A stretch of 64,000 bases of DNA. It comes from Deltaproteobacteria bacterium (lineage in GTDB: Bacteria; Myxococcota_A; UBA9042; PHBI01). Location of the stretch: contig SBGO01000716.1 of assembly GCA_006226565.1 (NCBI GenBank), positions 307 through 64,306 of the forward strand, given 5' to 3'. Both the position numbers and the translations under genes were made by a program. Shown piece after piece: positions 1 through 64,000 of this stretch. The number at the start of each line of letters is the position of its first letter. Within the stretch, counting starts at the first letter, position 1. The notes beneath the pieces are model-generated. The model was not told the origin of the DNA, searched no databases, and was given only the letters and a program-made list of their open reading frames with translations.

Positions 1-1258
1 GGTCGACGACGCCGCCGGCGACTGGGCCGCGCTCGGGGCGCACCGCGAGGAGCCCGCCCGCTACGGTCACGTCGGCCCGGCCCGCGACCCCGAGCAGCAG
101 GCCATCGACCTCCTCGGCCCCCCGGACTATTCGGGCGCGGCGCTGGCCGCCGTCGACGCCATGGGGGCCGAAGCGCTCATCCAGGCCCTCGCCGCGAGCG
201 GGCTGCAGGGCAGGGGCGGCGCGGGCTTCCCGGCCCACGTCAAGTGGCGCTCGGTGTGCGACCAGGCCGACCCGGTGCGCTACGTCGTGCTCAACGCCGA
301 CGAGGGCGAGCCCGGGACCTTCAAGGACCGCGAGGTCCTGCTGCGCCGGCCCGACCGGGTCGTCGAGGGTCTCGCCATCGCGGCGCGCGTGGTCGGGGCG
401 AGCGACGTCTACCTCTACCTGCGGGGCGCCTTCGAGGGCCCGTGGCGCGCCGTCGAGGAGGCGATCGCGCGCTTCGCGGGTCTCCTGCCGGACCTGCGAT
501 TCCACCTCCACGCGGGTCACGGGGCGTACATCTGCGGCGAGGAGACGGCGCTGCTCGAGGCCCTCGAGGGGCGCCGCGGGATGCCGCGCCTCAAGCCGCC
601 CTATCCGACGGAGCGGGGGCTGTGGGGCCGTCCGACGCTGGTCCACAACGTCGAGACCATCGCCTGCGTACCGGCCATCGTCCTCCGCGGCGGTGACTGG
701 TTTCGCGGCCTCGGCGCGACCGAGCCCGGGAGCAAGCTCTACTGCGTCAGCGGGCACGTGCGCCGGCCCGGCGTCTACGAGCTGCCCCTCGGCGTCACGC
801 TCGACGCCCTGGTCGAGGCGGCCGGCGGCTACCTCGGCACGCCGCGCGCCTTCAGCCCGGGCGGCGCCAGCTCCGGGCTCCTCCCGATGACGCTCCGGGA
901 CGTGCCGCTGGACTACGCGACGCTCGCCGGCCACGGATCCATGCTCGGCTCGGCGGGGGTCGTCGTCCTGAACGACGCCGCCGATCTCGTCGCCGCCGTG
1001 CGCGCCCAGCTGGCCTTCTTCGAAGCCGAGAGCTGCGGTCAGTGCGCGCCCTGCCGCATTGGCACCCGCTGGCTCCGGGACCGCCTCGAACGCTGGCGCG
1101 CCGCGCGGGCGGCGGGAGAGGACGGCGTGGCCCTGCTCGCGCCGGTGCCGGACGTGGCCTGGGAGCTCGAAGAGGGCTCCATCTGCGGCCTCGGCGTGGC
1201 CGCTCCGCTGCCCCTGACGAGCCTGATGCGACACTTCCCCGAGGAGATCGCCCGATGA
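1..1258 (+). CDS. NAD-dependent formate dehydrogenase beta subunit / NuoF-like 51-kDa flavoprotein; 5' end lies outside the window (reading frame is open from base 2)
   Basis: GRGGAGFP NADH/FMN-binding motif and the C-terminal 4Fe-4S motif ESCGQCAPCR typical of NuoF/FdsB. The stop overlaps the next gene's start as ATGA. Confidence 0.85.
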   Translation, partial: VDDAAGDWAALGAHREEPARYGHVGPARDPEQQAIDLLGPPDYSGAALAAVDAMGAEALIQALAASGLQGRGGAGFPAHVKWRSVCDQADPVRYVVLNADEGEPGTFKDREVLLRRPDRVVEGLAIAARVVGASDVYLYLRGAFEGPWRAVEEAIARFAGLLPDLRFHLHAGHGAYICGEETALLEALEGRRGMPRLKPPYPTERGLWGRPTLVHNVETIACVPAIVLRGGDWFRGLGATEPGSKLYCVSGHVRRPGVYELPLGVTLDALVEAAGGYLGTPRAFSPGGASSGLLPMTLRDVPLDYATLAGHGSMLGSAGVVVLNDAADLVAAVRAQLAFFEAESCGQCAPCRIGTRWLRDRLERWRAARAAGEDGVALLAPVPDVAWELEEGSICGLGVAAPLPLTSLMRHFPEEIAR

Positions 1259-4056
1259 ACGATCCCAACCGGTCCCGCGTGCTCACCCTGACCCTCGATG
1301 GCCTCGAGGTGCCGTTCTCCGAGGGCGAGACGCTGCTGGACGTGGCCAAGCGCGTGGGCGTCACCATCCCGACCCTGTGTCACGATCCGCGCCTCGAGCC
1401 CGCCGGTGTCTGCCGGACGTGCCTCGTCGAGGTCGAGGGCTGGCGTCGCCTGGCGCCGTCCTGCGCGACGCAGGCGACGGCGGGGATGCGCGTGACGACG
1501 GACAGCGCGCGGGTCGAGCGGCACCGGAAGGGCCTGCTCGGGCTCTACGCGACCGACCACCCGGGCGACCGGGCCGCCGCCGAGCGCCGCGGGCCGGACG
1601 AGCTGCTGGCGATGATCGACCGCTACGGCGCGCGCGACGAGGCGCTCGGGGCGCTGTCGAGCCTGCGGGCGGGGCGGCCCAAGGACGCGAACCCCTACAT
1701 CGACTTCGACCCCGAGGCCTGCATCCTGTGCGAGCGCTGCGTGCGCTACTGCGACGAGGTCGAGGCCGTCAGCGCCATCACCCTGGCCGGGCGCGGCGCC
1801 CGCACGACGATCTCGACCGCCGACGGGATCGGGCTGCTCGACTCGAGCTGCGAGCTCTGCGGGGGCTGCGTCGACACCTGCCCGACCGGGGCGATGGCCG
1901 AGAAGCTGCCGCTCACGCGCGGCCTCCGAGCGGAGCGCGAGCTCGCCAAGGTCCGCACCACCTGCAACTTCTGCGGGGTCGGCTGCCAGCTCGACCTGAA
2001 CGTGGACCCCGGGGGCCGCGACGGGCGAGGGCAGGTGGTCAAGGTGACGAGCCCCGCGCCGGGGACGACGACGAACGACGGCAACCTCTGCGTGAAGGGC
2101 CGCTTCGCCTACGACTTCCTGCACCACGCCGACCGGCTGACGGCGCCGCTCGTGCGGGGGGCGGACGGGCAGCTCTACCCGACGACCTGGGACGACGCGC
2201 TCAGCCGCGCCGCCCAAGGGCTCCTCGGCGTCAAGGAGCGGCACGGGGCCGACGCCCTCGGCTTCGTGAGCTCCTCGCGCTGCACGGTCGAGGAGAACTA
2301 CCTGGTCCAGAAGCTCGCGCGGGCGGTGTTCGGCACCAACAACGTCCACCAGTGTGCCGCCACTTGACACGCTCCGACGGTGGCCGGTCTGGTCACCACC
2401 TTCGGCGCCGGCGCGATGACGAACTCCATCGGCGAGATCCGTGAGGCGGACTGCCTCTTCGTCATCGGCTCCAACACCACCGAGGCCCACCCCATCATCG
2501 CCATGGAGATGAAGCGGGCGGTCCGACGCGGGGCGACCCTCATCGTCGCCGACCCGCGCGCCATCTGGCTCTCCTCCATCGCGACGCGGCACCTGCAGCT
2601 CCGGCCCGGGACGGATGTGTGGCTCCTAAACGCGATGGCGCACGTCATCGTGACCGAGGGGCTCTGGGACCGGGCCTTCGTCGAGACCCACGTCGAGGGC
2701 TTCGAGGACGTCGCCGCGGCGGTGGCCGCGTACACGCCCGAGGAGGCCGAGCGCGTCACGGGCGTGGCCGCCGAGGACATCCGCTGGGCCGCGCGGACGT
2801 ACGCGCAGACGCCCAAAGCCGGCATCTACTACACCCTCGGGATCACCGAGCACTCGCATGGGACGGACAACGTCTACGCGCTGGCCAACCTGGTGCTCAT
2901 GACGGGGCATCTGGGGCGGGCGAGCGCGGGGATGAACCCGCTGCGCGGGCAGAACAACGTGCAGGGCGCCAACGACGCCGGCGCGAGCCCCATCTTCCTC
3001 CCGGGCTACCAGCGGGTGGACGACCCGGAGGCGCGGGCGCGCTACGAGCGGGCGTGGGGCGTGCCGCTGAGCCCGACGCCGGGGATGAACCTGAACGTGA
3101 TGATGAAGCGCGTGGGGAGCGACATCCGCGGGCTCTTCGTCATGGGCGAGGACATCGTGATGAGCGAGCCCAACGTGGCGCGCCTCGAGGAGGGGCTGAA
3201 CCGGGTGGAGTTCCTGGTGGTCCAGGACATCTTCCTGAACGAGACGGCGCGCTTCGCCGACGTCATCCTGCCGGCGGCGGCGTTCGCGGAGAAGGATGGG
3301 ACGTTCACGAACTCCGAGCGGCGCGTGCAGCTGGTGCGGAAGGCGGTCGAGCCCCCGGGAGAGGCGCGTGCGGACTGGGAGATCCTGGTCGAGCTGGCCC
3401 GTCGCAGCGGCGGGGCTTGGGCGCTGTCGAGCGCGGCCGAGGTCTACGACGAGATGGCGAAGGATGTGCCGCGGTTCGCCGGACTCAGCCACGCGCGATT
3501 GGCGCGCGAGGGCGGGCTCCAGTGGCCGTGCCCGACGCCGACGCATCCGGGGACGCGCTTTCTGCACGAGGGCCGCATCCTGCGGGGCAAGGGGCTGATG
3601 GTGCCGGTGGCCTACCGGCAATCCCTGGAGCTGGCGGACGAGCTCTACCCGCTCGTCCTGTCGACGGGGCGCACGCTGTACCACTACAACGCGGCGACCC
3701 AGACGCGGCGCGAGTCGGGGCTCGCGGCCAAGCAGCAGGAGGCGTGGGTGGAGTTGCACCCGGCGGACGCCAAGCGGCGCGGCATCGGCGACGGCGACCA
3801 GGTCGAGGTGCGAACCCGGCGTGGCGCGGTGACGGTGCGGGCGGTCTGGTCCCGCCAGGTGCGCCGGGGCGCGATTTGGATGCCCTTCCACTTCGCCGAG
3901 GCCCGCGCGAACCTCCTGACCAACGACGCCGGCGACCCCGTCACCCAGACCGCCGAGTACAAGGTCTGCGCCGCCGACGTCCGCCGCCTGGACGCGCCCC
4001 CATCGCCGTCCTTCCTCCCGGGCAGCTTCTATCGCGACCGCGATCCCGAAGGGTAG
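1255..4056 (+). CDS. Formate dehydrogenase alpha subunit (FdsA/FdhF-type molybdopterin enzyme with a NuoG-like N-terminal Fe-S region); selenoprotein with an in-frame TGA at 2365..2367
   Basis: ORFs 1042..2367 and 2380..4056 are in the same frame and are separated only by a TGA. Its context CAAT-U-HAPTVAGLVTTFGAGAMTNS matches the E. coli FdhF Sec site CARV-U-HGPSVAGL...GNGAMSNA. The N-terminus carries 2Fe-2S and 4Fe-4S Cys clusters (CHDPRLEPAGVCRTC, CILCERCVRYC, CELCGGCVDTCP). The molybdopterin region aligns with FdhF through the C-terminus (YKVCA). Confidence 0.85.
2368..2410 (+). promoter_or_regulatory. SECIS-like stem-loop immediately 3' of the Sec UGA
   Basis: A 10-bp stem with one mismatch (ccgacggtgg at 2374..2383 pairing with ccaccttcgg at 2396..2405) closes a 12-nt loop, ccggtctggtca, that contains GGUC twice. 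The position directly downstream of UGA is as expected for a bacterial SECIS. Confidence 0.5.
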
Positions 4057-4119
4057 GGCGGCCGGACCCTCAACGCCGCGCTGAAGGCGCGGTTCGGCAT
4101 CTCGTGAGGTGAGAACCCC

Positions 4120-4443
4120 ATGTGTCGAAACATCAAGCTGCTGTTCAACTTCGAGCCACCGGCGACGGAGGCGGAGATCCGGGCGTCGGCGCTCCAGTAC
4201 GTCCGCAAGGTGTCGGGACTCCAGAAGCCGTCGGCGGCGAACCAGGCGGCGTGCGACCGGGCTGTCGCGGAGATCGCCGCCATCACGCGGCGTCTCCTTC
4301 TCGATGAGCTAGAGACCCGCGCCACGCCGCGGGACAGGGCGGTCGAGCGCGAGCGCGCGAAGGCGCGTGGACAGGACCGGGAGGTGCGCCTCCGCGCCCG
4401 CATCGCGGCCGAGAGCCGTCCGAAAGCACCCTCGCCGAGCTAG
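4120..4443 (+). CDS. DUF2277-family small protein
   Basis: N-terminus MCRNIKLLFNFEPPATEAEIRASALQYVRKVSG matches the conserved DUF2277 start. It follows the formate dehydrogenase alpha gene. Confidence 0.6.
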   Translation: MCRNIKLLFNFEPPATEAEIRASALQYVRKVSGLQKPSAANQAACDRAVAEIAAITRRLLLDELETRATPRDRAVERERAKARGQDREVRLRARIAAESRPKAPSPS

Positions 4444-5969
4444 CTCCATCCCCCCGCCGCGGCCCAGTCCCGGAACACGTGGACGGGCTCGCAGACTGCG
4501 TGCAGCCCGGTTTGACCGCGCTTGCCGATCTGGACGCCGTGGAAGCGGGTGCCTGTCTCGCGGGCGAGCTCGACGGAGCGGACGAGCTGCGTCGGAGCGG
4601 GCCACTCGCCGTCGCTGACGAAGACGACGTCGGCCTTCCGCCACGCGCTCTCCTCGAGTCGGGAGAGCACCCTGGTCAGGACGCCGACTTCGTCGTTGCC
4701 GCCGCCGAACGAGAAGCCCAGGAAGGAGAGCAGCCGGCCGACGCCGTCCGGCGACAGGTCGAGCTCGTGCTCGAGCACTTGGCCTGGTCCGCTGTAGGCG
4801 TAGAGGAAGCACCGCCGCTTCTCGGCGTGCGCGGTGCGCGCCGCCTCGAGGACGATGGCCTTCGCCACCTGCTCTGGGAGCCCGTGCATCGATCCGGATG
4901 TGTCGATGATCGCGATGATTGGTCCGCGCTCGGGCCTTGGTCGCTTCCGCTCGACCTCGACGTGGTCTTCGCGCGCCACCCAGGAACGAACCACCTCGAC
5001 ACCTTCTACGCGGTATGCCAGCAGGGCGCGCTCCGCCCGTCGTGCGTGCCAGGCGAGTCGGAGCTTCTGGTGCCCGAGCATCACCGCCTCGATCGGGAGC
5101 ATCCGGGCGATCTCGCCGCTGCGCTCGATGCCTCGAGTCTCCGCGGGAACGAGGGGTGTCGGGACCTCGTGAAGTTCCTCTTCGAGGCGGCGCACCGGCT
5201 CGAGGATCGTCTCGGCGACGGATGGCCCGTCGTCCGTGGCGTGGAGACGGCCGAGCGCGCGGACGATGTCGCGGAGCTGGGGGAGCTTCTCGACGAGGTC
5301 ACGGAGGCGCAGGAGGTCGAGCCATCCCGTGTGCTTGAGGACGCCGGTCGACAGGTCCCAGCCGCGGCCGAGCATCTGTCCGAGATCTCCGAAGACATCC
5401 GCGATCTCGGTCCACGCGCGGGCGCGCTCGCCCCACGTCGCCGTCATCTTCGGGTCTGCGGCCATGGCGCGTGCGGCGATCTCCCGCTCGGCCGCCGCCC
5501 GCAGCCGTTGTATGACGTCGTCGTCGAGCTGGACTGCACGGACGGCGCGCTTCTCGCGTCGCGCTCGCGCGGCCTCTTCCTCCGCGTGTCGGACGCGCTC
5601 GACCTCCTCGAGCTCGCGCAGCCGGTCGGCGACCTGGGAGCGAAGCTCGACGTCCTGGCGTCCGAATGCCTCCAGGATGTCGGCCATCAGTGCGTCGACG
5701 AGTTCGGGTTGGTCCCTGCAGAACCGCGCCAGCCCCATGTCCGACAGCGCTTTGCGAACAGGAACGTCGAGTGGTGCGTCGGGCCAGGTCCCGGGCGTGG
5801 GGAGCCGTCCGGCGAGGAGGGCGTCGTACCACGCACGCACGCCCTCGACGCGCTGCTCCAGGGTGCCGATGGGGAGCGTGACGACCGCCGGCACGACGTG
5901 CAGAGGGCAAACGTCGAGGAAGGCGTAGCGGCGCTCCAGCGCGCCAGCTTCGAATCCGGCCGCCATCAT
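4440..5969 (-). CDS. von Willebrand factor A (VWA) domain protein, ViaA-like partner of the adjacent AAA ATPase
   Basis: C-terminal half has the MIDAS motif IIAIIDTSGSM (DxSxS). Its start ATG overlaps the stop of the upstream ATPase gene as ATGA. Confidence 0.7.
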   Translation of the reverse strand: MMAAGFEAGALERRYAFLDVCPLHVVPAVVTLPIGTLEQRVEGVRAWYDALLAGRLPTPGTWPDAPLDVPVRKALSDMGLARFCRDQPELVDALMADILEAFGRQDVELRSQVADRLRELEEVERVRHAEEEAARARREKRAVRAVQLDDDVIQRLRAAAEREIAARAMAADPKMTATWGERARAWTEIADVFGDLGQMLGRGWDLSTGVLKHTGWLDLLRLRDLVEKLPQLRDIVRALGRLHATDDGPSVAETILEPVRRLEEELHEVPTPLVPAETRGIERSGEIARMLPIEAVMLGHQKLRLAWHARRAERALLAYRVEGVEVVRSWVAREDHVEVERKRPRPERGPIIAIIDTSGSMHGLPEQVAKAIVLEAARTAHAEKRRCFLYAYSGPGQVLEHELDLSPDGVGRLLSFLGFSFGGGNDEVGVLTRVLSRLEESAWRKADVVFVSDGEWPAPTQLVRSVELARETGTRFHGVQIGKRGQTGLHAVCEPVHVFRDWAAAGGWS

Positions 5970-7651
5970 CGACCTCGCGACGGCGTCGCCTCCGGCCTGA
6001 TCTGCAGAGTCTTCGGTTCGCCGTTGGCTGAACGTGCGTCTGGATTCTGCTCACGTGGGAGGCCGTCGAAGCCCTCGCGAAGCTTGGCGACGCGCGCCAG
6101 CAGCGTGTCGACCTCTTGTCGTGTGCGCGCGAGGGTTTGCGCCGCTGGTCCAACAAACTCTGGTGTGACCCAGAGGTGCTCGCGGATCTCGGCCTCAAGT
6201 GAATAGACGTGCGCGTGCAGTCGGTCGCTGTAGCTATCCACATCGGACATGAGCCCATCCAGCTCGCGTATGCATTGGTCGATGTAGAAACCCTTGTGGC
6301 GAGTCGGTTCGAGGAGCGGCAAGAGGCCAATATCCTCCATCAGCCAGTTGCTTTGGTCCGCGAGGTAGGCATCGCGTCCGGACCAGTGCGGGAACTCCTG
6401 CAAGCCGTAGTTGCGATCGTTTACGTAGAGTGTGTCGAGTTCATTCCGAGTGAACCCACGGCCACCGTTCTTCCGGTCGGTGACCTTTGTTCGGTTGTAG
6501 CTCCGCCCGTTCTCGTAGGCTTCGGTCGGAGCGAGGAACAACGGTTTCGAGTCACGGCGGGCCTGTGCCATGCCCTTCGTTTGCGTCGTGTGCTTCCCAT
6601 CCACCGCCTTGAAGAGGGGACGACCGCTGCTGTCCCGCATCTGAGACCGACTGTCCCTGTCCGCTTGGAGTCGCGCTTCCCAGGACACGACGATAGTTGT
6701 GAGGCGCGACGGATCCATTGCGGCGGAGGCGCCGACGCGCGCGGCGTACCAGTCGTAGGCCTTCTCCCGTGCTTCGGGGGCGTCCCACACGCAGTGCTGG
6801 AGCAGCCAGCAGTCCCAGATAGAGACCCGCGTTCGGCCGTTCGTCACAGCCGAGACTTGGAGAAGCTTCACGATCTTCCGCCATCGGCGGTCCGAGACCG
6901 GGATCTGTTCCGCGGCGCACCAGTCGCGGAGGTCGCAGAGCAGGGCGACGACGTCTTCCGGAACCTCGACCGCCTCAGCCGCCCCCTGAATCGTCTCGAG
7001 CTCGTGGCGGCTGAGCAGGAGGTCGCCCGGCACGTTGAGGGTCGCCTGGCCCCTCAGGCCGAGGAGAGCAGGGAAGCCGTCCTTGGACACCGGCCCGACG
7101 TGGAGCCGGAGCAGAAAACGGTCGAAGAGGGCGTCGAGCTCCTCGCCTTCGGGAAGCTCGTTGCTGGCCCCGATGACCGCGACGAGCGGCGTCCGCTCTC
7201 GAACGGCGCCGTTGTCGAACTCACGCTCGTTCAGGAGCGTGAGCAGCGCGTTGAGGATGGCGCTGTTCGCCTTGAAGATCTCGTCGAGGAACGCGACGGA
7301 GGCCTTCGGGAGATACGCGTCCGTCAGGCGCTCGTAGCGGTCTTCCTCGAGGCCCTTGATGGACAGGGGCCCGAAGAGCTCCTCGGGGACCGTGAAGCGC
7401 GTCAGCAGTCGCTCGAAGTACGTCGACCCGTCGAAGGCCAGATGAAGCCGGCGTGCGACGAGGCTCTTCGCCGTCCCTGGCGGCCCAACCATCACGAGGT
7501 GCTCGCCGGCGAGCGCGGCGAGCAGCGCCAGGCGGACCGCGACGTCGCGCTCGACGAGGCCCTCCGTGAGCGCATCGCGCAGCGCCCGCAGCTTCTTGAC
7601 GAGGCTCTCGACCTTCACGGGGGCCCGCGTCGTGTCCCGGGTGTCGTTCAT
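5966..7651 (-). CDS. MoxR/RavA-class AAA+ ATPase
   Basis: Walker A VMVGPPGTAKS, Walker B AFLDEIFKA and sensor VIGASNELP. The roughly 250-aa C-terminal region is not recognisable. Confidence 0.75.
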   Translation of the reverse strand: MNDTRDTTRAPVKVESLVKKLRALRDALTEGLVERDVAVRLALLAALAGEHLVMVGPPGTAKSLVARRLHLAFDGSTYFERLLTRFTVPEELFGPLSIKGLEEDRYERLTDAYLPKASVAFLDEIFKANSAILNALLTLLNEREFDNGAVRERTPLVAVIGASNELPEGEELDALFDRFLLRLHVGPVSKDGFPALLGLRGQATLNVPGDLLLSRHELETIQGAAEAVEVPEDVVALLCDLRDWCAAEQIPVSDRRWRKIVKLLQVSAVTNGRTRVSIWDCWLLQHCVWDAPEAREKAYDWYAARVGASAAMDPSRLTTIVVSWEARLQADRDSRSQMRDSSGRPLFKAVDGKHTTQTKGMAQARRDSKPLFLAPTEAYENGRSYNRTKVTDRKNGGRGFTRNELDTLYVNDRNYGLQEFPHWSGRDAYLADQSNWLMEDIGLLPLLEPTRHKGFYIDQCIRELDGLMSDVDSYSDRLHAHVYSLEAEIREHLWVTPEFVGPAAQTLARTRQEVDTLLARVAKLREGFDGLPREQNPDARSANGEPKTLQIRPEATPSRGR

Positions 7652-7928
7652 CGCGTTCCTCGTAGTGCTTTCGACGGCTCGGGGCCGTTCGGCTTGTCAG
7701 GACTCCAGAGAATGCCGTGCCCTCCGTCGACTGACCAGGAGAGCACGATGTTCAACGGCCGCAACGAACAAAGGCGTGTCGTGCTCGTCACGGGGCGGCG
7801 AACTCAGGGCGAGAATCGCCGAGCGGCATCTCGTCGTCGGCCTCCGCCTTCGCCTCCAGGCCATCGAGGAGTTTCCAAGCTGCGTCTCTCGCGTCCAGCA
7901 TCGCGCGCCGGGAGCTTTGACGTCTGGG

Positions 7929-8321
7929 TCATGTCGTTTCGTCTTTGGCTAGTTCGTTGTCCATCAGCGCCAGCTCTTCATCCGACCACCGACGCAGCTC
8001 ATCGAGGAAGCGCAGTGCGGTCTCTCCTTTGGCTGTGATCTGGTAGGCGACCCCAAGCGGCCGCGTCTCGAGCACTCGCCGGTCGATCAGGCCATGGGTT
8101 TCGAGGTGCCTCAGGCGTTCCGAGATCATCTTCTTGCTCGCCCCACCGACCATCCGCGCGAGGTCATTGAACCTTACGGGCTCGTCTTTCAGGTGCCACA
8201 GGATTGACCCGGTCCACTTCCCGCCAAGCACGCGCATTCCCCTCTCGATCGCGCATGGCTCTGTGCATGCCTCAACGGCGATTTTCCGGCCGCCGTCATC
8301 ACTCTCGATTCGGGCGTCCAT
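7929..8321 (-). CDS. HxlR-family winged-helix transcriptional regulator
   Basis: CAIERGMRVLGGKWTGSILWHLKDEPVRFNDL...GLIDRRV is a typical HxlR/MarR-like wHTH. It is divergent from the quinone reductase gene. Confidence 0.8.
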   Translation of the reverse strand: MDARIESDDGGRKIAVEACTEPCAIERGMRVLGGKWTGSILWHLKDEPVRFNDLARMVGGASKKMISERLRHLETHGLIDRRVLETRPLGVAYQITAKGETALRFLDELRRWSDEELALMDNELAKDETT

Positions 8322-8427
8322 GCACCCTCCATGAAGGTTACGAAAAGTATACTGGTTGACTATTGAAACCTGTCAACTACGTTTTGCCGCGGCTGCGAAC
8401 CAACGCGCCCACGGCACCCACGAACCG
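8322..8427. promoter_or_regulatory. Divergent promoter/operator region between the HxlR and MdaB-like genes, with inverted repeat GTTGAC-N11-GTCAAC
   Basis: An AT-rich island in a GC-rich genome. GTTGAC at 8355..8360 and GTCAAC at 8372..8377, with flanking bases extending an imperfect 8-bp arm. Confidence 0.4.
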
Positions 8428-9054
8428 ATGGAGGAGAGCTTGAAGAACGTGCTGATCATCAATGGTCACCAGCCATATCCCTTCGCAAAGGGACGGCTTA
8501 GCGGGACCTTTGTCGCGCTCACGCGAGAACACCTCGAGCGCTGTGGCTACGAGGTCGAGCTCACCGAGGTGTCGAAGGGCTGGGATGTCGAGACCGAGGT
8601 CTCGCGGCACCAGTGGGCGGACGCTCTAGTGATGCAGATCCCCATCAACTGGATGGGAACGCCGTGGTCCCTCAAGAAGTACATGGATGAGGTCTACACT
8701 GCCGGGATGGACGGGCGTCTGTGCCGCGGCGACGGCCGCCGCGGCCCCGGTCAAGATCACCTCTACGGGCTTGGCGGCGCGCTCACAGACACGCGGTACA
8801 TGCTCTCGCTGACGTTCAACGCGCCTCGTGACGCGTTCGAGAACCCCGGCGCGGCGTTCTTCGGACAACGGACGGTGGATGACCTGCTCTGGCCAATGCA
8901 TCTGAATTTGAGGTTCTTCGGCATGACGGCGCTGCCGACCTTCTCGGCTCACGACGTGATGAAGAACCCTGACATCGAAGCCGACCTGGCGCGATTCCGC
9001 GCGCACCTGGAGGGCGCCTTTCCGGCGCTCTGTGCAGAGCAGGAGGTCGCATGA
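8428..9054 (+). CDS. mdaB: MdaB-like NADPH:quinone oxidoreductase (flavodoxin-like fold)
   Basis: NVLIINGHQPYPFAKGRLSGTF...ADALVMQIPINWMGTPWSLKKYMDEVYT...YMLSLTFNAPRDAF aligns along its length with E. coli MdaB. The start is taken at ATG 8428 (MEESLKNV) rather than the upstream ORF start. Confidence 0.8.
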   Translation: MEESLKNVLIINGHQPYPFAKGRLSGTFVALTREHLERCGYEVELTEVSKGWDVETEVSRHQWADALVMQIPINWMGTPWSLKKYMDEVYTAGMDGRLCRGDGRRGPGQDHLYGLGGALTDTRYMLSLTFNAPRDAFENPGAAFFGQRTVDDLLWPMHLNLRFFGMTALPTFSAHDVMKNPDIEADLARFRAHLEGAFPALCAEQEVA

Positions 9055-9587
9055 CCACGTTCAAGCTACAGGCGGGTCATCGCTTCCCCACCCTCGAGGT
9101 GTCCGGCGAGGACGGCGTGCGCGACCTTTCGAAGCCGCTCGGCAGCTGCGACTGGATGATGGTGGTCGTCTATCGCGGTCGGCATTGTCCCATGTGCACC
9201 CGGTACCTCAACAAGCTCGGCGCGTTCATCGCCGAGCTCGCCGAGATCGGGGTCGAAGTGGCCGCGGTCTCGGGCGACAGCCAGGACCAGCTGGCTCGCC
9301 ACCGGGACGCGCTCGACGTGGCGTTCCCGCTCTTCCACGGCCTGTCCGTGGCGCAGATGAAAGCGCTCGGCCTCTACGTCTCCGACCCGAGGTCGCCGCA
9401 GGAGACGGATCACCCGTTCGCCGAGCCGGGGCTTTTCGTCATCAACGAGCACGGGACACTCCAGGTCGTTGACATCTCCAACAATCCATTCGTGCGACCG
9501 GAGCTGAACACGTTGGTCTCGGGGCTACGATGGATCCGCGATCCGGAAAACAACTATCCCATCCGTGGGACGCACCCGTACGAATGA
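9051..9587 (+). CDS. Redoxin/AhpC-TSA family thiol peroxidase-like protein
   Basis: The HCPMC motif sits in a thioredoxin-fold context (VVVYRGRHCPMCTRYL...LFVINEHGTL). ATGA overlap with the upstream MdaB-like gene. Confidence 0.6.
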   Translation: MTTFKLQAGHRFPTLEVSGEDGVRDLSKPLGSCDWMMVVVYRGRHCPMCTRYLNKLGAFIAELAEIGVEVAAVSGDSQDQLARHRDALDVAFPLFHGLSVAQMKALGLYVSDPRSPQETDHPFAEPGLFVINEHGTLQVVDISNNPFVRPELNTLVSGLRWIRDPENNYPIRGTHPYE

Positions 9588-9631
9588 GCTGACGCCGGCC
9601 ACCGCGCCGCCGCACCCAGACGGACCACGCA

Positions 9632-9670
9632 GAAACGCCCAGGCATTGCTGCATGGGCGTCTCGTGGCTC
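9632..9670 (+). repeat. 39-bp direct repeat, copy 1 (gaaacgcccaggcattgctgcAtgggcgtctcgtggctc); contains a hairpin cgcccaggc-attgct-gcctgggcg
   Basis: Identical to 14814..14852 apart from one base (A versus C). It lies between convergent gene ends. Confidence 0.8.
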
Positions 9671-9959
9671 AAATAGCATCTGCCTTAGGTTCCGCCAGGT
9701 TGCGGTGATTGCGTCTCGCAACCCCGCGTTGTCGCAGGGTCTTTCGATCTGTCGACCGGCGGGTCGAGTTTCGCCTTTGCGGATGAAGGGGCAGGGCGGA
9801 ACGCCGGGACGAACCGGCGCGAGGAGCCCTTCAGCTCCAAGGTTGCCCGCTGCTCGTGATCCTGCGCTCGGCCTGCTGAAGCTCTCGCAGAAAGTTACGC
9901 TTTGCGTGCCGTTGTGCGAGAGGTTCAGCAACGAACCGGCTGCGGCGGTGCGGACCGGG

Positions 9960-10916
9960 TCACTCCACGAGCTGACGAATCCAAGCGCGAATGGTCGCGG
10001 TGGCCTCCTCCAACGGGATGCGCGGTCCCCAGAACATCGGGGCGATCTTCGCGTAGGCGCGCATCACGTGCTCGCGCTTGTCGTCGTCCTCGAGGACGAG
10101 TGACGGGGCGTCCGCCCTCGGAAGCGCTGCGATGTCGCCTTGCGCCAGCATGTCCTCGGCGAGTGCGAGCGCGCTTGTCTCGATCGCCGGAAGCTCGCCG
10201 ACGGCACGCACGATGCGGGCGGCGTCCTCGTAGTGGCGGACGAAGCTGTCGGCCTCGATCTGATCGCGCCCGTAGCGGCGCGCCATCGCGTCGAGCTTCT
10301 CGAGCAGCGTGACCAGCGGATGCACGCACCGGACGGCGCTCGGGCGATTGTCGAGATAGTCGACCAGCATCCCCTGGCGCTCGAGGTAGACGTGCACGAA
10401 GGACGTGATCGCCATCTCGACGAACGGCACGACCCGCGCACGCCCGACCTCGAAGCGCACGAACGGGCTCATCGCGCTTGGCAGGTCGCTGACGAGCGCG
10501 CCCGGGTAGTGGCCGAGGTAGTCCGCCGTTCGCGCGTACTTGTCTGGCCGCGCGGCGTCGAGCGACGCAGGCACCCCCGGGATCGCGAACGCATCGGCGA
10601 GGGCGTTGTAGAAGGCGCGGCGCTGGGCGACCCGCCCCTTGTGCGCGCTCGTCCAGCTCGCCACCTCCGGGAGGCTCACGACCGCGCCGCGCTCGATCAT
10701 CAGGTCGAGGTCCTCGGAGAAGCGCTCGATGAGGCCGAAGCCTTTCGAGAGGCTCGTCCCACCCTTGAACCAGACCTCGAGCCCGGTCTGGTGCAGCGCC
10801 CACAGGCAGTGGGTGACCCAGTAGTCCTTCTCGACCAGCGCCGCGTCGATGCCAGTCTCGCGGGCGACGAGCCGTAGCAGCTGTGCGAAGTCGCGGTCGT
10901 CGTGGACGAAGGTCAC
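9960..10916 (-). CDS. AbiEii/AbiGii-family nucleotidyltransferase toxin (DUF1814)
   Basis: VTHCLWALHQ...WFKGGTSLSKGFGLIERFSEDLDLM matches the AbiEii NTase core. The GTG start at 10916 overlaps the antitoxin stop as GTGA. The longer 490-aa ORF is an upstream extension. Confidence 0.8.
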   Translation of the reverse strand: MTFVHDDRDFAQLLRLVARETGIDAALVEKDYWVTHCLWALHQTGLEVWFKGGTSLSKGFGLIERFSEDLDLMIERGAVVSLPEVASWTSAHKGRVAQRRAFYNALADAFAIPGVPASLDAARPDKYARTADYLGHYPGALVSDLPSAMSPFVRFEVGRARVVPFVEMAITSFVHVYLERQGMLVDYLDNRPSAVRCVHPLVTLLEKLDAMARRYGRDQIEADSFVRHYEDAARIVRAVGELPAIETSALALAEDMLAQGDIAALPRADAPSLVLEDDDKREHVMRAYAKIAPMFWGPRIPLEEATATIRAWIRQLVE

Positions 10917-11497
10917 GCGGCAGCGGCCTCTGCGAGGGACGCCTCGACGAGCGCCCGCGTCTCCTTCGTGCCGTAGGCTTCGGCCATCGCCAAGAGCCGG
11001 CCTCGGTCCCAGCGTCCGGCGCGCAGCGTATCGACCAACGCCGCCCGCAGATCGCTCAGGGCAGCGCCTGCTGCCTCGTGATGCTGCAGCAGGTCGATGA
11101 CGAACCACTCCGGCTTGGGCGCGTCCGGGAAGTAGACGCGGCGCAGGATGAAGCGTCGCCCGTCGAGCGTGAACTCCCCCGTCCGCTTGGTGTTGTAGAC
11201 GAGCGTCGCGGCGAAGACGGCCGTCGAGCCGAGTCCGAGCGCGTTCCAGCGCGGTGGGCCGGTGACGAGGAACGGCGCGTCGTCGAGGAATGCCCGCAGC
11301 AGCTCCTCGTCCGCGGCGGGGGCCGGACCGAAACGGCTGGGCGTCGGCGCGTAATAGAGCCCATGCGCCGCCATGCGCAGCTTGCCCTCGTGGACCAGCC
11401 GCCGGGCGAGCCGCGTGGGGTTCTCTCCCCATCGTCGCAGGTCGCGGGTTCGGTACGCCCGTCCAGGGGCGAGGTTGGGTTCGATGGCAGCGCTCAC
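10913..11497 (-). CDS. AbiEi-family antitoxin / transcriptional regulator (type IV TA)
   Basis: About 190 aa with an N-terminal wHTH-like region. It sits immediately upstream of, and is translationally coupled to, the AbiEii gene. Confidence 0.7.
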   Translation of the reverse strand: MSAAIEPNLAPGRAYRTRDLRRWGENPTRLARRLVHEGKLRMAAHGLYYAPTPSRFGPAPAADEELLRAFLDDAPFLVTGPPRWNALGLGSTAVFAATLVYNTKRTGEFTLDGRRFILRRVYFPDAPKPEWFVIDLLQHHEAAGAALSDLRAALVDTLRAGRWDRGRLLAMAEAYGTKETRALVEASLAEAAAA

Positions 11498-11589
11498 GTC
11501 AACTCCGTATGAATTCTACCGGAGAAATCATACAGTCGTAGGTGGCCGGTGGCAAGGTGGACAACCACTGCCTCGTTCGAGCCGGGGGG

Positions 11590-12426
11590 CTACGTCCGTC
11601 GTTCCCGTGGCGGCGGCGCGCAGTGAGCGAGGATGACCTTCCAGCCGTTCCGCTTCGCCGCGGCGTCTCGAACGAGGCTGGCGATCTCGCCGGGCTCGAC
11701 TCGATCATCGCCGGTCCCGAAGCTGTCGCCGAGCTCGGCTGCGACCGCGATCCGCTCGCGCACTGTGGCCGCGCGCTCGATCACGCGGGAGTACGCTTCG
11801 CACGCGTAGGCGAAGTTCTCCCGCTGGCGGAAGTCGATGCCGAGGAGCCACTCACGGCGACGGGTCTCGGCGAGGCCGACCGAGCGCCGCTTGCAGTTGT
11901 GGAAGATGTGGGCCACCTCGTGGACCACGAAGTCGTCGAAGGGATCCTCCTCCTCGAAGTAGGCGGGGGTCACGAAGCAGGTCGTGTCCTGGCTCAGCCC
12001 GACGAGAAGTGGCGCGTCCTCGGCGAGCAGCTCAGCCCCGATTCCACCGAGATAGAGGTTGGCGAGGTTCCAGGCCGTCCGGTGCCAAGAGGTCTCGGAC
12101 AACACGTCACCGATGTTGGACGCCGTCAGGAAGACGACGGACCGCTCGACCAAGGCGAGCACGGCGTCCTGCTCTGCGCGGGGAAACAGACCGCGGATCA
12201 TCGGCTCGGTCTTCCGGCGTGTGAGGGACGTCACGTCGAGCTCACGCGTCGCATACGATTGGGGCCGGGAGCTGGCACGCCTCTGGACCTCCGCGACGAG
12301 CGCAGCCCTGAGGTCCTTGTGCGCCGCCCGCGAGCACTCGATGATGTCGCGGCCGGGCCACGCGGTGCCGAGCGTGTCGGTGTCGCCAGTCCGAAGGTAG
12401 CGTTCGATCTCGCTCGCGATGCTCAT
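11590..12426 (-). CDS. Hypothetical protein with an HExxH motif (possible ImmA/IrrE-like zinc metallopeptidase)
   Basis: The only recognisable element is HEVAHIFHN, resembling HEXXH of ImmA/IrrE. Confidence 0.35.
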   Translation of the reverse strand: MSIASEIERYLRTGDTDTLGTAWPGRDIIECSRAAHKDLRAALVAEVQRRASSRPQSYATRELDVTSLTRRKTEPMIRGLFPRAEQDAVLALVERSVVFLTASNIGDVLSETSWHRTAWNLANLYLGGIGAELLAEDAPLLVGLSQDTTCFVTPAYFEEEDPFDDFVVHEVAHIFHNCKRRSVGLAETRRREWLLGIDFRQRENFAYACEAYSRVIERAATVRERIAVAAELGDSFGTGDDRVEPGEIASLVRDAAAKRNGWKVILAHCAPPPRERRT

Positions 12427-12448
12427 CTCGGCGTCGTTCCTCGTGGGG

Positions 12449-12892
12449 TCAGAAAGGGATGTCGCCGTCGTCCAGCGTGTATGTCACCGCGGCCCCATTT
12501 TCGAGAGCGACGGGCTCGAGCTCGTCCCACGTCGTCCCGAAGGGGAAGTCGGCGGACGTGAAGTCCACGATGCAGGCGAACTCGTCGTCCCACACGGCCG
12601 CGTAGCCATCATCGTCCTGGTTCGTCGAGGTCTCCGCAGGCTTCTTCCGCGATGGACGGTTTCGGAGCGTCGTCCGGAGCCTCTCGACGTACGTCGGGTC
12701 GAGCGTGACTCCGAGCAGCTCGAGCTCCCTCAGGGCGCACCCGAGGTCGACTCCGAACCACGTCGCGTAGGTCCTGCACAGGTTCTTGCCCTGGTACTTC
12801 GGGATCCAGTGACGCGCTGACTGTAGGCGGGCGGGCCGCGCCATCCGCTTCCGCCGTGGCGGCAGGATCTGCTTCTTCTTTCGTCGCCCCAT
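12449..12892 (-). CDS. Hypothetical protein with a highly basic N-terminus
   Basis: N-terminus MGRRKKKQILPPRRKRMARPARLQ. No recognisable domain. In an operon with the HExxH gene. Confidence 0.4.
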   Translation of the reverse strand: MGRRKKKQILPPRRKRMARPARLQSARHWIPKYQGKNLCRTYATWFGVDLGCALRELELLGVTLDPTYVERLRTTLRNRPSRKKPAETSTNQDDDGYAAVWDDEFACIVDFTSADFPFGTTWDELEPVALENGAAVTYTLDDGDIPF

Positions 12893-13078
12893 CTCGGCCT
12901 CCCGAGCGTGACGGTAGCGCGCTTCGTCCCGACTTCGTCAAGCTCGGGAGCGGGCCGCAAAGCTTCGGGCCGGTGACGAGGCGTCGTCGTATCCGATATA
13001 GATGAGCAATGAGGTGCTTGGCGCCGGGAGCCGCGTCACGCGGTCGGACGACCGAGGCCCATAGAGGACCATGCAGCC

Positions 13079-14455
13079 GTGACCACCGATCCTACCGGAT
13101 CCTCCGACGGCGATGCGGTGGCTGTGACCGTCGCGGCTGACGGTCGGCCGGTGGTGCGGTGCGCGATCTACACGCGGCAGTCCGTGGCCCATGGCAACGA
13201 GGACCTCACGTCCTGCGACGTTCAGCGGGAGCGGTGCGGCTACTACGTCAGCGCCATGAAGTACGAGGGCTGGGTCCTGCTCCCCGAGCGCTTCGATGAC
13301 CTCGGCGTCTCGGGCGCTACCCTCGAGCGGCCGGCCCTCGAACGCCTGCGTTCCCTCTGTGTACAAGGGCGGCTCGATGTCGTCGTCGTCACGCGGCTCG
13401 ACCGCCTGACGAGGCGCATGGCGGACTGGGCCCGCCTCTCGGACTGGTTCAAGCGGGCCGGTGTCGACCTGGTGATTGTCGACGGGAACGCGGGCGCCAG
13501 CGGACCGCTCGCCAGCCTCGTCAACAACGTCGTCGCCAGCTTCGCCGAGTTCGAGCGCGAGCTCGTCAGCGAGCGCCAACGCGACGCACGAGGGCGGGCC
13601 CGCGCCCGCGGTCTCCGCACGGCCGGTCGCGTCCCCCTCGGCTACGCGTCCGATCCCAACACGAAGCAGCTCGTCATCAACGAGCGCGAAGCACCCATCG
13701 TCCGCGAGTTCTTTGAGCGCTCCGCTGCTGGCGAGTCGGGCGCCCAGATCGCCGCGTGGGCGAACGCCGAAGGTCACCGGACCAAGGTCCACGCAGGCAA
13801 GGGCGGCGTCCTGTGGACGGGCAGGGCGGTCCTCCAGATCCTGCGAAACCCGCTCTACCTTGGCCGCCGTTCCCACCAGGCGGCCACCGTCAAGGGCGTC
13901 CATGACGCCATCGTCGACGCCAAGCTCGCTGAGCGAGCCCTTGACGCCATCGACGCCCGCCGGACACGCAGCCCGAGCTCGCGCGGGCGGGCGCCGAACC
14001 TTGACAACGACCCCTGGATGCTTCGCGGCATCCTCCGCTGCGGCGGCTGCGGCCGCCTCATGACGACCAGCGCGTCGGCCAGGGTCACCCTCGCGAACGC
14101 CGACGACGTCCCGCGCTACTACCGCTGTCGCGGTGAAGTCGGCCGGCCGGCCTGTCGTCCCGCCGTCCAGGTCGCCGCTCATCGTGTCGAAGGCCAGGTC
14201 ATCAGCCGGCTGTGCCTTCCCCAGTCCGTGTGGACCGACAACCCGAGGGCGCGCGCCTTCCTCCGGCTGCTCGCCCCCGAGTGGCCGCGGCTCGACACCG
14301 CCACGCGGAACCGCCTGGTCCGCCGCCTCCTGTGGACCATCACCTTGCACCCGCACAGGCGCTTTGCGAGCCTGACCGTGGACGAGCTCGGCGCCGACGC
14401 CCTCATCGAGGAGAACCCCGGCCTCGCCGCCGGGTTCCCACCTCGAGGCGTCTGA
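13079..14455 (+). CDS. Large serine recombinase (resolvase catalytic domain, recombinase domain and zinc-ribbon domain)
   Basis: Catalytic motif VRCAIYTRQS with DVQRERC, and a C-terminal Cys cluster LRCGGCGRL...YRCRGEVGRPAC. Confidence 0.85.
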   Translation: MTTDPTGSSDGDAVAVTVAADGRPVVRCAIYTRQSVAHGNEDLTSCDVQRERCGYYVSAMKYEGWVLLPERFDDLGVSGATLERPALERLRSLCVQGRLDVVVVTRLDRLTRRMADWARLSDWFKRAGVDLVIVDGNAGASGPLASLVNNVVASFAEFERELVSERQRDARGRARARGLRTAGRVPLGYASDPNTKQLVINEREAPIVREFFERSAAGESGAQIAAWANAEGHRTKVHAGKGGVLWTGRAVLQILRNPLYLGRRSHQAATVKGVHDAIVDAKLAERALDAIDARRTRSPSSRGRAPNLDNDPWMLRGILRCGGCGRLMTTSASARVTLANADDVPRYYRCRGEVGRPACRPAVQVAAHRVEGQVISRLCLPQSVWTDNPRARAFLRLLAPEWPRLDTATRNRLVRRLLWTITLHPHRRFASLTVDELGADALIEENPGLAAGFPPRGV

Positions 14456-14813
14456 GCCCGCGTCTCGGGACCGCACTGGTCGGTCTCAGAGCAGAGGTGG
14501 ATACTATTCGCGCCCCGGGAGCCCAAGACGGACCGCGACGGCGAGACGAAGAAAGCGAGGGCCGGATGTCCCGTTCTGAGCTTGCTAACCTTGTGCTCTG
14601 GGGCTGCTAAACGCCTCAGAGGCGTCTCCAAGCGTCTCTCGGGCCACGAGGGACCAGAGAACCCGGTCGACCGACCGGTCAGCGTCGGTCCGGTGCTCTG
14701 ACGCTCGGACCACCAAGATCCCACGCCGCGCCCAGCCACCAGCGCAACCTCGCGAACGAACACCAGAAACACGAAACCCCTCGCCAGCGACGCTGACGAG
14801 GGGCGTGTAAAGC

Positions 14814-14852
14814 GAAACGCCCAGGCATTGCTGCCTGGGCGTCTCGTGGCTC
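14814..14852 (+). repeat. 39-bp direct repeat, copy 2 (gaaacgcccaggcattgctgcCtgggcgtctcgtggctc)
   Basis: 38 of 39 identities with 9632..9670, same orientation. Confidence 0.8.
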
Positions 14853-15085
14853 CGCAAAGGCACGGCGTGACCAACGCCTCGACGCGAGGGCAGGGGACGG
14901 GTGCAACTCGGGGGCAGCAAGGAACATAGAACGACACAGTATCTCAAAGGGAGCGCCCGACGGGCTGCAGAATGGGAGCCCACCGTCACCATGTTAGGAG
15001 CGGTTTCCGGACACGCTGTCGTGCGCCATGACGCGGGCGTGTGATATCGCTACAAGGTGCGTCGATCACGCCTGCACGGGAGCTC

Positions 15086-18000
15086 ATGGTGTCGCGACCG
15101 ACCCTTGTCATCCAGACCGTCTACTTTCACCCGAGTGATCGCCCGCTGGCTCAGGACCTCGGGGGGCTGCTTTACGAGCACCTGACGCGACCACGTGCCG
15201 ATCGCCTGGCGTTCGGCGGTGGAATCCCGGTCCTCATCGCGACTGATACAACTCACGTCGACACGGACGTCGCCTCGCACCTGCTCATCGTGCCGGTCTT
15301 GGGCGCCAGTTCCTTCAGAGACGAGGACTGCCGGCAGGTCGCGAAAGCCAGCGTCCAGACCTGGCACCAGCACCTCGGTCCTGGCCACGTCGTCCCGGTA
15401 TTCGCCTCGGCGAACTGGCGCAGCGAGGAGTCCGAATTCCCCGGGAAGTCCGTGTTGACGCGCCTCTACTCCGATCAGGACGGGACCTGGACAAACACCC
15501 TGATCGAGGTCGTCCTCGCCGCCTGCCGCTTGCTCGCCGGCCCCGCGCTGTCGCTGAGGCTCTTCATCTCTCACGCGAAGCGGGACCTGGCGGGCACAGG
15601 TGACGTCGCGGCGTTGATTCGGGACTTCGCGAAGTCGGCGACGACGGGGCTTGCCTTCTTCGATACGACGGACCTCGAACCCGGTCACGACCTGGCCCAT
15701 CAGCTTGCGACCGCCACGCAATCGGGGGTCTTCGTAGCCATTCACAGCGACACGTACGCGGCCCGCTCGTGGTGCCAGCGCGAGCTCCAGTGGGCCAAGG
15801 AGAACGCGCTCCCAACCCTCACTGTCGAGGTTATGAAGGCTGGTGAGCCGCGCAGCTATCCGTATAGCGGCAACGGACCCACGCTCACCTGGAGGGACAG
15901 TCCGCCAACGGTCGTCCTCCAAGCATTCATCGAGTGGCTCAAAGCGGCGCACTTCAAGCAAGAGGCCGAGCGCATGGCGCACGACCTTCCCCAGCACGTC
16001 GTGCTCACGCGTCCGCCGGAGTTGTTCGATCTCGCGTTCGGGAAACTCCGATCCAAGGGGCCCCGCGTCGTCCTGCACCCCGATCCTGAGCTATCCGCCA
16101 ATGAGCGGCAGGTCCTGCGTGAGGCCCGACCACGCCTTCGCCTCGTGACACCTCGCACCCTGTTTCGCCGCTTGACCCCTAGCGACACCGTGGAGCCGCA
16201 GAAGCTCCCCCTCTACAGGAGGCAGATCGCCCTCTCGTTGTCCGACAGCCCCGCGGCCAACGGCGACGCCGGCTTCACGTCCGACCACATCGATGACGCG
16301 ATCACGTACCTGGCCCGAAGCATAGTCGCTGCAGGCGGTGCAATTGCGTACGGCGGCGACTTCCGCAGTAGCGGCTTCGACGAGCTGCTTGCCGAGCTTG
16401 TCGTCGCCTATAATGAGTCTGGCGTCGACCGTGCTGACTACCTTCATAGCTACCTCGCCGCGCTGATACCCTCCGACAAGATTCCCGAAGACCTTGCGCT
16501 CACCGACTGCTCTCTGAATTGGACGCCGAGATTCGCGAAGCTGGCGCGCCTGAGCTGGCCCGACGAGAAGCCGGGCGCCCATCGCAGCGCGCTCTACTTC
16601 TCCGACATGCGCCGCGTTATGGGCGAGGCCATCTTTGCCCGCGTCGCACTGGCCGGGCAGGACCGTCCGCGGAGTTCAAGGGAACCCGGCTACGGCGGAC
16701 CATTCCCGGGAGTGGTCGAGGAGGCGTGGCGAGCCCTGGAACAGCGGAAGCCGCTCTACGTGGTGGGGGGCTTCGGTGGCGCAGCCGCGCTCGTGGCCGA
16801 GCTGCTGACCTCGGACGAAACCCCACTGCTCATGCGGCGCGAGACCTTTGGGGGCGAAGAGTACTCGGAGTTCCAGGAGCGCTGTGACCTGGTTGTGGCG
16901 GATCCGGACACTGTGAGGCTCGGGCTCCCGCCGGACATGGCCGCACTGTCGGCAGCCGTGCGCGCGTTCGGCAAGGGGCACCTCGCGTCGGACGCCGCGT
17001 CGCTCGCTTGGAACGGCCTGACCGTCGTCGAAAACGAGGAGCTGTTTCGGACCCGCGATCCAGTGGCGATCACCCAGCTCGTCATGAAGGGGCTGCTCGC
17101 CTGCGTCGCGAAGGAAGATGCGGACAAGCTCAAGATCGAGCTAGTGTGTGGCAGCATCACCCAGGCAGAAGAGGCCGACGCCATCGCTATCGCGGCGTTC
17201 GACGACGTTCGCATCGGCGGAGCGGGCGCCTCCCTCGACGCGATGCTCTCCTACCTTGTCACCAGCGCCGTCGCGCAACGCGAGCAAATCGTCGACATCG
17301 AGAGCCCTGACATCGACGCCGAGTGGCTCGTCATCCCCGATCTTGGCAGCGTCGGGGCCGGCGATCTCTCCCCCATCCCTGAGGCCATCGAACGGGCCGC
17401 AGCTGGCGTTGCGAACATCGCGACCCGCCACCAGTTTCGTCGCATCGCAGTCGTCGCCTTCGGCGGGACCGTAGTCGACCTGAGCATTGCGGCGGAGCGC
17501 ATGATCCGCGGCTTTCGCGACCTCCACACCTCGACGGTCATCCAATGGTTCGAGCTCGATCCAGGCCGATTCGATGACCTCAGACAGATGTTGGAGAGCC
17601 AGGACAACGTCGCGCTGAGCACGCGTGTCCTGCCATCGCCACCGCTCGAAGAGACGGCCACGTCGCGTGATCGCGATCTGGTCGTGACGGTGCGTTACGA
17701 GGGCGGACACCTCCATACGACGCTGCTCCCACCTGCCGGAACGGCCGCCGCGGTCGCGTGCGTCCGGCCGCTGGCGATGGACGCCTTCGCCGACCTCGCG
17801 AAGTCCGACGCGCCCCGTGCGCCAACGCTCGGCCAGCTTGATGCAATCGGTGAGAAGCTCGCTGAAGCGCTCTTCGACGAGGCCGGGCACGACCTGTTCG
17901 GACGCGGCAGGCTGGACCGCGTCCTCGTTCAGCACGACCTCGACAGCGCGCCCCTTCCATTCGAGGCGCTCCGTGTTGCAGACCATCGCTTCGCCCTCGA

Positions 18001-18697
18001 GAAGGGCCTCGTGCGCCGCCCGGCACTAACGGGGTTGAGTCTTGGGGACATCACGCGGCTCCCGCAGCACAGCGGGAGCCTCAATGTTCTCCTCGTCGTG
18101 AACCCAACGGAGGACCTCGCCGCGACTGAAGTTGAGGGCGACGCCGTGAAGCGTGCCCTTCTGGCGATGGGCGAGAGCATCGTGAGGGTCACCGAGCTGC
18201 GCGGACCGGAGGCCACGAAGGAACGCGTATTGGCCGCGCTGACGGAGCCGACTCTCGACGTCCTCCACTACAGCGGCCACGCTTTCTACGACGGCCCAGG
18301 GCCGGACGGCAGCGGGCTCTGGTGCTCGAGCCCGACAGGCCCCACGAAGCTCCTACTGGTGGATATCGCCCAGGAGCGAATCACGCCACGCATCACGTTC
18401 TTCAATGGCTGCCAGTCCGCGCGCCTCAGAAATCGAACCGCTGCCGAATCCGCGCGGGCCTTCGCCGAGTTCTTCCTCCGAAGTGGCGTCGAAGCCTACA
18501 TCGGCACCACGTGGCCCGTCGCTGACGACGCCGCAGCCTCGTTCGCAACGTCGGTGTACGCCGAACTTGCGGGAGGCGCGACGCTCGACGCTGCGGTACG
18601 CTCCGCCCGTCAGCAACTAGCTGTGAACGGCGAGCCCGACTGGGCCAACTACGTTCTCTATGGAGATGGGAGCTTTCGCCTGGTGACGTCGCGGTGA
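15086..18697 (+). CDS. Multidomain TIR plus LOG/SLOG-like plus CHAT (caspase-like protease) protein; candidate Thoeris-type sensor-effector
   Basis: (a) TIR: LFISHAKRDLAGTGDVAALIRDF...SWCQRELQWA, preceded by a second TIR-like segment VIQTVYFHPSD. (b) LOG/SLOG Rossmann glycine motifs: IAYGGDFRSSGFDELLAELVVAY and LYVVGGFGGAAALVAELL, resembling LOG VFGGG...G and PGGxGTxEEL. (c) CHAT His-Cys dyad: LDVLHYSGHAFYD and ITFFNGCQSARL. Start chosen at ATG 15086, which has a GGGAG ribosome-binding site, rather than GTG 15041. Confidence 0.75.
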   Translation: MVSRPTLVIQTVYFHPSDRPLAQDLGGLLYEHLTRPRADRLAFGGGIPVLIATDTTHVDTDVASHLLIVPVLGASSFRDEDCRQVAKASVQTWHQHLGPGHVVPVFASANWRSEESEFPGKSVLTRLYSDQDGTWTNTLIEVVLAACRLLAGPALSLRLFISHAKRDLAGTGDVAALIRDFAKSATTGLAFFDTTDLEPGHDLAHQLATATQSGVFVAIHSDTYAARSWCQRELQWAKENALPTLTVEVMKAGEPRSYPYSGNGPTLTWRDSPPTVVLQAFIEWLKAAHFKQEAERMAHDLPQHVVLTRPPELFDLAFGKLRSKGPRVVLHPDPELSANERQVLREARPRLRLVTPRTLFRRLTPSDTVEPQKLPLYRRQIALSLSDSPAANGDAGFTSDHIDDAITYLARSIVAAGGAIAYGGDFRSSGFDELLAELVVAYNESGVDRADYLHSYLAALIPSDKIPEDLALTDCSLNWTPRFAKLARLSWPDEKPGAHRSALYFSDMRRVMGEAIFARVALAGQDRPRSSREPGYGGPFPGVVEEAWRALEQRKPLYVVGGFGGAAALVAELLTSDETPLLMRRETFGGEEYSEFQERCDLVVADPDTVRLGLPPDMAALSAAVRAFGKGHLASDAASLAWNGLTVVENEELFRTRDPVAITQLVMKGLLACVAKEDADKLKIELVCGSITQAEEADAIAIAAFDDVRIGGAGASLDAMLSYLVTSAVAQREQIVDIESPDIDAEWLVIPDLGSVGAGDLSPIPEAIERAAAGVANIATRHQFRRIAVVAFGGTVVDLSIAAERMIRGFRDLHTSTVIQWFELDPGRFDDLRQMLESQDNVALSTRVLPSPPLEETATSRDRDLVVTVRYEGGHLHTTLLPPAGTAAAVACVRPLAMDAFADLAKSDAPRAPTLGQLDAIGEKLAEALFDEAGHDLFGRGRLDRVLVQHDLDSAPLPFEALRVADHRFALEKGLVRRPALTGLSLGDITRLPQHSGSLNVLLVVNPTEDLAATEVEGDAVKRALLAMGESIVRVTELRGPEATKERVLAALTEPTLDVLHYSGHAFYDGPGPDGSGLWCSSPTGPTKLLLVDIAQERITPRITFFNGCQSARLRNRTAAESARAFAEFFLRSGVEAYIGTTWPVADDAAASFATSVYAELAGGATLDAAVRSARQQLAVNGEPDWANYVLYGDGSFRLVTSR

Positions 18698-18837
18698 TGT
18701 CTCGCCAAGGCGTCGGGACTCCGCGACAGGTGGAACCTCGCCGGCTGGCGCGTTGACATGCGTACAACAGCGCTGCAATCTCAGCCTGATGTCGCGCTCC
18801 GGATGCGCGATAGCTCGCGCACGGAAGGGGAAGTACA

Positions 18838-19425
18838 ATGACCACGCGCCACAAGGTGTTCATCAGCTACCATCACGCTCTGGACCAGCAGTACAAGAAC
18901 GACTTGGTCCGTTACTACGCCGACCGGGTGGACGGATTCGTCGATCGGTCCGTCGGGATCGGGGATATCGACGATTCCGTGTCCACAGAGCGCATCGCGC
19001 AACTGATTCGCGAGAAACACCTGAGGGACTCGACGGTGACCGTTGTGCTGATCGGGGCTGGAACGTGGAGACGCAAGCACGTCGATTGGGAGATTTACAG
19101 TAGCCTCCGCGCTACAAGTGCCAGTCCTCGAAGTGGTCTTCTCGGCATCTTGCTCCCTACGTATCAGATTCCATGGGGGGCGACTGGAACCCAACAGTGG
19201 ACCCAGCCTGCTACCGCCTACTACTGGCCGAACAACATCCCTCCGCGTCTCTGGGACAATGTGGCGACGGGCTTCGCAAAGGTGCGGCCGTGGCCTTCGT
19301 CCGGCCAGCAGCTGCAGGAGTGGATTCACGAGGCGTACCTGCGACGTGACGCCAACCCGGCGCCAACACTGGCCCGTGACCGATTCCGAAACAACCGGCC
19401 CGATGTGCAGAGCGGTTGGCAGTAG
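18838..19425 (+). CDS. thsB: ThsB-like TIR-domain protein (DUF1863-type), paralog 1
   Basis: HKVFISYHHALDQQYKND...STVTVVLIGAGTWRRKHVDWEI closely matches Bacillus cereus ThsB (RVFFSFHYQD...TSVTCVLIGSQTFNRRWVRYEI). Confidence 0.75.
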   Translation: MTTRHKVFISYHHALDQQYKNDLVRYYADRVDGFVDRSVGIGDIDDSVSTERIAQLIREKHLRDSTVTVVLIGAGTWRRKHVDWEIYSSLRATSASPRSGLLGILLPTYQIPWGATGTQQWTQPATAYYWPNNIPPRLWDNVATGFAKVRPWPSSGQQLQEWIHEAYLRRDANPAPTLARDRFRNNRPDVQSGWQ

Positions 19426-19448
19426 CCTCGACAAGTCGCAGGGCTGTC

Positions 19449-19991
19449 ATGACCTACCGGCACAAGGTCTTCATCAGCTACCACCACCAGAACGACGAGG
19501 CCTATCGCCACGAGTTCGAGGAGCGATTCGCCTACGAGGGCGGTGTCATTGTCCCGAAGGCGGTCTACGACGGCCAGATAGCCTCAGGATTGAGACCCGA
19601 GACGATTCGGCGAACGATTCGGGAGCGCAACCTGCGCGACAGCACAGTGACCGTCGTCTTGGTCGGTTCGGAGACTTGGAAGCGCAAGCACGTCGACTGG
19701 GAGATCGCGTCCAGTCTACGCAACACGCCGTATAAGAAGGCTTCCGGCCTCCTCGGAATCCTGCTCCCAAGCTACCCAGGGTCCGCCACTGACTACGACC
19801 CGCATACGATTCCGCCACGCCTCTGGGACAACGTCCTATGCGAATACGCGGAGGTTCACGACTGGACGAAGGGCCGATCAATCATGACGCACCTGATTCA
19901 CGCGGCGTTCCTTCGACGCAAACGCCTATTGCCGGCGAAACCCCGGCCCCGGTTCAAAATCAATCGACACGGCGAGCGATGGTGGCCGTGA
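19449..19991 (+). CDS. thsB: ThsB-like TIR-domain protein, paralog 2
   Basis: MTYRHKVFISYHHQNDEAYRHEF...STVTVVLVGSETWKRKHVDWEI. The start is taken at ATG 19449. Confidence 0.75.
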   Translation: MTYRHKVFISYHHQNDEAYRHEFEERFAYEGGVIVPKAVYDGQIASGLRPETIRRTIRERNLRDSTVTVVLVGSETWKRKHVDWEIASSLRNTPYKKASGLLGILLPSYPGSATDYDPHTIPPRLWDNVLCEYAEVHDWTKGRSIMTHLIHAAFLRRKRLLPAKPRPRFKINRHGERWWP

Positions 19992-20164
19992 GTCCCGCTG
20001 CATCGCGTGGTCCCGACTCACAATGCGCTTGTTCGGCGTGGCGGACGATTGTGCTCAGCCGACGCCAAGTGCGCGGGCCAGGTCGAGTCGCTCAAATGCA
20101 GGGCTTGCGGAACGTCGATGGAATCACTCGTTATCCCCCCTCGCGGTTCCGACCGCTCGCCTCA

Positions 20165-20779
20165 TCAATCACTTGGCTGGTAGAGATTGCAGGCGATATG
20201 CAGGATCTCGACGGTCGCGCCCGACGAGTGTCGGTGCCGGCCAAGGAATGACCACGGTAGGCTGTGGTCCTTCGTCTCTTCTACATCGTGGCAGCCAGCG
20301 GGATCGGTGAAGTGCTGCCGTGTGTCCTTCACCCGCCCTGCGACGTCCGGCTTCTGGCAGAACCCGATGCAAAGGGCCCGCTTCTCGGCACCAGAGCAGT
20401 AGCCGAGGACCTGGGTGGTGCCGTCGCAGTGATACTTGGGCCCGCGGTCCAGCTTGCATTCGCCGAGCATCCTGAAGCGGCCGGCCACGAAGTGGCTGAT
20501 GACCAAGTCGACGTGGCCGTTGACGTGGGGTTCGGCCGTCGTCGGCACACCACCCTGGCTGAGGAGATCGGCGAGGTTGGTGGAGAGCTCCACCTCGCCG
20601 GCCTTCGCCAGCAGCTTTCGACGGTCCTCCAGCTTCTGAAGGCAGTGCCGAACCGCGAGCTCGGCGGCTTCGCAGAAGGCGTCCTCGGTCTGCGCGCACG
20701 CCACGCGGTGGAAGTCGGGCATGAAGGTTTTCACCAGGCCGATGTAGTCCTCGGCCGTCATCCCATCGGGCAGCGTCAT
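20165..20779 (-). CDS. PD-(D/E)xK-fold nuclease-like protein; last gene of the DISARM-like operon, in the position usually held by a PLD nuclease
   Basis: Putative motif GHVDLVISHF...RMLGECKL (D...ExK). Its ATG at 20779 shares one base with the TAA stop of the upstream giant helicase gene. Confidence 0.45.
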   Translation of the reverse strand: MTLPDGMTAEDYIGLVKTFMPDFHRVACAQTEDAFCEAAELAVRHCLQKLEDRRKLLAKAGEVELSTNLADLLSQGGVPTTAEPHVNGHVDLVISHFVAGRFRMLGECKLDRGPKYHCDGTTQVLGYCSGAEKRALCIGFCQKPDVAGRVKDTRQHFTDPAGCHDVEETKDHSLPWSFLGRHRHSSGATVEILHIACNLYQPSD

Positions 20780-23700
20780 TAGCGTCTCCCCTCGCCTCGG
20801 AGCCATTGAACTCCAATCGTTCGCGCTCCGTCGCGCCATCCTTCACCAGCGAGGCCCTCGGCGCCTCCGAGACGATCGAGGGCCTGCTCCCAGGACATGG
20901 GGGCCGGTGGAGTCCGCTTCAGATCCAGGAACACGCGCTTGATGGTGCCAGTCTGGGCCAGTCGTTCGATGGCCAGGAGCGCGTCTCCCTCGTCGGCGTC
21001 AAACTGACCCGCCGCTGCGATGGCGTCGCCCAACGTCAGCGGCTGACCCTCGCTGTCATCGAGGCGTTCGAGAAGCAATCTTGCGATGGCAACAGCCTTC
21101 TCGTTTCGGGTCTGGCGCTTCACCTCGTCCAGCGGCCCGCCGCCGTGTCGGACCCACTCCATCGTCCGCTCCGGCGTTCGCAGATCCCGCGCCGTCAGCT
21201 CCACCACGCGCCACGCGACGCCGCCCTCGCGCAGTGCCCTGCGGATGGCGCGATCCCGCCGCAGGCGGCTGCCGGTATGGAACGCGGCGCCGTCCACATA
21301 GACGAGTACGGTGGTGCCGGTCACGCGGAAGTCGGCCTGGCTTATGGCCGGGCCGTCGAGCTCGGGGCCCACGGGGACCTGCTTCTCGACATTGATGCCG
21401 TGCCGCTCGAACAGGCGCAGGAACTTCAGCTCCAGCGGGGAGCCGACCCCAGCGTCGTAGGCCTCGAGCCATGGCTTGGGGTCGTCGCTGTCGCCCAGCT
21501 CGCCACGAAGCACCTCGGGCGCCGCCAGCGCGAGGCCTTCGAGATCCGGCATGATGTGCGGCCACGACAAGTGCTCGTGGTGGCGCTGGTTGGCGTAGGA
21601 CTTCAGGCAGCGGTAGCAGGCGCTTTCGCACTTCGGGTGGTCGAGATGTTCTATGGTTCGGCGCGCCACCAGATGCAGCTCGTCGACACAGCGATCTAGG
21701 AAGCCGCTGCCGCCAACGGCCGCGTCGATCAGGGTCAGGGCGCCCAGCTTGCGTACACCGTCCTTGCGGCGTTCCTCCCACAGGGGTTCGAGCTCGAACT
21801 CGATCTCCGGCCCGTCGAGCATGTAGAGCTGACGCAGCCCCGTCCGCAGGGCATAGCCCAGCGAGTAGCCCCACCGCTTGTAGTCGGCCTCGTCGTAGTC
21901 GCGCGGCAGGACAACGGTCACGCGGAGAGTCGAGGCGGGCGTAGCGGTCGTGATCGCTGCCGGGATCGGAGGCTGGCCGCTGCGCTGGCAGCCCGAAGCA
22001 TGGCCGAAGGCGTCGGGTCCGCTGGACTTGCGTGCCTTCCTGCGCCCCTTCTTGCCGCTGTCGTCGTCGGGCACCGAGAGCGACCTGCCGCAGGCAGGAC
22101 ACAGGTAGAAGCCGCGCCCGGCGTCGTGCAGCATCGGCTTCCCATTGCGCAGGTCGGCCTCGCTTGGGGGCTTCCACTCGTTCACCCACCGTACGGTCTC
22201 CTCGGCCCGCAGCTCGACGTGCCAGCCGGTGGCCAACCGCCTCCGGGCGACTACACGACCGTCGCGCTGTGGGTGGCAGGTCACCAGCGAGCCTATCGAG
22301 AACCGGTCCTCCTCTTGGAGTACCGGTGTGTCGTCTCGAATTGCCAGGAACCCGCCGTACTCGTGGCCCGGGTAGCCGTGGCCGCCGCCCACCGTGTCGT
22401 CCGAGCCACAGCGTGGGCACGCCGGTGTCTGAGCGTCGTAGCGAAGGTCGCACCCCTTGCAACGCACGTAGATCCAGTCGGGGTCGGTGGACTTCGGGTT
22501 CCAAGGCGAGGCGAGATCCAGACCCACGACGCGCCAGCGGTGGCCACGGGCGTGGACCGGTGCCTCCGGCTGGTACTGCGCGATGCCGAAGCGTCGCGCC
22601 ACCGTGATGGGGTCCTCTTCGTGCTCGTCGCCCCACAGTCGCAACGTGCAGGGCGCTGAAGGGAACTCGTAGCCGGGGAGGATGCCGAACTCGGCGAACC
22701 GGCGCATGGGGTGCCCGCTGCCCCGGTCGTCCGCATCGCCGTCGAAGCGGTCGTCGCGCAAGCCCAGGATCTTCCGCTTCAGGTCCTGAGCGTGCATGGC
22801 CGAGCGGTCGCCCTTGCCCAGTTCGTTCCAGCGGTCGATTGTCTCCTGCAGCTTGAGAATCTGCCGCCGCACGCGGTCGAAGAGGTCCCGGATACGGTCC
22901 GGCAGCCCCTCGAGTACCTGGGCAAGGGCGTCGGGCTCGCCGAGCCCGGCCGGGTCGAGCACGTCGTCGCCCCACGCGTCGCGTGCCAGGTTCACAGCGT
23001 GGGGGAACTGCGCCACGATCGCGGCGATGAGCTCGTCCACTTTCGCCTGGTCGACCTCGCCGCGGATGTTGATGTACTCGGCCATCCGCCCAGCGAGGCC
23101 GGGCTCGGCGGCGCCGAACGCGAGCGCGTGCAGGTGCCGCAGCACCACGTCTCGATTGCCCAGTCCGACGCCGGGTGCTGGCACCTCGCCGGCAATCATC
23201 TCGGCCGGCTTGTCGAAGAAGTACCCATCGTGCGGTGTGCTTCGTGCGTAGCCGAGCACGATGCCAACCCGTGACCGCCGCCCAGCACGGCCCCCACGCT
23301 GCGCATAGTTGTCGGGACGGGGCGGGATGTTGCGCATGACCACTGCGTCGAGGCCCCCCACGTCGATCCCCATCTCCAGGGTGGGCGAGCAGGCCAGAAC
23401 GTTCGTCGCGGCGCGCCGGCTCGTGCCGCTCCACCCCGGCGGCGGCCGGAACCCGGGCGGTGGAGCCTTGAAGTCCTCCTCGAGCTCGATGCGGTCTTCA
23501 CCGGTGATCTGCGCCGTGTGCTCGCCCGCGGAGAGCGGCATCAGGTCGCTCCTCTGGATGCGCTGGACATAGCGATTGCGCTCGATCTCCTCCCTCGGCC
23601 ACTGCTCCAACACGCCGTGGCAGCTCGGGCACGGGCTGCCTGCGGCCGCCCATGGAATACGCACGTTGCAGACGGAGCACCGCATCCGCTCCTCGGGCTT

Positions 23701-26448
23701 GACCAGCTCCAGGCTCACGACGTCGGCGCTGACCTGGAGCAGCCGGCGGCCCTTGCGGTAGCCGTGAAGGGGTTGAGCCACGATGAGCCGCGGGCCACTG
23801 GCCAGCAGATCCAGAAGCTCAACCATCCGCTCGTCATCGGGCTCGGCTCCGCCCATCCGCTTGAGCAGATGCCGCAGCTTCGCCTCGAGGCTCGGGCTGC
23901 GCCCCCCCGCCCTGGGCCTACGCCAGGCGTTGCGCTTGGAGATGCCCTCGGGCACCTCCGAATCGTCGAGCCACCCGAGCGGGGTTCCCTGGCTGTCGCA
24001 CGCGTAGCCCGCGGGGGTCTTGATGCGCCGCTCCCAGTCGGCTGGCCCCCGGAACTCTTCGGGGCAGCTCGGGCTACCCGGATGGTAGCAGAGCATCGGC
24101 CGCGAGAGCGCGGTTCGCCGGCGCATCTCGTCCAGCAGGCAGCGTGAGACGTAGGCGAGCTGACCGGTTGTCAGACCCAGTTTCCCGGCGAGGCCCGCGC
24201 TGTTCTTCGCGATGTGGGCGTCCAGATGCTCGTAGCGCACTCCGACGAGACCCAGGTTGAGCAGCGAGGCGCGGTAGCCCGCGCTGACCGACAGGTCGTC
24301 GAGCAGCGGCGCCTCCTCCCACGCCCGCGCGCGGTCCTGCACGTGCCGCGGCAGGAAGTCGGCGTCGTCGAAGCCCCTGGTGTGGGGGTTGTCTGCTCGC
24401 TCGACTGCCATCGCGACGAGCTTCGTGAGGACCTCGGCGATGGTGGCCCGCTGGCCGGGGGCCTCTTCCAGCACTCGGATGAGCCGACGGCGCATACGGT
24501 CGTAGCGGCCAGCGTAGGTAATGAAGCGAGCCTGGTGTGCGGCGTCCTGGCGGCTGTCCGAGAAGATCAGCAACCGCTCCTTGCCGTCGTGGTCGGCCCG
24601 CTCCGCGTTCTGCACCGCCAGGCCCTCGCAGAGCCCCTCCGCGACCACACGCACGGCTGCCGAGGTGCCCAGCGATACCGGCGTGAGCACGTCATGCGCC
24701 CCGGCGGTCCCGCCGCACACGAGGCAGCGGTTGCGCGCCGGCGCGAGCACCGCCCGCATCGGATACAGAGACTCGTCGACCGAGAACGAGCAGGTGGCGG
24801 GGTCGAAGCTGCCCTCGAGCACGGGCCGTTTCCGCATCTGCTGCTCGACGCCAACCAGCCCCTCGTCGTCGCCCGTCTCGAAGCGCTCGCGGTCGTAGAG
24901 CAGCCACTCGCCGTCGTTGGACCGCGAGGCGTTCGGTCGAAGTGCCTCGCCCTCGGGCCCCGCGTCACCCTCCGCGAACCGTAGGGTGTCGGCGCCGCAC
25001 GAGCGGCAAAGGTAGAGCGGCGCGGCGCTTGCCCCGCACTCGCATTGCTCCTCTCCCATCGGGTACAGGCGCCCGCAGCTCGGATCGACGCAACGCGTGA
25101 AACGCCAGCCGCCGCGAATGAAGCGATGTGCCCGCAGTCGCAACGTGCCGGCGGTCCCGTCCGGCATTGCGGCACCCACGACGAGCGCCGCTTCGATCTC
25201 GCCGCGCAAGCGGTCATGTTCGCTGTCCGCCCGCTCGGGCACGCGCTGGCGCACCTGCTCCACGATCTGAGACACCGACATGGGCCGGCGGGCGAGCAGG
25301 TCGTTCAGCGTCCACAGGATTCCGGCCTGGCGCGCGAGCTCGTCGACCGGCCGCGCGACATCCCCGCCGGCCAGCGCAGCGAGGGCCGCGTGGACAGCCT
25401 CGGCGTCCCCGATGGCGGGCGGAGCGACCTCCGCTGGCGCGCTCGGCCACCGCGCCTCGGCCGGCACCTCGAGGTCGCGAAGGCTCTCGCCGAGCACCTT
25501 GAAGCGCCGCCCGTCGACGCCGGTGAGCTTCATCAGGAACTCGCGGACCGCCTCGTCTCGAAGCGCCCGTACCTCGTCGGGGGCCCGCCCTGTCTCATCC
25601 ACGCTCTTGATCGTGGCCGAGGTCGCCACTGGCAGGGTCTCCGGGAACCGCTGCGCGTCGGCCCGATCATCGGCCTTCCAGTCCTGTCGAGCGTGGCGCA
25701 GGTGGGCACGCAAGCGCCGGAAGAGCAGCGCGATGTTGGCCCCCAGGCTACCGCGATAGGTGTGGACCTCGTCGAGCACCACGAAGCGGCAGCGATGGTT
25801 CGCGAAGAGCGCGTCCCGATCCGCCGGTCGCACGAGCAGGTACTCGAGCATCATGTAGTTGGTCAGCAGGATGTGGGGCGGGTGCTCACGGAGCTGGCGG
25901 CGCTCGTCCTCCTTGGTCGAGCGGTCGTAGCGCGCCACCTTGACGTGGGTGTGCCCCGACGCCTGCAGGTACTGTCGGATGCGCTCCTCTTGGTCGTTGG
26001 CGAGGGCGTTCATCGGGTAGACCAGCAGCGCCGTCAGGCCCGCGTGCCGGAAGCGCACTGAGTCCTCGATTGCATTCTGGATGACCGGCAGCAGGAAGCA
26101 CTCGGTCTTGCCCGAGCCGGTGCCGGTGGTGACGACGAGGGGACCGGGCTCGTCGCCCAGCAGATGGGCGATGGCGTCGCTCTGGTGAAGGTAGGCGGTC
26201 AGGGAGCCGCTGCGCTGCTCCATCACTTTCGCGAGGGCGGCGTCGAGGCCGAGCTCACGCCAGGGCCGACCGCTCTTGAACGGACGGTGGGCCTGGAAGA
26301 ACGGTTCCTGCGCCAGGAAGCCGGCCTCGGTCAGCGCGGCCTCGAGGGCGGCCCGAAGCTGTGGGTCGCGGGCCTGGAACTCGGTCGAGAGGTAGCTCTT
26401 GTACTCGCCGATGACCTGATCGACCACGGTGATGGGGTTCAGGGGCAT
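20779..26448 (-). CDS. Giant DEXH-box helicase with Zn-ribbon/DUF1998-like elements and a C-terminal DUF559-like endonuclease-fold domain; candidate fused DrmA-DrmB (alternatively DruE-like)
   Basis: Walker A VVTTGTGSGKTECF, motif II VVLDEVHTY, motif VI NYAQRGGRAGRR. Several Cys4 clusters (CVDPSCG...CECG, RCSVCNV...CPSCHG, CKGCDLRYDAQTPACPRCG). C-terminus LVYVDGAAFHTGSRLRRDRAIRRALREGGVAWRVV is DUF559-like. The 1889-aa length matches DrmA plus DrmB or DruE. Confidence 0.7.
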   Translation of the reverse strand: MPLNPITVVDQVIGEYKSYLSTEFQARDPQLRAALEAALTEAGFLAQEPFFQAHRPFKSGRPWRELGLDAALAKVMEQRSGSLTAYLHQSDAIAHLLGDEPGPLVVTTGTGSGKTECFLLPVIQNAIEDSVRFRHAGLTALLVYPMNALANDQEERIRQYLQASGHTHVKVARYDRSTKEDERRQLREHPPHILLTNYMMLEYLLVRPADRDALFANHRCRFVVLDEVHTYRGSLGANIALLFRRLRAHLRHARQDWKADDRADAQRFPETLPVATSATIKSVDETGRAPDEVRALRDEAVREFLMKLTGVDGRRFKVLGESLRDLEVPAEARWPSAPAEVAPPAIGDAEAVHAALAALAGGDVARPVDELARQAGILWTLNDLLARRPMSVSQIVEQVRQRVPERADSEHDRLRGEIEAALVVGAAMPDGTAGTLRLRAHRFIRGGWRFTRCVDPSCGRLYPMGEEQCECGASAAPLYLCRSCGADTLRFAEGDAGPEGEALRPNASRSNDGEWLLYDRERFETGDDEGLVGVEQQMRKRPVLEGSFDPATCSFSVDESLYPMRAVLAPARNRCLVCGGTAGAHDVLTPVSLGTSAAVRVVAEGLCEGLAVQNAERADHDGKERLLIFSDSRQDAAHQARFITYAGRYDRMRRRLIRVLEEAPGQRATIAEVLTKLVAMAVERADNPHTRGFDDADFLPRHVQDRARAWEEAPLLDDLSVSAGYRASLLNLGLVGVRYEHLDAHIAKNSAGLAGKLGLTTGQLAYVSRCLLDEMRRRTALSRPMLCYHPGSPSCPEEFRGPADWERRIKTPAGYACDSQGTPLGWLDDSEVPEGISKRNAWRRPRAGGRSPSLEAKLRHLLKRMGGAEPDDERMVELLDLLASGPRLIVAQPLHGYRKGRRLLQVSADVVSLELVKPEERMRCSVCNVRIPWAAAGSPCPSCHGVLEQWPREEIERNRYVQRIQRSDLMPLSAGEHTAQITGEDRIELEEDFKAPPPGFRPPPGWSGTSRRAATNVLACSPTLEMGIDVGGLDAVVMRNIPPRPDNYAQRGGRAGRRSRVGIVLGYARSTPHDGYFFDKPAEMIAGEVPAPGVGLGNRDVVLRHLHALAFGAAEPGLAGRMAEYINIRGEVDQAKVDELIAAIVAQFPHAVNLARDAWGDDVLDPAGLGEPDALAQVLEGLPDRIRDLFDRVRRQILKLQETIDRWNELGKGDRSAMHAQDLKRKILGLRDDRFDGDADDRGSGHPMRRFAEFGILPGYEFPSAPCTLRLWGDEHEEDPITVARRFGIAQYQPEAPVHARGHRWRVVGLDLASPWNPKSTDPDWIYVRCKGCDLRYDAQTPACPRCGSDDTVGGGHGYPGHEYGGFLAIRDDTPVLQEEDRFSIGSLVTCHPQRDGRVVARRRLATGWHVELRAEETVRWVNEWKPPSEADLRNGKPMLHDAGRGFYLCPACGRSLSVPDDDSGKKGRRKARKSSGPDAFGHASGCQRSGQPPIPAAITTATPASTLRVTVVLPRDYDEADYKRWGYSLGYALRTGLRQLYMLDGPEIEFELEPLWEERRKDGVRKLGALTLIDAAVGGSGFLDRCVDELHLVARRTIEHLDHPKCESACYRCLKSYANQRHHEHLSWPHIMPDLEGLALAAPEVLRGELGDSDDPKPWLEAYDAGVGSPLELKFLRLFERHGINVEKQVPVGPELDGPAISQADFRVTGTTVLVYVDGAAFHTGSRLRRDRAIRRALREGGVAWRVVELTARDLRTPERTMEWVRHGGGPLDEVKRQTRNEKAVAIARLLLERLDDSEGQPLTLGDAIAAAGQFDADEGDALLAIERLAQTGTIKRVFLDLKRTPPAPMSWEQALDRLGGAEGLAGEGWRDGARTIGVQWLRGEGRR

Positions 26449-26482
26449 GTCCGCTCCGTGCTTCTAAAGGCCATCTGCGGGC

Positions 26483-26591
26483 TTCTATCGGACACGATCT
26501 CCGGGTGGCCGATAGAAAACCATTGGGCGTTCAGCGGGTTGTGCCCCCGGCGGGGCCTCCTATCGGCCATCGTCGTCCTCGTGGCCGATAG
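26483..26591. promoter_or_regulatory. Two related palindromes upstream of the giant helicase gene: IR1 ttctatcgg-N17-ccgatagaa (26483..26517) and IR2 ctatcggcca-N12-tggccgatag (26560..26591)
   Basis: They share the core CTATCGG(N)CA...TG(G)CCGATAG. IR1 lies 35 to 69 bp upstream of the start at 26448. IR2 begins at the stop codon of the Schlafen-like gene. Confidence 0.4.
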
Positions 26592-28251
26592 CGGAACCAG
26601 GGTGATATCGCCGCCACCGACGCTCGCCAACGGCTCGAATCTCGCCGTCGGACAGCAGCTCGTTCAAGGCCCGGCGGAAGGTGCGAACCGGGATCTCGGG
26701 GCCGACGCGGCGGTGGATCTCCGAGGACGCCGAGCCAGGATAGCGACCGACGTCCTCGACGATGAGCGCCCTGAGCCGGTACGGCTCGATGCGCGTGAGG
26801 GTCGTATGCCCCTCGAGCCCCGCTTCACGCAGCAGTACCGGCTCGACGAAGTAGCGCGTCGCCCGCGTCCGGCCGGTCGTGCGGACGAGCCCCAACTCAA
26901 TGAGGCGGGCGGTCCAGGGCCGCAGGGCACTCGGCTCGGGGAGCTCGAGTGCAGCCGTCAGCTCCACAGCGGAAAGACCCTCGGACTGGCCGAGCAAGCC
27001 CAACGCGATGCGCTCGCGCTGGGTGAGCTGGTGGCGCTGGTCAGCCTCGGCGATGAGCCGGATGACTCCTGGATGCACCACACGCCGCGGCACGGTCACG
27101 TGCACCGAGTCCGCGCCCTCGGCCACGGTCGGCGCGGCCCGCCCGCTGGTGAGCAGGCGGTCGTACATCAGGTCGAAGCCGCTGCCCTCGCGCTCCATCA
27201 GCTTCAGGTCGTGGAAGACGCGGGCGAGGCCGTCGTTGCGCCGCCGGCTGGCGTGCAGGATATTCCGGGGCGTCACGCCCAGCGGCAGCCGGCCGGCGTT
27301 CACCACCTCGAGGTGGGCGGGGTGCAGATTCAGGAAGATGTCGCCACGCTGCGTGTAGGGGCGATGGACCAGCGCGTTGACCAGCAACTCGCGGACCACT
27401 GCCTCTTCGTAGGCCGGCACCCGCATTCGCAGCAATCCATCCGGCAGCTCGTAGGCCTCGCGGAAGTCCGGGATGCCCTGCCAGACGGCGTCGACCAGCT
27501 CGACGGGGGACAGGACGTGGTCGTCCCAGACGTGCTTGTCGATCTTCACACCGCGCTCGTCGTACTTGAGCGCCTGAACGACCGGCGCGGTGCCGAGCCG
27601 GGCCCGGTCGGTGGCCGTGCCCAACAGCAGCACGCCGAGGTTCGTCAGCGTGTCGGCGCTGGCAAGAGCATAGTGGTCAAGCAGCTCGTCGTCAGTCTTC
27701 TCGCGCACAGATGGCTTCACGCGGTCGGACGCCCGCAGCCGGTCGCACAGCGCCGTGCGTTTGAGTGCATCGCATCGTTCGCGGGGGACGCCGAGCGAGG
27801 TCATCGTCTCCCAGGGCACCGAGGGGCGCTCGTTCACGAGACGCAGCACGTCGTCGCCCACCACGGGCCGGCAATCGTCGCCCACGCGCAGGAAGTAGCG
27901 GCCATCGCTGGTAGACGCGACGCCGACGGCACGGGCGACGGTGAGCACGAGGATCTCTCCGCCGCCGTCGCCCCGCTGCACCTCGGCCGCGAGGTCGACG
28001 TTGACGGTCAGCTCGCCGATCCGCTTGCGGACGCGGTCGAGCAGGTCGGCGGGGATTCGCTGGCCGGCCGGAGCCTCCGTCGCGTCGTCTTCGATGCCGA
28101 TGACGATGTGCCCGCCCGCGCCGTTGGCGAAGCACACGCAGTCCTTCGCCAGCTCGCCGAAGTCGGCGGTCTTGCCGGAGACCGTCCGCAGCGACTTGCG
28201 GTCGAACTGCTGGTCCTCTCGGCCTGTGTTCATCGTCGAAGCCTCAGCCAT
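26560..28251 (-). CDS. Schlafen-like ATP-binding protein (AlbA_2 'divergent AAA' domain plus HATPase_c_4)
   Basis: AlbA_2 core FDRKSLRTVSGKTADFGELAKDCVCFANGAGGHIVIGIEDD. HATPase_c_4 motif RELLVNALVHRPYTQRGDIFLNL. Confidence 0.7.
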   Translation of the reverse strand: MAEASTMNTGREDQQFDRKSLRTVSGKTADFGELAKDCVCFANGAGGHIVIGIEDDATEAPAGQRIPADLLDRVRKRIGELTVNVDLAAEVQRGDGGGEILVLTVARAVGVASTSDGRYFLRVGDDCRPVVGDDVLRLVNERPSVPWETMTSLGVPRERCDALKRTALCDRLRASDRVKPSVREKTDDELLDHYALASADTLTNLGVLLLGTATDRARLGTAPVVQALKYDERGVKIDKHVWDDHVLSPVELVDAVWQGIPDFREAYELPDGLLRMRVPAYEEAVVRELLVNALVHRPYTQRGDIFLNLHPAHLEVVNAGRLPLGVTPRNILHASRRRNDGLARVFHDLKLMEREGSGFDLMYDRLLTSGRAAPTVAEGADSVHVTVPRRVVHPGVIRLIAEADQRHQLTQRERIALGLLGQSEGLSAVELTAALELPEPSALRPWTARLIELGLVRTTGRTRATRYFVEPVLLREAGLEGHTTLTRIEPYRLRALIVEDVGRYPGSASSEIHRRVGPEIPVRTFRRALNELLSDGEIRAVGERRWRRYHPGSAIGHEDDDGR

Positions 28252-28270
28252 CGTTCACCCGGTTCGCACC

Positions 28271-29962
28271 TCATGCTCCCCCGAAGAGAGCGTCGAACTC
28301 CGCTGCGGGTAGATCGAAGAGCCGCAGCGCCGCCTCTCGGATGCGACTGCTGCGCTCCTCGATCAGCGTCGGAAACATCCCCTCCTGCACAAGATCCCAC
28401 GACAGGAGTCGCTCGGCCATGTCCTGCTCCGTGTAGGCCGGCGCATCCCCTCCGGGCTCAGCGAACCACTTGTGGGGCGGCTTGTCCGTCTTGTTGCGGT
28501 TGTCCTTGCCCCGGAGGAAGTGGAAGTTGGCGTAGTGGTTGATCTGCTCCTCCGAAACACCTGCGTCGCGAAGCCGCGCCTTGGGGAAGATGTGATCCCG
28601 CTCCAGCGCGTCCGGGTTCCCGTCGACCGTGATTCCGCCATGAGCAATGTTGAGCGCCAGGTCCACGTGGGCGTTGAGCAGCTGTTCCAGTGTCGTGATG
28701 GGCCGATGGTAGGCCGTCTCGCGCGCGAGCGCCTCGAGCGGGAATGGCCCCTGTCCATGACAGTGTCGCCGGGTGAAGCTGCCCATCCGGGCCTCGGCAC
28801 CGGAGAAAACGCCGCCCATCAGCGCGATGTACAAGCCGGTGACCAGCCGCTTGTTCTCCGCCTGATTCGGCTCCGGGTTGCGCGCCAGATGCACGACAAA
28901 CGGAAGCAGCGTGTTGGTCGCACGACGGAAGAAGCGCGGTGAGTAGATTCGGCAGCGGTCCCGAAGGAGCACGGCCAAGCGATTCCATGCCGGTCCGAGT
29001 AGCTCGAGCGCACCTTCGAGCCTCGGCGCGATGTCTCGGACGCGGTCGCGGTCGGAGACGAGCCGATCGAAGCGAGAGTCTTCTCCGATGAGGAGCAACG
29101 TGGACTTGAGGACCATGTCGCGGTCGATCGGGACCGGTGAGAGCGCTGATGCCTCGTGCGCGACCTTCAGCAGCGCCGGCTGCACGTCGTTCCACGACAG
29201 ATCCAGCAGGCTCATCAGCAGGTCGGACTTCTGCAGCACGAGCCCACCGGAGTTCACCCGGACGAACACCTCGAGGATCTCCTCGATAGGCGTATGGGTC
29301 TGACCGTACTCGTCGATGACGATGACCTGCAGCGGCTTCTCAGAGCGGACGACGGCCGCTGCCCGGTTGACCGTGTCCATCAGCCGCGTCCGGCGGGCCT
29401 CGTCCAGGCTCAGCTCGCTCGCGAGCGTGAAGGCGTAGTTGAGCGCGCGTGTCGGATCGATGGACGCCAGGTCCTCGAACAGGATGAACCGGTGCTTGAC
29501 CTGCCCGTGCTCGTCGACCTCGGCGTTCAGCTGGGTGACCTCGGTGCCCGCCAGAAACCGGAAGTCGTAGTACATGTCGCCGGGGTCCTTGTGGTCGGAC
29601 GACCCGCTCAGGACGTCGAGGTAGGCCCGTCGATGGTCCAGTGAACCTCGGAGCGCGATGTACATCGAGGTCAGCCGCTGCTGGCCGTCCAGGACGTACT
29701 TCAGGCGCCGCTGACCGTCCGCCGTCGGGAAGTTGATGATCGCCTTGTCGCCCGTGAAGACGTCCTTCGTGAACGGCCGGTAGCGTTGTGCCTCCTCCGT
29801 GTCCCACACGAGCAGGGAGCCCAGGGGGAACAGCCGCATCAGGCTGTCCATCAGGCGCAGGATGCGCTCCTCCTGCCACACGAACGGGCGCTGCATCGCC
29901 GGCAGGACGAGCTCGCGGTCGTCCACCATCTGGATCAGCGTGCGAATCACCATCGACTTCAT
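28271..29962 (-). CDS. GmrSD/BrxU-like type IV restriction enzyme (DUF262 ParB-like NTPase plus DUF1524 HNH-like nuclease)
   Basis: DUF262 motifs LPAMQRPFVW and DGQQRLTS. C-terminal DUF1524 motif ERDHIFPKA...HYANFHFLRGKDNRNK. Confidence 0.8.
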   Translation of the reverse strand: MKSMVIRTLIQMVDDRELVLPAMQRPFVWQEERILRLMDSLMRLFPLGSLLVWDTEEAQRYRPFTKDVFTGDKAIINFPTADGQRRLKYVLDGQQRLTSMYIALRGSLDHRRAYLDVLSGSSDHKDPGDMYYDFRFLAGTEVTQLNAEVDEHGQVKHRFILFEDLASIDPTRALNYAFTLASELSLDEARRTRLMDTVNRAAAVVRSEKPLQVIVIDEYGQTHTPIEEILEVFVRVNSGGLVLQKSDLLMSLLDLSWNDVQPALLKVAHEASALSPVPIDRDMVLKSTLLLIGEDSRFDRLVSDRDRVRDIAPRLEGALELLGPAWNRLAVLLRDRCRIYSPRFFRRATNTLLPFVVHLARNPEPNQAENKRLVTGLYIALMGGVFSGAEARMGSFTRRHCHGQGPFPLEALARETAYHRPITTLEQLLNAHVDLALNIAHGGITVDGNPDALERDHIFPKARLRDAGVSEEQINHYANFHFLRGKDNRNKTDKPPHKWFAEPGGDAPAYTEQDMAERLLSWDLVQEGMFPTLIEERSSRIREAALRLFDLPAAEFDALFGGA

Positions 29963-29995
29963 TCAGCGGCTCCTCTCCATCTTGGCGTGTTCGGC

Positions 29996-32900
29996 TCAGC
30001 CATCGGACCTCCGGTACTTCGTGCCGCGACCCTGCCCCTCGGTCACGGCGCGGCCCTCGTCGACCAAGCGCTTCAGGTGTGGGCGCACGCCGGCGGCATC
30101 GAGGCCGGTGGCCCGCTGGGCGTCGCCCGAGGTGATGAGGCCGCGGGCCTCGAGCAGGCGGGCGATGGTGTCGTAGGCGCCGTCGTCGGAGGGGGGCGCC
30201 GGCCGCGGCGTGGGGCGCGGAGCCGCCGCCGGCTTCTCGGGGGCCGGGCCGAGGCCGGCGAAAAGCGGACCGAGACTCTGGTTCGTCGGCGCGTCCGCGC
30301 CCGCGACGGGCAGGTCGATGACCGGCTTCGGCAGGCACTCGTTGAGCGGGATGTCCCAGTAGGGGTCGTGCTTCTTCGTGAAGGCCTCGAGGCCGATGGC
30401 CTTCAGCTCATCGAAGGCGGACAGACAGAGTTCCGGTGCCTTCGGGTAGCTCTTGTGACTGAACGTCGAGAGCACGTGCTCGTACTGCGCCCGGTCGAGC
30501 CCGTAGGCGTCGGCCACTACTGCGTCGATGGCCGCGCGGACGGCCCAGCGGGCGTCGTCGCCCTCGAGGACGGGCCAGGTGTGCTTCGGCGTCGGCTCGC
30601 GCCACGCGTCGCCGAACTGCTCGGTCCATAGCGGAGCATAGAGCGTATTGACCGCGGAAAGCCTGACCGCTGCGCGCGCTGCGAACGAGCCCGCCATGGC
30701 TGCCAGGTCTGGCCAAGGCAGCGTCCTCAACACGCCAAGGTTGAGGTTCGCCTGGACGACTCGCCGTGCGGCGAAGTCAAACGCGAAGGAGTTGAAACAT
30801 GCAAGAGCCACACAGACATTCGCCGTAGGACGATTGGACGGCTCGTGCTCGACCCGCAGAGAGTCGCCTGCCACCGCGCCAGGTGGAAGAAGTACCGCGC
30901 GGGCAGAGCGCTCATTCGTGGCTACCAATCCGCACGTTGCACGCCACGCGAACCGATAGTGGCAAAGTGCTCCATACAGTCGCGCAATCCTGACATGGTC
31001 GAGCAGAGCCACCTCGGCAACTGCTGGCTCCCACTTCCCCGATTTCTCCGTGGGAAGTGGGTCGTAGTCACGCATACTCTTGCCGCCGTAAAGCGGTGCG
31101 GCGCCAAGTGTCAGCAGCACCCCGATGACATCGGGTCGTCGAGCGTCATCAGCGCCAGGCACGATGTCGCGAAGTCGTCTCAACGCGTCTTTGTCGTTGG
31201 TGCGATGGATGTCGGCAGCCGCCTTGACTCCCAAGTCGCAAATGCCCTGCAACGCATCGAGCCGCGAGGCGAGTTCAAAACCCGTGTTCGCACGGTGGAA
31301 GACCTTTGTGAGATCGCCGTCATCGGAAAGCGCAAATGCAACCGCGGATGGCTCGAATGAAGAAACGCCGCCGCCAGCGAGTAGGTCCTCAAAGCGCTGG
31401 CATTCCATCCCCATGTGGACGGAAACACGCTTGCCGCCGCGAGCACCCACCAAGCATACGAACGAGACACGGGATGACGCGCCGCCGAAGAGCTGGCGCA
31501 GGTTCAAGTAGTGCACGAACCACTGGACGGCCAGGGCCTCGAACAACCAGATTCGCAGAGGCCGGTCGGCCGGGACTTTCGCCAAGCCACCACCGACCAC
31601 GAAGCCGAGGCGCCCCCCCGTTGGACTCAGCACCGCGCTAGAGCGGAGCATGAAGAGGCGGTATAGGTCGGGATCCGACGTCGCGGCCGCGACTTCTTGT
31701 GCGCGAGTCTCCGCGGACACGACGCCGAGAGCTCCGCGCTTCTCCTGCTCGACTACCTTCGCGTACTCCCTCGCCAGCGGATGCGTGTCGAACACCTCTT
31801 CGAGGACGTGATGCTCTGAGCCGACCCCCGCTGACTCCTTGCCTTCCATGTAGGCCGGGTCGATGGCAGCCAAGAAGTCTCGTCGTTCTATCCGCAGCTT
31901 GTCCCAAGGCGGGTTGCCCAGCACAGCATCGAATCCGCTGCGTCCCGGACGACCGTCGAGGAACACCTCGGGGAACGCCAGCTGAAACGCGAGCGACGCT
32001 CGGCCTGTCTCGACCATTCTGAGCAACCGCGGGCGCGGAGCCAGCGCGCGGCCCGCGTCCTCGCCCCGCGCCACCGCCTGTGCTAACGCCTGGTACCCGG
32101 CGTCGTCGCACTCGTCCCCGAGCATTACCCCGCCGCTCCACGCGGCCGCCAGCGTCTTTAGCGGGGCCAACATTGCGTCGAGCTTCTCCTTCGCTGTGCG
32201 CTTCCGCTCCAGGTCGGCCACGTCCTTGCCGACACTGGCATCCAGATCGCGCACATGGACCAACGCCGCAGTCAGTGTGGCATCGAGCAACTCGGTCAGC
32301 CCCTGGGCGAAGAGGTCGTCGAGTTTCTCGCCGCTCTTCGGGTAGGCCAGCAGGTGCTCGAAGAAGGGCCCGGTCAGCGAATCGCCCTGGATGAGCCGGT
32401 GATCCATGAAGGTCAGCGGCAGCCCCTCGGCATAGCTCTCCAGCCACAGCGAGAGCTTGGCCAGCTCGACCGCAAGCGGGTTCTTGTCCACGCCGTAGAG
32501 GCAGTGCACCGCCACCAGGCGCCGGCACAGGGCCTCGGCCTTCCGCTGCGACAGGCCGCTCTCTTCGCCTTCGGCCGCGCGACTCGGCAGGTACGCCACC
32601 AGTTCGTCCTCGGGATCGGGCAGGTCCTCGACGCGCTTGCGTAGCTCGGCGGCGTGGGCGAGCAGCGCCTCGTGCTCGGCCTCCGCGACCTTCGCGGCCT
32701 GCTCCTCGGCCTGCACGGCCAGCTCGTCGCACAAACGGCAGGCCTCGTAGAGCGCTTCGCCGAGGTAGCGGCACGCTTCGACCAGGAAGTGGCCGCTACC
32801 CATGGCAGGGTCCAACACCTTCAGCTCGAGGATGCGGCCGGGGTGCGGGTCCTCCTTGGGGCTGCGCTCGGCGAGCTGGGGCTCGAGCGTCTCCTGCACC

Positions 32901-34473
32901 AGGAAGCGCACGAACGGGTGCGGCGTGTAGTAGCTGCCGCTTGCCTTGCGCCCCAGGCCCACCCGCAGGAAGAAGCGCCCGGCCGGAATCTCCTCGATGA
33001 ACTGGACCTTGGTCTTGCTGCCCGCGGCCGCCTTGCCGCGGCGCTTGGGGGCCTCGTCCTCTTCGCCGTCGTCGGCGTCGTCCGTGTCGCTGTCTTCGTC
33101 GTCGTCCAGGTCGGTTGGCGCGAGGTCGGTGCGGTAGGGCAACCCCTGCGACACCGGCACGACCACCTCGAGTTTGGCCCGTCGCAGGCGGCACATGGCC
33201 TCGGTGGTAATGCCCGGCTCGAGCTCCAGCAGGGCCTCGTAGACGCGGCCAAGATCCTCGACGTCGAGGGCGCCGTAGTGCACGCGCTCGCGTTCTGTCC
33301 TGCCGTCGCCGGGTGTCCACAAGAGCGCGTCGAGCAGGCGGGCCACGCCGCGCTCGCCCCAGGTCAGCCGGTCGAGCAGCGGGGTGGCGTCGCGGCCGAA
33401 GAGCATGCCGCCCAGGGGCCGGATCTCGAGCTCGCTGGAGCTCATGCCATTGGCGAACATCCGCCAGAGCGCGCGCAGGCCGGACTCGAGGAAACCGCCA
33501 CTGTCGGCACCGTCGTCGAGCACCCGCCGCACCAGGCGCGCGAGCGCCGTGTTGGGCGAGTAGGTGTTTCGCCACAGGCTGGTGGCCGCGAAGCTGAAGG
33601 CGCGGGCGGGGTCGGCGGACGACTCCAGCTTGAAGACGAAGAGCAGCCGGTAGACGAGGATCAGGCCCTCGCGCCACAGCGCCCGCGCCAGCTCGCCCGC
33701 GTCGGTCCACTCGGCGCGGACGGCGGCGTTGTCGGGGTGATCCAGCAGCTCCTGCAAGAAGCCCTCGATGGCGCGGCGGGCCTGCAGCCGCAGCTTCTTG
33801 GTGACGGTGCTCTGAGCGAGCCGCGCGGCCTCGGCCAGATCGGGCACCACCGCGACGCCGTCGGGCGAGGCCAGCGCGAGCAGCAGCCGATACGAGTCGG
33901 GGACGCCGCGCGCCGCGCGCCAGCCGCCTGACCGGTCGAGGCGCACGGCGATGTGGCTGTCGGGCCGTGCCGGATCGCAGAGCAGCAGGCGCAGCTCTTC
34001 ACCGTCGGTGAGCAGGCCTACCCGCTCGCCGCTGGCCAGCAGCACGCGCTGGGCCACGCGGCTCGGGCTGAAGCGGTAGGCCCGGCCGCGACGGCTGGGC
34101 GCGTCGAGGTCGGTGCCGAGGCCCACCGACCAGGCGCGCAGCTTGCGCCCGTCCTCCGATGTAAAGAGCCAGCCACCGTCCTCGGGGCCCTCGCGGGTGA
34201 TGACCTCGGCCTGCGACTCGAAGGCGGCGTAGCCCAGGCGCTCGGCGAGGGGCTCGAGGACGTGGCTCGCCACGCGGCGGTCGCCGCCCTGCTCGCCGAG
34301 GGCCCGCAGTTTGCGACGGTAGACGTCCCAGCGGTCCTGGAGCGCGCGCCCCTCGTCGCCCGTGGTCTTCGGCAGCAGCTTGCGTTTGGTCAGCTCGGCC
34401 TCGAGCTGGAACTTGACGAACGGCTCGGGCAGCGCCGGCCCGAAGAAGGTGCAGTCGCGGAGATCGAAGGCCA

Positions 34474-34474
<1 letters not shown>
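29996..34474 (-). CDS. Large N6-adenine DNA methyltransferase (gamma-class, Eco57I/DrmMI/PglX-like), about 1490 aa
   Basis: Motif I VLDPAMGSGHFLVEA and motif IV VLGNPPW, with YYTPHPFVRFLV before motif I. Start assigned to ATG 34474 (MAFDLRDC), which overlaps the SNF2 stop as TGATG. The ORF-track start at 34690 is an Arg/Pro-rich extension. Confidence 0.75.
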
Positions 34475-37887
<3,413 letters not shown>

Positions 37888-38154
37888 AACCCGCTTACCA
37901 CGGGCAACCGCCCGCGCTCAATCCGACCTGCCTGTCACGGCTCCGTTTCAGGCAAGGGCAGTCGGCTCCAGCACGGGGCACCACATGGCTGTCAGAAGGG
38001 GTGTGCTCCAAGCACGAACCAGGACGCCCACCTCCAACGCGTCGACGTGTGCGTGGTTCCGTCAGGCTCGGTCCCTGACGCGGGTCCCGGTGGTGATTGA
38101 CGTTCGTCCGGACCGCGTGCGACCGTCCTCTGAGAAACTCCGAGGCTGACCGCG

Positions 38155-39763
<1,609 letters not shown>

Positions 39764-39774
<11 letters not shown>

Positions 39775-40735
39775 GCTCGTCGCGGCCGCCCTGGGCTGCG
39801 TGGCGCTACTCGCCGCTACGCCACCATTTGCGCGGGCGGCCGCCCCACCCGACGCACCGCCACCGGCCGCAGTCGAGCGCCCCGTCCAGGACGTCATCGA
39901 TGCCGCCAAGGCCGCGTTCGAGGACGGACGTTACGAGGAGGCCTTCGCAGGCTTCGAGGAAGCCCAGAAGCGGACCGGACAGGTAGGAATCTTCTACCCG
40001 ATCGCGCGCTGCTACGAAGAGCTCGACCGGCTCGAGGAGGCGCTGGCAGCCTACGAGCGCGTCGCCGCCGCCGAGTCCGTCCCCGCGGCAGCGCGCGGCA
40101 AGGCGGACACAGCGGCGCGCCTCCTTCGCGACCGGCTCGCCACCGGGCGCCTGGTTCTGCAGGTGTCACCGTTCGGCGCGACGGTCCTCGTCGACGGCGC
40201 GGTCGTCGGCACCGCTCCCGTCGAGCCTCTCGACGTCGCGCCGGGCAAACACACGGTCGCGGTGCGCCGCGTCGGGTTCTCAACGATGACCCGGGACGTC
40301 GATGTGCAGGGCGCCCGCACCGCCACCGTCGTCGTGGAGCTCGCGGCGGCGGTCGAGAAGCCCGTCGAGCCCCCCGACGACGGCGCGTCGTTCTGGCCCT
40401 GGGTCACGCTCGGCGTAGGCGGCGCCGTCTCCATCGGAGGCGCGATCTCGGTGTGGTCAGGTGAGCAAGACCACCTCGAGATCACGCAGGCCGAGGGCTA
40501 CTCCGAAGGGCAGCTCGTCGACATGTCTCGGGACCGCGCCCTGGCCCTCGAGGCGAGCGGCGACGACAAGAAGCTCGTCGGGTGGATCCTCGTCGGCGTC
40601 GGGAGCGCGGTCATGGTCGGCTCCGCCGTCTGGCTCGCGTTGGACGCGCCACCCGAGGGCGAAGGAACGACAGTCGTGCCGACGGCGAGCGTGACCCCGG
40701 GCGGGGCGGCGCTCGGCGCCGTGGGGAGGTTCTAG
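39764..40735 (+). CDS. Secreted TPR-like/PEGA-domain protein with a C-terminal TM segment
   Basis: Signal peptide. PEGA-like VLVDGAVVGTAPVEPLDVAPGKHTVAVRRVGF. Overlaps the kinase stop. Confidence 0.6.
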
Positions 40736-41371
40736 ATGCGGGCTCTACGCTTGGGCCTCGTGGGCGTGATGCTGGTGCTCGCCAGCTGCACGAACCCGGA
40801 CCTGAACGGAAAGGTCTACCCGTGCGGCGAAGGTGGCGCATGCGGGTCTGGATACTCGTGCGTCGACGGGCTCTGCCGCCCCGAAGGCTGGACGCCCCCC
40901 GCCGACACGACCGAGGCGGATACGACCTCGCCCGACACTTTCATTTCCGACACGACCATGGTCGACACCTCCGATGACGACACCGTCGCACCGGACACGG
41001 TCGAGCTGGACACCGTCGTGGCAACCGACACGGTTGAGGTGGACACGACCGACACGGTCGAGGCGGACACCACCGACATTGTCGAGGCGGACACCGCCGA
41101 CACGGTCGAGGCGGACACGATGGTCGCAGATACAGTCGAGTTCGACACTGTGGCGGCCGACACCGAGATCGGCGACACGACGACGGTTGAGGACACGGTG
41201 GTTGGCGACACGACAGTCGGTGGGTGGCTCGTGCGTGAGGGGACGTGGCCCACCTTCACAGGCGAGAGCGTGTCCACGAGCGGCTGGCGTCTGGTCCCGA
41301 CAGGGTCCGGCCAGCGGTTCACCGGCTCGAGCGTGTCCACGAGCGGCTGGCGACTCACACCCACGCAGTGA
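40736..41371 (+). CDS. Lipoprotein with acidic tandem repeats
   Basis: Lipobox LVLASC. About ten DT(V/I)E(A/V/L)DT repeats. Duplicated C-terminal 20-mer FTGESVSTSGWRLVPT / FTGSSVSTSGWRLTPT. Confidence 0.6.
   Translation: MRALRLGLVGVMLVLASCTNPDLNGKVYPCGEGGACGSGYSCVDGLCRPEGWTPPADTTEADTTSPDTFISDTTMVDTSDDDTVAPDTVELDTVVATDTVEVDTTDTVEADTTDIVEADTADTVEADTMVADTVEFDTVAADTEIGDTTTVEDTVVGDTTVGGWLVREGTWPTFTGESVSTSGWRLVPTGSGQRFTGSSVSTSGWRLTPTQ
40960..41220 (+). repeat. Degenerate tandem DNA repeat with an 18-bp period (gacacggtcgaggcggac-type) encoding the DTVEADT repeats
   Basis: Repeated gacac(g/c)gtcga(g/c)g(c/t)ggac units are visible in the sequence. Confidence 0.5.
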
Positions 41372-41423
41372 GGGCAGCGGCGATGAGCTACGGCAGAGGC
41401 ATCGACGTCCGGGGAGGCGAGCG

Positions 41424-44012
41424 ATGACGACATGGCGATGGGTTTTCGTGGCGCTGGTCTGCGTCGTCGGCTGGGCTCCCGGCGCGGCGCTCGCGGTCCC
41501 GCCCGGCGTCCCCTACAGCGGCTATCTCGAAGACGCCGCTGGGACACCCTACGAAGGCGCGCTCGACGTAGAGGCGACGCTCTTCGACGTCGCAGACGGG
41601 GGCGACGCGCTGTGGGGACCGGTGGTCCTCGCAGGGGTGACCGCCGTGGGCGGCCACTTCGAGGTCGTGCTCGACGACGCGGGCGCGCCGCTCGGTGAGG
41701 CTCTGGCGGGCCTGGGTGACGCGTACTTCGCGTTCCGCGTGAAGCCTGCGGGCGAGGACTGGATCGCCCTCGAAGGCATGCAGCGCCTGGGTTCCGTGGC
41801 GTTCGCCCATCACGCCGGCAACGCCGAGCGGCTGGGGGGCGTGGACGCCGCCGAGTTCCTGACCTCGGACGAGATCGCCGGGACCTACGCGAAGGCGAGC
41901 GACCTGGCCGCGGTGGCGACCAGCGGCGACTACGCGGACCTGACCAACCGGCCGGACCTGTCAGGCTACGCGCTGACCGCCGACCTCGCCGGCGTCTGCT
42001 TCTCCGGCTCGTACAATGATCTCGTCGGCGAGCCTGATCTGTCAGTCTTTGTAACGATCGACGCTCTCGCCGCGGTCGCGACGACTGGGAGCTATGCGGA
42101 TCTCACGAACCGGCCCGACCTATCGGTCTACGCGCTGACCTCGAACCTATCGGTGGTCGCCACGACCGGGCAGTACGCGGACCTGCTCGGCAAGCCCGAC
42201 CTCAGCGTCTACGCGCCCCTGTCGTCGCTCGCGACGGTCGCGATGAGCGGGAGCTACTTCGACGTCTTGGGCGCGCCGGACCCGGACGCGCTGGTCTGGC
42301 GCGACGGTAGCAAGGCACTGACCGGGGACCTCGACCTTGCCGGCCACGCGCTGAAGAACGCGGCGCTGCATCCGAGCGCGGATCCGCCTTCCGACCCCGT
42401 CGTCGGTCAGCTCTGGTTCGACACGGCGACCCAGGTCCTGCGCGTCTACACCGACGCCCGCTGGCAGGGCATCAGCGGCTCCGTCAGCCTGCCTCCCGAC
42501 GGTCTGTCGACCGTGTCGAACGGGACCCTGACCAACGTGTTCACGGCCGGCGGAACGAGCACCGACGTCCCCATTGACATCCCCGACAACTACCCGCCGG
42601 GTGTCGTCGCGAGCCTGACCATCGACGACAGCGGCACGCTGCGCTCGCTGTCCGTCCATGTCGCCATCACCCACCCCGAAGCCACCGAGCTGAGGTTGGT
42701 GCTCACCGCGCCAGGCGGCGAGGAGTTCGTCCTTCACGACAGCGGGGCAGGGACGAGCGGCGGCCTCGACGCCACCTGGCCCCCGACGGCGCTCGTCACC
42801 GGCGACTTCGCGGTTCTTGTCGGCACCTCACCTGCCGGCGCATGGACCTTGTCGGTCGCTGACGTCGTGTACTCCGGCGGCGCGCCTGGCGACATCGCCG
42901 GCCAGATGACAGACTTCTCCGTCACCTACGAGGTCCTCCGTGACGACGAGGTTGCGGTCAACGGCACCCTGACCGTGAACGGCGAGGATGTCGCTGGCGA
43001 GCTCGCCTCGCTGCAGACGGAGCTGGCTCAGCTTCAGGAGACCGTTGCGGAGTCCTGGTGCGCGGTAAACTGCGGTCCTGAGACGACGCCGAACGAATGC
43101 GTGGAGGCTCGTTGTGACGGGGCCTCAAGGGCGTGCGCCTTTGACCCAGTTCCGGATGGAACGGCCTGTAGCCTGGGGCATTGCTCAAACGGTGCGTGCG
43201 TGTGCGGCTCGCTGGGCACGGACTGCCCGCCGAGCTTTGAATGCACAAACGATGAGTTCTGTGAGAATGCGGCCACCGGCGAAATCTGGGTACCTGCAGG
43301 TGACTTCTGGATGGGCTGCAATGCGGCCACCGAGCAGTGCCAGCCTGATGCGGACTACCTGCCTCAGCACTTGGTAACTCTCGACTCGTACGCAGTCGAC
43401 CGGCACGAAATCACATCCGAAGAATACGGAGCCTGCGTTGCCGCCGGCGCGTGCCAGCCCCCCAACTCGGGCTCCCTGGCAACCTACGGCCAACCCGCGA
43501 AGGCCCAACATCCGGTCAACTATGTGAATTGGGCGCACGCAGACACCTATTGCGCATGGAGCGGGAAGCCGCAGGGGGTACAGCGGCTCTGCACGGAGGC
43601 CGAATGGGAACGCGCGGCACGCGGTGGTTGCGAGACCATCACTGGAAATTGCGTTGATGGAATGCGAGCTTTCCCGTGGGGTGAAGACGACCCGACACCA
43701 GAACTGGCAAATTACGGAGGCAATGTCGGCGAGACCACGGTTGTCGGCACCTACTCACCGGCAGGCGACTCTCCATACGGCGCCCAGGACATGGGAGGAA
43801 ACGTCTGGGAGTGGGTGAGAGACTGGTACGGCGTCTATCCAGACTACCCAGTCACGAACCCAACTGGTCCCGGGACGGGGACCTACCACATCCTCCGAGG
43901 GGGTCACTGGGGCCTGCCTGCTTCGGGAATGCGCACATCGGGGAGGGTCCACCCACCCAGCTATGCTGCGTATGACGTCGGGTTCCGGTGCTGCCGGACG
44001 ATCGTCCCATGA
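41424..44012 (+). CDS. Secreted protein: phage-tail-fibre-like repeats plus P-domain plus C-terminal formylglycine-generating-enzyme (FGE/SUMF1) domain; paralog 1
   Basis: Signal peptide MTTWRWVFVALVCVVGWAPGAALA. Repeats of the SGDYADLTNRPDLS type. P-domain DIPDNYPPGVVASLTIDDSGTLRSLSVHVAITHPEATELRLVLTAPGG...AWTLSV. FGE motifs HPVNYVNW, RLCTEAEWERAARGG, GNVWEWV, RGGHW and FRCCR. Confidence 0.75.
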   Translation: MTTWRWVFVALVCVVGWAPGAALAVPPGVPYSGYLEDAAGTPYEGALDVEATLFDVADGGDALWGPVVLAGVTAVGGHFEVVLDDAGAPLGEALAGLGDAYFAFRVKPAGEDWIALEGMQRLGSVAFAHHAGNAERLGGVDAAEFLTSDEIAGTYAKASDLAAVATSGDYADLTNRPDLSGYALTADLAGVCFSGSYNDLVGEPDLSVFVTIDALAAVATTGSYADLTNRPDLSVYALTSNLSVVATTGQYADLLGKPDLSVYAPLSSLATVAMSGSYFDVLGAPDPDALVWRDGSKALTGDLDLAGHALKNAALHPSADPPSDPVVGQLWFDTATQVLRVYTDARWQGISGSVSLPPDGLSTVSNGTLTNVFTAGGTSTDVPIDIPDNYPPGVVASLTIDDSGTLRSLSVHVAITHPEATELRLVLTAPGGEEFVLHDSGAGTSGGLDATWPPTALVTGDFAVLVGTSPAGAWTLSVADVVYSGGAPGDIAGQMTDFSVTYEVLRDDEVAVNGTLTVNGEDVAGELASLQTELAQLQETVAESWCAVNCGPETTPNECVEARCDGASRACAFDPVPDGTACSLGHCSNGACVCGSLGTDCPPSFECTNDEFCENAATGEIWVPAGDFWMGCNAATEQCQPDADYLPQHLVTLDSYAVDRHEITSEEYGACVAAGACQPPNSGSLATYGQPAKAQHPVNYVNWAHADTYCAWSGKPQGVQRLCTEAEWERAARGGCETITGNCVDGMRAFPWGEDDPTPELANYGGNVGETTVVGTYSPAGDSPYGAQDMGGNVWEWVRDWYGVYPDYPVTNPTGPGTGTYHILRGGHWGLPASGMRTSGRVHPPSYAAYDVGFRCCRTIVP

Positions 44013-46510
44013 GCCAATCAGCAAGAGCACAAATGACGAAACACGCTGTTGGGTGGTCTCTTGCACTGTGCGCGCTCGTCGCTATCCCCAGCGTTGCTGA
44101 TGCTGCACCACCCGGACTCAGGTTCGGCGGCTATCTGGAGAGTTCCGCGGGGACACCGTACGGCGGTTCGGTGGATGTCGAGACGACACTCTTTGACGTC
44201 GAACTTGGTGGCGACGCGCTCTGGGGGCCCGTGGTTTTCTTGAACGTTCCCATCGACACGGGCCGCTTCGAGGTCGTGCTCGACGCCAGTACCCCGCTGG
44301 GTGACGCATTTGCGGGACTGGGAAGCGCGTACTTCGCCTTCCGAGTTCGTCCCGAGGGACAGGACTGGATTGCGTTGGAGGGCAGGCAACGCGCGGGTTC
44401 CGTTGGATTCGCGCACCAGGTGGCCGACTCCGAGCGACTCAGAGGCATCGACGGAGCGGAGTTCCTCTCGTCGTCCGAGCTGTCTGGGACCTACATCACG
44501 TTGACTGCGCTTGCACCCGTGGCGACGAGCGGCAGCTACGACGACCTCGCGAGTCGACCGAGCCTCACGGGCTATGCATTGACCAACAACCTCGCAGGCG
44601 TCTGCTTCTCCGGCTCCTACGACGACCTCGTGGACCAGCCGGACCTCGCCGTCTTCGTGACCTCCGATGCCCTCGCGACGGTGGCGACGAGCGGCGACTA
44701 CGGCGACATCTCGAGTCGACCCGACCTCTCCGTTTACGCGCTGACCGGCGACCTCGCGCTCGTCGCGACGAGCGGACAGTACGCGAATCTGCTCGGGAAG
44801 CCCGGTCTCAGCGCGCTCGCGCCGGTATCCTCGCTGGCCGCGGTGGCGATGACCGGGAGCTACTTCGACCTCCTGGGCGCACCCGACCCGGATGCGCTGG
44901 TCTGGCGTGATGGGAGCCGCGCGATGACCGGCGACCTCAACCTGGGCGGGCACGCGGTCCGGAACGTCGCGATCCATCCGAGCGCAGCGGCACCGACATC
45001 ACCTGTTGTCGGCCAGGGCTGGTTCGACACCACCTCGCGGACCCTGGAAGTCTACACCGACGGCGGCTGGAAGGCGCTGGAGGGGACAGCAAACCTCCCG
45101 AGCGACGGCCTCTCGACCGTGTCCAACGGCACGCTGAGCAACGTCTTCACCGACGGCGGCGTGAGCGGCGACGTCCCCCTCGACATTCCTGACAACTACC
45201 CGCCCGGCGTCGCTGCGAGCCTGACCATCGACGACAGCGGCACGCTCCGGTCCCTGTCCATCCACATCGCCATCACCCACCCCGATGCCACCGAGTTGAA
45301 GCTCGTCCTGACAGCGTCGGGCGGCCAGCAGTACACGCTCCACGACGGTGGCACCGGCACGAGCGGCGGTCTCGACGCCACCTGGCCTCCCGCTCCGGTC
45401 GTCGCCGGTGACCTCGGCGCGCTCGTGGGCACCTCGCCCACGGGCATGTGGACGTTGTCCGTCGCGGACTCCGTCTACTCTGGCGGCGCCCCCGGCGACA
45501 TCTCCGGCCAACTGACCGACTTCTCCATCACGTACGAGGTTCTGCGGTACGACGAGGTCGGCGTCACCGGCACGCTGACGGTCGGCGGCAAGGACGTCGC
45601 GGCGGAGCTTGCCGCCCTACGAGCAGAGGTCGAGCTACTCCGAGCCCGAGTTGCGCCATGTGGGCTCCTCCGATCCCCGTGCGCAACCGGATTCCGATGC
45701 ACCACACTCGGAACCTGCGTGAACGAGAGCGCGTCTGAAGCGTGGATTCCCGCAGGCGTGTTCTGGATGGGCTGCAACAGCGCCCAAGACGCCAACTGCG
45801 GATCAAACGAAGCACCTCAGAATGAAGTCGTGCTCACGTCTTTCGCGATCGACCGATTCGAGGTGAGCGCTGCAGACTACGCCGCGTGTGTGTCCGCCGG
45901 AGTATGCACTCAACCAGGAGGGGGCTCGGCAGCGACGTACGGGGTCGCGGGAAAAGAACAGCACCCTGTCAACCAGGTCACATGGGATAGGGCAGTCAGC
46001 TATTGCGCCTGGACCGGCAAACCCGCGGGTGCTCAGCGACTTTGTTCCGAGGCCGAGTGGGAGAAAGCTGCCCGCGGAGGGTGCGAAACGGCGTCCGGCG
46101 AATGCGCGCAGACCATGCGCGTGCACCCGTGGGATCGTGGGGACGAAACGCCCCCAACCGCGCCGGACTGTGATCTGGCGAACTTCGCGTCCGGCTCAAT
46201 CCCAGCCAGTTGCGAGCCCGATTCCTTCACGAGCGCGGTTGGCAGCCACCCCAGCGGCGCTTCGCCATATGGGGCCGAGGACATGCTCGGCAACGTGGCC
46301 GAGTGGGTCGCTGACTGGTACTCAGACTCCTACCCTGACACCGGCCCCCTCACGGATCCCATCGGGCCGACCACGGGCACACTGCGAGTAGTCCGAGGCG
46401 GAGATTTCCAGACGGCCCCCAACGCCCTCCGGTCTTCATCCCGGTTTGGATGGGATCCGGGTTCTCCTGCTGGCGACGTAGGCTTCCGCTGCTGTCGTAC
46501 CCTTCCCTGA
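44009..46510 (+). CDS. Paralog 2 of the tail-fibre-repeat/P-domain/FGE protein
   Basis: Same architecture as paralog 1. ATGA overlap with paralog 1. An alternative start is ATG 44033 (MTKHAVGW, signal-peptide-like). Confidence 0.75.
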   Translation: MSQSARAQMTKHAVGWSLALCALVAIPSVADAAPPGLRFGGYLESSAGTPYGGSVDVETTLFDVELGGDALWGPVVFLNVPIDTGRFEVVLDASTPLGDAFAGLGSAYFAFRVRPEGQDWIALEGRQRAGSVGFAHQVADSERLRGIDGAEFLSSSELSGTYITLTALAPVATSGSYDDLASRPSLTGYALTNNLAGVCFSGSYDDLVDQPDLAVFVTSDALATVATSGDYGDISSRPDLSVYALTGDLALVATSGQYANLLGKPGLSALAPVSSLAAVAMTGSYFDLLGAPDPDALVWRDGSRAMTGDLNLGGHAVRNVAIHPSAAAPTSPVVGQGWFDTTSRTLEVYTDGGWKALEGTANLPSDGLSTVSNGTLSNVFTDGGVSGDVPLDIPDNYPPGVAASLTIDDSGTLRSLSIHIAITHPDATELKLVLTASGGQQYTLHDGGTGTSGGLDATWPPAPVVAGDLGALVGTSPTGMWTLSVADSVYSGGAPGDISGQLTDFSITYEVLRYDEVGVTGTLTVGGKDVAAELAALRAEVELLRARVAPCGLLRSPCATGFRCTTLGTCVNESASEAWIPAGVFWMGCNSAQDANCGSNEAPQNEVVLTSFAIDRFEVSAADYAACVSAGVCTQPGGGSAATYGVAGKEQHPVNQVTWDRAVSYCAWTGKPAGAQRLCSEAEWEKAARGGCETASGECAQTMRVHPWDRGDETPPTAPDCDLANFASGSIPASCEPDSFTSAVGSHPSGASPYGAEDMLGNVAEWVADWYSDSYPDTGPLTDPIGPTTGTLRVVRGGDFQTAPNALRSSSRFGWDPGSPAGDVGFRCCRTLP

Positions 46511-46525
46511 ATCGTGGGTTGAAGC

Positions 46526-49135
46526 ATGTCCCGCTGGATCTCCCTTTTCCTGCTGCTCCTCTTCTCGCTCGCACCGAGCGCCGATGCGCGCGCCGTCCCT
46601 CCCGGAGTGCCCTACACCGGCCATCTCGTGGACGGCGGCGGTGCGCCATTTAGTGGCCTCACCGACGTCGAGGCAACCGCCTTTGCCACCGCCGATTCGG
46701 GGGCGCCGATCTGGGGCCCAATCGTATTCGCTGCCGTCACGGTGGAAGGAGGACGCTTCGAAGTGGTCCTCGACGCTGTCGATGCACCGCTCGCCGATGC
46801 GCTTCAAGGCCTCGACAGTGCGTACTTCGCGTTCCGTATCCGGCCCCAGGGCCAGGACTGGATCGCCCTGGAAGGCAGGCAGCGTCTGGGTTCTGTCGGG
46901 TTTGCGTATCAGGCTGACAACGCCGAGCGACTCGGCGGCGTAGACGCGGCGGACTTTCCGACCGCGGCCGAAATGGACGGGGTCTACGCGAAGGCGAGCG
47001 GCCTCGCCTCCGTCGCCGCAAGTGGCGACTACGCCGACCTGACCGGCCGGCCGAACCTGTCTGGCTATGCGCTCACGAACGACCTCGCGGGCGTGTGCTT
47101 CTCCGGCTCCTACGACGACCTCGTGGACCAGCCGAACCTCGCAGTCTTCGTGACGACAGACGCCCTCGCGATAGTGGCGACGAGCGGGAACTACAGTGAC
47201 CTAATCAACCGCCCGGACCTCTCCGTCTACGCACTGACTGCGGACGTTGCCATGGTCGCAACGACCGGTCAGTACACCGATCTCGCCGGCAAGCCCGACC
47301 TCAGCGTCTACGCGACGACGTCGTCGCTCGCCACGGTCGCGACCACAGGAGACTACCTCGACCTCATCGGCGCGCCCGACCCCAACGCCTTCGTCCAGCG
47401 TGACGGCAGCAAGGCGCTGATCGGCGACCTGGACCTCGACCGTCACGTAGTGCTCAACGCGGCGCTCCACCCGAGCCCGACCGCCCCGGCCAATCCGTCC
47501 ATCGGCCAGGGCTGGTTCGACACCGCGAAACAGAGCCTCATGGTCTACACCGACACCGGCTGGCAGCCCGTCGGCGGCCCCGTCGCGCTCCCGGATGACG
47601 GCCTCGCGGCTGTCTCCAACGGCGTCCTGACCAATGTGTTCACCTCCACGGTCGCGAGCGACACCCTCCCTCTGGACATCCCCGACAACTATCCGCCCGG
47701 CGTCGTGGCGAGCCTGACCATCGACGACAGCGGCACGCTCCGCTCCCTGTCGGTCCACGTCGCCATCACTCACCCGGACGCCTCCGAACTCCTGGTCGTA
47801 CTTACCGTGCCCGGCGGTCAGCAGTTCGCCCTCCACGACGGCGGTCTTGGAACGACCGGCGGCCTGGACGCCGTCTGGCCGCCGACGGGGCTTGTGACTG
47901 GGGACCTCGCGTCCCTTCGGGGGATTTCGCCGAGCGGAACGTGGACGGTCTCGGTCATCGATGGCGTGTACTCTGGCGGAGCCCCAGGGAGCGTGGTGGG
48001 AACGGTCGACGCGTTCGAAATGACCTACGACATCTTGCGGGACGGCGAAGCTGAGGTCGGTGGAACGCTGACGGTCGACGGGCGAGACGTCGGCACAGAG
48101 GTCGCCACGTTGCGCGCAGCGCTCGGCGAGCTTCGCCAACGAATAGACGAGTCCTGGTGCTCCGCGAACTGTGGCCCCTTGACCTTCGGGAACGGCTGCA
48201 CAGAGCCTCTGTGCGATGGCATCGGCCACAGCTGTGGCCCGGGCAACGCCAAGCTCGACTTTGCTCCGTGCTCGGAAGGAGCCTGTATCGCAGGCGAGTG
48301 CCTCCCTCCCTGTGGCCAACTTGGTGTCCCCTGCCCGTCAAGCTTCGCATGCACCCCGGATGGCAACTGCGAGAACCCCACCACCGGTGAGGTGCGCATA
48401 CCGGCCGGGACGTTCTGGATGGGCTGCAACAGTACGCTGGACGCGGAATGCAACAGCGACGAACTCGCCCAACACGAAGTGACCCTGCCGACCTACACGA
48501 TCGACCGTCAGGAGGTCACCGCAGCGGAATACAAGGTTTGCGTCGAGGCAGGAGCCTGCTCGCTGCCCTCTACGACGGGTGGCGACTACGGCAACTATGA
48601 CGTTGCGATCAGGCAGGGGCATCCGATCAACTTCGTCACCTGGAGCCAAGCGGCCGAATACTGCGCGTGGGACGGCAAGGCGCCTGCTACCCAGCGACTC
48701 TGCACGGAGGCTGAGTGGGAGCGGGCTGCCCGCGGCGGGTGCGAGACGATCGACGGAGACTGCAAAACGGGCATGCGCAAGTACCCGTGGGGTCAAGTAG
48801 ATCCGACCTGCGACTACTCCAACTTCAGAATAGACAATGGGGGCTACTACTGTGAGCCGGGGGGACGGACGGCTCATGTTGGGAGCCACCCCGCCGGTGA
48901 TTCGCCCTATGGTGTTCAAGACATGGCAGGCAATGTAGCGGAGTGGGTTGGCGACTGGTATTCGTCATCCTACGCAGCGGACCCCGTCACCGCTCCCTTG
49001 GGCCCGGCCACTGGCACCGCTCGTTTCGCGCGCGGTGGTGGTGGTGCGAGTTTCGCCAGCAGCTTACGCTGTTCTGCGCGTCCCACCGGAGTTGGAGCGC
49101 CGTGGATAGGGTTTCGGTGCTGCAGATCTTGGTAG
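46526..49135 (+). CDS. Paralog 3 of the tail-fibre-repeat/P-domain/FGE protein
   Basis: Signal peptide MSRWISLFLLLLFSLAPSADA. Same repeats, P-domain and FGE motifs. Confidence 0.75.
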   Translation: MSRWISLFLLLLFSLAPSADARAVPPGVPYTGHLVDGGGAPFSGLTDVEATAFATADSGAPIWGPIVFAAVTVEGGRFEVVLDAVDAPLADALQGLDSAYFAFRIRPQGQDWIALEGRQRLGSVGFAYQADNAERLGGVDAADFPTAAEMDGVYAKASGLASVAASGDYADLTGRPNLSGYALTNDLAGVCFSGSYDDLVDQPNLAVFVTTDALAIVATSGNYSDLINRPDLSVYALTADVAMVATTGQYTDLAGKPDLSVYATTSSLATVATTGDYLDLIGAPDPNAFVQRDGSKALIGDLDLDRHVVLNAALHPSPTAPANPSIGQGWFDTAKQSLMVYTDTGWQPVGGPVALPDDGLAAVSNGVLTNVFTSTVASDTLPLDIPDNYPPGVVASLTIDDSGTLRSLSVHVAITHPDASELLVVLTVPGGQQFALHDGGLGTTGGLDAVWPPTGLVTGDLASLRGISPSGTWTVSVIDGVYSGGAPGSVVGTVDAFEMTYDILRDGEAEVGGTLTVDGRDVGTEVATLRAALGELRQRIDESWCSANCGPLTFGNGCTEPLCDGIGHSCGPGNAKLDFAPCSEGACIAGECLPPCGQLGVPCPSSFACTPDGNCENPTTGEVRIPAGTFWMGCNSTLDAECNSDELAQHEVTLPTYTIDRQEVTAAEYKVCVEAGACSLPSTTGGDYGNYDVAIRQGHPINFVTWSQAAEYCAWDGKAPATQRLCTEAEWERAARGGCETIDGDCKTGMRKYPWGQVDPTCDYSNFRIDNGGYYCEPGGRTAHVGSHPAGDSPYGVQDMAGNVAEWVGDWYSSSYAADPVTAPLGPATGTARFARGGGGASFASSLRCSARPTGVGAPWIGFRCCRSW

Positions 49136-49187
49136 CTTCAAATTCAGCCGCGAGGGAAATCCGAATAGGGCTATGTGGTCACCACGG

Positions 49188-50648
49188 TCACCGCTTCTTT
49201 GATCGCTTCGCGACGATCGCCGCGTTGTCGTTGAGTCGCGCCACGAGCTGCCCGGTCGTTGCCTTGCTCACAGAGGTCACGCCGGCAGCGGCCAGCGCCT
49301 CGGTGATCTCTCGCGCCCGCACCGGGCGGTTCTCCGCGTAGGCTGACGCGGCGAGGTCCGCCAGCGCCTCCGCGACGGATTCCGCGTAGTTCCCCGGGAG
49401 CTCGGAGAGAACCGAAGACGCTTTGGTCTTGAAGTGCGTGAAGAGGCCCGGGTCGGCGCGAAGCCGATCTCCGCGATGGTTGACGGCCCACTTGCCGAGC
49501 CGCGAGCGCCGCGGCGCGTTGGCGTCGACCGCCCCGGACATCATGCCGCCCGCGAGCGACGTCAGGATCTTCGTTCCGAACCGCTGCTGCGCAGCGGCGA
49601 ACTCCGCGCCTGGGTCGGCCTTCCACCGCTCCTTCGCTGCCGGGTCGAAGGCCCAGGCGTCGACCTCCTCGACCAGAGCCCTGAGCGTACCGATGACCTC
49701 GGCCTTCGCTCCCTCTTTCAGGGCCAGCTCGGCTGCGCGAAGGAGCCAGCTCTTCGAGGTCTTCGCGATCGCACCCGGGCTCAGGTGAGCGAGCTTGTTC
49801 ACACTAGGGCTCGCCCCGAGCAGCGCGAAGCCGCCCTCGATGAGCCCCTTTCGGAAGCCCTCGGCGCCCCCGGCGGCGACCTTCTTCCAGTCGACCTTGC
49901 CGTCGGACACCAGCTCTCCGAGCACGGTGCCTCCTGCCTGAACAGCCCCGGCAGCCGTGCCGGCAGCCAACGTCCCCGCGATCGCACCGCCCGCCGTGCC
50001 AAGGACCGGCGCCGCGATGGCCGCGACCGCTGGGGCGGTGAGGATCGCCAGCTCGGCGATGGCGATGTCACGGACGACGGTCGCGACGGCCTCGGCGGTA
50101 GCGAGGTTGTCCGCACGGTGGCCGAGGTAGTCGCTGAACTCCTTCCGGAACCCCTGTCCGAACTCGATGCCCTTCTGGAGCGCGCGCAGCCCCTCGGGGA
50201 TCTTCCCTGCGGCGAGCAGGTGGTTCGCCTTCGTCAGGAGGGTGAACACGTTGTTCCACCGGGAGGCCTCCGGCGCCTTGCGCGCGAACAGCGTCCCGGA
50301 CTTGTACGCGAGCTCGTCCTGGTAGGAGCTTGAGAACCCCTGGAGGACGTGCGCCAGCAGCCGCAGGTTGCGGTCACGGATGCCCTCGAGCTTCGTTGCC
50401 TCCGAAGCCGGGTCCTTGCCTGACGCGGCTGGCTTCGCAGCATTCGCATTCCCCTGCCCTGCCGCCCCGCTCGCCGGCTTCCTCGACTGGTTGGGCTGCA
50501 GGTGCTCGGAAGCCTCGGCATACGTCATCGCACGCAGCTCCGGTCGCACCGGCCCGGCCATCGACTGTTGCGGCGGGACACACATGGGCGCGGAGCTCGT
50601 CTTGCGCTTGAGGATTGACGCGGGATCAAAGAAGGAGCTCATGTTCAC
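49188..50648 (-). CDS. Hypothetical protein with a central Gly/Ala-rich hydrophobic (glycine-zipper-like) segment
   Basis: No recognisable catalytic motif. Hydrophobic stretch AIAELAILTAPAVAAIAAPVLGTAGGAIAGTLAAGTAAGAV. Confidence 0.4.
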   Translation of the reverse strand: MNMSSFFDPASILKRKTSSAPMCVPPQQSMAGPVRPELRAMTYAEASEHLQPNQSRKPASGAAGQGNANAAKPAASGKDPASEATKLEGIRDRNLRLLAHVLQGFSSSYQDELAYKSGTLFARKAPEASRWNNVFTLLTKANHLLAAGKIPEGLRALQKGIEFGQGFRKEFSDYLGHRADNLATAEAVATVVRDIAIAELAILTAPAVAAIAAPVLGTAGGAIAGTLAAGTAAGAVQAGGTVLGELVSDGKVDWKKVAAGGAEGFRKGLIEGGFALLGASPSVNKLAHLSPGAIAKTSKSWLLRAAELALKEGAKAEVIGTLRALVEEVDAWAFDPAAKERWKADPGAEFAAAQQRFGTKILTSLAGGMMSGAVDANAPRRSRLGKWAVNHRGDRLRADPGLFTHFKTKASSVLSELPGNYAESVAEALADLAASAYAENRPVRAREITEALAAAGVTSVSKATTGQLVARLNDNAAIVAKRSKKR

Positions 50649-50703
50649 CTCGCGGCGCCCGGGGCCAGGCCACTCCGCAACATAGCCCGACTCCGCGACG
50701 ATG

Positions 50704-51312
50704 TTAAGGGGCGCGCCGCTGTCTCGGTGAGGCCACGTTCGGGAGGCGCTCGCCTCCTACGATCCACGGAAGCAGCCTGGCGATGTTCCTCGCGTCGTCA
50801 AGTGCGCGATGGTGAGCGCCCTCGAGCTCAAGGCCGACGAGGCGAAGCGCCTTCGCCATGCCGTAGCGCTTGCGACGGCCCTGCGCGGCGGAGAACACGT
50901 TCTTCAGGTTCATGTGCTCCAGCATCGGGTAGTCGACGCCGTGGAAGGCACAGTCCCGCCGGAGCTGCGTGTCGTCGAAGAGCCCCCACGAGCCCCAGAC
51001 CACGCCCCACCGCCCGACGAGCATCGCCTGGCGAAGCGACTCCATCGCCTCGGGGAACGCGGGGGCGTCGGCGAGCATCTCCTGCGAGATGCCCGTCAGC
51101 TCGGTGCAGAACGCTGTCAACGTCGGGTGTCGGACCGGCCGCACGAAGGTCTGGAACTCGGCCTCGGTCGTGAGCGTGCTCGCGCGAACGAGCACGGCGC
51201 CGATCTCGATCGTCTCCATCTCGTCGCGCGGCAGGCTCCCGTCGTCGCTCGTCGTCGCCTCGAGATCGATGACCAGGTAGTGCTTGACCTCACGCAGCTC
51301 GGGGCCGGTCAC
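50704..51312 (-). CDS. DEDDh-type 3'-5' exonuclease (DnaQ-like)
   Basis: Exo I motif [10 protein letters not shown] and Exo III motif [15 protein letters not shown]. The GTG start at 51312 overlaps the upstream ORF stop as GTGA. The long Arg/Gly-rich N-terminal extension in the ORF track is rejected. Confidence 0.65.
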
Positions 51313-51560
51313 AGCTTCTCCGCCAGCCCCGACGCGAGCATCGCGCGGACGAAGGACGCGGCCTTCTCGTCGTCCGTCGCCCCGTCGACCTCGAGGTCGA
51401 CGTCGTTCATCCGCCCTGCCTGGTCCACCGCCCAGTCGATGTACTCCGACAGCGTGCGCCGCTCCTGGCCGAACGCCAGGGCGTGCATCGACTCCGCGAT
51501 CTGCTTCGCCGTCCCCTCGAGCACCCGACCGTCCGCCGTCATCCGAATCCTCATCGCCAC
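51309..51560 (-). CDS. Hypothetical small protein
   Basis: Coding-like composition. Translationally coupled to both flanking genes. Confidence 0.35.
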
Positions 51561-52009
51561 ACCTCCGTCCTGTCACCGTGGTCCAACCAGTCACCGCTCG
51601 CGATGCGCGGCCGCCCGCGCACCTGCGCCGCCGACAGCAAGTAGGCCTGGACCTCCTCGCCGTCCTCGAGCCGGATCGGCCGCCGCTCGTAGAAGCCCGG
51701 GTGCCCCTCGAGGCGGTCGAGCGCCGCGAGCGTCCTCGGCCCGACCTCATAGACCTCCCCGATCACCGCCGTCGCGCCGCCCGGCACCATCGCCGGGAAC
51801 GCGCCCAAGCTCACGAGCTCGAACACGGCCTCGCTCCGCGCGCGCCCTCCAGCGCCAGCCGGAGATCGACCGGGTCGAAGCCCCTCGAACAGCTCCCCAA
51901 AGTAAGACAGCGTTGGCGGCGCAGCGTCCGCCCCCGCCTTCACAGATACGTAGGCGGGTGACGCCGACTGCCGTCGGAAGCCGCCGAAAAGCGCCAGCGA
52001 CCGCCACAA
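51551..52009 (-). CDS. Gamma-glutamyl cyclotransferase-like (AIG2/GGCT fold) protein
   Basis: ...[21 protein letters not shown]...[31 protein letters not shown] resembles the GGCT/BtrG core. The start is uncertain. Confidence 0.55.
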
Positions 52010-52042
52010 CGAGCCGGCGCTTCGCGTCCTCGCTCGCGCCCA

Positions 52043-52483
52043 TCAGGCGCCGCGCACGCTCGCTGCGGCGTCCTCCTCACCGAGGCCGGTCAGATACGCC
52101 GCGAGCGCCTGCCGGAACAGGTCCATCCGACTCTTGAGTCCGTGCCGACGCCAGACCTCGTCAAGCGCCGCCACCGTGTCGGTCGGCAGCCGGAGGGGCA
52201 GCACCTTGTGCTCGACCGCCGCCTCACCGGACGCGCGGCGACCGACTGGCCCGACCGGCACCCGCCCGCGGCGGGCCTCGCGGATCTTCCAGACCAAGTA
52301 GCGGGCGTTGCTGGACCTGGTGGGGCGCCCGACCTCCGCGAGGTAGCGGGCCTGCAGCTCCTCGACCGAGAGCTTCGTCAGCGGGGCGGCGGTGCCGGCC
52401 TCGGCGTCGAGGACGGAGGAAGCCGGGGCGGGCTGGCCGGTGGTGTCGGCGTGGTCGGAATGGCCTGGGACGGCCAGGGTCAT
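52043..52483 (-). CDS. Protein with a DUF2924-like N-terminal segment and a C-terminal ribbon-helix-helix-like region
   Basis: [33 protein letters not shown] resembles the DUF2924 N-terminus (compare [31 protein letters not shown] at 63138+). The C-terminus [39 protein letters not shown] is RHH-like. Confidence 0.45.
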
Positions 52484-52506
52484 CGTGGGTCTCCTGGATG
52501 GTGGTT

Positions 52507-52785
52507 TCAGCGAAGGGCGGCGAAGCAGGCGAGGTCGATGGCCCGCGGGTCACTCGTGACGAAGCTGAAGCGGCCCTCGCGCTCGAGCCAGGGCTGGACC
52601 TCGACGCGGTCGTCGGCGGTGACGCCGCCCGCGCGTGCGAGATCCTCGTCGTCATCGAGGTGCTGGCAGTCGTCGGGGTCGGCGGTGCGCTTGAGGACTG
52701 CGACGATGCGGACCTTGTAGCCGCGAAGGTAGCGGTGCTCGTCGCCGTGGTAGGTAGTGGTCGTGCCGATGACGCCTGCTGGCAT
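52507..52785 (-). CDS. Hypothetical small protein
   Basis: ORF with coding-like composition. No motif. Confidence 0.3.
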
Positions 52786-52900
52786 GGTGTCCCTCGTGGT
52801 GCCCGTTGCGAGGTCACGTTCGCTCTTGTGATCGGCGGGCAGCAAGCTGTGCTTGCGGTAATTGTGTATTAAAACAAGGTGTTGTGGTGGGGCGTGGCCG

Positions 52901-54784
52901 TCACCGGAGCCGCCGCGTGCGGAAGTCGAACCCTCGCGCGGGCACCCTTGTGCGAGCTGGCTCGTGCGGCGCCTCGGGCTCGATTGGCGACAGGCGCATC
53001 CCCATCGCGAGCAGGGACTTGAGCGCCGCCGTCGCGTAGACCCTGCAGTCGAGCGCCTCGTTGCGCCGGTTGTTCGGCTTCCACCAGAAGTGCACGGCGC
53101 GGCCGTTGCGGTAGCGGGTGCGGAGACGTTCGGCCGTCAGCTGCGCGAAGTAGACGTCATCGTTGTGCGGCGTGCTGAAGTGGCAGTAGCCCGGCCCCGC
53201 CTCCTCGACCTGGAGCCGCGCGTTGAGGAGCTCTTTCGCGGTGTCGACCCCGACGGCATAGACATCGAACTTGCCGTTCATCGGCCGCCCGGGACGGTTG
53301 TTCCAGATCGGGTGCGGCGAGTGCGCGGTGTTCGGGACACCCTTCGTGGCCCAGACCCGCCGCTGCCTGCGCTCGCGCGTGAACTCGCACACGCGCTGAG
53401 TCATGAACCCAGCGTCGACACACGTCGCCATGACGCTCACACCCTCCGGCACGTTGGGATGCGGGCGCCGCTCGAGCAGAAGCGCGTCGAGCAGCTGCCA
53501 GACCTCTTGCCCGCCCGGGTCGCCCGCGATCACGCGGTAGTCGAGCGACCACGACTCCTCGTCCACGCCCCAGCCGACGATCTCGACCTCGAGTCGGTCG
53601 CCCTGGACGTCGACGCCTGCCGTGACGAGGCAGACGCCAGCGGGGCAGGTCTTGCCGTAGTCCTCTACACGCCATGCGAGCGAGCTCGGGTCGAGGCTGT
53701 GTCCATCGGCCAGGTCCCAGGTCTCCGCGAGGTCAGTGTTCACGAGCACCCGCTGGAGCGCGGTGTCCTTTGTCCGCGTGGCCTTGACCCAGTCCGCCGC
53801 GATGTCGCCCCAACTCCGCCAGCCGTGCGGGCGGTACAGACCCGAGATGACGTAGCCGGTCACCTTCGGGTTGTTGCTCTCGGTCGTCGGCCGCCACTCA
53901 CCACGCTGCAGCATCCAGTCCTTCTCGTGCTGCTCGATGACGCCCTCGCAGTGTGGGCAGACGTAGGCCGCATCATGCGGCTCGCGGCCGAGCTCGCTCC
54001 ACACGACGTGCTCCCACTCGAGCGTCTGCATCGCCTCGCAGCGCGGACACGGGACGAAGTACTTCCGCTGGTCGGTCGGCGAGAAGCCGAGCTGCTGCTG
54101 CTCGGGCGTCCCGACGAACTCCGCCTCGATGCGCGACGCCCCGCGGACTGTCGGCGTCGAGAAGATCAGGACCTTCCGGTTCGAGAACGTCGCGGTGCGC
54201 TTCAGCGCGAGCGCGACCGGGTCGCCCTCGCCATCAACGTCGGCCGGGTATCCGTCGACCTCGTCGAGCACGAGCCGGCGGATGGCCTTCGACCGCAGCT
54301 CCGCCGCGCTGTTGGCGCCCGTTATGACGAGGAAGCCACCCGGGAACTGCTTGCGCGTCGTCGTCGTGCCGCCACGTCGCGACGTCTGGTCGCCGACGAG
54401 CTCCCGCAGAGCGGGCGTCCCGGAGCAGAGCGGGTTGATGCGGTCCCGGGCGTAGTCGCGCGCCGTGGACCAGGTCGGCTGGACCAGCAGGGCAGGGCCG
54501 GGGTCGAGGTGGATGGCGTGTCCCATCCAGTTCTCCGCGACCGAGGTCAGCCCGAGCTGCGCGCCCTTCATGATCACGACGACCTCGCACGGGTCCTGTG
54601 GCGAGAGCCGGTCCATGATCTCGCGGAGGTACGGCGTCCGTTCGGTGCGCCACGGCCCGGGCTCGGCGGACGTCGTCGGAAGCAGGCGGTGCTTGTCCGC
54701 CCAAGCGCTGACGGTCATGTCCGACGGCGGCATCAGGCCGGCCGCGTATGCCTTCAGACACTCCGCGAGCGGGTCACTGGGCAT
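52901..54784 (-). CDS. Phage terminase large subunit, lambda GpA family
   Basis: N-terminal ATPase region [19 protein letters not shown]...[24 protein letters not shown] and the GpA-type C-terminal nuclease region. Start chosen at ATG 54784, because the upstream part of the ORF is Ser/Arg/Pro-rich. Confidence 0.8.
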
Positions 54785-55307
54785 TGCGGGCGAGCTCTTG
54801 GAGGGCGGTGCGGATCTCGCTGTCCAGCCGGAGGCGCACCTCATGGACGTCGTCGAGGGCGGCGAGCTCGGCCGCGAGTCGGCTCGGGATCGCCATGAAG
54901 CGGGCGCGGAGCGCCGCGGCAACGTCGTACCAGCGCTTGGCGACGTCCTCGGTCTTCAAGTAGGTGCCGGACTTGGTCTCGTACTCGAGCTGGCGCAGGC
55001 GCGCGCGGTAGACGGTGTCGGCGGTCTTGGCCTGGGCGTAGGTGCCGGGCGCCGGGCCGGGCGGGGCTTGCGCCGTGCGCACGGGCGGGGAGGGCGGGAG
55101 CGCCTGCGCTCTGGCTTCGGGAGCAGCTGGCCTCTCAACGCGGGGAGCCCCGTCGGGCTCGCGACCGGCGTTCCACTCCGCCATGACGACGTCCGGATCG
55201 AGCGTCCCGTCCGCCAGCACGCTGAGGCGTCCCGCCTTCACCCGCTTGTTCACGGCCTGAGGCGTGACGCCCATGCGACGCGCCAGCTCCTTCTGCGTGA
55301 TGCCCAC
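54774..55307 (-). CDS. Candidate terminase small subunit (HTH DNA-binding protein)
   Basis: HTH GITQKELARRMGVTPQAVNKRVKAGRL. It lies immediately upstream of the large terminase. The GTG start at 55307 shares one base with the TAG stop of the methyltransferase gene. Confidence 0.45.
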   Translation of the reverse strand: MGITQKELARRMGVTPQAVNKRVKAGRLSVLADGTLDPDVVMAEWNAGREPDGAPRVERPAAPEARAQALPPSPPVRTAQAPPGPAPGTYAQAKTADTVYRARLRQLEYETKSGTYLKTEDVAKRWYDVAAALRARFMAIPSRLAAELAALDDVHEVRLRLDSEIRTALQELARNAQ

Positions 55308-56554
55308 TACAGGACCTCGCCCATCGGGAAGACGGCGCCGTCGCTCTCTCGGACGGCCTCGACGCCGGTGAGCTGGCACCAGCGCCGCACCGCGACGTCC
55401 ACGTAGCGCGGCTCGAGCTCCATCGCGAAGCAGCGGCGCCCGAGCTGCTCAGCGGCGATGATCTGCGTGCCCGAGCCGGAGAACGGCTCGTAGCAGACGT
55501 CGCCCGGGCGGGTGTGCTGCTCCATCGGGATGGCGAACGCCTGAACCGGCTTCGGCGTCGGGTGGTCGCCATCCTCGAGGTCGCGGACGCGCTCGAGACT
55601 CCAGACCGTCCCGCGCATCTTCGTGTCCTTGTTGCGGCGCGGCTTGTGAGGCCGCACCCAGCCCATGAGGCAGGGCTCGTGCTGCCAGGTGTACCAGGAG
55701 TACGTCAGGACGCCCGATGGCTTCGCCCAGATGATCTGCTGGTGGACGAACGCGCCGACCTGCTCCCAGACCGCCTGGAGCTTCGCGTGGTGGACAGACG
55801 CGTACCAACAGTACCAGGCCGCGTCCTCTCGGATGGCGAGCTCGCGCGCCGTTCGACAGAAGCGGAGCCAGAGGTCGTCGTTCCGTTCGGCGTCTGCGTC
55901 GTCCCACTCCTGGTCGTCGTAGCCAACGAGGTACGGCGGATCCGTGGCGAAAAGGACGGCCCGCTCGCCGGCCATGAGGCGCGTGACGTCCTCGGCGGAG
56001 GTGCAGTCGCCGCACAAGAGCCGGTGGTTGCCAAGAACCCAGAGGTCACCCGGCTGCGTGAAGGCTTCCGCCGGTGGGGCAGGGGGGGCGTCCTCGACGA
56101 CCTCGCTGGCGGGCGTCGACTCGGTGGCGAGCAGGTCCCGGAGCGCGTCCTCATCGAACCCGAGGTCGTCGATGTCGAAGCCGTCGACCTGCAGCGAGCT
56201 CATGAGCGCGGCGAGGACCTCCTCGTCCCACTCGGCGAGCTCGGCCGTCCGGTTGTCGGCGATGGCGAAGCCGGTCGCGGTCGTCGCGTCGTCGTCGACG
56301 ATGACCGCGGCGAGGTGACTCCAACCCAGAGCCCGGGCGGCGGCGAGGGTGCCGTTTCCCGCCTCGACCACCATCCCGGCGCGCCGCACGACGATGGGCT
56401 TGCGCTGGCCAAAGCGGACGAGGCTCGCCTTGATGGCGTCGAGGTTGACGTCGGGGTGCTTGCGCGCGTTGGCCGGGTCTTCGTGGAGGTCCGGCAGCGG
56501 CACGGCGAGGTGACGCAGCGGCTCGACGATGAGCGCCGTGGACTCCGTCATCAC
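55307..56554 (-). CDS. ParB-like nuclease domain fused to a DNA methyltransferase (DPPY-type N6-adenine/N4-cytosine)
   Basis: ParB N-terminal domain LRHLAVPLPDLHEDPANARKHP...GNGTLAAARALGW. Methyltransferase motif IV FATDPPY and motif I YEPFSGSGTQIIAAEQLGRRCFAMEL. Confidence 0.8.
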   Translation of the reverse strand: MMTESTALIVEPLRHLAVPLPDLHEDPANARKHPDVNLDAIKASLVRFGQRKPIVVRRAGMVVEAGNGTLAAARALGWSHLAAVIVDDDATTATGFAIADNRTAELAEWDEEVLAALMSSLQVDGFDIDDLGFDEDALRDLLATESTPASEVVEDAPPAPPAEAFTQPGDLWVLGNHRLLCGDCTSAEDVTRLMAGERAVLFATDPPYLVGYDDQEWDDADAERNDDLWLRFCRTARELAIREDAAWYCWYASVHHAKLQAVWEQVGAFVHQQIIWAKPSGVLTYSWYTWQHEPCLMGWVRPHKPRRNKDTKMRGTVWSLERVRDLEDGDHPTPKPVQAFAIPMEQHTRPGDVCYEPFSGSGTQIIAAEQLGRRCFAMELEPRYVDVAVRRWCQLTGVEAVRESDGAVFPMGEVL

Positions 56555-56864
56555 GCCGGCCCCATCGAGCCCTGCCGAGCGATCAACCCGATCAACCGAG
56601 CGCGGTTGATCAACCCGGATTCGGCTCCGTCACAAACGCGGGGTCGCGCTGCCCAAGGTACCCGACCCCCACCCCCCCCAGGGAGGACCCGTGGCCACCT
56701 GGTAGGCGGCTCTGCGAGGTGTCGTCCCCGAGGTTGGGCAAGTGGCCAGGTATCCATCACGTGTGCTCCTCGAGGCGCTCATGCGCCTTCACTCGAGGAA
56801 ACGCGGACCTCAGCGGCCTACTGGGACAGGCTTTTTTTCACATCCTGCTCCTGACCTCTCGTCG

Positions 56865-57138
56865 AGGTTCGGCATAGGTTCGGCGCCAGGTTCGGCAGGT
56901 GAACTTCCATTGATATCGATGTGTTGTGGTGAGGTGCGGAACCTGCGGAACCTCCATGCCACCGATCGCACGGGGGAACTTCTTTTCTTTCGCCGCACGC
57001 ATACGCGAAAAAAAAGTACCTGCGGGGCGGGGGGGCCTGTTGGAGGTTCCGCAGGTTCGGCACGCGATCCAAACGCGTTGAAATTACAGCGAGATGGTGT
57101 GCGGGGCTTGGCTGGGAGGTTCCGCACAGGTTCGGCAC
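56865..57138. repeat. Iteron-like array: 9 copies of AGGTTC(G/C)GCA in both orientations
   Basis: Direct copies at 56865, 56876, 56888, 57044, 57053, 57118 and 57129, and inverted copies at 56935 and 56944. The array is flanked by unusual A/T runs (56830 to 56846 and 57004 to 57020). It lies between the primase 3' end and the methyltransferase 5' end. Confidence 0.7.
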
Positions 57139-57196
57139 GAACGTGCGAGGCGGCTCGCCGCCATCGCCAGGGCTCGGAGTCCAGCGGGACCACCGC

Positions 57197-60118
57197 CTAC
57201 GCGTCGTCGCCGTCACCGATGGGTTGCAGCGCGTAGATCGCACGGTTGTTGCGGTCCCGTGGCATCGCAGCGATGCGGAGAACGCCGTAGACTCGGTCAC
57301 GCGCGTCGTGGAGGGCCCTGCCAAGCCGGGTCTGCTGTGACCGCGATCCTCCCTCGCCTCGGACGCTGGCCATCATGTCGTTCGTCTCGCAGAGCGTGTT
57401 CAGGGATGACACCGTGACCGGCGTCGAGCCGTGGCTCTCCCACCAGGCGCTCGTGAACTGTCTCCACGCGTCGCCTTCGATGTCGGCGGTCGCGTACATA
57501 TCGTCGAGGTTGCCGAGGAAGCCATCGATGCCGCACACGTCGAGGAGGCCCGCCATCTGCACGGCCCACTCTTCGAATGAGCCGAGGTCCGCCGACGGCA
57601 GCCTCGGTCGCCCCGCCGCGATCCAGGCCTGGATGAGCGTCAACGCCGCGTGCACGAGCTCGCTTCGGTGTTCTTTCGCCCAGCCCGTGATGGGCTTGTG
57701 TTTGTAGGTGCGGCCCATCCATGGGCGATCGCGGGCGGCGTCGATCCGAATGGGGATCGAACGTCGCGCAACGTCGACCGCCAGGGACGGGTTGTTCCCG
57801 GTGAGCATCCACAGCGCGTGGTTCGGGTGGGTCAGCATCCGGGTCCGTCCGAGGAGCCGATCGGTCCACTTCGTGGTGGTGAGCACAGCGGCGAGCGACG
57901 GCGCGGCGATCCTCTTATGCTCACGAGCATTGTCGAGAAGGATGATCGGCTGCGCGCGACCGAGCTCTGAGGTGATCATCTTGCGGATCTCATCGTCCTC
58001 TGAGGGGAGGGTGCGAGCCGCGCAGATGGTCCCGGTGACGACGACGGAGACGAGGTTGCAGAGGAGCCCCTTGCCCGTCCCCGCGGTCGGAGACTCCACG
58101 ACGTAAAGCGGGGTCGGGCCATCGATCAGTCGTCGCATGAACGTCTGAAGCACCGCAGCGATGGCGTGGGCACGGTCAGCCTGGCTGACGAACGGGAAGT
58201 CCACGAACAAGTCGTCGACGAAGATGGCCTTGGCTGCGTCGATCTCCGCTGCCGAGGGCTTCTCAGACACCTCGGCCAACAACAGGGTGGGGTCCGTCTC
58301 AAGCCAGAGCTGGTCACTCGCATGCAGGCCTGGTGCCGAGAGAATCCCACCGGCGCGGCCAAACACGGGCGTCGTGAGCACGGTGTCGACAGTGGCGAGC
58401 CCGGCCGGTGGGTAGGCGAGTAGATCCTTCGAGACGTCCTTTGGTGGCGGGACGGCGCGTTCGCCATGCTGGTTCTGCTCGATCCAGTCGGCCTCTCTCG
58501 CCAGAACGCCGTGCATCGCGTCCTCTGTGACCGCGACGACGGTCGCGGCGCCATCGGTCGGCCGGTCGAGGCGGACGAGGGACCTGCCGTGAACGAAAAG
58601 GGGGGCGGCGACGTTCTCAAAGGGAGCGCTGGCGGCGGCGTCGATGCGGCGCGCGTTCGCTGCGGTCAGGACATCCCGGGTCTCGTTCAGGACCTCTCGC
58701 AGCTGCCGGTCGCCGACAACGATCTTGGGTCGTTGTCCCGGGGCGGATGGAGCAGGCGTCGCTTGCCCCCTTGATTGCCCCCTGACTGCCTTGAGGCTCG
58801 CGTTGAGGGCGCGCTTCTTGATTCCGAAGCGCTGCGTGATCGCGTCGAGCACAGCGCCTGTGCGAATCGCAGAGCAACGCTCGAGCGCAGCGAGGACCGG
58901 CGTGAGCTCGCTGTCGAGCTCGTGTGGTGGTGTGTCTTGCGGGATGGCGGCGAGGAGGTACTCGGGGTACGGCAGCGCGTTCGCCATGACCTCTTGGAGT
59001 GCCTCGGGGCTACCAGTCGCGACCAGCTCGTTGACGTCGATCTTCTCCCTGTCTTCGGGACGCGGAATTGTCGCGATGTAGATCTCTCGCCCGGCGTCCC
59101 AGAACGCCGCCGCAGTGGCCCTCGCACCGGCCTCCCCGGAGCCGTTCGCCTCGGAGTCGTTGCAGATGACGACCCGCCGCGCGCGCTGTGTGAGCTTCAG
59201 GAGGCGTGGCACGTCCTTGATCCGGAACTGGATCGTCACCGGTGAGATGCATCGGACACCGGCCTGGCGCGCGCTGATGCAGTCGGTGACGCCTTCCGTG
59301 ATGAGAACCTCGTCGGCCCCCCGTGCAGCATCCTCCTCGTAGAAGTACTCGTTCTGCACCGTGGGCGAGACGTAGCTGTGCTTCTCGGAGTGGGTGAGGA
59401 GCTTCTTGTACTTCGCCTGCTCCCACGACGCCTCCGACGTGCGCTCGGTCCGCCGCGCGATGAAGTAGACGACTCGCCCCCCGCGCCAGTAGGGAAACAC
59501 GAGCCGGCTCTGAAAGAGGTCCTTGATGCCGCTCCTCGTGACCACGAACAGGCCGGTCTTGAGCGCGGCCTCGCGACTCGCCCCGACGGTCGTCGTCAGG
59601 TGCTCGAAGAGGCGGCCGTCCGCCCAGCCGAGCTGCAGCTCGTCGACGGTCTCGTCGGTGAAGCCGTAGTGCTGGCGGTAGTGCGTCTCCCGGATCTCAG
59701 GCAGGAGCGCGCGGTGGTAGTACGCCGCCGCGGCGGTGTGCAGGCGCTCGACCTCGCGTCGCTCGGACAGCTGCTCGACCTCGCGCGCCCACGACTCATC
59801 GTCTTCGTTCAGCCGGCGGACCCCCGCGCGCTCAGCGAGGAGGTGCACCGCGTGCATGAAACCGACTCGCTCGCGCTGCTGGACGTAGTCGAAGACGTCG
59901 CCGCCAAGCCCGCCGCCCCGGGAGAAGTCGTGCCAGGTCCGGGTCTCGGGCCAGACGACGAACGATGGGGTCTTCTCAGGGTGAAAGGGCGAAAGGCCCT
60001 TGAGGGTCGAGCCCGACTCTCGCAAGTCAACATCTGCGCCGATGACCCCTACGATGTCCGAACGCTCACGCACGAGCTCCACGAAGTCCCTGAACTGCGT
60101 GTTGCCGAGCGCGCTCAT
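57197..60118 (-). CDS. Phage/plasmid-type DNA primase (Zn-binding-like N-terminus plus TOPRIM) fused to a C-terminal P-loop domain (DUF3987/D5-like)
   Basis: LKGLSPFHPEKTPSFVV is a CHC2-like primase N-terminus that lacks the Cys residues. TOPRIM motif VLITEGVTDCISARQAG...VVICNDSEANGSG. P-loop YVVESPTAGTGKGLL. Start at ATG 60118, in an ATGA overlap with the upstream small ORF. Confidence 0.7.
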   Translation of the reverse strand: MSALGNTQFRDFVELVRERSDIVGVIGADVDLRESGSTLKGLSPFHPEKTPSFVVWPETRTWHDFSRGGGLGGDVFDYVQQRERVGFMHAVHLLAERAGVRRLNEDDESWAREVEQLSERREVERLHTAAAAYYHRALLPEIRETHYRQHYGFTDETVDELQLGWADGRLFEHLTTTVGASREAALKTGLFVVTRSGIKDLFQSRLVFPYWRGGRVVYFIARRTERTSEASWEQAKYKKLLTHSEKHSYVSPTVQNEYFYEEDAARGADEVLITEGVTDCISARQAGVRCISPVTIQFRIKDVPRLLKLTQRARRVVICNDSEANGSGEAGARATAAAFWDAGREIYIATIPRPEDREKIDVNELVATGSPEALQEVMANALPYPEYLLAAIPQDTPPHELDSELTPVLAALERCSAIRTGAVLDAITQRFGIKKRALNASLKAVRGQSRGQATPAPSAPGQRPKIVVGDRQLREVLNETRDVLTAANARRIDAAASAPFENVAAPLFVHGRSLVRLDRPTDGAATVVAVTEDAMHGVLAREADWIEQNQHGERAVPPPKDVSKDLLAYPPAGLATVDTVLTTPVFGRAGGILSAPGLHASDQLWLETDPTLLLAEVSEKPSAAEIDAAKAIFVDDLFVDFPFVSQADRAHAIAAVLQTFMRRLIDGPTPLYVVESPTAGTGKGLLCNLVSVVVTGTICAARTLPSEDDEIRKMITSELGRAQPIILLDNAREHKRIAAPSLAAVLTTTKWTDRLLGRTRMLTHPNHALWMLTGNNPSLAVDVARRSIPIRIDAARDRPWMGRTYKHKPITGWAKEHRSELVHAALTLIQAWIAAGRPRLPSADLGSFEEWAVQMAGLLDVCGIDGFLGNLDDMYATADIEGDAWRQFTSAWWESHGSTPVTVSSLNTLCETNDMMASVRGEGGSRSQQTRLGRALHDARDRVYGVLRIAAMPRDRNNRAIYALQPIGDGDDA

Positions 60119-60360
60119 CCTGCGTCCTCGTACTGCGTCGCGAGGTCCAGGAGGGACACGATCGCGGGGTGCCGCTGTACTCCAGCCGCTGTCGCGAGGG
60201 GGACGCCTCGGGCTCGCCGGTATGCGCGCTCGAGCCCCGCAGCGACACGGCGGATGGTCTCGTCGTCGGTGCCCTGGACGGCGAAGACGCCGCCCAGCAC
60301 GAGGACGACCTCGCGGAACATCGACGCGAGAGGGTCTCGGGACATGGTAGGGTCGTTCAT
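60115..60360 (-). CDS. Hypothetical small protein
   Basis: Coding-like ORF translationally coupled to the primase gene. Confidence 0.3.
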   Translation of the reverse strand: MNDPTMSRDPLASMFREVVLVLGGVFAVQGTDDETIRRVAAGLERAYRRARGVPLATAAGVQRHPAIVSLLDLATQYEDAG

Positions 60361-60432
60361 GAGCGTGCTCCTCAGGGGTGTGCCCTCGTCTGGGGAGGAA
60401 ACGCGACCTCCAAGGGGCTGAGTGGGACACGT

Positions 60433-61167
60433 TCACGAGGTCCGCCGATACCGTTGCTGGACCTTCCGCTTGGCGCGCTGAAGACGCTTCCGGGCCGCCT
60501 CGTGGGAGACGCCCAGCCGCTCGGCCATGCTGCGCTGGCTCTCGTCATAGATGAGGCAGCCGATGACGAGGTCCGCGTCGTCACCGACCACGTCGGCGAG
60601 TCTCCCGCGGAGCGCCCGCACGTCCTCGTCGGGCTCGAGGCGAATGATGCCGGTCGTATCCTCGGTCGCGACCTCAATGTCAGGCATGTCGGCGCGACGC
60701 TTGTCCTCGTCCCACCGGCGTTTGAGGCCGTCACACAGGTCGCGGGAGACGTTGCGGACGAGCGTGGCGGCGACCCGGTTGACCCGCGTGAGGTCCATCC
60801 TGTGGACCGCTTCGAGGAAGCGGGTGCTGAGCTCGGAGACGAGGGCCTCGGGCTCGCCGGGGAAGTCTCGTCGGCGACGCCGGTGGATGGCGTCGAGTCC
60901 GGGCCAGAGCCCGAGCCAGAGCAGCGTGCGGGCTTGCTCAGCCCGAGGACGGTCGCGGCTCTGCGCCACCTCGATGAGGGAGGCGTAGATGGCGTCCTTC
61001 TCGTCGCGGTCGCCCGTCGGGTCGTTGAGGTACGTGACGAGCGCGGTCGCGCATTGGAACCGCGATAGGTGGTCGTGTCTCTGCAGCTCATCGAACCGCG
61101 ACTTGGATCTCGACGGATCGACCGAACGCTCGAGGCTCTCCTTCAGAGCCTCCCAGGAAGCGCGCAT
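60433..61167 (-). CDS. Sigma-70 family (ECF-like) RNA polymerase sigma factor
   Basis: C-terminal region 4 HTH SQRSMAERLGVSHEAARKRLQRAKRKV and a region-2-like segment. Confidence 0.55.
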   Translation of the reverse strand: MRASWEALKESLERSVDPSRSKSRFDELQRHDHLSRFQCATALVTYLNDPTGDRDEKDAIYASLIEVAQSRDRPRAEQARTLLWLGLWPGLDAIHRRRRRDFPGEPEALVSELSTRFLEAVHRMDLTRVNRVAATLVRNVSRDLCDGLKRRWDEDKRRADMPDIEVATEDTTGIIRLEPDEDVRALRGRLADVVGDDADLVIGCLIYDESQRSMAERLGVSHEAARKRLQRAKRKVQQRYRRTS

Positions 61168-61271
61168 GACTTTCCGGCCTTGGGGCCGGGCGTCATGCGC
61201 CTCTCAGGGGCCTCGTCAGGGCGTCTCGCGCCTCTGGTGAGTTGTGTGTCGGCGCCGATGGGGCGCCGCGC

Positions 61272-61514
61272 TCAGCTGCGGCGTGCGGGCTCCGCGGCGG
61301 GCGCCGGGTACTCGTTCAGCGTCTGGCAGAAGCGACACCGGGTCGTCGCCGGCAGCCCGACGATGTACTCGTGGCCGCGCGCGAACCGGACGTGGAGTCG
61401 GCTGCCGCGCTTGCGAGCGAGCAGCGCGTGGCAGCGCGTGCAGCGCCACGGGGCTTCGTCCGCTCGGACCTTGTTGATGCGGACGCTCGGTGGAGCCTGT
61501 GGGATCCTTCTCAT
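61272..61514 (-). CDS. Small zinc-ribbon protein (CxxC...CxxC), Com/Ogr-like
   Basis: CTRCHALL...CRFC pairs. It sits in a phage-like regulatory position. Confidence 0.45.
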   Translation of the reverse strand: MRRIPQAPPSVRINKVRADEAPWRCTRCHALLARKRGSRLHVRFARGHEYIVGLPATTRCRFCQTLNEYPAPAAEPARRS

Positions 61515-61604
61515 GGGGCCTCCAAGCCGCCATGGAAGGCGGCGTTGTTAACTACCCCCGCAGCATCCGCACGGGTGGGACCCCACGAAATTCCTCATCG
61601 AGCA

Positions 61605-61679
61605 CCGGTGACTAGTCACCGCTGTGTGGTGAGTAGTCTGGCAGCGAAGCTGGTCGGGACAACAATGCTGTAATTACAG
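61605..61679. promoter_or_regulatory. Two perfect palindromes in the intergenic region: CGGTGACTAGTCACCG (61605..61620) and GCTGTAATTACAGC (61666..61679)
   Basis: Exact palindromes of 16 bp and 14 bp upstream of the Zn-ribbon/sigma/primase leftward operon. Confidence 0.35.
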
Positions 61680-61789
61680 CGCATTGCAATGATGGGCGTG
61701 ACGGCGTTCGAGTTCTGTTCACCTGACACGGGTACATCGCTACGCACCAGCGAGCGGTCCCGTAGGACGCGTTCAGGATGCCCCCAGGA

Positions 61790-62656
61790 TCAGAACCGCT
61801 TCGGCGCGCGGTACTCCTTGAGCTTCGCCAGCGCGGCGTCCGAGAGCGGGCCAGGCTCCCATGCCATGAGCGGCCACGGTCCCGGCGCCGGCAGCAAGTG
61901 GATTCGCTCAGGAGGCAGCAAGGGCTGCTTCGTGTGTCGCTGTCTGAACTCAAGCATGAAGCGCTGCCAGTTGGCTGCCGCGGAAAGAAAGGTGAACAGT
62001 CGGATGGGACTCAGTGGACCCGGTCCCGGCAGCGCCTGCAATCGAGCCTGCATGGCGGCGAAGATGTCCGCATGGAGCATGTAGCTGAGCGTGGCCGCCA
62101 GGTGAGCGACCGGCGCATGCGAACTCCACGCCTTTCGAATGTCCTTTTCGTTCTTGTGCAGGTCGCTGTGGGACTTGGCGAGCCACTCGACGAGGTGCAC
62201 AGCCTTGTTGACGCTCGCCTCTCCTCGGTCGGCGTGGTGCAACGCCATCCGCCGGATCATGTCCAGGATCGTGCCAGCGGTGGCCCAGTCGCGGGACCGC
62301 TTTTCCGCGAACGCGAGCATCGTTGGCAAGCTGTCCGCGAAGGCCACAGCGACGGGGCCTCCATGGGCCTCAAACCGTGCCTGAGCCGATGCACGAGCCT
62401 CTGCTAGCTCCTCACGGAGGCGCTCGGCTGCGGCTCTGTCACCGTTCGCCTCGAGCTTCGCAAGAACGGAGGCGACGATCTCTGCCGAGAAGTCCAAATC
62501 TCGGTGGAGGGCGCGAACGTCCAATGCAGCTTGCGCCGCCAAGAAGGCGTGGCGTGTCACGTCGTCATCTGGCCACGTCAAGTAGGCGCCGATGATGTTG
62601 CCGGCCGCTGAACGGCCAGTGTCTGTGGTGAGGTCGCCGAGTTCGATTGCCGCCAT
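61790..62656 (-). CDS. Hypothetical protein
   Basis: Coding-like 288-aa ORF. No motif recognised. Confidence 0.4.
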   Translation of the reverse strand: MAAIELGDLTTDTGRSAAGNIIGAYLTWPDDDVTRHAFLAAQAALDVRALHRDLDFSAEIVASVLAKLEANGDRAAAERLREELAEARASAQARFEAHGGPVAVAFADSLPTMLAFAEKRSRDWATAGTILDMIRRMALHHADRGEASVNKAVHLVEWLAKSHSDLHKNEKDIRKAWSSHAPVAHLAATLSYMLHADIFAAMQARLQALPGPGPLSPIRLFTFLSAAANWQRFMLEFRQRHTKQPLLPPERIHLLPAPGPWPLMAWEPGPLSDAALAKLKEYRAPKRF

Positions 62657-63137
62657 GGTGTCCGTCCGTCCTTGATGCTGCAGTCGGATGTACCGTAGCG
62701 CGTCGCCATCGTTCAGGCAGTAGCCGGGAAACGCTCTTGTTTTTTCGCGCGACGGCGCGCTGTCCCATTCTCGGGCCCGGCCCTGCGTTTCCTCGGCAGT
62801 TCGTCAACGCCGGAGGATGGCATGGTCCCGATTCAACCTGGGCAGCAGAGCTCGAACGGTCCTTCGCCACGAAACCCCGATTCCGTCCGCTCCGCCCGCG
62901 ACGAAGTCGCCGACGTCCTCGCCGAGGCCCTCTGGAGCTTGATCTGCAGCCGCCGCGGTCTCGAAGGGCAGGGCGGAAGCCGCCGGAAGACCCGGACGAC
63001 CACGACGCGCCACGTCTCGGCCTCACCGCAACCTGTTGAAACACATGCGCTCTGAGACTTGCCTCCGCGCGGAGACGACGCGTCCATGCGCCCACGACGA
63101 GGCGCACGGTGCGCCCCGGGACACCAGGGAGCACCCC

Positions 63138-63683
63138 ATGACAGGGAAGCAGAGCGAGGGCGCGAAGACGCGCCGCGAGATCGCCGACCTCACGCAGCAG
63201 CTGGCGGCGCTGCGCGAGATGACCGTGAACGAGCTCCGTGAGAAGTACCGCGACGTCTTCGGTGAGCCGAGCCGCTCGCGCAACAAGGACTACCTCCGGA
63301 AGAAGGTGGGCTGGCGGATCCAGGAGCTGGCCGAGGGGGGACTCTCCGACCGCGCCAGCAGCAAGATCGAAGCGCTCACGGCGGACGAGCCGCTGCGGTG
63401 GAGGAAGCGGCGCCGCCTGACCGAGCCCACCGCCCACGCCACCGCATCCGACGCGACCGCAGCTACGACGCGTGATCCCCGCCTCCCGGAGCCCGGTACC
63501 GTCCTCACACGCGAGCACGACGGCGTCGAGCACACCGTCACCGTCCTCGACGGCGGCTTCGAGTACGAGGGGCAGCGCTTCAAGAGCCTCTCGAAGGTCG
63601 CCCGCGTCATTACAGGCACGAACTGGAATGGGTTCCTGTTCTTCGGCCTCAAGCGCCGGACGCCGGGCGGGGGCACCACGTGA
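63138..63683 (+). CDS. DUF2924-family protein (the usual partner of large serine recombinases)
   Basis: [32 protein letters not shown] and the C-terminal ...[21 protein letters not shown] match DUF2924 conserved regions. The start is taken at ATG 63138. Confidence 0.7.
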
Positions 63684-64000
63684 GGGGCTTCGGCACAGCG
63701 CTCACGCAGCCGAAGCGGTGCGCGATCTACACGCGCAAGTCGACCGCGATCGGCCTCGAGCAGGAGTTCAACACGCTCGATGCCCAACGGGAGGCGTGCC
63801 TGGCGTACATCCAGCGCCAGGAGCACTGGACGACGACGGACGTCCGCTACGACGACGGTGGCTTCACCGGAGCCAACATCGAGCGGCCCGCCTTCCAGCG
63901 GTTGCTCGAGGACATCGACGCGGGGAAGGTCGACATCGTGGTGGTCTACAAGGTCGACCGCCTCTCCCGCTCGCTCCTCGACTTCGCCCGTGTGATGGAC
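63680..64000 (+). CDS. Large serine recombinase, N-terminal catalytic domain (3' end outside the window)
   Basis: [10 protein letters not shown]...LDAQREAC...[20 protein letters not shown] resolvase motifs. The GTG start overlaps the DUF2924 stop as GTGA. Confidence 0.8.

Follow-up and report, generated by a model that had tools for sequence, protein, structure and literature searches.

A UGA codon followed by a SECIS-type hairpin in an FdsA-type formate dehydrogenase gene is most likely decoded as selenocysteine

Gene organization of the formate dehydrogenase locus

The stretch of DNA that was analyzed (64 kb, hereafter the window) carries at its start, on the forward strand, two overlapping genes whose products are predicted to be subunits of a formate dehydrogenase. 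The frame of the first of these (2..1258) is open to the window start, and its product was assigned as FdhB, a NuoF-like diaphorase subunit, based on Pfam matches to Complex1_51K (9e-42), SLBB and NADH_4Fe-4S. It is probably a NuoE-NuoF fusion, as the upstream genes of two relatives, L004 and L007, encode proteins of 544-561 aa that also have a 2Fe-2S_thioredx (NuoE) domain; the NuoE part of the window's own gene is lost at the window edge. The second gene, fdhA, is complete (1255..4056, forward strand; translation and Pfam) and comprises 933 codons from ATG 1255 to the TAG stop ending at 4056, with the predicted selenocysteine at codon 371. The sole interruption of this frame is a TGA at 2365-2367. 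Both flanking ORFs are in frame with the TGA, and the joined translation reads ...TNNVHQCAAT*HAPTVAGLVTTFGAGAMTNS....

The two ORFs, at 1042..2367 and 2380..4056, had originally been predicted to be one gene, and this is borne out by the joined translation and by the alignments described below. The earlier start at GTG 1042 was replaced by ATG 1255 based on three features: a Shine-Dalgarno sequence, GAGGAG, read off the sequence at 1241..1246 on the forward strand, 8 nt 5′ of the ATG; the overlap of the ATG with the stop of the upstream gene as ATGA; and the relatives, in which the 4-nt overlap recurs and the N-terminal half measures 368-374 aa. A strong coding signature was apparent in both halves of the gene (GC3 of 0.96 upstream of the TGA and 0.95 downstream), and no other in-frame TGA in the 64-kb window is flanked by such a signature on both sides.

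The fdhA product has Pfam matches to Fer2_4 (residues 8-84) and Fer4_Nqo3 (residues 147-214), followed in order by Molybdop_Fe4S4 (3.7e-12), Molybdopterin (1.9e-73) and Molydop_binding (7.6e-35). Its best solved relatives are the FdsA chains 9wxb_B (E = 3e-231) and 6tg9_A (E = 2e-227), with the FdsA alignment spanning residues 8-915. Considered over the full length of the protein, the best structural relatives are FdsABG (R. capsulatus FdsA, 6tg9/6tga; 9wxb) and the tungsten enzyme FDH1 of Methylobacterium (7e5z, 7vw6), whose matches range from E = 3e-231 to 2e-203 over residues 8-917, and which share with the window the domain order and a NuoF-like partner gene next door. Two differences from these systems were found: the ligand in R. 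capsulatus FdsA is a cysteine (Cys386) where the window gene has UGA, and the NuoE- and NuoF-like parts seem to be fused in one upstream gene in the relatives of the window. Judged by homology, fdhA encodes a formate dehydrogenase alpha subunit of the NuoG-like FdsA type. Its product would form the catalytic alpha subunit of a formate dehydrogenase that is soluble, linked to NAD(P)+ and dependent on molybdenum or tungsten, and the gene would be co-transcribed with that for the NuoE/F-like diaphorase subunit; we take NAD(P)+ as the probable electron acceptor from established knowledge, and the predicted formate:NAD(P)+ oxidoreductase activity purely from homology. No gene for FdsC/FdhD or FdsD was visible downstream within the window. 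A DUF2277 protein is encoded downstream in the window.

The TGA occupies the position of the active-site metal ligand

Formate dehydrogenase alpha is the most widespread of the bacterial selenoproteins. In the alignments, codon 371 of fdhA falls exactly on Sec140 of E. coli FdhH, on Cys386 of R. capsulatus FdsA and on the residue given as X (Sec) in the F420-dependent formate dehydrogenase 9t1s_L. The original prediction had placed the TGA at the catalytic Sec position of FdhF-type enzymes and had proposed an alignment with Sec- and Cys-containing homologues as a check; with the TGA falling on Sec140 of FdhH and Cys386 of FdsA, that placement holds. The FdhH residues Cys8, Cys11, Cys15, Cys42, Lys44, Sec140, His141 and Arg333 were all matched, their counterparts in the window protein, beside codon 371 itself, being Cys237, Cys240, Cys244, Cys279, Lys281, His372 and Arg564. 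Thus His372, which adjoins codon 371, is the counterpart of FdhH His141, and the distant Arg564 that of Arg333; the roles of these active-site residues are those established for FdhH. The UGA at 2365..2367 on the forward strand is accordingly annotated, from these alignments and from the presence of TGA in 86 of 86 related loci, as a predicted selenocysteine codon for residue 371, the predicted Mo/W ligand.

The likeness to E. coli FdhH extends over 666 aa at 42% identity and includes the UGA at the homologous active-site codon, the His that follows it, the 4Fe-4S cysteines, Lys44 and Arg333. The two proteins differ in that the window protein has an additional N-terminal NuoG-like module (2Fe-2S, 4Fe-4S) of ~230 aa, and in their partners, which are hydrogenase 3 for FdhH and the NuoE/F-like subunit for the window protein.

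Conservation of the TGA and read-through of the frame

A TGA is present at codon 371 in 86 of 86 related loci, which are 70-84% identical and are distributed over at least five phyla, including Myxococcota, Planctomycetota (among them the cultured Saltatorellus ferox Poly30, with the orthologue in its complete genome, NZ_CP036434), Latescibacterota, Acidobacteriota and Chloroflexota. The best match in the GTDB genome scan was a Myxococcales MAG at 78%. In the database, the nearest proteins, at 76-84% identity, are without exception C-terminal halves starting just after codon 371, and their contigs show the same split into two ORFs. As had been foreseen for automatic annotation, public gene calls divide the gene at this same place in all six of the relatives that were inspected. 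With the TGA recurring in 86 independent loci, a sequencing error, one of the outcomes that had been named as counting against the original prediction, is discounted. Another, a Cys codon in closely related strains with the gene otherwise identical, was likewise not what was found: genes with TGC form a separate and more distant group, at 61-63% identity.

Evidence for read-through in frame comes from the spacer that separates the TGA from the hairpin described below (2368..2378, forward strand; 11 nt). It encodes His-Ala-Pro-Thr, and its 5′ part doubles as the 5′ arm of a weak lower helix. In the 74 distinct sequences that were used for all site and pair counts, these codons (+1 to +4 after the TGA) vary at third positions only, and since they lie 5′ of any restart codon, this pattern indicates that the TGA is read through in frame. 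The locus is one continuous gene with protein-level selection on both sides of the TGA.

These data bear directly on the alternative that the TGA is a true stop, whether through a pseudogene, an assembly error or a split gene whose second half begins at GTG 2380. Gene callers do predict two ORFs, and the GTG, which lies 12 nt after the stop, is a possible start. However, the same TGA is found in 86/86 independent assemblies from several phyla, both halves combine the coding signature given above with 70-84% amino-acid identity, and the stretch from the TGA to GTG 2380 shows the substitution pattern of coding sequence. Moreover, GTG 2380 is itself inside the conserved hairpin, and a split here would cost the protein its metal ligand, which would be parted from His372. 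We consider a true stop extremely unlikely, and sequencing error, pseudogene and split gene were all rejected on the basis of the 86/86 TGA, the third-position variation, the frozen hairpin sites and GC3.

A further alternative is that the UGA is read without a Sec system, either by genome-wide reassignment (to Trp or Gly) or by near-cognate suppression aided by the hairpin. In some systems, as is generally known, read-through of a stop codon can be stimulated by a stable structure downstream of it, and to that extent the hairpin would fit. Against it, TGA serves as an ordinary stop more often than any other codon in the window, terminating 25 of 37 ORFs, among them the overlapping upstream gene, while it occurs in frame in a coding context just once in 64 kb; furthermore, neither Trp nor Gly can ligate Mo/W at a position where homologues always have Sec or Cys. 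Genome-wide reassignment was rejected given the 25/37 ORFs that end in TGA, and we attach a negligible likelihood to decoding of this kind as a whole.

Structure of the predicted SECIS hairpin

Downstream of the TGA, we propose an apical SECIS hairpin as the candidate SelB-binding element (2379..2397, forward strand), based on the predicted fold, the E. coli fdhF register and frozen synonymous sites. Its apical stem has 7 bp (GGUGGCC/GGUCACC), with 2379-2385 paired to 2391-2397, which corresponds to nt 15-21 paired with nt 27-33 after the 11-nt spacer from the UGA. The loop GGUCU at 2386-2390 represents G22, G23, U24, C25 and U26, so that G23 is at 2387 and U24 at 2388, which matches their positions in the E. 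coli fdhF SECIS. All 74 distinct sequences have G23, and 71 have U24. Of the hairpin as originally predicted, the SECIS-type character and the GGUC in the loop stand; the stem of 10 bp is shortened to 7 bp, and rather than following the TGA directly it begins after the 11-nt spacer. The published rules for bacterial SECIS elements describe an upper stem-loop of 17 nt, separated by 11 nt from the UGA, in which G23 and U24 are essential (PMC8659212), and a stem of 6-8 bp whose loop has a conserved G ~20 nt downstream (PMC4605307). The fold of the window hairpin agrees with them on stem length, spacer and the loop G and U.

The resemblance to the E. coli fdhF SECIS covers its location within the coding sequence, the 11-nt spacer, the stem from nt 15, G23/U24 in the apical loop and the encoded peptide, V-A-G-L, which is the same in both. 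The apical stems differ, that of E. coli having 5 bp, a bulged U17 and a GGUC loop and that of the window 7 uninterrupted bp and the 5-nt GGUCU loop. The bulged U17 is absent from all 74 distinct sequences, in which U17 is invariant and predicted to be paired with A31 or G31 (U17-A31 in the window). The requirement for a U17 bulge was defined for E. coli SelB and may not apply to other SelB proteins.

Below the apical stem, pair counts point to a possible lower helix with outer limits at 2371..2408 (forward strand; 2371-2377 with 2402-2408), which is broken in the window by a U9/C42 mismatch. Five of its seven pairs never vary. Pair 9-42 forms in 41 of the 74 distinct sequences (as U-A, C-G, G-C, G-U or A-U variants) and pair 12-39 in 23; pairs 9-42, 12-39 and 15-33 form in 31-55% of sequences. 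We consider that the lower helix may be real, with weak to moderate confidence.

RNA-level selection on the hairpin

Folding of the SECIS region had been proposed as a check on the original prediction, and gave a minimum free energy of -19.2 kcal/mol, compared with a mean of -19.8 for shuffled sequences (z = 0.21); in a sequence of 69% GC the shuffles fold equally well, and the folding energy is thus uninformative for this hairpin. The pattern of substitutions among relatives proved to be far more telling. Despite the 70-84% amino-acid identity, synonymous sites are near-saturated, with a mean entropy of 1.35 bits over 138 conserved four-fold-degenerate sites (420 codons). Only five of these 138 sites fall below 0.4 bits, and they are the five hairpin codons (+5 to +9), at 0-0.25 bits. 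In addition, at pair 21-27, 71 distinct sequences have C-G and three have G-C, and none leaves the two positions unpaired, which is a clean compensatory switch; the covariation score of this pair was 0.094 as against 0.052 for shuffles and was exceeded in 0 of 500 shuffles, a statistic that overstates significance, as the relatives share ancestry. As a control, the three nearest Cys-type relatives have TGC at the codon and vary in the hairpin codons, a comparison whose scope is these three loci. The hairpin is under clear RNA-level selection beyond the encoded peptide, and that selection is confined to the hairpin.

A related element was identified in Rfam. SECIS_3 (RF01989) matched 2362..2420 on the forward strand with 46.2 bits (E = 6e-10) over model positions 1-59 of 59, a match that came from a permissive Rfam scan alone; at gathering thresholds the Rfam scan of the window gave no match, the gathering score of SECIS_3 being 63 bits. 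The model also matched eight of the nine Sec-type relatives scanned, at 35-49 bits, all below 63, and gave no match in the two Cys-type loci scanned. The window match is specific, and it resembles the model in spanning its full length and in beginning at the UGA. By our own reading, the SECIS_3 consensus seemingly encodes U-H-G-P-T-V-A-S-L-A-P-T-F-G, an FdnG/FdoG-type context, and it has an AGUCU loop region where the window element has GGUCU. Given that all of the scores are below the gathering score, we designate the window element a relative of SECIS_3 rather than a member by threshold. Taken together, the frozen synonymous sites, the compensatory pair switch and the full-length SECIS_3 match indicate that the hairpin is more than a product of chance.

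Proposed decoding of the UGA

Based on sequence comparisons, there is little doubt that UGA 2365 is a genuine selenocysteine codon, most likely decoded as Sec. We consider it very probable that the locus as a whole is an NAD(P)+-linked fdhA in which UGA 371 is read as selenocysteine by means of the downstream SECIS hairpin and SelB. With the ribosome at the UGA, G23 and U24 would be exposed in the apical loop of the hairpin (2379-2397) that lies 11 nt downstream; SelB would bind this hairpin by its C-terminal winged-helix domains and bring Sec-tRNA(Sec) to the A site, competing with release factor 2. Selenocysteine 371 would then ligate the metal of the bis-PGD cofactor beside His372. SelB binding, selenium insertion and the part of residue 371 as metal ligand are proposed here by analogy, from established knowledge of bacterial Sec decoding.

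A search for the Sec machinery had been suggested together with the original prediction. ARAGORN found no tRNA in the 64-kb window, and in 60 related loci it found no tRNA-Sec but only one tRNA-Ser(UGA) and one tRNA-Arg. Searches with tblastn using E. coli SelA, SelB and SelD gave no match at E <= 1e-5 in the window and related loci, and Pfam scans of about 45 window ORFs gave no Sel domains; within about 10 kb of the related loci there was no selA, selB, selD or tRNA-Sec. FdhA is the selenoprotein that most often maintains the Sec trait (PMC1794560), and for this reason the source organism is likely to be a selenocysteine user.

The codon, the hairpin and their conservation would fit equally well if this SECIS, with a factor of the SelB type, served to insert cysteine at the UGA, either wholly or facultatively. 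Such recoding could be brought about by a tRNA(Sec)-like tRNA-Cys(UCA) (selC*) with a paralogous SelB*, or by Cys-tRNA(Sec) under selenium limitation. In a reporter, selC* tRNA-Cys(UCA) with an adjacent selB* reads the opal Sec codon as Cys (PMC5389517), and cysteine works as the ligand in the closest solved relatives, for example as Cys386 of FdsA. However, selC* is known from anaerobic Firmicutes, Thermodesulfobacteria, Nitrospirae and Deltaproteobacteria, and in isolate genomes it is always beside a complete Sec apparatus (PMC5389517), so that it would be an addition to Sec decoding and not a substitute for it. A lineage with a need for Cys alone would moreover be expected to switch from TGA to TGC, as the Cys-type group did, and 0 of 86 loci have switched; nor did ARAGORN detect such a tRNA in the window or in the flanks of the relatives. 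Recoding as cysteine is therefore judged highly unlikely at this locus.

Distribution of the nuoEF-fdhA cassette and significance

Operons in which nuoEF accompany a Sec-fdhA, and to which the sel genes are not linked, have been described in the planctomycete 'P1' and in Plesiocystis pacifica SIR-1, and transfer of Sec-fdhA/nuoEF between phyla was inferred (PMC4807772). The window locus resembles these operons in having nuoE/F-like genes followed by the selenoprotein fdhA and in the lack of co-localized sel genes, and the two organisms represent Planctomycetota and Myxococcota, which are also among the 80 GTDB loci found here. We infer that the window gene belongs to the same clade as the fdhA of 'P1' and Plesiocystis pacifica, as judged from the published description rather than the sequences. 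The survey extends the nuoEF-fdhA clade to MAGs of Latescibacterota, Acidobacteriota and Chloroflexota.

In all of these lineages, at least five phyla, the 15-nt SECIS core GUGGCCGGUCUGGUC is kept almost letter for letter. We speculate, tentatively and in the knowledge that this is rather unlikely, that the nuoEF-fdhA(Sec) cassette is a module that has been transferred recently and repeatedly. If that were true, a single, nearly universal RNA signal without a bulged U17 would be recognized by widely differing SelB proteins, and the cassette could be dropped into any Sec-competent host. A less likely addition to this scenario would be that some hosts read the site facultatively as Cys by way of a selC*-type tRNA.

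A Sec codon and its insertion hairpin in a formate dehydrogenase is a real but already well-known feature, and the current understanding of selenocysteine decoding is left unchanged. The data set of 85 loci is nonetheless a clean example of RNA-level constraint inside coding sequence, and offers material for improving the SECIS models of FdsA-type enzymes, whose elements are found only below threshold with the current Rfam model. The chief use of the finding is practical, namely the correction of annotation. When recoding is not taken into account, annotation yields two fragments, of 370 and about 560 aa, a split that would conceal both a complete formate dehydrogenase / CO2 reductase, probably of high activity, and the selenium dependence of the organism.

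Reading frame and conservation of the TGA codon

Translated in one frame, the fdhA gene (1255-4056, forward strand) comprises 933 codons with a single internal stop, the TGA at 2365-2367 (codon 371), and the context given in the original prediction, ...TNNVHQCAAT, the TGA and then HAPTVAGLVTTFGAGAMTNS..., was confirmed by this translation. The start is almost certainly the ATG at 1255, because it overlaps the stop codon of the upstream gene as ATGA, because GAGGAG precedes it at 1241-1246, and because the N-terminal halves of the relatives are 368-374 aa long with the same 4-nt overlap. A search of the whole window for TGA codons lying in frame between two stretches with a high-GC3 coding signature, and with no second stop within 80 codons, found only the one at 2365-2367. 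Elsewhere TGA is the commonest ordinary stop, terminating 25 of 37 ORFs, which, with its single in-frame occurrence in a coding context, makes UGA reassignment or SECIS-independent read-through extremely improbable.

Mechanical ORF calling yields 1042-2367 and 2380-4056, which had been proposed to be one gene. Among the protein database matches listed, those of full length were at most 63% identical, and at least 92 carried Cys in the motif; the closest (76-84% identity) were C-terminal halves of 547-563 aa starting just past the TGA position. In each of the contigs of these closest matches, drawn from NCBI, JGI, ENA and Logan, an N-terminal ORF stops at the homologous TGA and is followed by a C-terminal ORF. 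The relatives show the same break, and the single-gene reading holds. Scanning GTDB with one genome for each species added 80 loci (L010-L089), 70-78% identical, from Myxococcota, Planctomycetota (among them the cultured Saltatorellus ferox Poly30), Latescibacterota, Acidobacteriota and Chloroflexota. TGA was found in 86 of 86 loci where the site is present, and TGC in all three Cys-type relatives retrieved, which are only 61-63% identical. A sequencing error, a pseudogene and a strain-specific nonsense mutation are therefore excluded, and the Cys codons belong to a separate, more distant group. Codons +1 to +4 (His-Ala-Pro-Thr), which lie ahead of any possible restart codon, differ at third positions only; this shows translation in frame, for which the TGA has to be read through.

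Protein similarity of the Sec-type nuoEF-fdhA cassette across phyla (L010-L089) far exceeds that of the species, which suggests that the cassette may have been transferred horizontally more than once. A few MAGs labelled Paracoccaceae or Pseudohongiellaceae in this set likewise hold it.

Active-site position and enzyme identity

Codon 371 is opposite Sec140 in a pairwise alignment with the E. coli fdhF product (MG1655 record; 42% identity over 666 aa). When solved structures are aligned instead, its counterparts are Cys386 of R. capsulatus FdsA, the Cys of T. kivui FdhF and the X (Sec) of the F420-dependent 9t1s_L. Placement of the TGA at the catalytic Sec position, as predicted, was thus borne out against both Sec- and Cys-containing homologues. 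Cys8, Cys11, Cys15, Cys42, Lys44, His141 and Arg333 of FdhH are also matched in the window protein.

The Pfam domains of the product are, in order, Fer2_4, Fer4_Nqo3, Molybdop_Fe4S4, Molybdopterin and Molydop_binding. Its closest solved structures are alpha subunits of NAD+-dependent formate dehydrogenases, 9wxb_B (E 3e-231) and R. capsulatus FdsA, 6tg9_A (2e-227), followed by the Methylobacterium tungsten enzyme, FdhF of the hydrogen-dependent CO2 reductase, an F420-dependent enzyme and E. coli FdhH. Upstream lies a NuoF-like gene (2-1258, open to the window edge; Complex1_51K, SLBB, NADH_4Fe-4S), the counterpart of which in relatives is a NuoE-NuoF fusion of 544-561 aa. The FdsA-type domains, the structural relatives and the NuoF-like neighbor together place the predicted enzyme among the soluble formate dehydrogenases of the FdhAB/FdsABG type, and it is probably linked to NAD(P)+.

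A DUF2277 gene (4120-4443) comes straight after fdhA, and the Logan contig L002 has an identical DUF2277 protein at the equivalent place. Genes for FdhD/FdsC, FdsD or the molybdenum cofactor are missing after fdhA in the window; the Cys-type relatives, in contrast, have FdhD upstream and MoaA-like genes downstream.

The SECIS-type hairpin

Numbering from the U of the UGA, the fold comprises an apical stem of 7 bp, G15-C33 to C21-G27 (2379-2385 with 2391-2397), a loop G22 G23 U24 C25 U26 (2386-2390) and an interrupted lower helix (nt 7-13 with 38-44). The original description of a 10-bp stem directly after the TGA was only approximate: a stem-loop is there, but its stem is 7 bp long and begins after an 11-nt spacer. 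The element stands in the same register as the E. coli fdhF SECIS, in which the upper stem-loop occupies nt 15-31 at a distance of 11 nt from the UGA and its loop contains G23 and U24 (PMC8659212); GGUCUG is at identical positions in both. It also agrees with the general rule for bacterial SECIS elements of a 6-8 bp stem and a conserved loop G about 20 nt past the UGA (PMC4605307). The folding energy of the region was no better than that of shuffles (z = 0.21), and stability alone is therefore no proof of the hairpin.

Selection at the RNA level was assessed at synonymous sites over 420 codons around the TGA in 85 aligned loci. Columns were scored if a four-fold-degenerate amino acid was conserved to 90% or more; the 138 that qualified had a mean third-position entropy of 1.35 bits. 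Values below 0.4 bits occurred at only five sites, codons +5 to +9 (Val-Ala-Gly-Leu-Val; 0-0.25 bits), which coincide exactly with the apical hairpin, and the synonymous sites flanking it on each side were at 1.6-1.9 bits. Of the distinct sequences in a 51-nt alignment (A1), 71 have C-G at pair 21-27 and three have G-C, and none leaves it unpaired; at pair 17-31 every sequence has U-A or U-G. The covariation score of 0.094, against 0.052 +/- 0.005 for shuffles, was reached by none of 500 shuffles, and every slid register scored lower. Support for the lower helix is only partial, pairs 9-42, 12-39 and 15-33 being present in 31-55% of the sequences. True termination at the TGA, in a split gene or pseudogene, is very improbable given these frozen synonymous sites, the TGA in every locus, the coding evolution of codons +1 to +4 and the coding signature both before and after the TGA.

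The three Cys-type relatives encode V-A-G-L by three different codon sets, and the GGUCU hairpin is present in only one (L093:3001-5724; TGC, 61% identical), as GUGGCU-GGUCU-GGCCAU at the SECIS position; it is lost in the other two of the three examined. The L093 hairpin looks like a SECIS remnant after Sec-to-Cys conversion, and such remnants have been reported, FdhA included (PMC1794560).

The window element matched the Rfam model SECIS_3 from end to end, with a score of 46.2 bits (E = 6e-10) that falls short of the gathering score of 63. Eight of nine Sec-type relatives scanned scored 35-49 bits, and neither of the two Cys-type loci that were scanned matched. We read its consensus as representing the FdnG/FdoG-type context; the window element is therefore a relative of SECIS_3 and, by threshold, not a member.

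Decoding machinery

No tRNA genes were found in the 64-kb window, and neither Pfam nor tblastn searches with E. coli queries found SelA, SelB or SelD there. Nor were these proteins or tRNA-Sec found in the ~10 kb that flank the related loci, L010-L089 included, to either side. The sel genes are thus unlinked to this fdhA clade. Just this arrangement was described in a planctomycete with a selenoprotein fdhA in an operon with nuoEF and a complete set of Sec-insertion genes elsewhere; the myxobacterium Plesiocystis pacifica shares the conserved operon, and inter-phylum transfer was inferred (PMC4807772). Among bacterial selenoproteins, FdhA is the most widespread (PMC1794560, PMC5029168).

It is very likely that selenocysteine is inserted at UGA codon 371 by the standard bacterial route, in which SelB would bind the SECIS and direct insertion, and that the residue would serve as Mo/W ligand of an NAD(P)+-linked formate dehydrogenase. 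Insertion of Cys by a selC*-type tRNA-Cys(UCA) with SelB* (PMC5389517) is quite unlikely as the main reading, because no lineage has swapped the TGA for TGC.

Genomic surroundings

GC content is 0.75 over fdh and drops to 0.63-0.70 in the mobile-element regions. Just downstream of the operon, on the opposite strand (4443-7696), a MoxR-type AAA+ ATPase (bpMoxR, AAA_5, AAA_lid_8) adjoins a 536-aa protein without a Pfam match. From about 10 kb on, mobile and defense genes dominate. Signs of integrated mobile elements beside the operon occur at 9963-14452 (an AbiEii toxin and, at 13013-14452, a large serine recombinase) and at 52904-64000 (a GpA-type terminase large subunit at 52904-54955, an N6/N4 DNA methylase, a CHC2-primase-like protein of 1115 aa, DUF2924 near the end of the series and, from 63476, a second serine recombinase cut by the window end). 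A dense anti-phage defense island (15032-37917) holds a TIR-SLOG-CHAT protein (1221 aa; no PADLOC match), two tandem ThsB-like TIR proteins, a DruE-like helicase (1894 aa, MZB/DUF1998 domain), a Schlafen/AlbA_2 protein, a GmrSD/HEC-05 nuclease, a DrmMI-like Eco57I-type methylase (1581 aa) and a DrmD-like SNF2 helicase; Druantia-like and DISARM-like parts are mixed and no single canonical system fits. The segment 38134-49132 encodes a Ser/Thr protein kinase, a protein with a PEGA domain and, after them, three tandem paralogues of ~850-870 aa that all have a C-terminal FGE-sulfatase domain; one of the three also has a proprotein-convertase P domain.

Significance

The annotation should be corrected to a single coding sequence that combines 1255-2364 with 2368-4056 and marks 2365-2367 as Sec through a transl_except. 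The window fdhA adds one more example of a textbook feature, and the type of operon that carries it has been described before. Mildly notable are the apparent pairing, rather than bulging, of U17, the detection of this SECIS subtype by the current Rfam model only below threshold, and the near-perfect sequence conservation of the SECIS core in at least five phyla.

Follow-up and report, generated by a model that had tools for sequence, protein, structure and literature searches.

In SCCmec and other SCC elements (CcrAB, CcrC), a large serine recombinase (LSR) moves an island that is neither phage nor conjugative element. These elements enter a conserved gene at its very 3' terminus without disrupting it, and the units are flanked by direct repeats with integration-site sequence and form tandem composite arrays that include recombinase-less units. 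The 5.2-kb cassette studied here lies in a 64,000-nucleotide stretch of DNA (the window), and it resembles SCC in these traits, together with its relatives at other loci, here called islets. However, its LSR is not a Ccr orthologue, and the islets are far smaller (2.6-7 kb), possess a conserved non-coding end of 287 nt that includes two terminators and reside in Myxococcota hosts. Their target is tRNA-Asn, whereas SCC targets rlmH. Assignment of the cassette to the SCC (Ccr) elements was rejected on scores of 99.9 (CcrB), 57.4 (CcrC) and 48.7 bits (CcrA) versus NCBIfam cutoffs of 900, 900 and 700, and on a neighbouring AhpC gene and a family target other than rlmH. An integron gene cassette (attC) was also rejected, as the cassette contains no tyrosine recombinase and its repeat consists of a tRNA end and a terminator.

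Integration at a tRNA gene whose 3' end is restored in the process is known from tRNA-targeting islands and tycheposon-like tandem islands, in which the reuse of one tRNA yields island arrays with partial repeats and a cargo of defence and toxin-antitoxin genes. Those islands employ tyrosine integrases and share the anticodon-to-3' portion of the tRNA, whereas the islets employ a serine recombinase and have in common only the final 4-6 nt of the tRNA together with the trailer and terminator. Both kinds of tRNA-linked element, serine and tyrosine type, lie side by side at the related locus L019.

The serine integrases of phages and integrative conjugative elements (phiC31, Bxb1, TP901-1, A118; XisF, SpoIVCA) have the same combination of Resolvase, Recombinase and zinc ribbon domains and a site near the recombinase gene, and a 2-bp core (TC) is suggested for the islets by locus L032. 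In contrast to these systems, only the catalytic domain of the islet LSR matches a solved structure (TP901-1, E=6e-16), its best phage relatives have less than 40% identity, a single viral contig encodes a relative with 38% identity, and the islet is devoid of phage and conjugation genes. The cargo resembles AbiE type IV toxin-antitoxin (abortive infection) systems in its full-length matches to both components, the overlapping operon and the promoter-like site 5' of the antitoxin gene. It differs in being a near-obligate yet replaceable passenger beside the recombinase, a slot that in relatives is taken by another type of AbiE or by a pair of the Doc type; this arrangement suggests a stabilising (addiction) role of the pair.

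Gene content of the islet

We interpret positions 9671-14852 (5,182 bp) as an integrated mini-island moved by its own LSR and built on a family plan of P' arm, toxin-antitoxin pair, LSR and 287-nt conserved non-coding element (NCE), with a probability of about 80%. An integrated cassette bounded by repeats, with an AbiE module and a serine recombinase, had been proposed in the initial annotation and gained support from recurrent repeat-bracketed LSR loci and from the site at locus L084. The features are as follows.

9632-9670: 39-bp repeat on the left with A at the variable position; forms the host-side arm of attL, the left junction
9635-9660, minus strand: hairpin 2 in the left repeat; stem of 11 bp, one of them mismatched, and loop of 4 nt
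9671-9686, plus strand: element-interior junction motif AAA-TAGCATCTGCCTT (P' arm), beginning right after GCTC
9671-9959: left-end non-coding arm, 289 nt, with one GCGTCTC copy at 9711
9960-10916, minus strand: AbiEii nucleotidyltransferase toxin, 318 aa (Pfam PF08843, 2e-19; PADLOC 3.6e-49, full length)
10913-11497, minus strand: AbiEi antitoxin/regulator, 194 aa (PADLOC 9.8e-52; weak Pfam AbiEi_4)
11527-11555, minus strand: sigma-70-like promoter match 5' of AbiEi, TTGCCA-17-TATGAT (consensus match only)
11590-12426, minus strand: HExxH (HEVAH) protein, 278 aa; variable cargo
12449-12892, minus strand: 147-aa protein with basic N-terminus and acidic C-terminus; variable cargo
13079-14455, plus strand: LSR, 458 aa, with Resolvase, Recombinase and Zn_ribbon_recom domains
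14566-14852, plus strand: NCE, 287 nt (alignment; nhmmer E=6e-56; covariation confined to hairpins)
14622-14638, plus strand: GCGTCTC doublet with 10-bp spacing; candidate protein-binding site
14777-14803, minus strand: hairpin 1, intrinsic terminator, followed by UUUCGUGUUUC
14814-14852: 39-bp repeat on the right with C at the variable position; forms the 3' tip of the NCE

The genes were those initially listed, but the boundaries of AbiEii had to be corrected to 9960-10916 on the minus strand in place of a longer mechanical ORF; third-position GC backed this reading frame. The GTG start of AbiEii overlaps the stop codon of AbiEi (GTGA), and the two adjacent, overlapping genes constitute an AbiE type IV toxin-antitoxin module. 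A toxin-antitoxin pair adjoins the recombinase gene in nine of the 11 loci whose LSR is at least 57% identical. Two AbiE types were found among the related islets, and Archangium violaceum carries a MazE-like/Doc pair in their place. The 278-aa HEVAH protein belongs to a large uncharacterised Myxococcota family; neither this protein nor the 147-aa protein has a homologue in any of the related islets.

The recombinase combines a resolvase-type catalytic domain with serine nucleophile (PF00239, 2e-31), a Recombinase domain (PF07508, 8e-13) and a zinc ribbon (PF13408, 7e-8; all Pfam) and is thus of the LSR type. Its ORF is intact and full length and includes the catalytic motif RCAIYTRQS; the public start at 13184 (423 aa) would cut off the catalytic serine. 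Its stop codon lies 358 nt from the right repeat, close to the 360 bp first reported. No directionality factor was identified for the islet.

The 39-bp repeats

The 39-mer GAAACGCCCAGGCATTGCTGC(A/C)TGGGCGTCTCGTGGCTC was confirmed at 9632-9670 and 14814-14852 on the same strand with a single mismatch at position 22, A in the left and C in the right copy. In 100 dinucleotide-preserving shuffles not even a single 39-mer match was obtained. Comparison by blastn-short with 200-nt flanks confined the similarity of the left and right regions to these 39 nt and revealed no third copy in the 64-kb window, degenerate copies included. On the minus strand, the 39-mer combines the tRNA 3' end GAGCCA with a spacer and a terminator hairpin that has covariation support. 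The left copy (GAGCCA-CGAG-hairpin-UUUC) lies 44 nt past the stop codon of AhpC and is also located in terminator position 3' of the minus-strand AbiE operon. In the right copy, hairpin 2 spans 14817-14842 and is followed by the tail CTCGTG and by GCTC; position 14852, its last, is also the end of the islet. The 11-bp stem is perfect in the right copy and has one mismatch in the left; the minus-strand RNA of 9620-9674 folds with -28.1 kcal/mol.

A strong hairpin in terminator-like positions is also what a dispersed REP- or terminator-type element would offer, flanking the cassette by chance and unrelated to the recombinase, an alternative already raised in the initial annotation. Many scattered copies would then be anticipated, but the window holds two, the 24-nt core had no match among 241 M metagenome records, and a search of 185,579 species genomes returned only nine matches to the core, all of them unrelated single palindromes. 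Moreover, the right copy is an integral part of the LSR-linked 287-nt element in about 20 loci, and the interior motif of the family follows the left copy. We therefore consider a dispersed element hardly credible.

A conserved non-coding element with two terminators

From a sequence-conserved 5' block starting with TGTCCC, the NCE runs through a variable spacer, a pair of terminator hairpins and a tail to GCTC. It was detected in about 20 unrelated loci at E<1e-10, always on the LSR strand and 3' of LSR homologues, mostly at a distance of 100-730 nt (exceptions are L028 with about 1.5 kb and L019 with about 4.3 kb). Relative to the junction, all NCEs retain the GCGTCTC doublet at about -231/-221. 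Within the NCE, conservation is highest at the tip, and tips differ among subfamilies.

A terminator consensus scan picked out hairpin 1. Double changes occurred in 14 of the 23 hairpin pairs, and on the minus strand the pairs included about 37 G.U cells versus 4 A.C cells. A conserved RNA hairpin followed by a U-rich tail on the transcribed strand identifies intrinsic terminators on the minus strand; covariation and the G.U asymmetry bear out the initial caveat that the repeat contains a hairpin in terminator-like position. That annotation had missed three points: the 39-mer is no more than the tip of a conserved element of 287 nt, there is a link to tRNA-Asn, and the islet belongs to a family that recurs.

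An invariant 5' block, a tip next to GCTC and inverted GGCAGATA/TATCTGCC motifs could mark the NCE as a dedicated recombination or accessory site, which would serve to stack and shuffle recombinase-less toxin-antitoxin or defence cassettes behind tRNA-Asn by means of the serine recombinase. In that case, the 39-mer would be the smallest docking site that still functions, and its lone survival at the left border would be explained. We regard this extended role as improbable.

Junctions in related loci

The terminus of the NCE was always GCTC, followed by the interior motif NNN-TAGYATCTGCCTT at left ends or by unrelated host DNA at right ends. The interior motif occupies the same position in L013, L015, L020, L021, L028, L032, L041, L043 and L077 and occurs in variant form in L011, L012, L022, L030 and L096. 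Discrete, GCTC-delimited ends recurred with the recombinase in unrelated contexts in more than 15 loci. Same-strand direct repeats of 39-315 nt surround the LSR in eight of the nine loci with enough flanking sequence (L011, L013, L020, L021, L022, L023, L028 and the window), so that recombinase homologues do have similar flanking repeats, ending at the same GCTC; comparable inverted repeats around the LSR were absent from the loci compared. Some related loci are tandem arrays, and in L015, L020, L021, L023 and L028 the left copy is the complete NCE of the neighbouring unit.

Left and right junctions share only TC in L032 and only GCTC in L011 and L022, in keeping with a serine recombinase. The initial reservation that serine integrases leave about 2 bp of crossover identity thus holds as a rule and loses its force as an objection, since the recombinase does not need the long identity.

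In size and dyad symmetry the 39-mer would also fit a serine-recombinase site, with 16 nt on one side of the loop centre, 23 nt on the other and TG, which is not palindromic, in the middle. Crossover might accordingly take place within the palindrome (centre TTGC), between direct-repeat sites of the resolvase/SCC kind, and not at GCTC. The junctions speak against this: identical 38-nt tips are followed by wholly different host DNA right after GCTC in L018, L019, L020, L022, L032 and L046, the left junction of L032 lacks the hairpin, and the left and right tips differ in sequence in L011 and L022. In addition, the identity with tRNA-Asn ends exactly at GAGC, and the hairpin sequence covaries freely, unlike a binding site that is read by sequence. 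Crossover in the palindrome is very improbable in our view.

Link to tRNA-Asn and a putative unoccupied site

All eight tRNAs found in related loci are tRNA-Asn(GTT). The fusion of the tRNA with the two-hairpin tip lies at GAGC in L023/24, L073, L077 and L081, and in L019 a perfect 43-nt 3' fragment of tRNA-Asn is joined to the NCE exactly at GAGC. Targeting of a tRNA was thus found at the level of the family and not for the window copy. A tRNA search of the whole 64-kb window yielded none, and the right flank of the islet is not tRNA-like (score 18 versus a null mean of 21.8). Hence the site of the window copy is not an intact primary one.

The right junction without a tRNA, two hairpins placed where termination is useful, and the fact that neither circular forms nor polymorphism were seen would also suit a fixed fossil, or a recombinase used for inversion or resolution, with the repeats kept as useful terminators. 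Against this stand the full-length LSR ORF with its catalytic motif and all three domains, two intact junction motifs and repeats that differ by one base. Such a fixed state appears somewhat unlikely, and the islet may be mobile at present.

The closest syntenic relatives, L084 and L085, have an AhpC that is 86% identical and the same HxlR-Flavodoxin_2-AhpC order. There, the AhpC stop codon is followed by hairpin-TCGAAA-GCTC and then by a minus-strand tRNA 3' end, at the place where the window has the left 39-mer. This arrangement may be read as the unoccupied site, in a different species and on a contig that ends 24 nt into the tRNA; the Asn identity of this tRNA in L084 is drawn only from the acceptor and T-arm. 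Within the same species, no empty site was found.

The same comparison bears on the origin of the left repeat. In place of a host-side arm joined during integration of this islet, the left 39-mer might be the last NCE remnant of an older related islet in a tandem array, and the present configuration a product of array decay. The arrays in L015, L020, L021, L023 and L028, with a neighbour's complete NCE as left copy, provide a precedent. Subfamily tips differ, so 38/39 identity suggests descent from the same NCE lineage; no part of the NCE is more conserved than its tip. However, nothing NCE-like (hairpin 1, 5' block) lies upstream of the left copy, which sits where L084 has a native tRNA trailer hairpin, with TGGG..TCTCG..GCTC common to both. 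Array decay is a tangible but less than even possibility.

Proposed integration mechanism

According to our main reading, an islet integrated by its own LSR, the primary target of the family would be tRNA-Asn at its 3' end. On the plus strand the junction is GCTC, which reads GAGC on the tRNA strand and covers the final two bases of the acceptor, the discriminator and C74; a putative 2-bp crossover would lie at TC. Because the junction falls at these positions, the NCE would rebuild the tRNA end (GAGCCA here), and it would bring two tandem intrinsic terminators, which would end the tRNA transcript and shield the convergent LSR gene. The 39-mer would represent a module of tRNA end plus terminator. 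The right copy would be the element's own tip and the left copy the host-side arm, either the native tRNA-Asn trailer of the lineage or a relic of an earlier islet. A second copy of this module on the host side would account for the 39-bp identity, and the presence of this terminator module in the target would make the repeats of the islets long. An identity of 38/39 between host and element arms goes beyond the chemistry of serine recombinases and would call for an extra assumption, be it a relic, conversion or arm capture.

Repeated integration beside the tRNA would give rise to tandem arrays, and later insertions or rearrangement may have parted the window copy from its tRNA. The AbiE pair may stabilise the islet as an addiction and/or abortive-infection module.

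Significance of the islet family

The islets form a compact, apparently undescribed LSR family that is widespread in Myxococcota-type metagenomes and also present in cultured Archangium violaceum; the 39-mers are markers of its ends and not a generic scattered repeat. Its anatomy is defined by the tRNA-Asn 3'-end target, element-borne replacement terminators, a toxin-antitoxin slot and the conserved 287-nt end. Serine integrases are valued in genome engineering, and a short, universally conserved target (tRNA-Asn acceptor and T-arm) together with a defined attP would be directly useful. If the NCE were a dedicated recombination site, the family would represent a serine-recombinase analogue of the integron/cassette array in Myxococcota. 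The family explains long direct repeats around a serine-recombinase element without breaking the 2-bp crossover rule, and it illustrates how the margin of a large defence island is seeded with small cargo of defence and toxin-antitoxin genes.

Direct repeats and gene content of the islet

A pair of 39-bp direct repeats with one mismatch had been taken as the borders of an integrated cassette. The two copies, GAAACGCCCAGGCATTGCTGC(A/C)TGGGCGTCTCGTGGCTC, lie on the same strand at 9632-9670 (A variant) and 14814-14852 (C variant) and differ at this single position. Such a match is far beyond chance; none of 100 dinucleotide-preserving shuffles produced one. In low-stringency blastn-short comparisons with 200-nt flanks, the similarity stopped at 39 nt and no third copy was found in the window. 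The tetranucleotide CGCA adjoins the outer edge of both copies (9628-9631 and 14853-14856), which could be chance (about 1 in 150-250) or the trace of an origin as a repeat-plus-islet unit; with 4 nt it is too short to be told from chance as a target duplication.

The gene content proposed between the repeats was borne out by PADLOC, domain matches and sequence motifs. The G+C content of the window is 61-76%, and true frames were picked by third-position G+C.

Features of the islet
9632-9670, left 39-bp repeat
9960-10916, minus strand, AbiEii (PADLOC 3.6e-49), GTG start overlapping the AbiEi stop codon
10913-11497, minus strand, AbiEi (PADLOC 9.8e-52)
11590-12426, minus strand, 278-aa HExxH protein (HEVAH)
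12449-12892, minus strand, 147-aa protein with basic N-terminus
13079-14455, plus strand, large serine recombinase (LSR) with Resolvase, Recombinase and Zn_ribbon_recom domains and the catalytic motif RCAIYTRQS
14566-14852, conserved non-coding element (NCE)
14814-14852, right 39-bp repeat, the 3' tip of the NCE

The public start of the LSR (423 aa, P0001; region 13079-13184) begins after the catalytic-serine motif YTRQS, and the 458-aa reading frame, which matches the homologues in length, is the functional form.

A dispersed REP- or terminator-type element had been the alternative to a cassette. A scan for the hairpin core with the loop left free in 185,579 species genomes (one per species) returned nine single, unrelated palindromes, one of them in Yaniella with different flanks, and the exact 24-nt core was absent from 241 million metagenome records. 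On these results a pan-species REP was rejected. Nothing in the sequence covered, namely the 64-kb window with its two copies, the species genomes and the metagenomes, pointed to a REP family. The window comes from a rare 'Deltaproteobacteria' (Myxococcota-like) MAG, otherwise represented by only one Logan contig. The region 9400-15200 had no Rfam match at E<=1.

Repeats around related recombinases

LSR homologues of 57-67% identity were collected from three long contigs and 69 metagenome loci fetched with the family alignment (related loci carry L numbers), and the 2 kb downstream of each LSR were compared with everything upstream. Similar repeats do flank the homologues: strong same-strand direct repeats of 39 to 315 nt were present in eight of the nine loci with adequate flanks (L011, L013, L020, L021, L022, L023, L028 and the window), and comparable inverted matches were absent from this comparison. 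The alignment of loci revealed that the right 39-bp repeat of the window is only the 3' tip of the NCE of about 287 nt. The NCE profile detected about 20 loci with E<1e-10, always on the LSR strand and mostly 100-730 nt downstream of the LSR (about 1.5 kb in L028, about 4.3 kb in L019). A second copy often lies upstream of the LSR; it is complete in L015, L020, L021, L023 and L028, and tandem units are therefore common. A phage origin was rejected: the best phage LSRs were less than 40% identical and only one IMG/VR contig held a relative, with 38% identity.

The target site at tRNA-Asn

The tRNAs detected by ARAGORN in eight related loci were in all eight cases tRNA-Asn(GTT). In L023/L024, L073, L077 and L081, the 3' end of an opposite-strand tRNA, ...GGAGCC(A), directly abuts the two-hairpin tip of the NCE. 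In L019 a perfect 43-nt tRNA-Asn 3' fragment is joined to the NCE at GAGC and the intact gene follows 1.4 kb further on, the mark of another, later insertion into that tRNA.

The AhpC gene in the left flank of the islet led to the corresponding site in other genomes. Among AhpC homologues with known context, the closest (L084/L085) is 86% identical and keeps the order HxlR-Flavodoxin_2-AhpC. Behind its AhpC stop codon lies GACCCACTCGAAAGTGGGTC-TCGAAA-GCTC, directly followed by CTCAGCACGGACTCGAACCGCGGA: a hairpin, its tail, GCTC, then the acceptor strand and T-arm of a minus-strand tRNA. The acceptor strand is identical to the one in the tRNA-Asn of L074, a locus with a distant LSR relative, and the trailers of window and L084 share TGGG..TCTCG..GCTC. 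By this comparison, L084/L085 would show what the position of the window's left 39-bp repeat looks like when unoccupied. An empty site from the source species itself was not found, and the downstream genes of three other AhpC relatives (L086, L088, L091) are unrelated. Three assemblies break inside the L084-type tRNA, as expected for a variable or repeated site.

Two distant LSR relatives of about 38% identity (L058 6467-8021, L074 9565-10216) lie about 360-440 nt downstream of a same-strand tRNA-Asn, whose CCA is followed by AAATCTTGCCTT, resembling the left-junction motif described below. They may belong to a sister subfamily that enters the same tRNA in opposite orientation.

Structure of the conserved non-coding element

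Read on the minus strand, the 39-bp repeat consists of GAGCCA, then CGAG, a hairpin and UUUC, where GAGCCA corresponds to the last two acceptor bases, the discriminator and CCA. In the NCE, another hairpin with UUUCGUGUUUC comes next. Over 13 diverged copies, compensatory changes in 14 of 23 pairs preserve the pairing of both hairpins. On the minus strand the hairpins contain about 37 G.U cells versus 4 A.C cells; the structure is therefore read as RNA in the direction of the tRNA. Hairpin 1 was also recognized as a minus-strand terminator by an independent consensus scan. The fusion to the tRNA end and the conserved hairpins thus suggest that the NCE tip acts as a replacement 3' end with tandem terminators for the target tRNA.

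In the remainder of the NCE covariation is absent and the primary sequence is strongly conserved. A structured RNA over the whole NCE was rejected, since covariation is confined to the two terminator hairpins; the 5' block is a candidate protein-binding region. Relative to the junction, every NCE copy has a GCGTCT doublet at -231/-221, spaced by 10 bp. In a post hoc count over the 1,143 nt of non-coding islet DNA, GCGTCTC occurred six times on the plus strand (9657, 9711, 14460, 14622, 14632 and 14839, with 14622/14632 as the conserved doublet) versus 0.34 expected, and may be a binding motif of the recombinase or an accessory protein.

Junctions and crossover

Every NCE ends in GCTC. In left-hand copies, GCTC is followed by three bases and then by TAGYATCTGCCTT or close variants, at 9671-9686 in the window and likewise in L011, L012, L013, L015, L020, L021, L022, L028, L030, L032, L041, L043, L077 and L096, the locus of Archangium violaceum. 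This left-junction motif persists where the LSR is only 42-47% identical and forms the element-interior (P') arm. Right-hand copies continue directly after GCTC with unrelated, locus-specific sequence. The same junction architecture recurs across LSR loci and supports an integrated cassette with an AbiE module bounded by repeats; the feature is an integrated islet.

Against this it had been cautioned that serine integrases leave only about 2 bp of crossover identity. A short shared core fits the related loci: L032 has a left junction without NCE and its two junctions share only TC, and the tips on either side of L011 and L022 have different sequences, with only GCTC in common. Long identity is therefore not needed by the reaction, and the junctions would suit a serine recombinase whose core is 2 bp long, the TC of GCTC being the simplest candidate. 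The predicted circle junction (attP) is ...GCTGC(C)TGGGCGTCTCGTGGCTC/AAATAGCATCTGCC and the predicted empty-site junction (attB) is ...GCTGC(A)TGGGCGTCTCGTGGCTC/CGCAAAGGCACGG, the slash marking the joint.

Dyad symmetry between tip and P' arm was unconvincing on inspection by eye. Two inverted motifs were recorded separately: GGTGGATACTATTC at 14496-14509, between LSR stop and NCE and common to L023, is an inverted near-copy of the left-end motif AAATAGCATCTGCC, and an L020-type subfamily carries an inverted GGCAGATA at -90 inside the NCE, opposite TATCTGCC at +7.

History and surroundings of the islet

The left flank of the islet is formed by HxlR-Flavodoxin_2-AhpC, the right flank by a TIR-SLOG-CHAT protein. 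No tRNA was found in the whole 64-kb window. The 76 nt right of the islet are not tRNA-like, and a decayed tRNA-Asn at 14853-14930 was rejected because its local-alignment score fell below those of shuffled and genomic controls. In the most economical reading of the sequence, the islet would have entered at the AhpC/tRNA-Asn boundary, and later insertions or rearrangements would have parted the two; L019 offers a small-scale example of this. That the host-side arm matches the tip of the element itself at 38 of 39 positions is not accounted for by recombinase chemistry. The left repeat could be the native trailer that the element matches. Less probably, yet well worth considering, it is the NCE relic of an earlier, closely related islet, for which the common tandem units and the complete left NCEs in five loci speak.

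Neighbourhood of the islet
5966-7651, MoxR-type AAA+ ATPase (MoxR-vWA-beta-propeller ternary-system class), adjoining the HxlR-Flavodoxin-AhpC block on its left side
15041/15089-18697, protein of 1,202-1,218 aa with TIR, SLOG (LD_cluster2) and CHAT protease domains
18838-19425 and 19449-19991, two paralogous ThsB-type TIR genes
20165-37887, minus strand, dense defence block: 1,889-aa DEAD/Helicase_C/MZB helicase, Schlafen-AlbA_2 with HATPase_c_4, GmrSD, 1,564-aa Eco57I/MmeI-like methylase, SNF2/ResIII helicase
41000-41118, 24-nt tandem repeat before the following trio
41500-49135, three tandem paralogous genes of about 2.5 kb each and 68-80% identity, containing internal 81-nt repeats; P_proprotein and FGE-sulfatase domains occur in the last gene
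49188-63683, phage-like region: terminase large subunit gpA (52901-54922), N6/N4 methylase, 1,079-aa primase, DUF2924 (63036-63683)

At the MoxR-type ATPase and the HxlR-Flavodoxin-AhpC block, G+C falls from about 0.72 to about 0.63. The TIR-SLOG-CHAT gene and the ThsB pair look like a Thoeris-like signalling defence variant; the 90-nt direct repeat at 19005/19616 results from the paralogy of the two ThsB genes. The composition of the defence block is DISARM- or BREX-like. Together with the TIR-SLOG-CHAT gene and the ThsB pair it makes up an extended defence island to the right of the islet, ahead of the phage-like region. Window and Archangium both have a CHAT protein to the right of the islet; these are unrelated (E=0.95) and a link to the islet was rejected. 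DUF2924 often neighbours serine recombinases, and a second recombinase may therefore follow just beyond the end of the window.

Interchangeable cargo

Of 11 loci whose LSR is at least 57% identical, 9 have a toxin-antitoxin pair as its immediate neighbour. The AbiE type of the window, on the minus strand, recurs in L012, L023/24 and L071, and an unrelated AbiEi_1/AbiEii type occupies the plus strand in L011, L013, L015, L020, L022, L032 and L077. In the complete genome of A. violaceum (CP069338.1, LSR 47% identical), where the islet lies at about 12.617-12.620 Mb, the slot holds a MazE-like/Doc pair, with junction architecture identical in kind. This interchangeability points to a stabilising role of the pair, with a possible abortive-infection benefit.

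L012 equals the islet of the window minus its two extra genes. Homologues of the HExxH and basic proteins were absent from every related locus, and both were rejected as conserved islet parts; the conserved core therefore comprises P' arm, toxin-antitoxin pair, LSR and NCE. The HExxH protein is a member of a large Myxococcota family that is unannotated and has no Pfam model (more than 2,400 well-conserved members, about 60% identical), common in Myxococcus and Archangium. Its M. xanthus member sits after a DUF2169/Tox-PAAR (T6SS effector) cluster, by which location the protein could be immunity- or toxin-related.

In L013 (7965-8135, 11786-12299, 12268-12432, 15519-15684) a second AbiE pair, which lacks a recombinase, lies between direct repeats of its own of ~160 nt, and another repeat family of 171 nt, in three tandem copies also ending in ...GAAGCTC, flanks the LSR islet; this suggests cassette-like accretion.

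Relation to known systems

The LSR is canonical by its domains and far from characterised LSRs. The match to a solved structure (TP901-1) was confined to the catalytic domain, and NCBIfam scores for Ccr and XisF were far below cutoffs. Functionally, the SCC (Ccr) elements come closest: they too rely on a serine recombinase, insert at the very 3' end of a conserved gene, have direct repeats at the borders of each unit and form tandem composite arrays. The islet stands outside that family. It also resembles tRNA-targeting islands, from which it differs by its serine enzyme and by duplicating the trailer, not the tRNA body. In the literature covered by full-text searches, neither an LSR family that targets tRNA-Asn nor a fixed association of LSR and AbiE was described, and the searches on serine integrases in Myxococcus did not turn up the family of the islet. 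Taken alone, the islet is of moderate interest; it gains more as a way into a family of serine-recombinase islets that is compact, testable and has a defined natural target.

What the first reader, a model, noticed from the sequence alone, without database searches (positions are those of the whole stretch)
13079..64000. Two large serine recombinases in the same orientation about 50 kb apart bracket both defence loci
The recombinase genes at 13079..14455 and at 63680 onward are both on the plus strand. Between them lie the Thoeris-like locus, the DISARM-like operon, Myxo-type kinase/FGE genes and the phage-like module. Only the right-hand recombinase has a DUF2924 partner. The arrangement is compatible with a composite genomic island, or a hotspot where independent elements have accumulated. 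Recombinase-mediated deletion or inversion between the two could mobilise or remove the defence cargo as a unit.
Basis: inference. Interest (0 to 1): 0.5.

Follow-up and report, generated by a model that had tools for sequence, protein, structure and literature searches.

The report
Two recombinase elements stacked at tRNA-Asn
The two serine recombinase genes are real, but rather than bracketing one island each appears to sit at the end of its own mobile element, and the two elements are stacked head-to-tail next to a tRNA-Asn gene just beyond the window, a known way for defence islands to build up that is unusual here because serine rather than tyrosine recombinases are involved.

Summary
Observation confirmed. 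LSR-1 (13079-14455, 458 aa) and LSR-2 (63680 onward, cut by the window end; 533 aa on the overlapping contig L002) are both intact, plus-strand large serine recombinases. Only LSR-2 has a DUF2924 partner. The Thoeris-like, DISARM-like, kinase/FGE and phage-like loci lie between them.

Interpretation partly supported. The genes themselves are not recombination partners: 40% protein identity, and no DNA match better than 69% over 181 nt.

The relevant features are three direct copies of an att-like sequence, a hairpin followed by GTGGCTC(CG):
- DRa, 9632-9670.
- DRb, 14814-14854, at the end of a ~290-nt repeat that follows every LSR-1-family gene examined.
- DRc, 3.6 kb beyond the window, where the core forms the last 8 nt of tRNA-Asn(GTT), next to core gene RNase J.

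They delimit two stacked elements:
- E1, 5.2 kb: AbiE toxin-antitoxin, two unknown genes, LSR-1.
- E2, 52.8 kb: both defence loci, kinase/FGE genes, a capsid-less phage module, LSR-2.

Best explanation (confidence 0.6): tandem accretion at tRNA-Asn by two distantly related recombinases sharing a target. Excision of the cargo between direct repeats is plausible but untested; inversion is not expected.

Unusual points: serine recombinases at a tRNA 3' end, and an LSR-1 family without the coiled-coil motif. Whether E2 is one element is unresolved.

The parts
9632..9670 (+). DRa: the leftmost att-like copy (hairpin + GTGGCTC), forming the left junction of element E1.
   Evidence: It is 38/39 identical to 14814-14852 (blastn E 4e-10). 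It lies in the AhpC/AbiEii intergenic region. The junction 'GCTC | AAATAGCATCTGCCTT' is conserved in five loci (alignment A2).
9671..9760 (+). Left arm of E1 (putative P' arm).
   Evidence: The motif wwwTAGyATCTGCCTT directly after the core is shared with L226, L224, L085 and L084.
9960..11497 (-). AbiEii toxin (9960-10916) and a weakly AbiEi_4-like antitoxin candidate (10913-11497), carried as E1 cargo.
   Evidence: Pfam AbiEii E 2e-19; AbiEi_4 E 0.004, below the curated cut-off. Homologues at 67-76% lie next to LSR-1-like genes in L084 and L226. L304 has an AbiEii gene plus a 196-aa gene in the same position.
11590..12892 (-). Two genes of unknown function (278 aa and 147 aa) in E1.
   Evidence: No Pfam or PHROG hit. 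GC3 0.86-0.87.
13079..14455 (+). LSR-1: a large serine recombinase of a short family that lacks the coiled-coil motif.
   Evidence: Three LSR domains. The conserved YTRxS and DRLxR motifs are kept (alignment A5). Listed homologues are mostly ~400-465 aa. The family has an 86-98-residue gap where the LSR-2 family carries a coiled-coil-like stretch.
14564..14854 (+). rep1: a ~290-nt conserved non-coding repeat that ends in DRb (14814-14854) and the core GTGGCTCCG (14846-14854). It is the right junction of E1 and the left junction of E2.
   Evidence: nhmmer E 2e-19 against a profile of relatives' repeats. Positions 14659-14854 align with the 3' flank of tRNA-Asn: Smith-Waterman score 36 against shuffles of 12 +/- 1.6. 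It folds into two strong hairpins. No Rfam family matches.
15041..19991 (+). E2 cargo: a Thoeris-like locus (TIR-SLOG-CHAT protein plus two ThsB-like TIR proteins).
   Evidence: Pfam and PADLOC hits. Lowest GC3 in the island, 0.74-0.80.
20165..37887 (-). E2 cargo: a DISARM-like operon (unknown 204-aa gene, DruE/DrmA-like helicase with a DUF1998/MZB domain, AlbA_2-HATPase, GmrSD, DrmMI, DrmD).
   Evidence: Pfam and PADLOC: DrmD 5e-108, DrmMI 9e-85, DruE 2e-114, HEC-05 4e-66.
38155..49135 (+). E2 interior: a Ser/Thr kinase, a TPR-PEGA protein, an unknown gene and three FGE-sulfatase paralogues. Whether these are cargo or trapped host genes is unresolved.
   Evidence: Pfam. GC3 0.77-0.87 against 0.91-0.97 in the core flanks. 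No att-like copy was found on either side.
49188..62656 (-). E2: a defective phage module (unknown 484-aa gene, RNase_T exonuclease, GGACT, RHH, TerL, TerS, ParB-methylase, primase, sigma-like regulator).
   Evidence: Pfam and PHROGs. In the closest TerL relative, L086 (66% identity), TerL is followed by adaptor, portal and protease-capsid genes. No trace of these genes exists here.
63138..63683 (+). DUF2924 gene, the partner of LSR-2.
   Evidence: Pfam E 5e-47. Found upstream of LSR-2-like genes in dozens of loci.
63680..64000 (+). LSR-2 (cut by the window end; full gene is L002 5887-7488 on the minus strand, 533 aa). Beyond the window, in L002 coordinates: phrog_14161 gene (5417-5890), two unknown genes (4055-5383), rep2/DRc (about 3519-3718), tRNA-Asn(GTT) (3451-3526), RNase J (1623-3302).
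   Evidence: The closest relatives, L242 (69%) and L243 (64%), also lie beside a tRNA-Asn(GTT) gene.

Best explanation
The 58 kb from 9671 to the tRNA-Asn(GTT) gene about 3.6 kb beyond the window is a tandem array of two integrative elements. They were probably inserted one after the other at the same site, the 3' end of tRNA-Asn.

**How each element is built.** Each carries its own large serine recombinase near its tRNA-proximal (right) end. Behind the recombinase is its own copy of a sequence that mimics the tRNA's two-hairpin 3' flank and ends in the shared core GTGGCTC(CG).

**How the array forms (inferred).** Integration by crossover in that core restores the tRNA's last bases and its terminator. 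It also regenerates a target site, so further elements can stack up.

**The two elements.**
- E1 (9671-14854, 5.2 kb) is a small cassette: AbiE toxin-antitoxin, two unknown genes and LSR-1.
- E2 (14855 to the tRNA, 52.8 kb) holds both defence loci, the kinase/FGE genes, a phage module with terminase and primase but no capsid genes, and DUF2924-LSR-2.

**Consequences (inferred).** Because DRa, DRb and DRc are direct repeats, either recombinase could in principle excise E1, E2 or both together.

**What is shown and what is inferred.** Shown: the genes, the three repeats, the sharp conserved junctions, the tRNA, and the recurrence of these features in relatives. Inferred: that the recombinases act on these sites, the order of insertion, that E2 is one unit, and any present-day mobility.
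For: 1. **Three direct att-like copies.** DRa and DRb are 38/39 identical (E 4e-10). rep1 aligns with the tRNA-Asn 3' flank over about 200 nt (Smith-Waterman score 36 against shuffles of 12 +/- 1.6), and the homology stops exactly at GTGGCTCCG, the last 8 nt of the tRNA.

2. **A tRNA at the island's edge.** tRNA-Asn(GTT) points its 3' end at the island and is followed by the core genes RNase J, GTPase and GNAT. This synteny is kept in a distant Myxococcales MAG, L003.

3. **Foreign composition.** GC3 is 0.91-0.97 in the formate-dehydrogenase-like and RNase J flanks, and 0.74-0.95, mostly below 0.91, from 4.1 to 67.1 kb.

4. **The repeat travels with LSR-1.** A ~290-nt repeat follows the LSR-1-like gene in all eight loci examined. 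In five relatives a second copy lies upstream, so the recombinase and a toxin-antitoxin pair form a 3.6-5.3-kb cassette.

5. **Conserved junctions.** The junction nucleotides are the same across loci: 'GCTC|wwwTAGyATCTGCCTT' on the left, and 'GCTC(C)|variable' on the right.

6. **Independent copies, not a duplication.** Flanking repeats within one locus are no more alike (77-88%) than repeats from different loci.

7. **LSR-2 relatives share the target.** The closest relatives (L242 69%, L243 64%) sit beside tRNA-Asn(GTT). In the nine loci of the wider clade where a tRNA lies within about 6 kb of the recombinase gene, its 3' end faces that gene in every case. The two tRNAs of L311 also face it.

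8. **No rival recombinase.** No tyrosine recombinase or transposase was found by Pfam in the called genes of the island.

9. **Precedent.** Tandems whose integrases are distantly related but share specificity are a described outcome of accretion (PMC5704250).
Against: - No empty site or excised circle was observed. The host has no close relative in the collections searched: the best RNase J match is 44-46%, and exact-protein look-ups return only sample SRR8389942.
- E2 is compositionally mosaic (GC3 0.74-0.95). It lacks capsid genes and contains host-like kinase/FGE genes, so it may be several elements whose internal att copies have decayed.
- None of the seven LSR-1-like relatives has a tRNA within the sequence held, up to 10 kb on each side. 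E1-type cassettes may therefore target the repeat rather than the tRNA itself.
- LSR-2 relatives at 57-60% identity show no tRNA within 4-10 kb.
- L242 has the LSR module in the opposite orientation relative to the tRNA.
- Serine integrases typically use 5-8-bp cores inside ORFs (PMC8092301), so long homologous arms at a tRNA are atypical for this enzyme class.
- The assembly from SRR8389942 reads straight through DRa and DRb (L001 is identical to window 7262-24455). This gives no sign of a mixed population.
Confidence: 0.6

Rival explanations
1. A single 58-kb element (DRa to tRNA-Asn) carries two serine recombinases, one near each end. DRb would then be an internal relic or regulatory sequence. 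The recombinases would work together, as in elements that encode two or three serine recombinases.
For: Both genes are intact and on the same strand. Relative L226 has two serine recombinase genes side by side, an LSR-1-like gene and a convergent 700-aa gene. No tRNA is ever found directly after an LSR-1 cassette in relatives. This fits LSR-1 lying at the distal end of large islands.
Against: The LSR-1 cassette occurs on its own, bounded by its own pair of repeats, in five other loci with unrelated neighbours: metal resistance, other defence genes, a phage-like block. LSR-2-type modules occur in dozens of loci without an LSR-1-like gene. DRa and DRb are 38/39 identical and have the same junction as the cassettes in relatives.
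Confidence: 0.12
2. The array is a fossil. Both elements are immobile remnants, and the repeats are decaying scars. The two recombinases have no present functional link to each other or to the defence cargo, which accumulated by other routes such as homologous exchange in a defence-island hotspot.
For: The phage module lacks all capsid and tail genes. E2 is a patchwork of GC3 blocks. rep1 and the tRNA-flank copy are only about 62% alike. Only 39 nt of the upstream repeat survive at DRa. The assembly shows no variant junctions.
Against: Both recombinase ORFs are full length, with the conserved motifs and normal family length. DRa and DRb differ at only one position in 39. The tRNA and its core are intact.
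Confidence: 0.2
3. The repeats are not recombination sites. They would be a conserved 3' UTR, terminator or small RNA that travels with the recombinase gene. Their resemblance to the tRNA-Asn flank would be convergence between terminators, and the two recombinases would be unrelated insertions at unknown sites.
For: The repeat (~290 nt) is far longer than known serine-integrase att sites. It folds into strong hairpins, and some hairpin pairs change on both sides while staying paired. Serine integrases normally need only short cores (PMC8092301).
Against: Homology to the tRNA flank runs about 200 nt and stops precisely inside the tRNA's last 8 nt. The left junction falls at the same nucleotide in five loci and is followed by a conserved element-specific arm. 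Copies bracket discrete gene modules. No Rfam family matches.
Confidence: 0.08

Closest known systems
Tandem accretion of integrative elements at one att site (ICE/IME/CIME tandems, for example ICESt1/ICESt3-related elements; reviewed in PMC5704250)
   Same: There are three or more direct att copies delimiting adjacent elements. The integrases are distantly related but appear to share a target. One partner is decayed. Joint or separate excision is possible.
   Different: The recombinases here are large serine recombinases, not tyrosine integrases. There are no conjugation or mobilisation genes. The repeated arms are long (39 to ~290 nt) and diverged.
tRNA-gene genomic islands and prophages (Islander-type tDNA islands, PMC4383910; tRNA-Asn hotspot in Sinorhizobium meliloti, PMC11476347)
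   Same: Insertion is at the 3' end of a tRNA gene. The element restores the tRNA end. The displaced copy marks the far border. The integrase gene lies near the tRNA-proximal end.
   Different: Those islands use tyrosine integrases. Here only 6-8 nt of the tRNA are shared, and the repeat mainly covers the tRNA's downstream terminator region.
Phage serine integrases (Bxb1, phiC31, A118, TP901-1; Wolbachia WO prophage LSR with a DUF2924 neighbour, PMC11376236)
   Same: LSR-2 has the full domain set and matches the A118 and phiC31 integrase chains. It has a DUF2924 neighbour, as in WO prophages. It sits at the end of a phage-derived element, and its relatives lie in 32-63-kb predicted proviruses.
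   Different: Known serine integrases mostly insert inside ORFs with 5-8-bp common cores (PMC8092301). Here the target is the end of a tRNA. The LSR-1 family lacks the coiled-coil motif.
phiRv1 integrase targeting the repeated element REP13E12 in Mycobacterium tuberculosis (from my own knowledge, not checked here)
   Same: A serine integrase whose attB lies in a repeated non-coding element, so several alternative sites exist.
   Different: Here the repeated element travels with the recombinase cassette itself and mimics a tRNA flank.

Membership tests
Large serine recombinase (LSR / serine integrase) | N-terminal resolvase catalytic domain with the serine nucleophile motif. | tested here: met
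   PF00239: LSR-1 E 2e-31; LSR-2 E 5e-40 for the full protein. YTRxS and DRLxR are invariant in alignment A5.
Large serine recombinase (LSR / serine integrase) | Recombinase domain (PF07508) plus zinc-ribbon domain (PF13408). | tested here: met
   Both proteins hit both domains above the curated cut-offs.
Large serine recombinase (LSR / serine integrase) | Coiled-coil motif emerging from the zinc-ribbon domain, which controls synapsis and direction in characterised integrases. | tested here: not met
   This row refers to LSR-1. The whole LSR-1 family has an 86-98-residue gap where LSR-2 and its relatives carry a heptad-like stretch (alignment A5). LSR-2 has a coiled-coil-type hit at residues 381-445. 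No structure was predicted.
Large serine recombinase (LSR / serine integrase) | Catalyses attP x attB recombination at a 2-bp crossover. | not testable with these tools
   Sites were only inferred from repeats and junctions.
tRNA-linked genomic island, tandem (accreted) array | Located at the 3' end of an intact tRNA gene next to conserved core genes. | tested here: met
   tRNA-Asn(GTT) at L002 3451-3526 has its 3' end facing the island. RNase J, GTPase and GNAT lie beyond it, and this synteny is kept in L003.
tRNA-linked genomic island, tandem (accreted) array | Direct repeats containing the tRNA end at the borders, with three or more copies delimiting sub-elements. | tested here: met
   DRa, DRb and DRc are all on the plus strand.
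tRNA-linked genomic island, tandem (accreted) array | Tyrosine integrase as the agent. | tested here: not met
   No Phage_integrase-type domain in any called gene. The only recombinases found are the two serine recombinases.
tRNA-linked genomic island, tandem (accreted) array | Presence or absence polymorphism, or excision products. | tested here: inconclusive
   No close relative of the host could be retrieved. The one assembly available reads through DRa and DRb.
Intact temperate prophage | Packaging genes plus portal, capsid and tail genes. | tested here: not met
   TerS and TerL are present. The adaptor, portal and protease-capsid genes that follow TerL in relative L086 are absent with no remnants.
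Unit bracketed by two homologous recombinase genes (deletion or inversion between the genes) | Long, near-identical DNA at the two genes to allow homologous recombination. | tested here: not met
   The best DNA match between the two genes is 69% over 181 nt, and no shared repeat family joins them.

The most novel reading that the evidence does not exclude
The LSR-1 family would be a distinct class of coiled-coil-less large serine recombinases that build cassette arrays. Each unit would be a few genes, often a toxin-antitoxin pair, followed by a ~290-nt structured repeat that mimics the terminator and last bases of tRNA-Asn. Units would insert one behind another at the repeat's end, loosely like integron cassettes but with a serine recombinase carried in a cassette. 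The long repeat, with its CTCTGG/CCAGAG inverted motifs, would supply accessory sites that replace the missing coiled-coil control. A further possibility is that the 52.8-kb E2, which keeps terminase, primase and integrase but has no capsid genes, is a defence-carrying satellite packaged by a helper phage.
Probability: 0.12. Interest if true: 0.8.

Novelty: new variant of a known kind. Interest (0 to 1): 0.5.

Why it matters
- **How defence islands form.** The locus gives a concrete, testable anatomy for how a large defence island is assembled and could move: stacking of elements at one tRNA site, with exact predicted junction sequences.
- **Serine recombinases at tRNA genes.** The agents here appear to be serine recombinases, whereas islands in tRNA genes are normally attributed to tyrosine integrases. 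In nine related loci a tRNA 3' end faces the recombinase gene, which suggests a clade of tRNA-targeting serine integrases. Such enzymes with defined natural sites are of interest as genome-engineering tools.
- **Control of directionality.** The coiled-coil-less LSR-1 family, with its long conserved flanking repeat, raises the question of how directionality is controlled without that motif.

Tried and rejected
- **Comparative genomics for an empty site.** It yielded only the conserved tRNA-Asn/RNase J synteny in L003. Exact-protein look-ups for DUF2924 with two different starts found nothing. Other look-ups returned only the same sample.
- **Long repeats within the window.** The search found only the FGE paralogues and noise, and nothing linking the two recombinase genes. 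The att-like copies emerged only after a profile was built from relatives.
- **An inversion model.** I considered that 13-49 kb had been inverted, because a GGACT-unk81-RNaseT block lies just upstream of LSR-1-like genes in L224 and L226. I dropped this because the same block accompanies an LSR-2-like module in L244 in the window's orientation. It is a shared phage module.
- **More att copies inside E2.** I searched the intergenic regions at 37.9-38.2 kb, 49.1-49.2 kb and others. No convincing copy was found.
- **Rfam.** No family matched the window or the relatives.
- **RNA structure of the repeat.** Only the two 3' hairpins are convincing; the long-range pairs break in divergent copies.
- **Conservation of the E2 ends in relatives.** None was found.
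- **A second viral scan with DUF2924.** It added only distant loci.
- **Dyad symmetry.** I looked by eye for dyad symmetry around the inferred crossover. Nothing was clear, and I make no claim about it.

Full report
**1. Observation**

The window is about 68% G+C. I called genes by third-position GC bias and annotated them with Pfam, PADLOC and PHROGs.

LSR-1 (13079-14455, +, 458 aa) carries the Resolvase, Recombinase and Zn_ribbon_recom domains. From 63680 (+) the window holds the first 106 residues of a second resolvase-domain protein. Its start overlaps the stop of a DUF2924 gene at 63138-63683.

An exact-protein look-up found the same organism in the Logan assembly of run SRR8389942:
- Contig L001 is identical to window 7262-24455.
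- Contig L002 overlaps window 50433-64000 without a mismatch and extends 7.2 kb further.

On L002, LSR-2 is complete: 533 aa with all three domains. The listed content of the interval is confirmed.

**2. The two genes are not partners as genes**

The proteins are 40% identical over 362 residues (E 4e-69). The best DNA match between the genes is 69% over 181 nt. A repeat search found nothing that links them. Homologous recombination between the two genes therefore has no substrate.

They also differ in architecture. An alignment of LSR-1 and three relatives with LSR-2 and two relatives shows an 86-98-residue gap in the whole LSR-1 family. The gap falls exactly where the LSR-2 family has a heptad-rich stretch after the zinc ribbon. 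LSR-2 gives a coiled-coil-type hit there.

The best 120 LSR-1 homologues are mostly about 400-465 aa and come largely from Myxococcota MAGs. The short form is thus a family trait, not decay. A 100% identical NCBI protein comes from a 79.8-kb contig labelled 'MAG: Deltaproteobacteria bacterium'.

**3. Extent of the foreign region**

GC3 is 0.91-0.97 in the formate-dehydrogenase-like genes at 2-4056 and in the RNase J, GTPase and GNAT genes beyond the window. It is 0.74-0.95, mostly below 0.91, for everything from 4.1 kb to 67.1 kb in extended coordinates. LSR-1 therefore lies inside the atypical region and not at its edge.

Beyond LSR-2 the order on L002 is:
- a conserved 157-aa gene (phrog_14161);
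- two unknown genes;
- a 750-nt gap that contains tRNA-Asn(GTT) on the minus strand (L002 3451-3526, extended coordinates 67642-67717);
- RNase J.

The tRNA's 3' end faces the island. A distant Myxococcales MAG (L003) keeps the order tRNA-Asn(-), RNase J, GTPase, GNAT.

**4. A repeat that travels with LSR-1**

I fetched eight loci that encode LSR-1 relatives of 57-67% identity: L084, L085, L224-L227, L304 and L305. Seven have enough flanking sequence to examine.

Cross-comparison showed a ~290-nt non-coding sequence present several times. A profile built from it finds one copy downstream of the recombinase gene in every locus, including the window at 14564-14840 (E 2e-19).

A second copy lies upstream in L226, L224, L084, L085 and L305. 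In these loci the recombinase and a toxin-antitoxin pair (AbiE or HTH/PIN) form a 3.6-5.3-kb cassette between direct repeats.

Flanking copies within one locus are 77-88% identical, no more than copies from different loci. They are therefore independent family members and not fresh duplications. Rfam has no match.

**5. Three att-like copies in this locus**

- *rep1 and the tRNA flank.* A permissive profile search of the extended sequence found a second, partial copy at 67542-67616, just downstream of tRNA-Asn (E 6e-4). Direct alignment shows that rep1 (14659-14854) and the tRNA's 3' flank (67450-67649) are homologous over about 200 nt. The Smith-Waterman score is 36, against 12.0 +/- 1.6 (maximum 19) for 500 shuffles. 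The homology ends at GTGGCTCCG, whose last 8 nt are the 3' end of the tRNA.
- *A third copy.* Positions 9632-9670, in the AhpC/AbiEii spacer, are 38/39 identical to 14814-14852 (E 4e-10).
- *Orientation and shape.* All three copies are on the plus strand. Both rep1's 3' end and the tRNA flank fold into two strong hairpins (z -5.8 and -7.7). The repeat thus mimics the tRNA's terminator region.
- *Junctions.* They are conserved to the nucleotide. On the left, the hairpin and GCTC are followed by wwwTAGyATCTGCCTT in the window, L226, L224, L085 and L084. On the right, GCTC(C) is followed by unrelated sequence in each locus, or by the tRNA body.

**6. Reading**

The copies delimit two elements:
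- E1 = 9671-14854 (5,184 bp): AbiEii, an AbiEi-like gene, two unknown genes, LSR-1 and rep1.
- E2 = 14855-67641 (52,787 bp): the Thoeris-like locus, the DISARM-like operon, the kinase/FGE genes, the phage module, DUF2924, LSR-2, phrog_14161, two unknown genes and rep2.

Each recombinase reads towards the tRNA and is followed by its own repeat and core. Pfam found no tyrosine recombinase or transposase in any called gene.

This anatomy matches tandem accretion as described for integrative elements. That description includes the remark that tandem partners often have distantly related integrases with similar specificity (PMC5704250).

**7. Does LSR-2 use tRNA-Asn?**

- LSR-2 relatives of 57-64% identity lie in IMG/VR predicted proviruses of 32-63 kb. 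There the DUF2924-LSR-phrog_14161 module sits at one end.
- The relatives L242 (69%) and L243 (64%) each have a tRNA-Asn(GTT) gene nearby. Both tRNAs share the terminal TGGCTCCG and a two-hairpin flank.
- Across the wider clade, tRNA genes lie beside the recombinase gene in L240 (Asn); L228, L237, L250, L256 and L285 (Gln); and L265 (Met).
- In all nine cases the tRNA's 3' end faces the recombinase gene. If orientation were random, nine of nine would have a probability of about 0.002.
- More distant LSR-2 relatives (57-60%) show no tRNA within 4-10 kb, so the association is lineage-specific.

**8. State of E2**

The closest TerL relative (L086, 66% identity, same methylase-TerS-TerL order) continues with adaptor, portal and protease-capsid genes. 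Here TerL is followed by small genes, an RHH protein, GGACT, an exonuclease and an unknown 484-aa protein. No remnant of the portal or capsid genes exists anywhere in the extended sequence.

E2 is also a patchwork in composition. No further att copy was found inside it. E2 may be one degraded, cargo-laden phage-derived element. It may equally be several fused elements. This is the weakest point of the model.

**9. Caveats on E1**

No LSR-1-like relative has a tRNA in the sequence held, up to 10 kb on each side. E1-type cassettes may therefore insert at a resident repeat, for example the distal junction of an island already at the tRNA, rather than at the tRNA itself. The order of insertion of E1 and E2 cannot be decided.

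Outside the cassettes, relatives carry metal-resistance or other defence genes.

**10. Comparison with what is known**

Islands in tRNA genes are attributed to tyrosine integrases (PMC4383910). In Mycobacterium abscessus, serine integrases have 5-8-bp cores and insert inside ORFs, whereas tyrosine systems use tRNA genes with 25-76-bp cores (PMC8092301). IMEs that encode serine recombinases are flanked by very short repeats (PMC5704250).

Here the perfect core shared by DRb and DRc is 9 bp, which fits a serine enzyme. The location at the end of a tRNA and the long homologous arms do not fit the usual picture.

A DUF2924 gene beside a large serine recombinase is already noted in Wolbachia WO prophages (PMC11376236).

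**11. Verdict**

The 'composite island / hotspot' reading is supported in substance, but the geometry and the mechanism need correcting:
- The units are defined by att-like repeats and a tRNA outside the window, not by the recombinase genes.
- LSR-1 belongs to a neighbouring mini-element, not to the defence cargo.
- Excision is the expected reaction, not inversion.

Mobility is untested. I rate this a new variant of a known kind, of moderate interest.

Noticed in passing
window 14564-14854; also L226 3062-3308, 8341-8631, 12013-12303; L305 3672-3959, 9010-9298: The ~290-nt repeat contains several CTCTGG / CCAGAG(AGCAC) motifs in inverted pairs, about 13 nt apart. These could be protein-binding sites or RNA stems. 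Only the two 3' hairpins are clearly kept as structure, with changes on both sides of some pairs. No Rfam family matches.
   Followed up: partly
window 15041-19991: The 'Thoeris-like' locus has two ThsB-type TIR proteins. In place of a canonical ThsA there is a 1,200-aa TIR-SLOG-CHAT protein, that is, a caspase-like protease joined to a nucleotide-sensor domain. PADLOC gave no ThsA hit. This may be a Thoeris variant with a protease effector.
   Followed up: no
window 20165-37887: The DISARM-like operon has DrmD and DrmMI. A GmrSD (HEC-05) gene and an AlbA_2/HATPase gene are inserted, and an 1,889-aa helicase with a DUF1998/MZB domain scores best against Druantia DruE models. No PLD-type DrmC was detected.
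   Followed up: no
window 41400-49135 and 41000-41118: There are three tandem paralogues of 840-870 aa with a P_proprotein domain and a C-terminal FGE-sulfatase domain. Each has several 81-nt (27-aa) repeats (…ATSGDYADLTNRPDLSGYALT…). The preceding gene holds a 24-nt tandem repeat. These repeats probably cause the contig breaks in the short-read assembly.
   Followed up: no
window 50704-51826; L224 698-1907; L226 3710-4338; L244 3601-4106: A GGACT / 81-aa / RNase_T exonuclease block (65-84% protein identity for GGACT and the exonuclease; 52-83% for the 81-aa gene) recurs next to both LSR-1-like and LSR-2-like genes in unrelated contigs. It looks like a module exchanged among these elements.
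   Followed up: partly
L226 12292-14394 (-); L225 about 5257-6840 (-): In two relatives a 700-aa serine recombinase gene lies convergent with, and directly after, the LSR-1-like gene and its repeat. This makes a pair of serine recombinases at one junction.
   Followed up: no
L228, L237, L240, L250, L256, L265, L285: Serine recombinases 34-41% identical to LSR-2 lie 0.3-2 kb from a tRNA-Gln, tRNA-Met or tRNA-Asn gene. In every case the tRNA's 3' end faces the recombinase. This hints at a clade of tRNA-targeting serine integrases.
   Followed up: partly
window 56913-57084: A 44-nt imperfect inverted repeat (75% complementary, 84-nt spacer) lies in the 645-nt gap between the ParB-methylase and primase genes. 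It may be an origin or an operator of the phage module.
   Followed up: no
window 4440-9587: Left of DRa lies a bpMoxR AAA ATPase plus a vWA protein (a pair assigned by Pfam to MoxR-vWA ternary systems), followed by HxlR, a flavodoxin-like protein and AhpC. Their GC3 of 0.74-0.86 is also below the core level, so an older island may lie here. No att-like copy was found.
   Followed up: partly
L003 707-1312 and 4747-4822: In the distant Myxococcales MAG that keeps the tRNA-Asn/RNase J synteny, a DruE/DrmA-like helicase fragment (36% identity) lies 3.4 kb from the tRNA's 3' end. tRNA-Asn may be a defence-island site there too. The contig ends 4.7 kb from the tRNA.
   Followed up: no
L304 1-8123; L305 35-3038; L085 5347-7634: Next to LSR-1-like cassettes in relatives lie metal-resistance genes: RND efflux and P-type ATPase; MerR/MerT and cation efflux; ArsR/ACR3/ArsC. 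The cassettes thus accompany varied cargo, not only defence genes.
   Followed up: no

Follow-up and report, generated by a model that had tools for sequence, protein, structure and literature searches.

In type I Thoeris, ThsB operates together with ThsA, a SIR2-SLOG protein whose SLOG domain is the receptor of a cADPR isomer, and in type II it is paired with a Macro-TM effector, the signal being His-ADPR. Type III, said to have been described by van den Berg et al. in 2024, reportedly comprises several TIR genes and a small SLOG protein in P. aeruginosa L0872. In type IV, a TIR signal, N7-cADPR, activates a caspase-like protease (Rousset et al. 2024/2025, 10.1101/2024.10.24.620036). Type IX, found in B. 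cereus VD021 and able to defend B. subtilis, consists of ThsB and ThsJ, an effector listed as 'TIR and SLOG', and produces 3'cADPR, by which toxicity is not triggered (Yirmiya et al., bioRxiv, December 2025, 10.64898/2025.12.03.692087, Table S2).

The three-gene locus described here, at positions 15086-19991 of a window of 64,000 nucleotides (the whole stretch of deltaproteobacterial DNA that was analysed), seems to be a relative of type IX Thoeris that is armed with a protease and has not been described before. With a probability of roughly 55%, we consider it a Thoeris-type TIR-signalling abortive-infection locus whose effector is a type IX-like, ThsJ-like TIR and SLOG protein to which a Macro-like domain and a CHAT protease have been added at the C-terminus. 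A first-pass annotation, made from the sequence alone, had regarded the architecture as undescribed. This is so for the Macro-CHAT extension, which is the only novelty, and not for the combination of ThsB with TIR-SLOG, already reported as type IX; a literature search for the CHAT-fused family, which numbers no fewer than 62 clusters when grouped at 50% identity, found no description.

ORF analysis bears out the three same-strand genes of that annotation (Table 1), and the motifs that it quoted are all found in the sequence. The ATG of the large gene is the point where the N-termini of homologues line up; an alternative GTG at 15041 would give a protein of 1218 aa. In the 140 bp that separate the large gene from thsB1, no terminator is predicted and a perfect -35 hexamer is present, so that separate transcription of the ThsB genes is possible.

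Table 1. Features of the locus by position in the window; Pfam residue positions for the large protein refer to the 1218-aa GTG-start translation.
Feature	Positions	Strand	Basis or remark
Gene for large protein, 1203 aa	15086..18697	+	ORF, Pfam, AF2
N-terminal alpha/beta domain, ~150 aa	15086..15547	+	AF2 pLDDT >90 (residues 1-150)
TIR domain	15557..15892	+	Pfam TIR_2 residues 175-254, E 3.3e-9
SLOG cluster2, LD_cluster2 (PF18163)	16223..17116	+	Pfam residues 393-667, E 2.4e-36
Macro-fold domain, ~residues 682-849 of 1203 aa	17129..17632	+	Between SLOG and CHAT
Linker, three-stranded beta element and helices	17678..17905	+	AF2 secondary structure
CHAT caspase-like protease domain	17921..18697	+	Pfam CHAT residues 936-1209, E 3.9e-30
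Spacer between large gene and thsB1, 140 bp	18698..18837	+	TTGACA 18753-18758; GGAAGGGGAAG Shine-Dalgarno ahead of ATG
thsB1, ThsB-like TIR gene 1, 195 aa	18838..19425	+	Pfam ThsB_TIR (PF08937) E 3.7e-18
thsB2, ThsB-like TIR gene 2, 180 aa	19449..19991	+	Pfam ThsB_TIR (PF08937) E 9.4e-19

The large protein (AF2 model with pLDDT 87.4 and pTM 0.77) is made up of an N-terminal alpha/beta domain, a TIR, a SLOG cluster2 domain, a Macro-like domain, a beta/helical linker and CHAT, the linker connecting the last two domains. [quoted passage not shown] The same annotation had taken the N-terminal segment for a second TIR-like one, a proposal for which we find no support: AF2 models an alpha/beta domain, and hhalign found no significant match to TIR, SLOG or ThsB profiles. 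This domain is common to CHAT-fused proteins and short TIR-SLOG2 proteins, whose tblastn matches to the large protein begin at residue 12-23. Conservation was counted in an alignment of 44 CHAT-fused homologues, with six short homologues for comparison. The canonical TIR, rightly recognised at first pass, has PDB profile matches to the TIRs of TcpB, AbTIR, Roq1 and Cat1, and its putative catalytic Glu (WCQRELQW; codon 15782-15784) is kept in 43/44 long and 6/6 short forms. The middle region, whose modelling as a Rossmann fold had been proposed as a check, is indeed a Rossmann-like alpha/beta region in AF2 (residues 376-673); it is a SLOG domain, as annotated, of the LD_cluster2 type and not of the STALD type of ThsA. 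Its motifs AYGGDxR, PGxxEE and GGFGG are invariant, the catalytic and ligand motifs of the protein as a whole being invariant or almost so in the 44 long and six short homologues, and the invariant Glu-Glu pair could mean catalysis instead of sensing. The CHAT domain has Foldseek matches to DdvA, Csx29, separase and SAVED-CHAT, and its His/Cys dyad, correctly read as intact, is kept in 44/44 (His codon 18278-18280 in HYSGHA; Cys codon 18410-18412 in NGC).

Both ThsB proteins, which are 49% identical to each other, carry Glu85 (HVDWEI; codons 19090-19092 in thsB1 and 19701-19703 in thsB2), and the predicted catalytic residues are thus intact in all three TIRs as well as in CHAT. The close match to ThsB that was originally claimed holds at the level of the family (Table 1) and not in its closeness, since ThsB2 is only 28% identical (E 8e-8) to ThsB of B. 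cereus MSX-D12. The closest characterised relative of ThsB2 is the ThsB of a validated type VI Thoeris (48% identity, E 2e-41); this relative produces 2'cADPR, as do type VI ThsB proteins from the same TIR cluster as those of the window. ThsB1 matches the PADLOC models ThsB1 and PDC-M50B at about 3e-9; none of the PADLOC or NCBIfam Thoeris models reaches its threshold on the locus.

This ThsB subfamily and the TIR-SLOG2 module form a recurrent operonic pairing. TIR-SLOG2 proteins adjoin the subfamily in 19 of 80 metagenome loci (15/44 when only loci flanked by 2 kb or more are counted). Most of these genes share one strand and lie 3-100 bp apart, with one to four ThsB genes per locus, often two to four; the order TIR-SLOG, ThsB, ThsB of the window recurs in loci L060, L075, L076, L080, L082 and L089. 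Paenibacillus has the pairing too, and so do annotated plasmids from Priestia megaterium and from Klebsiella pneumoniae. These neighbours are homologues of the N-terminal, TIR and SLOG2 part of the large protein, devoid of CHAT, and are bona fide LD_cluster2 proteins (Pfam E 6.5e-84 and 1e-82), STALD being a secondary, sub-threshold match in short-form relatives.

The pairing, together with the conserved catalytic residues, partly upholds the first-pass idea of a signalling-activated proteolytic Thoeris, with ThsB as a non-obligatory component. In the mechanism that we find most likely, the two ThsB paralogues, as sensors of different phage cues, would turn NAD+ into a cyclic-ADPR-type signal upon phage infection, and the large protein would then bind this signal through its SLOG2 pocket, its Macro-like domain or both. 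Binding would lead to oligomerisation, as in ThsA and SAVED-CHAT, and this would activate the His/Cys protease of CHAT; the protein's own TIR might be turned on as well, as NADase or signal amplifier. Cleavage of host or phage proteins would halt the infection, and in some sister loci, where a caspase gene (Peptidase_C14) lies directly upstream, the adjacent caspase zymogen might be a target. Because type IX makes 3'cADPR without toxicity, the SLOG domain is here a candidate sensor only.

The adjacency to ThsB expected from the first-pass annotation was found for the short TIR-SLOG2 proteins and not, in general, for the CHAT-fused ones: in 24 of 29 genome loci no separate TIR gene lies within 8 kb of the full-length CHAT-fused homologue, so that the ThsB link is recurrent and not obligatory. 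Separate TIR genes occur in only about one third of the family's loci, which suggests that the CHAT-fused protein may work alone too, and they are absent beside the closest relatives (L001 and L139, 52% identity). Where a ThsB gene of the same subfamily or another ThsB_TIR gene lies within ~3 kb (L017/L053, L140, L146), it has the opposite orientation and clusters with kinase, sigma factor and Nmad2/MazG_C genes, and island co-location could explain part of the association. The large protein might be a self-contained single-gene system: its own TIR would make a nucleotide, which SLOG, the Macro-like domain or both would read or process, and CHAT would be the executioner. The ThsB pair would then be an independent or orphan Thoeris remnant in the same island. 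Such autonomy agrees with the solitary state of most CHAT-fused homologues, which have no conserved neighbour, with the presence in one chain of domains for making, sensing and executing, their catalytic residues conserved, with the hexamer ahead of thsB1, and with the several unrelated partners of this ThsB subfamily, namely a ~160-aa protein (24/44 loci), DUF6650 (type VI) and a CMP hydrolase (type VIII). However, the window contains neither another candidate effector for the ThsB pair nor a homologue of the ~160-aa partner, its gene order is that of many short-form operons, and in L006 and L020 the CHAT-fused gene is immediately preceded, in its own orientation, by small TIR genes. We regard a single-gene system as somewhat unlikely, and also as partly compatible with a ThsB-dependent locus. 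In the reading that we favour, too, the large protein can probably generate the signal with its own TIR, since most CHAT-fused homologues have no separate TIR genes, which would make the ThsB genes add-on sensors.

The Macro-fold domain, absent from the first-pass description, carries the motifs GSIT, DAIAxA, GGAGAxLD and FGG, similar to Macro ADP-ribose loops. The alignment of homologues shows no Asn where the canonical NAAN motif has it; the domain has no match to Pfam Macro, and its nearest relative by sequence is Peptidase_M17_N, itself of the Macro fold and not known to have an ADPR role. Macro-like and CHAT domains are also found as a module fused to alpha/beta-hydrolase or FHA domains, without TIR, which makes the Macro-like domain a constant partner of this CHAT clade and, together with the missing Asn, leaves ADP-ribose binding not assured. 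It may nevertheless be what really gates the protease. In a fuller version of this idea, the Macro-like domain would be the receptor and TIR-SLOG2 would convert or amplify the signal enzymatically: its TIR would make an ADPR derivative that the SLOG2 Glu-Glu would process in a LOG-like manner, with ThsB products as primers only. The LOG-like motifs PGxxEE and GGxGG retained in SLOG2, the constant pairing with CHAT and the failure of 3'cADPR alone to activate type IX are consistent with it, but SLOG is the proven receptor in ThsA and the Macro-like domain is divergent in the ways just mentioned, and we find this version improbable.

The locus lies in a defence island, with AbiEii, DruE, SLFN/AlbA_2, GmrSD and an Eco57I-like methyltransferase as neighbours; the gene next after the ThsB pair is on the other strand and coupled to DruE, and none of the neighbours examined is a CRISPR gene. 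A primary role outside phage defence, in regulated cell death, kin conflict or development of multicellular or social bacteria (Myxococcota, Planctomycetota), could be imagined from the concentration of the CHAT-fused family in Planctomycetota, Verrucomicrobiota and Myxococcota MAGs and from the caspase, STAND/TPR-TIR and kinase genes at some of its loci, themes of the TIR/caspase-rich conflict systems covered in PMC7159879, but it is very improbable given the classic anti-phage genes and the mobile element immediately around the locus, and a ThsB/TIR-SLOG2 core that is that of the validated anti-phage type IX Thoeris.

Among known systems, type II Thoeris differs in that the window protein has no transmembrane helices and bears its divergent Macro-like domain between SLOG and CHAT. 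As in type III, a SLOG-domain protein is surrounded by several TIR genes; there, homologous loci encode the SLOG separately, as a protein of ~190 aa of the LD_cluster3 type (PF18180), and the locus described here does not reach the cut-offs of the NCBIfam type III models. With type I it shares ThsB_TIR genes, often multiple, that adjoin a SLOG-bearing effector, although this effector lacks SIR2, has its own TIR and carries LD_cluster2 instead of STALD. SAVED-CHAT/Craspase of type III CRISPR-Cas likewise places a nucleotide sensor N-terminal to a CHAT His/Cys protease, solved structures with a sequence or fold match include SAVED-CHAT (8tl0) and Csx29, and the Peptidase_C14 gene next to the CHAT-fused gene in some sister loci is reminiscent of the cascade from SAVED-CHAT to PCaspase; the candidate sensors here are SLOG2 and the Macro-like domain, not SAVED/TPR, and the signal would come from TIR, not Cas10. 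The logic proposed for the locus is that of type IV, where a TIR-made nucleotide acts through a caspase-superfamily protease to bring about cell death or arrest. However, ThsE is a caspase-like protein with a C-terminal sensor domain, without TIR, SLOG or Macro, whereas the window protease is of the CHAT type and C-terminal to TIR-SLOG2-Macro, and the window ThsB proteins belong to a TIR cluster tied to 2'cADPR and not to N7-cADPR. In type IX, as here, small ThsB TIR genes, single or multiple, adjoin a TIR and SLOG protein (ThsJ being compared by its described layout), and the short TIR-LD_cluster2 proteins, which have the N-terminal domain in common with the window protein, show the type IX layout. 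The CHAT-fused clade departs from it in that adjacency to ThsB is not universal, and the window protein in having ~530 more C-terminal residues, which comprise the Macro-like domain, the linker and CHAT.

The first-pass annotation described a same-strand cluster of a TIR-SLOG-CHAT fusion gene and two ThsB genes; all three are found as open reading frames with the corresponding Pfam domains, and our analysis suggests, with a probability of about 55%, that together they make up a system of the Thoeris kind, in which the effector is a type IX-like TIR-SLOG2 protein with an added Macro-like domain and CHAT protease. The large protein matches TIR_2 (E 3.3e-9), LD_cluster2 (PF18163, here SLOG2; E 2.4e-36, 126 bits where 25.3 is required) and CHAT (PF12770, clan CD; E 3.9e-30), and both small proteins match PF08937, so the original observation was correct. 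The pair of ThsB genes follows the large gene on the same strand after 141 bp, and Glu85, the intact catalytic residue, is present in both products; ThsB-type TIR genes adjoining an effector gene are the general mark of Thoeris. The 140-bp spacer that separates the large gene from thsB1 has a TTGACA hexamer, a good Shine-Dalgarno sequence and no predicted terminator, and a promoter scan of the region, in a window that is GC-rich (61-76%), made no call. PADLOC v2 gave weak matches for ThsB1 and ThsB2 (ThsB and PDC-M50B models) and no specific match for the large protein, and no NCBIfam model reached its cut-off with proteins of the cluster.

Coordinates of the cluster, its surroundings, the domains of the large protein (1199-aa numbering) and selected genes in homologous loci (L handles)
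Feature	Position	Strand	Remarks
39-nt direct repeat	9632-9670 and 14814-14852		38/39 identical; itself a hairpin
AbiEii-like gene	9960-11432	-	upstream of system
Large serine recombinase	13079-14455	+	upstream of system
Terminator-like hairpin	14776-14804	-	strong; 13-bp stem
Large gene	15086-18697	+	ORF
thsB1	18838-19425	+	ORF; Pfam ThsB_TIR (PF08937), E ~1e-18
thsB2	19449-19991	+	ORF; Pfam ThsB_TIR (PF08937), E ~1e-18
DEAD / MZB (DUF1998) helicase, 1889 aa	20165-26448	-	PADLOC DruE (Druantia), E 2e-114
SLFN/AlbA_2-HATPase_c_4, GmrSD_N, 1564-aa Eco57I/MmeI-like methyltransferase, SNF2/ResIII helicase	26560-37887	-	
Ser/Thr kinase, TPR-PEGA protein, then three tandem paralogues (840-1059 aa)	38155-49135	+	
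Alpha/beta domain	residues 1-150		AlphaFold2
TIR	residues 154-265		AlphaFold2
SLOG2	residues 376-673		AlphaFold2
Second alpha/beta domain	residues 678-845		AlphaFold2
Beta/helical linker	residues 861-936		AlphaFold2
CHAT	residues 942-1199		AlphaFold2
Caspase gene directly upstream of CHAT-fused gene	L019:6813-7628, L024:5941-7962, L026:1414-3501, L032:4045-6078		
Caspase gene farther from CHAT-fused gene	L009, L012, L030		
Peptidase_C14 caspase gene	L140:13181-14038		

An AlphaFold2 model of the large protein, computed from an input of 50 homologues and numbered over 1199 aa from nt 15098, was confident (pLDDT 87.4, pTM 0.77) and resolved six parts. The middle region, proposed to be a SLOG, is resolved as a domain in this model and scores above the PF18163 gathering threshold with its Gly-rich nucleotide loops in place; it is not a SLOG of the ThsA kind, as had also been proposed, which would be PF18185. 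The supposed second TIR-like segment at the N-terminus is not supported, as the N-terminal domain could not be matched to TIR. Comparison of the model with the PDB by Foldseek returned the CHAT proteases DdvA, Csx29, separase and SAVED-CHAT and, unexpectedly, dozens of Macro domains. The domain between SLOG2 and CHAT has the Macro fold, and its family consensus (ELVxGSIT...DAIAxAxF...GGAGAALD...VTFGG) parallels the ADP-ribose loops of Macro domains, with the GGAGA and FGG loops conserved and the Asn of NAAN replaced; Pfam Macro does not match it, and relatives match Peptidase_M17_N weakly. In an alignment of 44 CHAT-fused (long) and six short homologues, the latter TIR-SLOG2 proteins without CHAT, the SLOG2 motifs YGGDxR, PGxxEE and GGFGG are invariant and the TIR glutamate is conserved in 43/44 long and 6/6 short forms. 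The His and Cys of CHAT are conserved in 44/44 long forms, which bears out the intact dyad read from the window and, together with the fold, identifies a CHAT peptidase.

The full-length architecture is widespread in metagenome-assembled genomes of Planctomycetota, Verrucomicrobiota, Myxococcota and other groups. An exhaustive HMMER search gave 456 representatives (clusters at 50% identity) at E <= 1e-30, and at least 62 of them, among the best 110, match continuously from TIR to CHAT, which flags a protein family of about 1,200 aa in these three phyla. Some long-form representatives add Metallophos, STAND, MinD or caspase domains. Loci on genome contigs were recovered with a profile built on an alignment of homologues; a scan of genome contigs with a single sequence gave no matches. 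The Macro-like and CHAT half also stands behind alpha/beta-hydrolase (L035, L038, L045 and L046) or FHA (L051) N-termini, thus behaving as a mobile effector module, and the hosts of such proteins with unrelated N-termini include Bradyrhizobium, Elioraea and Rhodomicrobium. PADLOC v2 and NCBIfam hold no model for the CHAT-fused family; none of the papers found in a literature search describes it, and none contains both 'Thoeris' and 'CHAT domain'. LD_cluster2 or PF18163 was not mentioned in the papers found, a search that did not take in Burroughs et al. 2015 (NAR), where the SLOG clusters were reportedly defined; TIR-SLOG-CHAT architectures may already have been mentioned on computational grounds alone, for example there.

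The very large subfamily of ThsB1 and ThsB2, marked by RKHVDWEI, GLLGILLP and IPPRL, is found across many phyla. Among 80 of its metagenome loci, 19 include a gene whose product is homologous to residues ~12-675 of the large protein (N-domain, TIR and SLOG2, 570-730 aa, no CHAT). In the 44 informative loci, those flanked by 2 kb or more, TIR-SLOG2 is found in 15, an unannotated protein of about 160 aa in 24 and neither in eight. The short TIR-SLOG2 genes encode strong LD_cluster2 members (E 6.5e-84) and mostly share the strand of a ThsB gene at a distance of 3-100 bp, with one to four ThsB copies per locus; the gene order of the cluster recurs exactly in several of these loci. Annotated examples of the pairing occur in Paenibacillus maysiensis, in a Priestia megaterium plasmid and, split into TIR / SLOG2, in K. 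pneumoniae pKpnB199, and with these the TIR-SLOG2 module shows the recurring association with a TIR gene that is expected of a Thoeris effector. The commonest neighbour of the subfamily, directly downstream of ThsB, is a helical protein of ~160-220 aa, sometimes with an N-terminal TM helix (for example L073:699-1187 and L062:7858-8358, among loci L057-L135), which is a candidate for a new Thoeris effector. Neither Pfam nor PADLOC matches it, it is not recognisably DUF6650 (type VI ThsG) and it has no homologue within the window. MazG_C and Nmad2 genes accompany ThsB genes in seven loci (L076, L080, L082, L089, L091, L096 and L118), all but L118 also having a short-form gene, and their presence suggests an accessory layer that modifies or degrades nucleotides.

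Seen from the CHAT-fused genes the link to ThsB is weaker. Separate TIR genes occur at about 10 of 35 such loci, so that the claimed adjacency of homologues to ThsB stands for the TIR-SLOG2 module and in part for the CHAT-fused clade. With a panel of 20 TIR sequences, TIR genes were found at 5/29 genome loci, and the ThsB subfamily of the window lies near a full-length CHAT-fused gene at one (L017), on the opposite strand, as it does in L053, a truncated close relative outside the 29. In both, the CHAT-fused gene is followed by an RPE65-like (carotenoid oxygenase family) gene and then by a convergent operon with genes for a 1040-aa protein kinase, the ThsB and a 145-aa TIR protein, a downstream stretch that occupies L017:8677-15083. 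The five genome loci with TIR genes include L006 and L020, where small, Pfam-confirmed TIR genes immediately precede the CHAT-fused gene in the same orientation. TIR genes also occur in four of five metagenome contexts, L139 having none: L140 encodes a ThsB 50% identical to ThsB1, and L146 has ThsB_TIR with Nmad2 and MazG_C (L146:8456-10541), a set shared with several short-form loci. L140 also carries a split relative of the module, divergent from its CHAT-fused gene (2034-6677, minus strand), with Metallophos-TIR_2 (742 aa), a lone LD_cluster2 (296 aa) and two ThsB/TIR genes. No universally conserved neighbour of CHAT-fused genes was found. These counts bear on the strongest rival, a self-sufficient single-protein system beside which the ThsB genes are incidental; it overlaps with the main Thoeris reading, since the large protein's own TIR may render ThsB superfluous, and with the recurrent short-form pairing on the other side we consider it clearly the less probable of the two.

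At seven of these sister loci the neighbours of the CHAT-fused gene include a Peptidase_C14-type (caspase) gene, and the loci with the caspase directly upstream belong to Planctomycetota (Novipirellula, among them Novipirellula sp. SH528 for L024, and Rhodopirellula). A Pfam scan of the L012, L019, L024 and L030 members confirmed the caspase domain in the last three and gave no match for L012. In the protein P0087 the caspase domain is fused. No caspase gene was found within the window; the adjacency elsewhere is a hint that CHAT may act on a caspase in a cascade.

The surroundings of the cluster form a defence island. Upstream, the 39-nt repeat brackets about 5.2 kb with the AbiEii-like gene, unannotated genes and the recombinase; the bracketed stretch may be a small element integrated immediately before the system, or the repeat may be a repeated terminator. 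Downstream, the DruE-like gene is followed by more genes of defence type, from SLFN/AlbA_2 and GmrSD to the Eco57I-like methyltransferase and the SNF2 helicase. The hairpin at 14776-14804 lies in a 630-bp gap before the large gene, with no minus-strand gene upstream of it. The DruE-like helicase gene is translationally coupled to a 204-aa gene that matches no family and is possibly PD-(D/E)xK-like by eye, and in the three tandem paralogues farther downstream a P_proprotein domain is joined to an FGE-sulfatase domain at the C-terminus.

Beyond the domains, the conserved residues and the recurrent pairing, we infer how such a Thoeris-type system would work. The ThsB paralogues would sense phage and produce a cADPR-type signal, SLOG2 and/or the Macro-like domain would receive it, and CHAT, perhaps with the internal TIR, would execute the response. 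That the Macro-like domain, with its conserved loops and replaced Asn, is instead the gate, and TIR-SLOG2 a converter or amplifier, seems unlikely. A role in non-phage cell death or kin conflict is highly improbable for a cluster of this kind in a defence island. A broader proposal, which we put forward tentatively, is that type IX TIR-SLOG2 is a portable cassette that receives and amplifies a signal and directly gates Macro-CHAT, that small ThsB proteins are interchangeable phage sensors and that CHAT of the sister loci cleaves the adjacent caspase zymogen. If so, a TIR-to-caspase-family pathway would be contained in one bacterial polypeptide, and a TIR-CHAT-caspase cascade in the sister loci would parallel, with an evolution of its own, the CRISPR pathway from SAVED-CHAT to PCaspase as well as type IV Thoeris; the system would add a second, independent bacterial route from TIR signalling to caspase-superfamily proteolysis. 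The diversity of Thoeris is under active mapping and the mechanism of the type IX 'TIR and SLOG' effector is a current question; natural fusion of TIR-SLOG2 to a protease, whose output is simple to assay, offers a tractable read-out of what the cassette senses or makes.

Among known systems, type I Thoeris is SIR2-SLOG and type II is Macro-TM. The large protein has no SIR2 match, its SLOG is not STALD (PF18185) and PADLOC ThsA does not match it, which sets it apart from type I. Loci homologous to type III carry a stand-alone LD_cluster3 (PF18180) SLOG of 187-194 aa, a different family from SLOG2; the type III model ThcB4 of NCBIfam gives window proteins 20 bits against a cut-off of 220, and the TIR 4 protein of P. 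aeruginosa L0872 (type III) is a stand-alone TIR. In type IV a caspase-like protease is activated by N7-cADPR, its sensor being C-terminal and its TIR separate, whereas the protease of the window is a C-terminal CHAT after TIR, SLOG and Macro-like domains. The PADLOC SAVED_CHAT model, for the protein of type III CRISPR, covers the CHAT part alone (residues 1059-1206); the large protein does not have the SAVED sensor that precedes CHAT there. According to the accessible parts of Yirmiya et al. (10.64898/2025.12.03.692087), type IX combines ThsB with an effector annotated 'TIR and SLOG' (ThsJ, IMG 2538300522) in B. cereus VD021, defends B. subtilis and has a ThsB that makes 3'cADPR, which alone is not toxic; the paper's TIR cluster 2741407742 includes ThsB proteins of the subfamily found in the window, with DUF6650 (type VI, 2'cADPR) and CMP hydrolase (type VIII) as partners, and in those parts none of the labels in the Thoeris tables names a protease, a peptidase or CHAT. 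One validated type VI ThsB shares 48% identity with ThsB2. The window could not be linked to validated ThsJ through the VD021 ThsB, plasmid homologues of which adjoin Macro or SIR2 effectors, and a 'hypothetical' Priestia protein beside TIR-SLOG2 is not that ThsB. The reading as a Thoeris variant is partly supported: the recurrence of TIR-SLOG2 with ThsB favours it, and it needs to be updated for an LD_cluster2 SLOG unlike that of ThsA, the Macro-like domain, a ThsB link that is not obligatory and the precedent of type IX. Like the type IX effector as annotated, the large protein combines TIR and SLOG domains, here TIR_2 and LD_cluster2, in one chain; beyond that TIR and SLOG module, it adds a Macro-like and CHAT region of about 530 aa.
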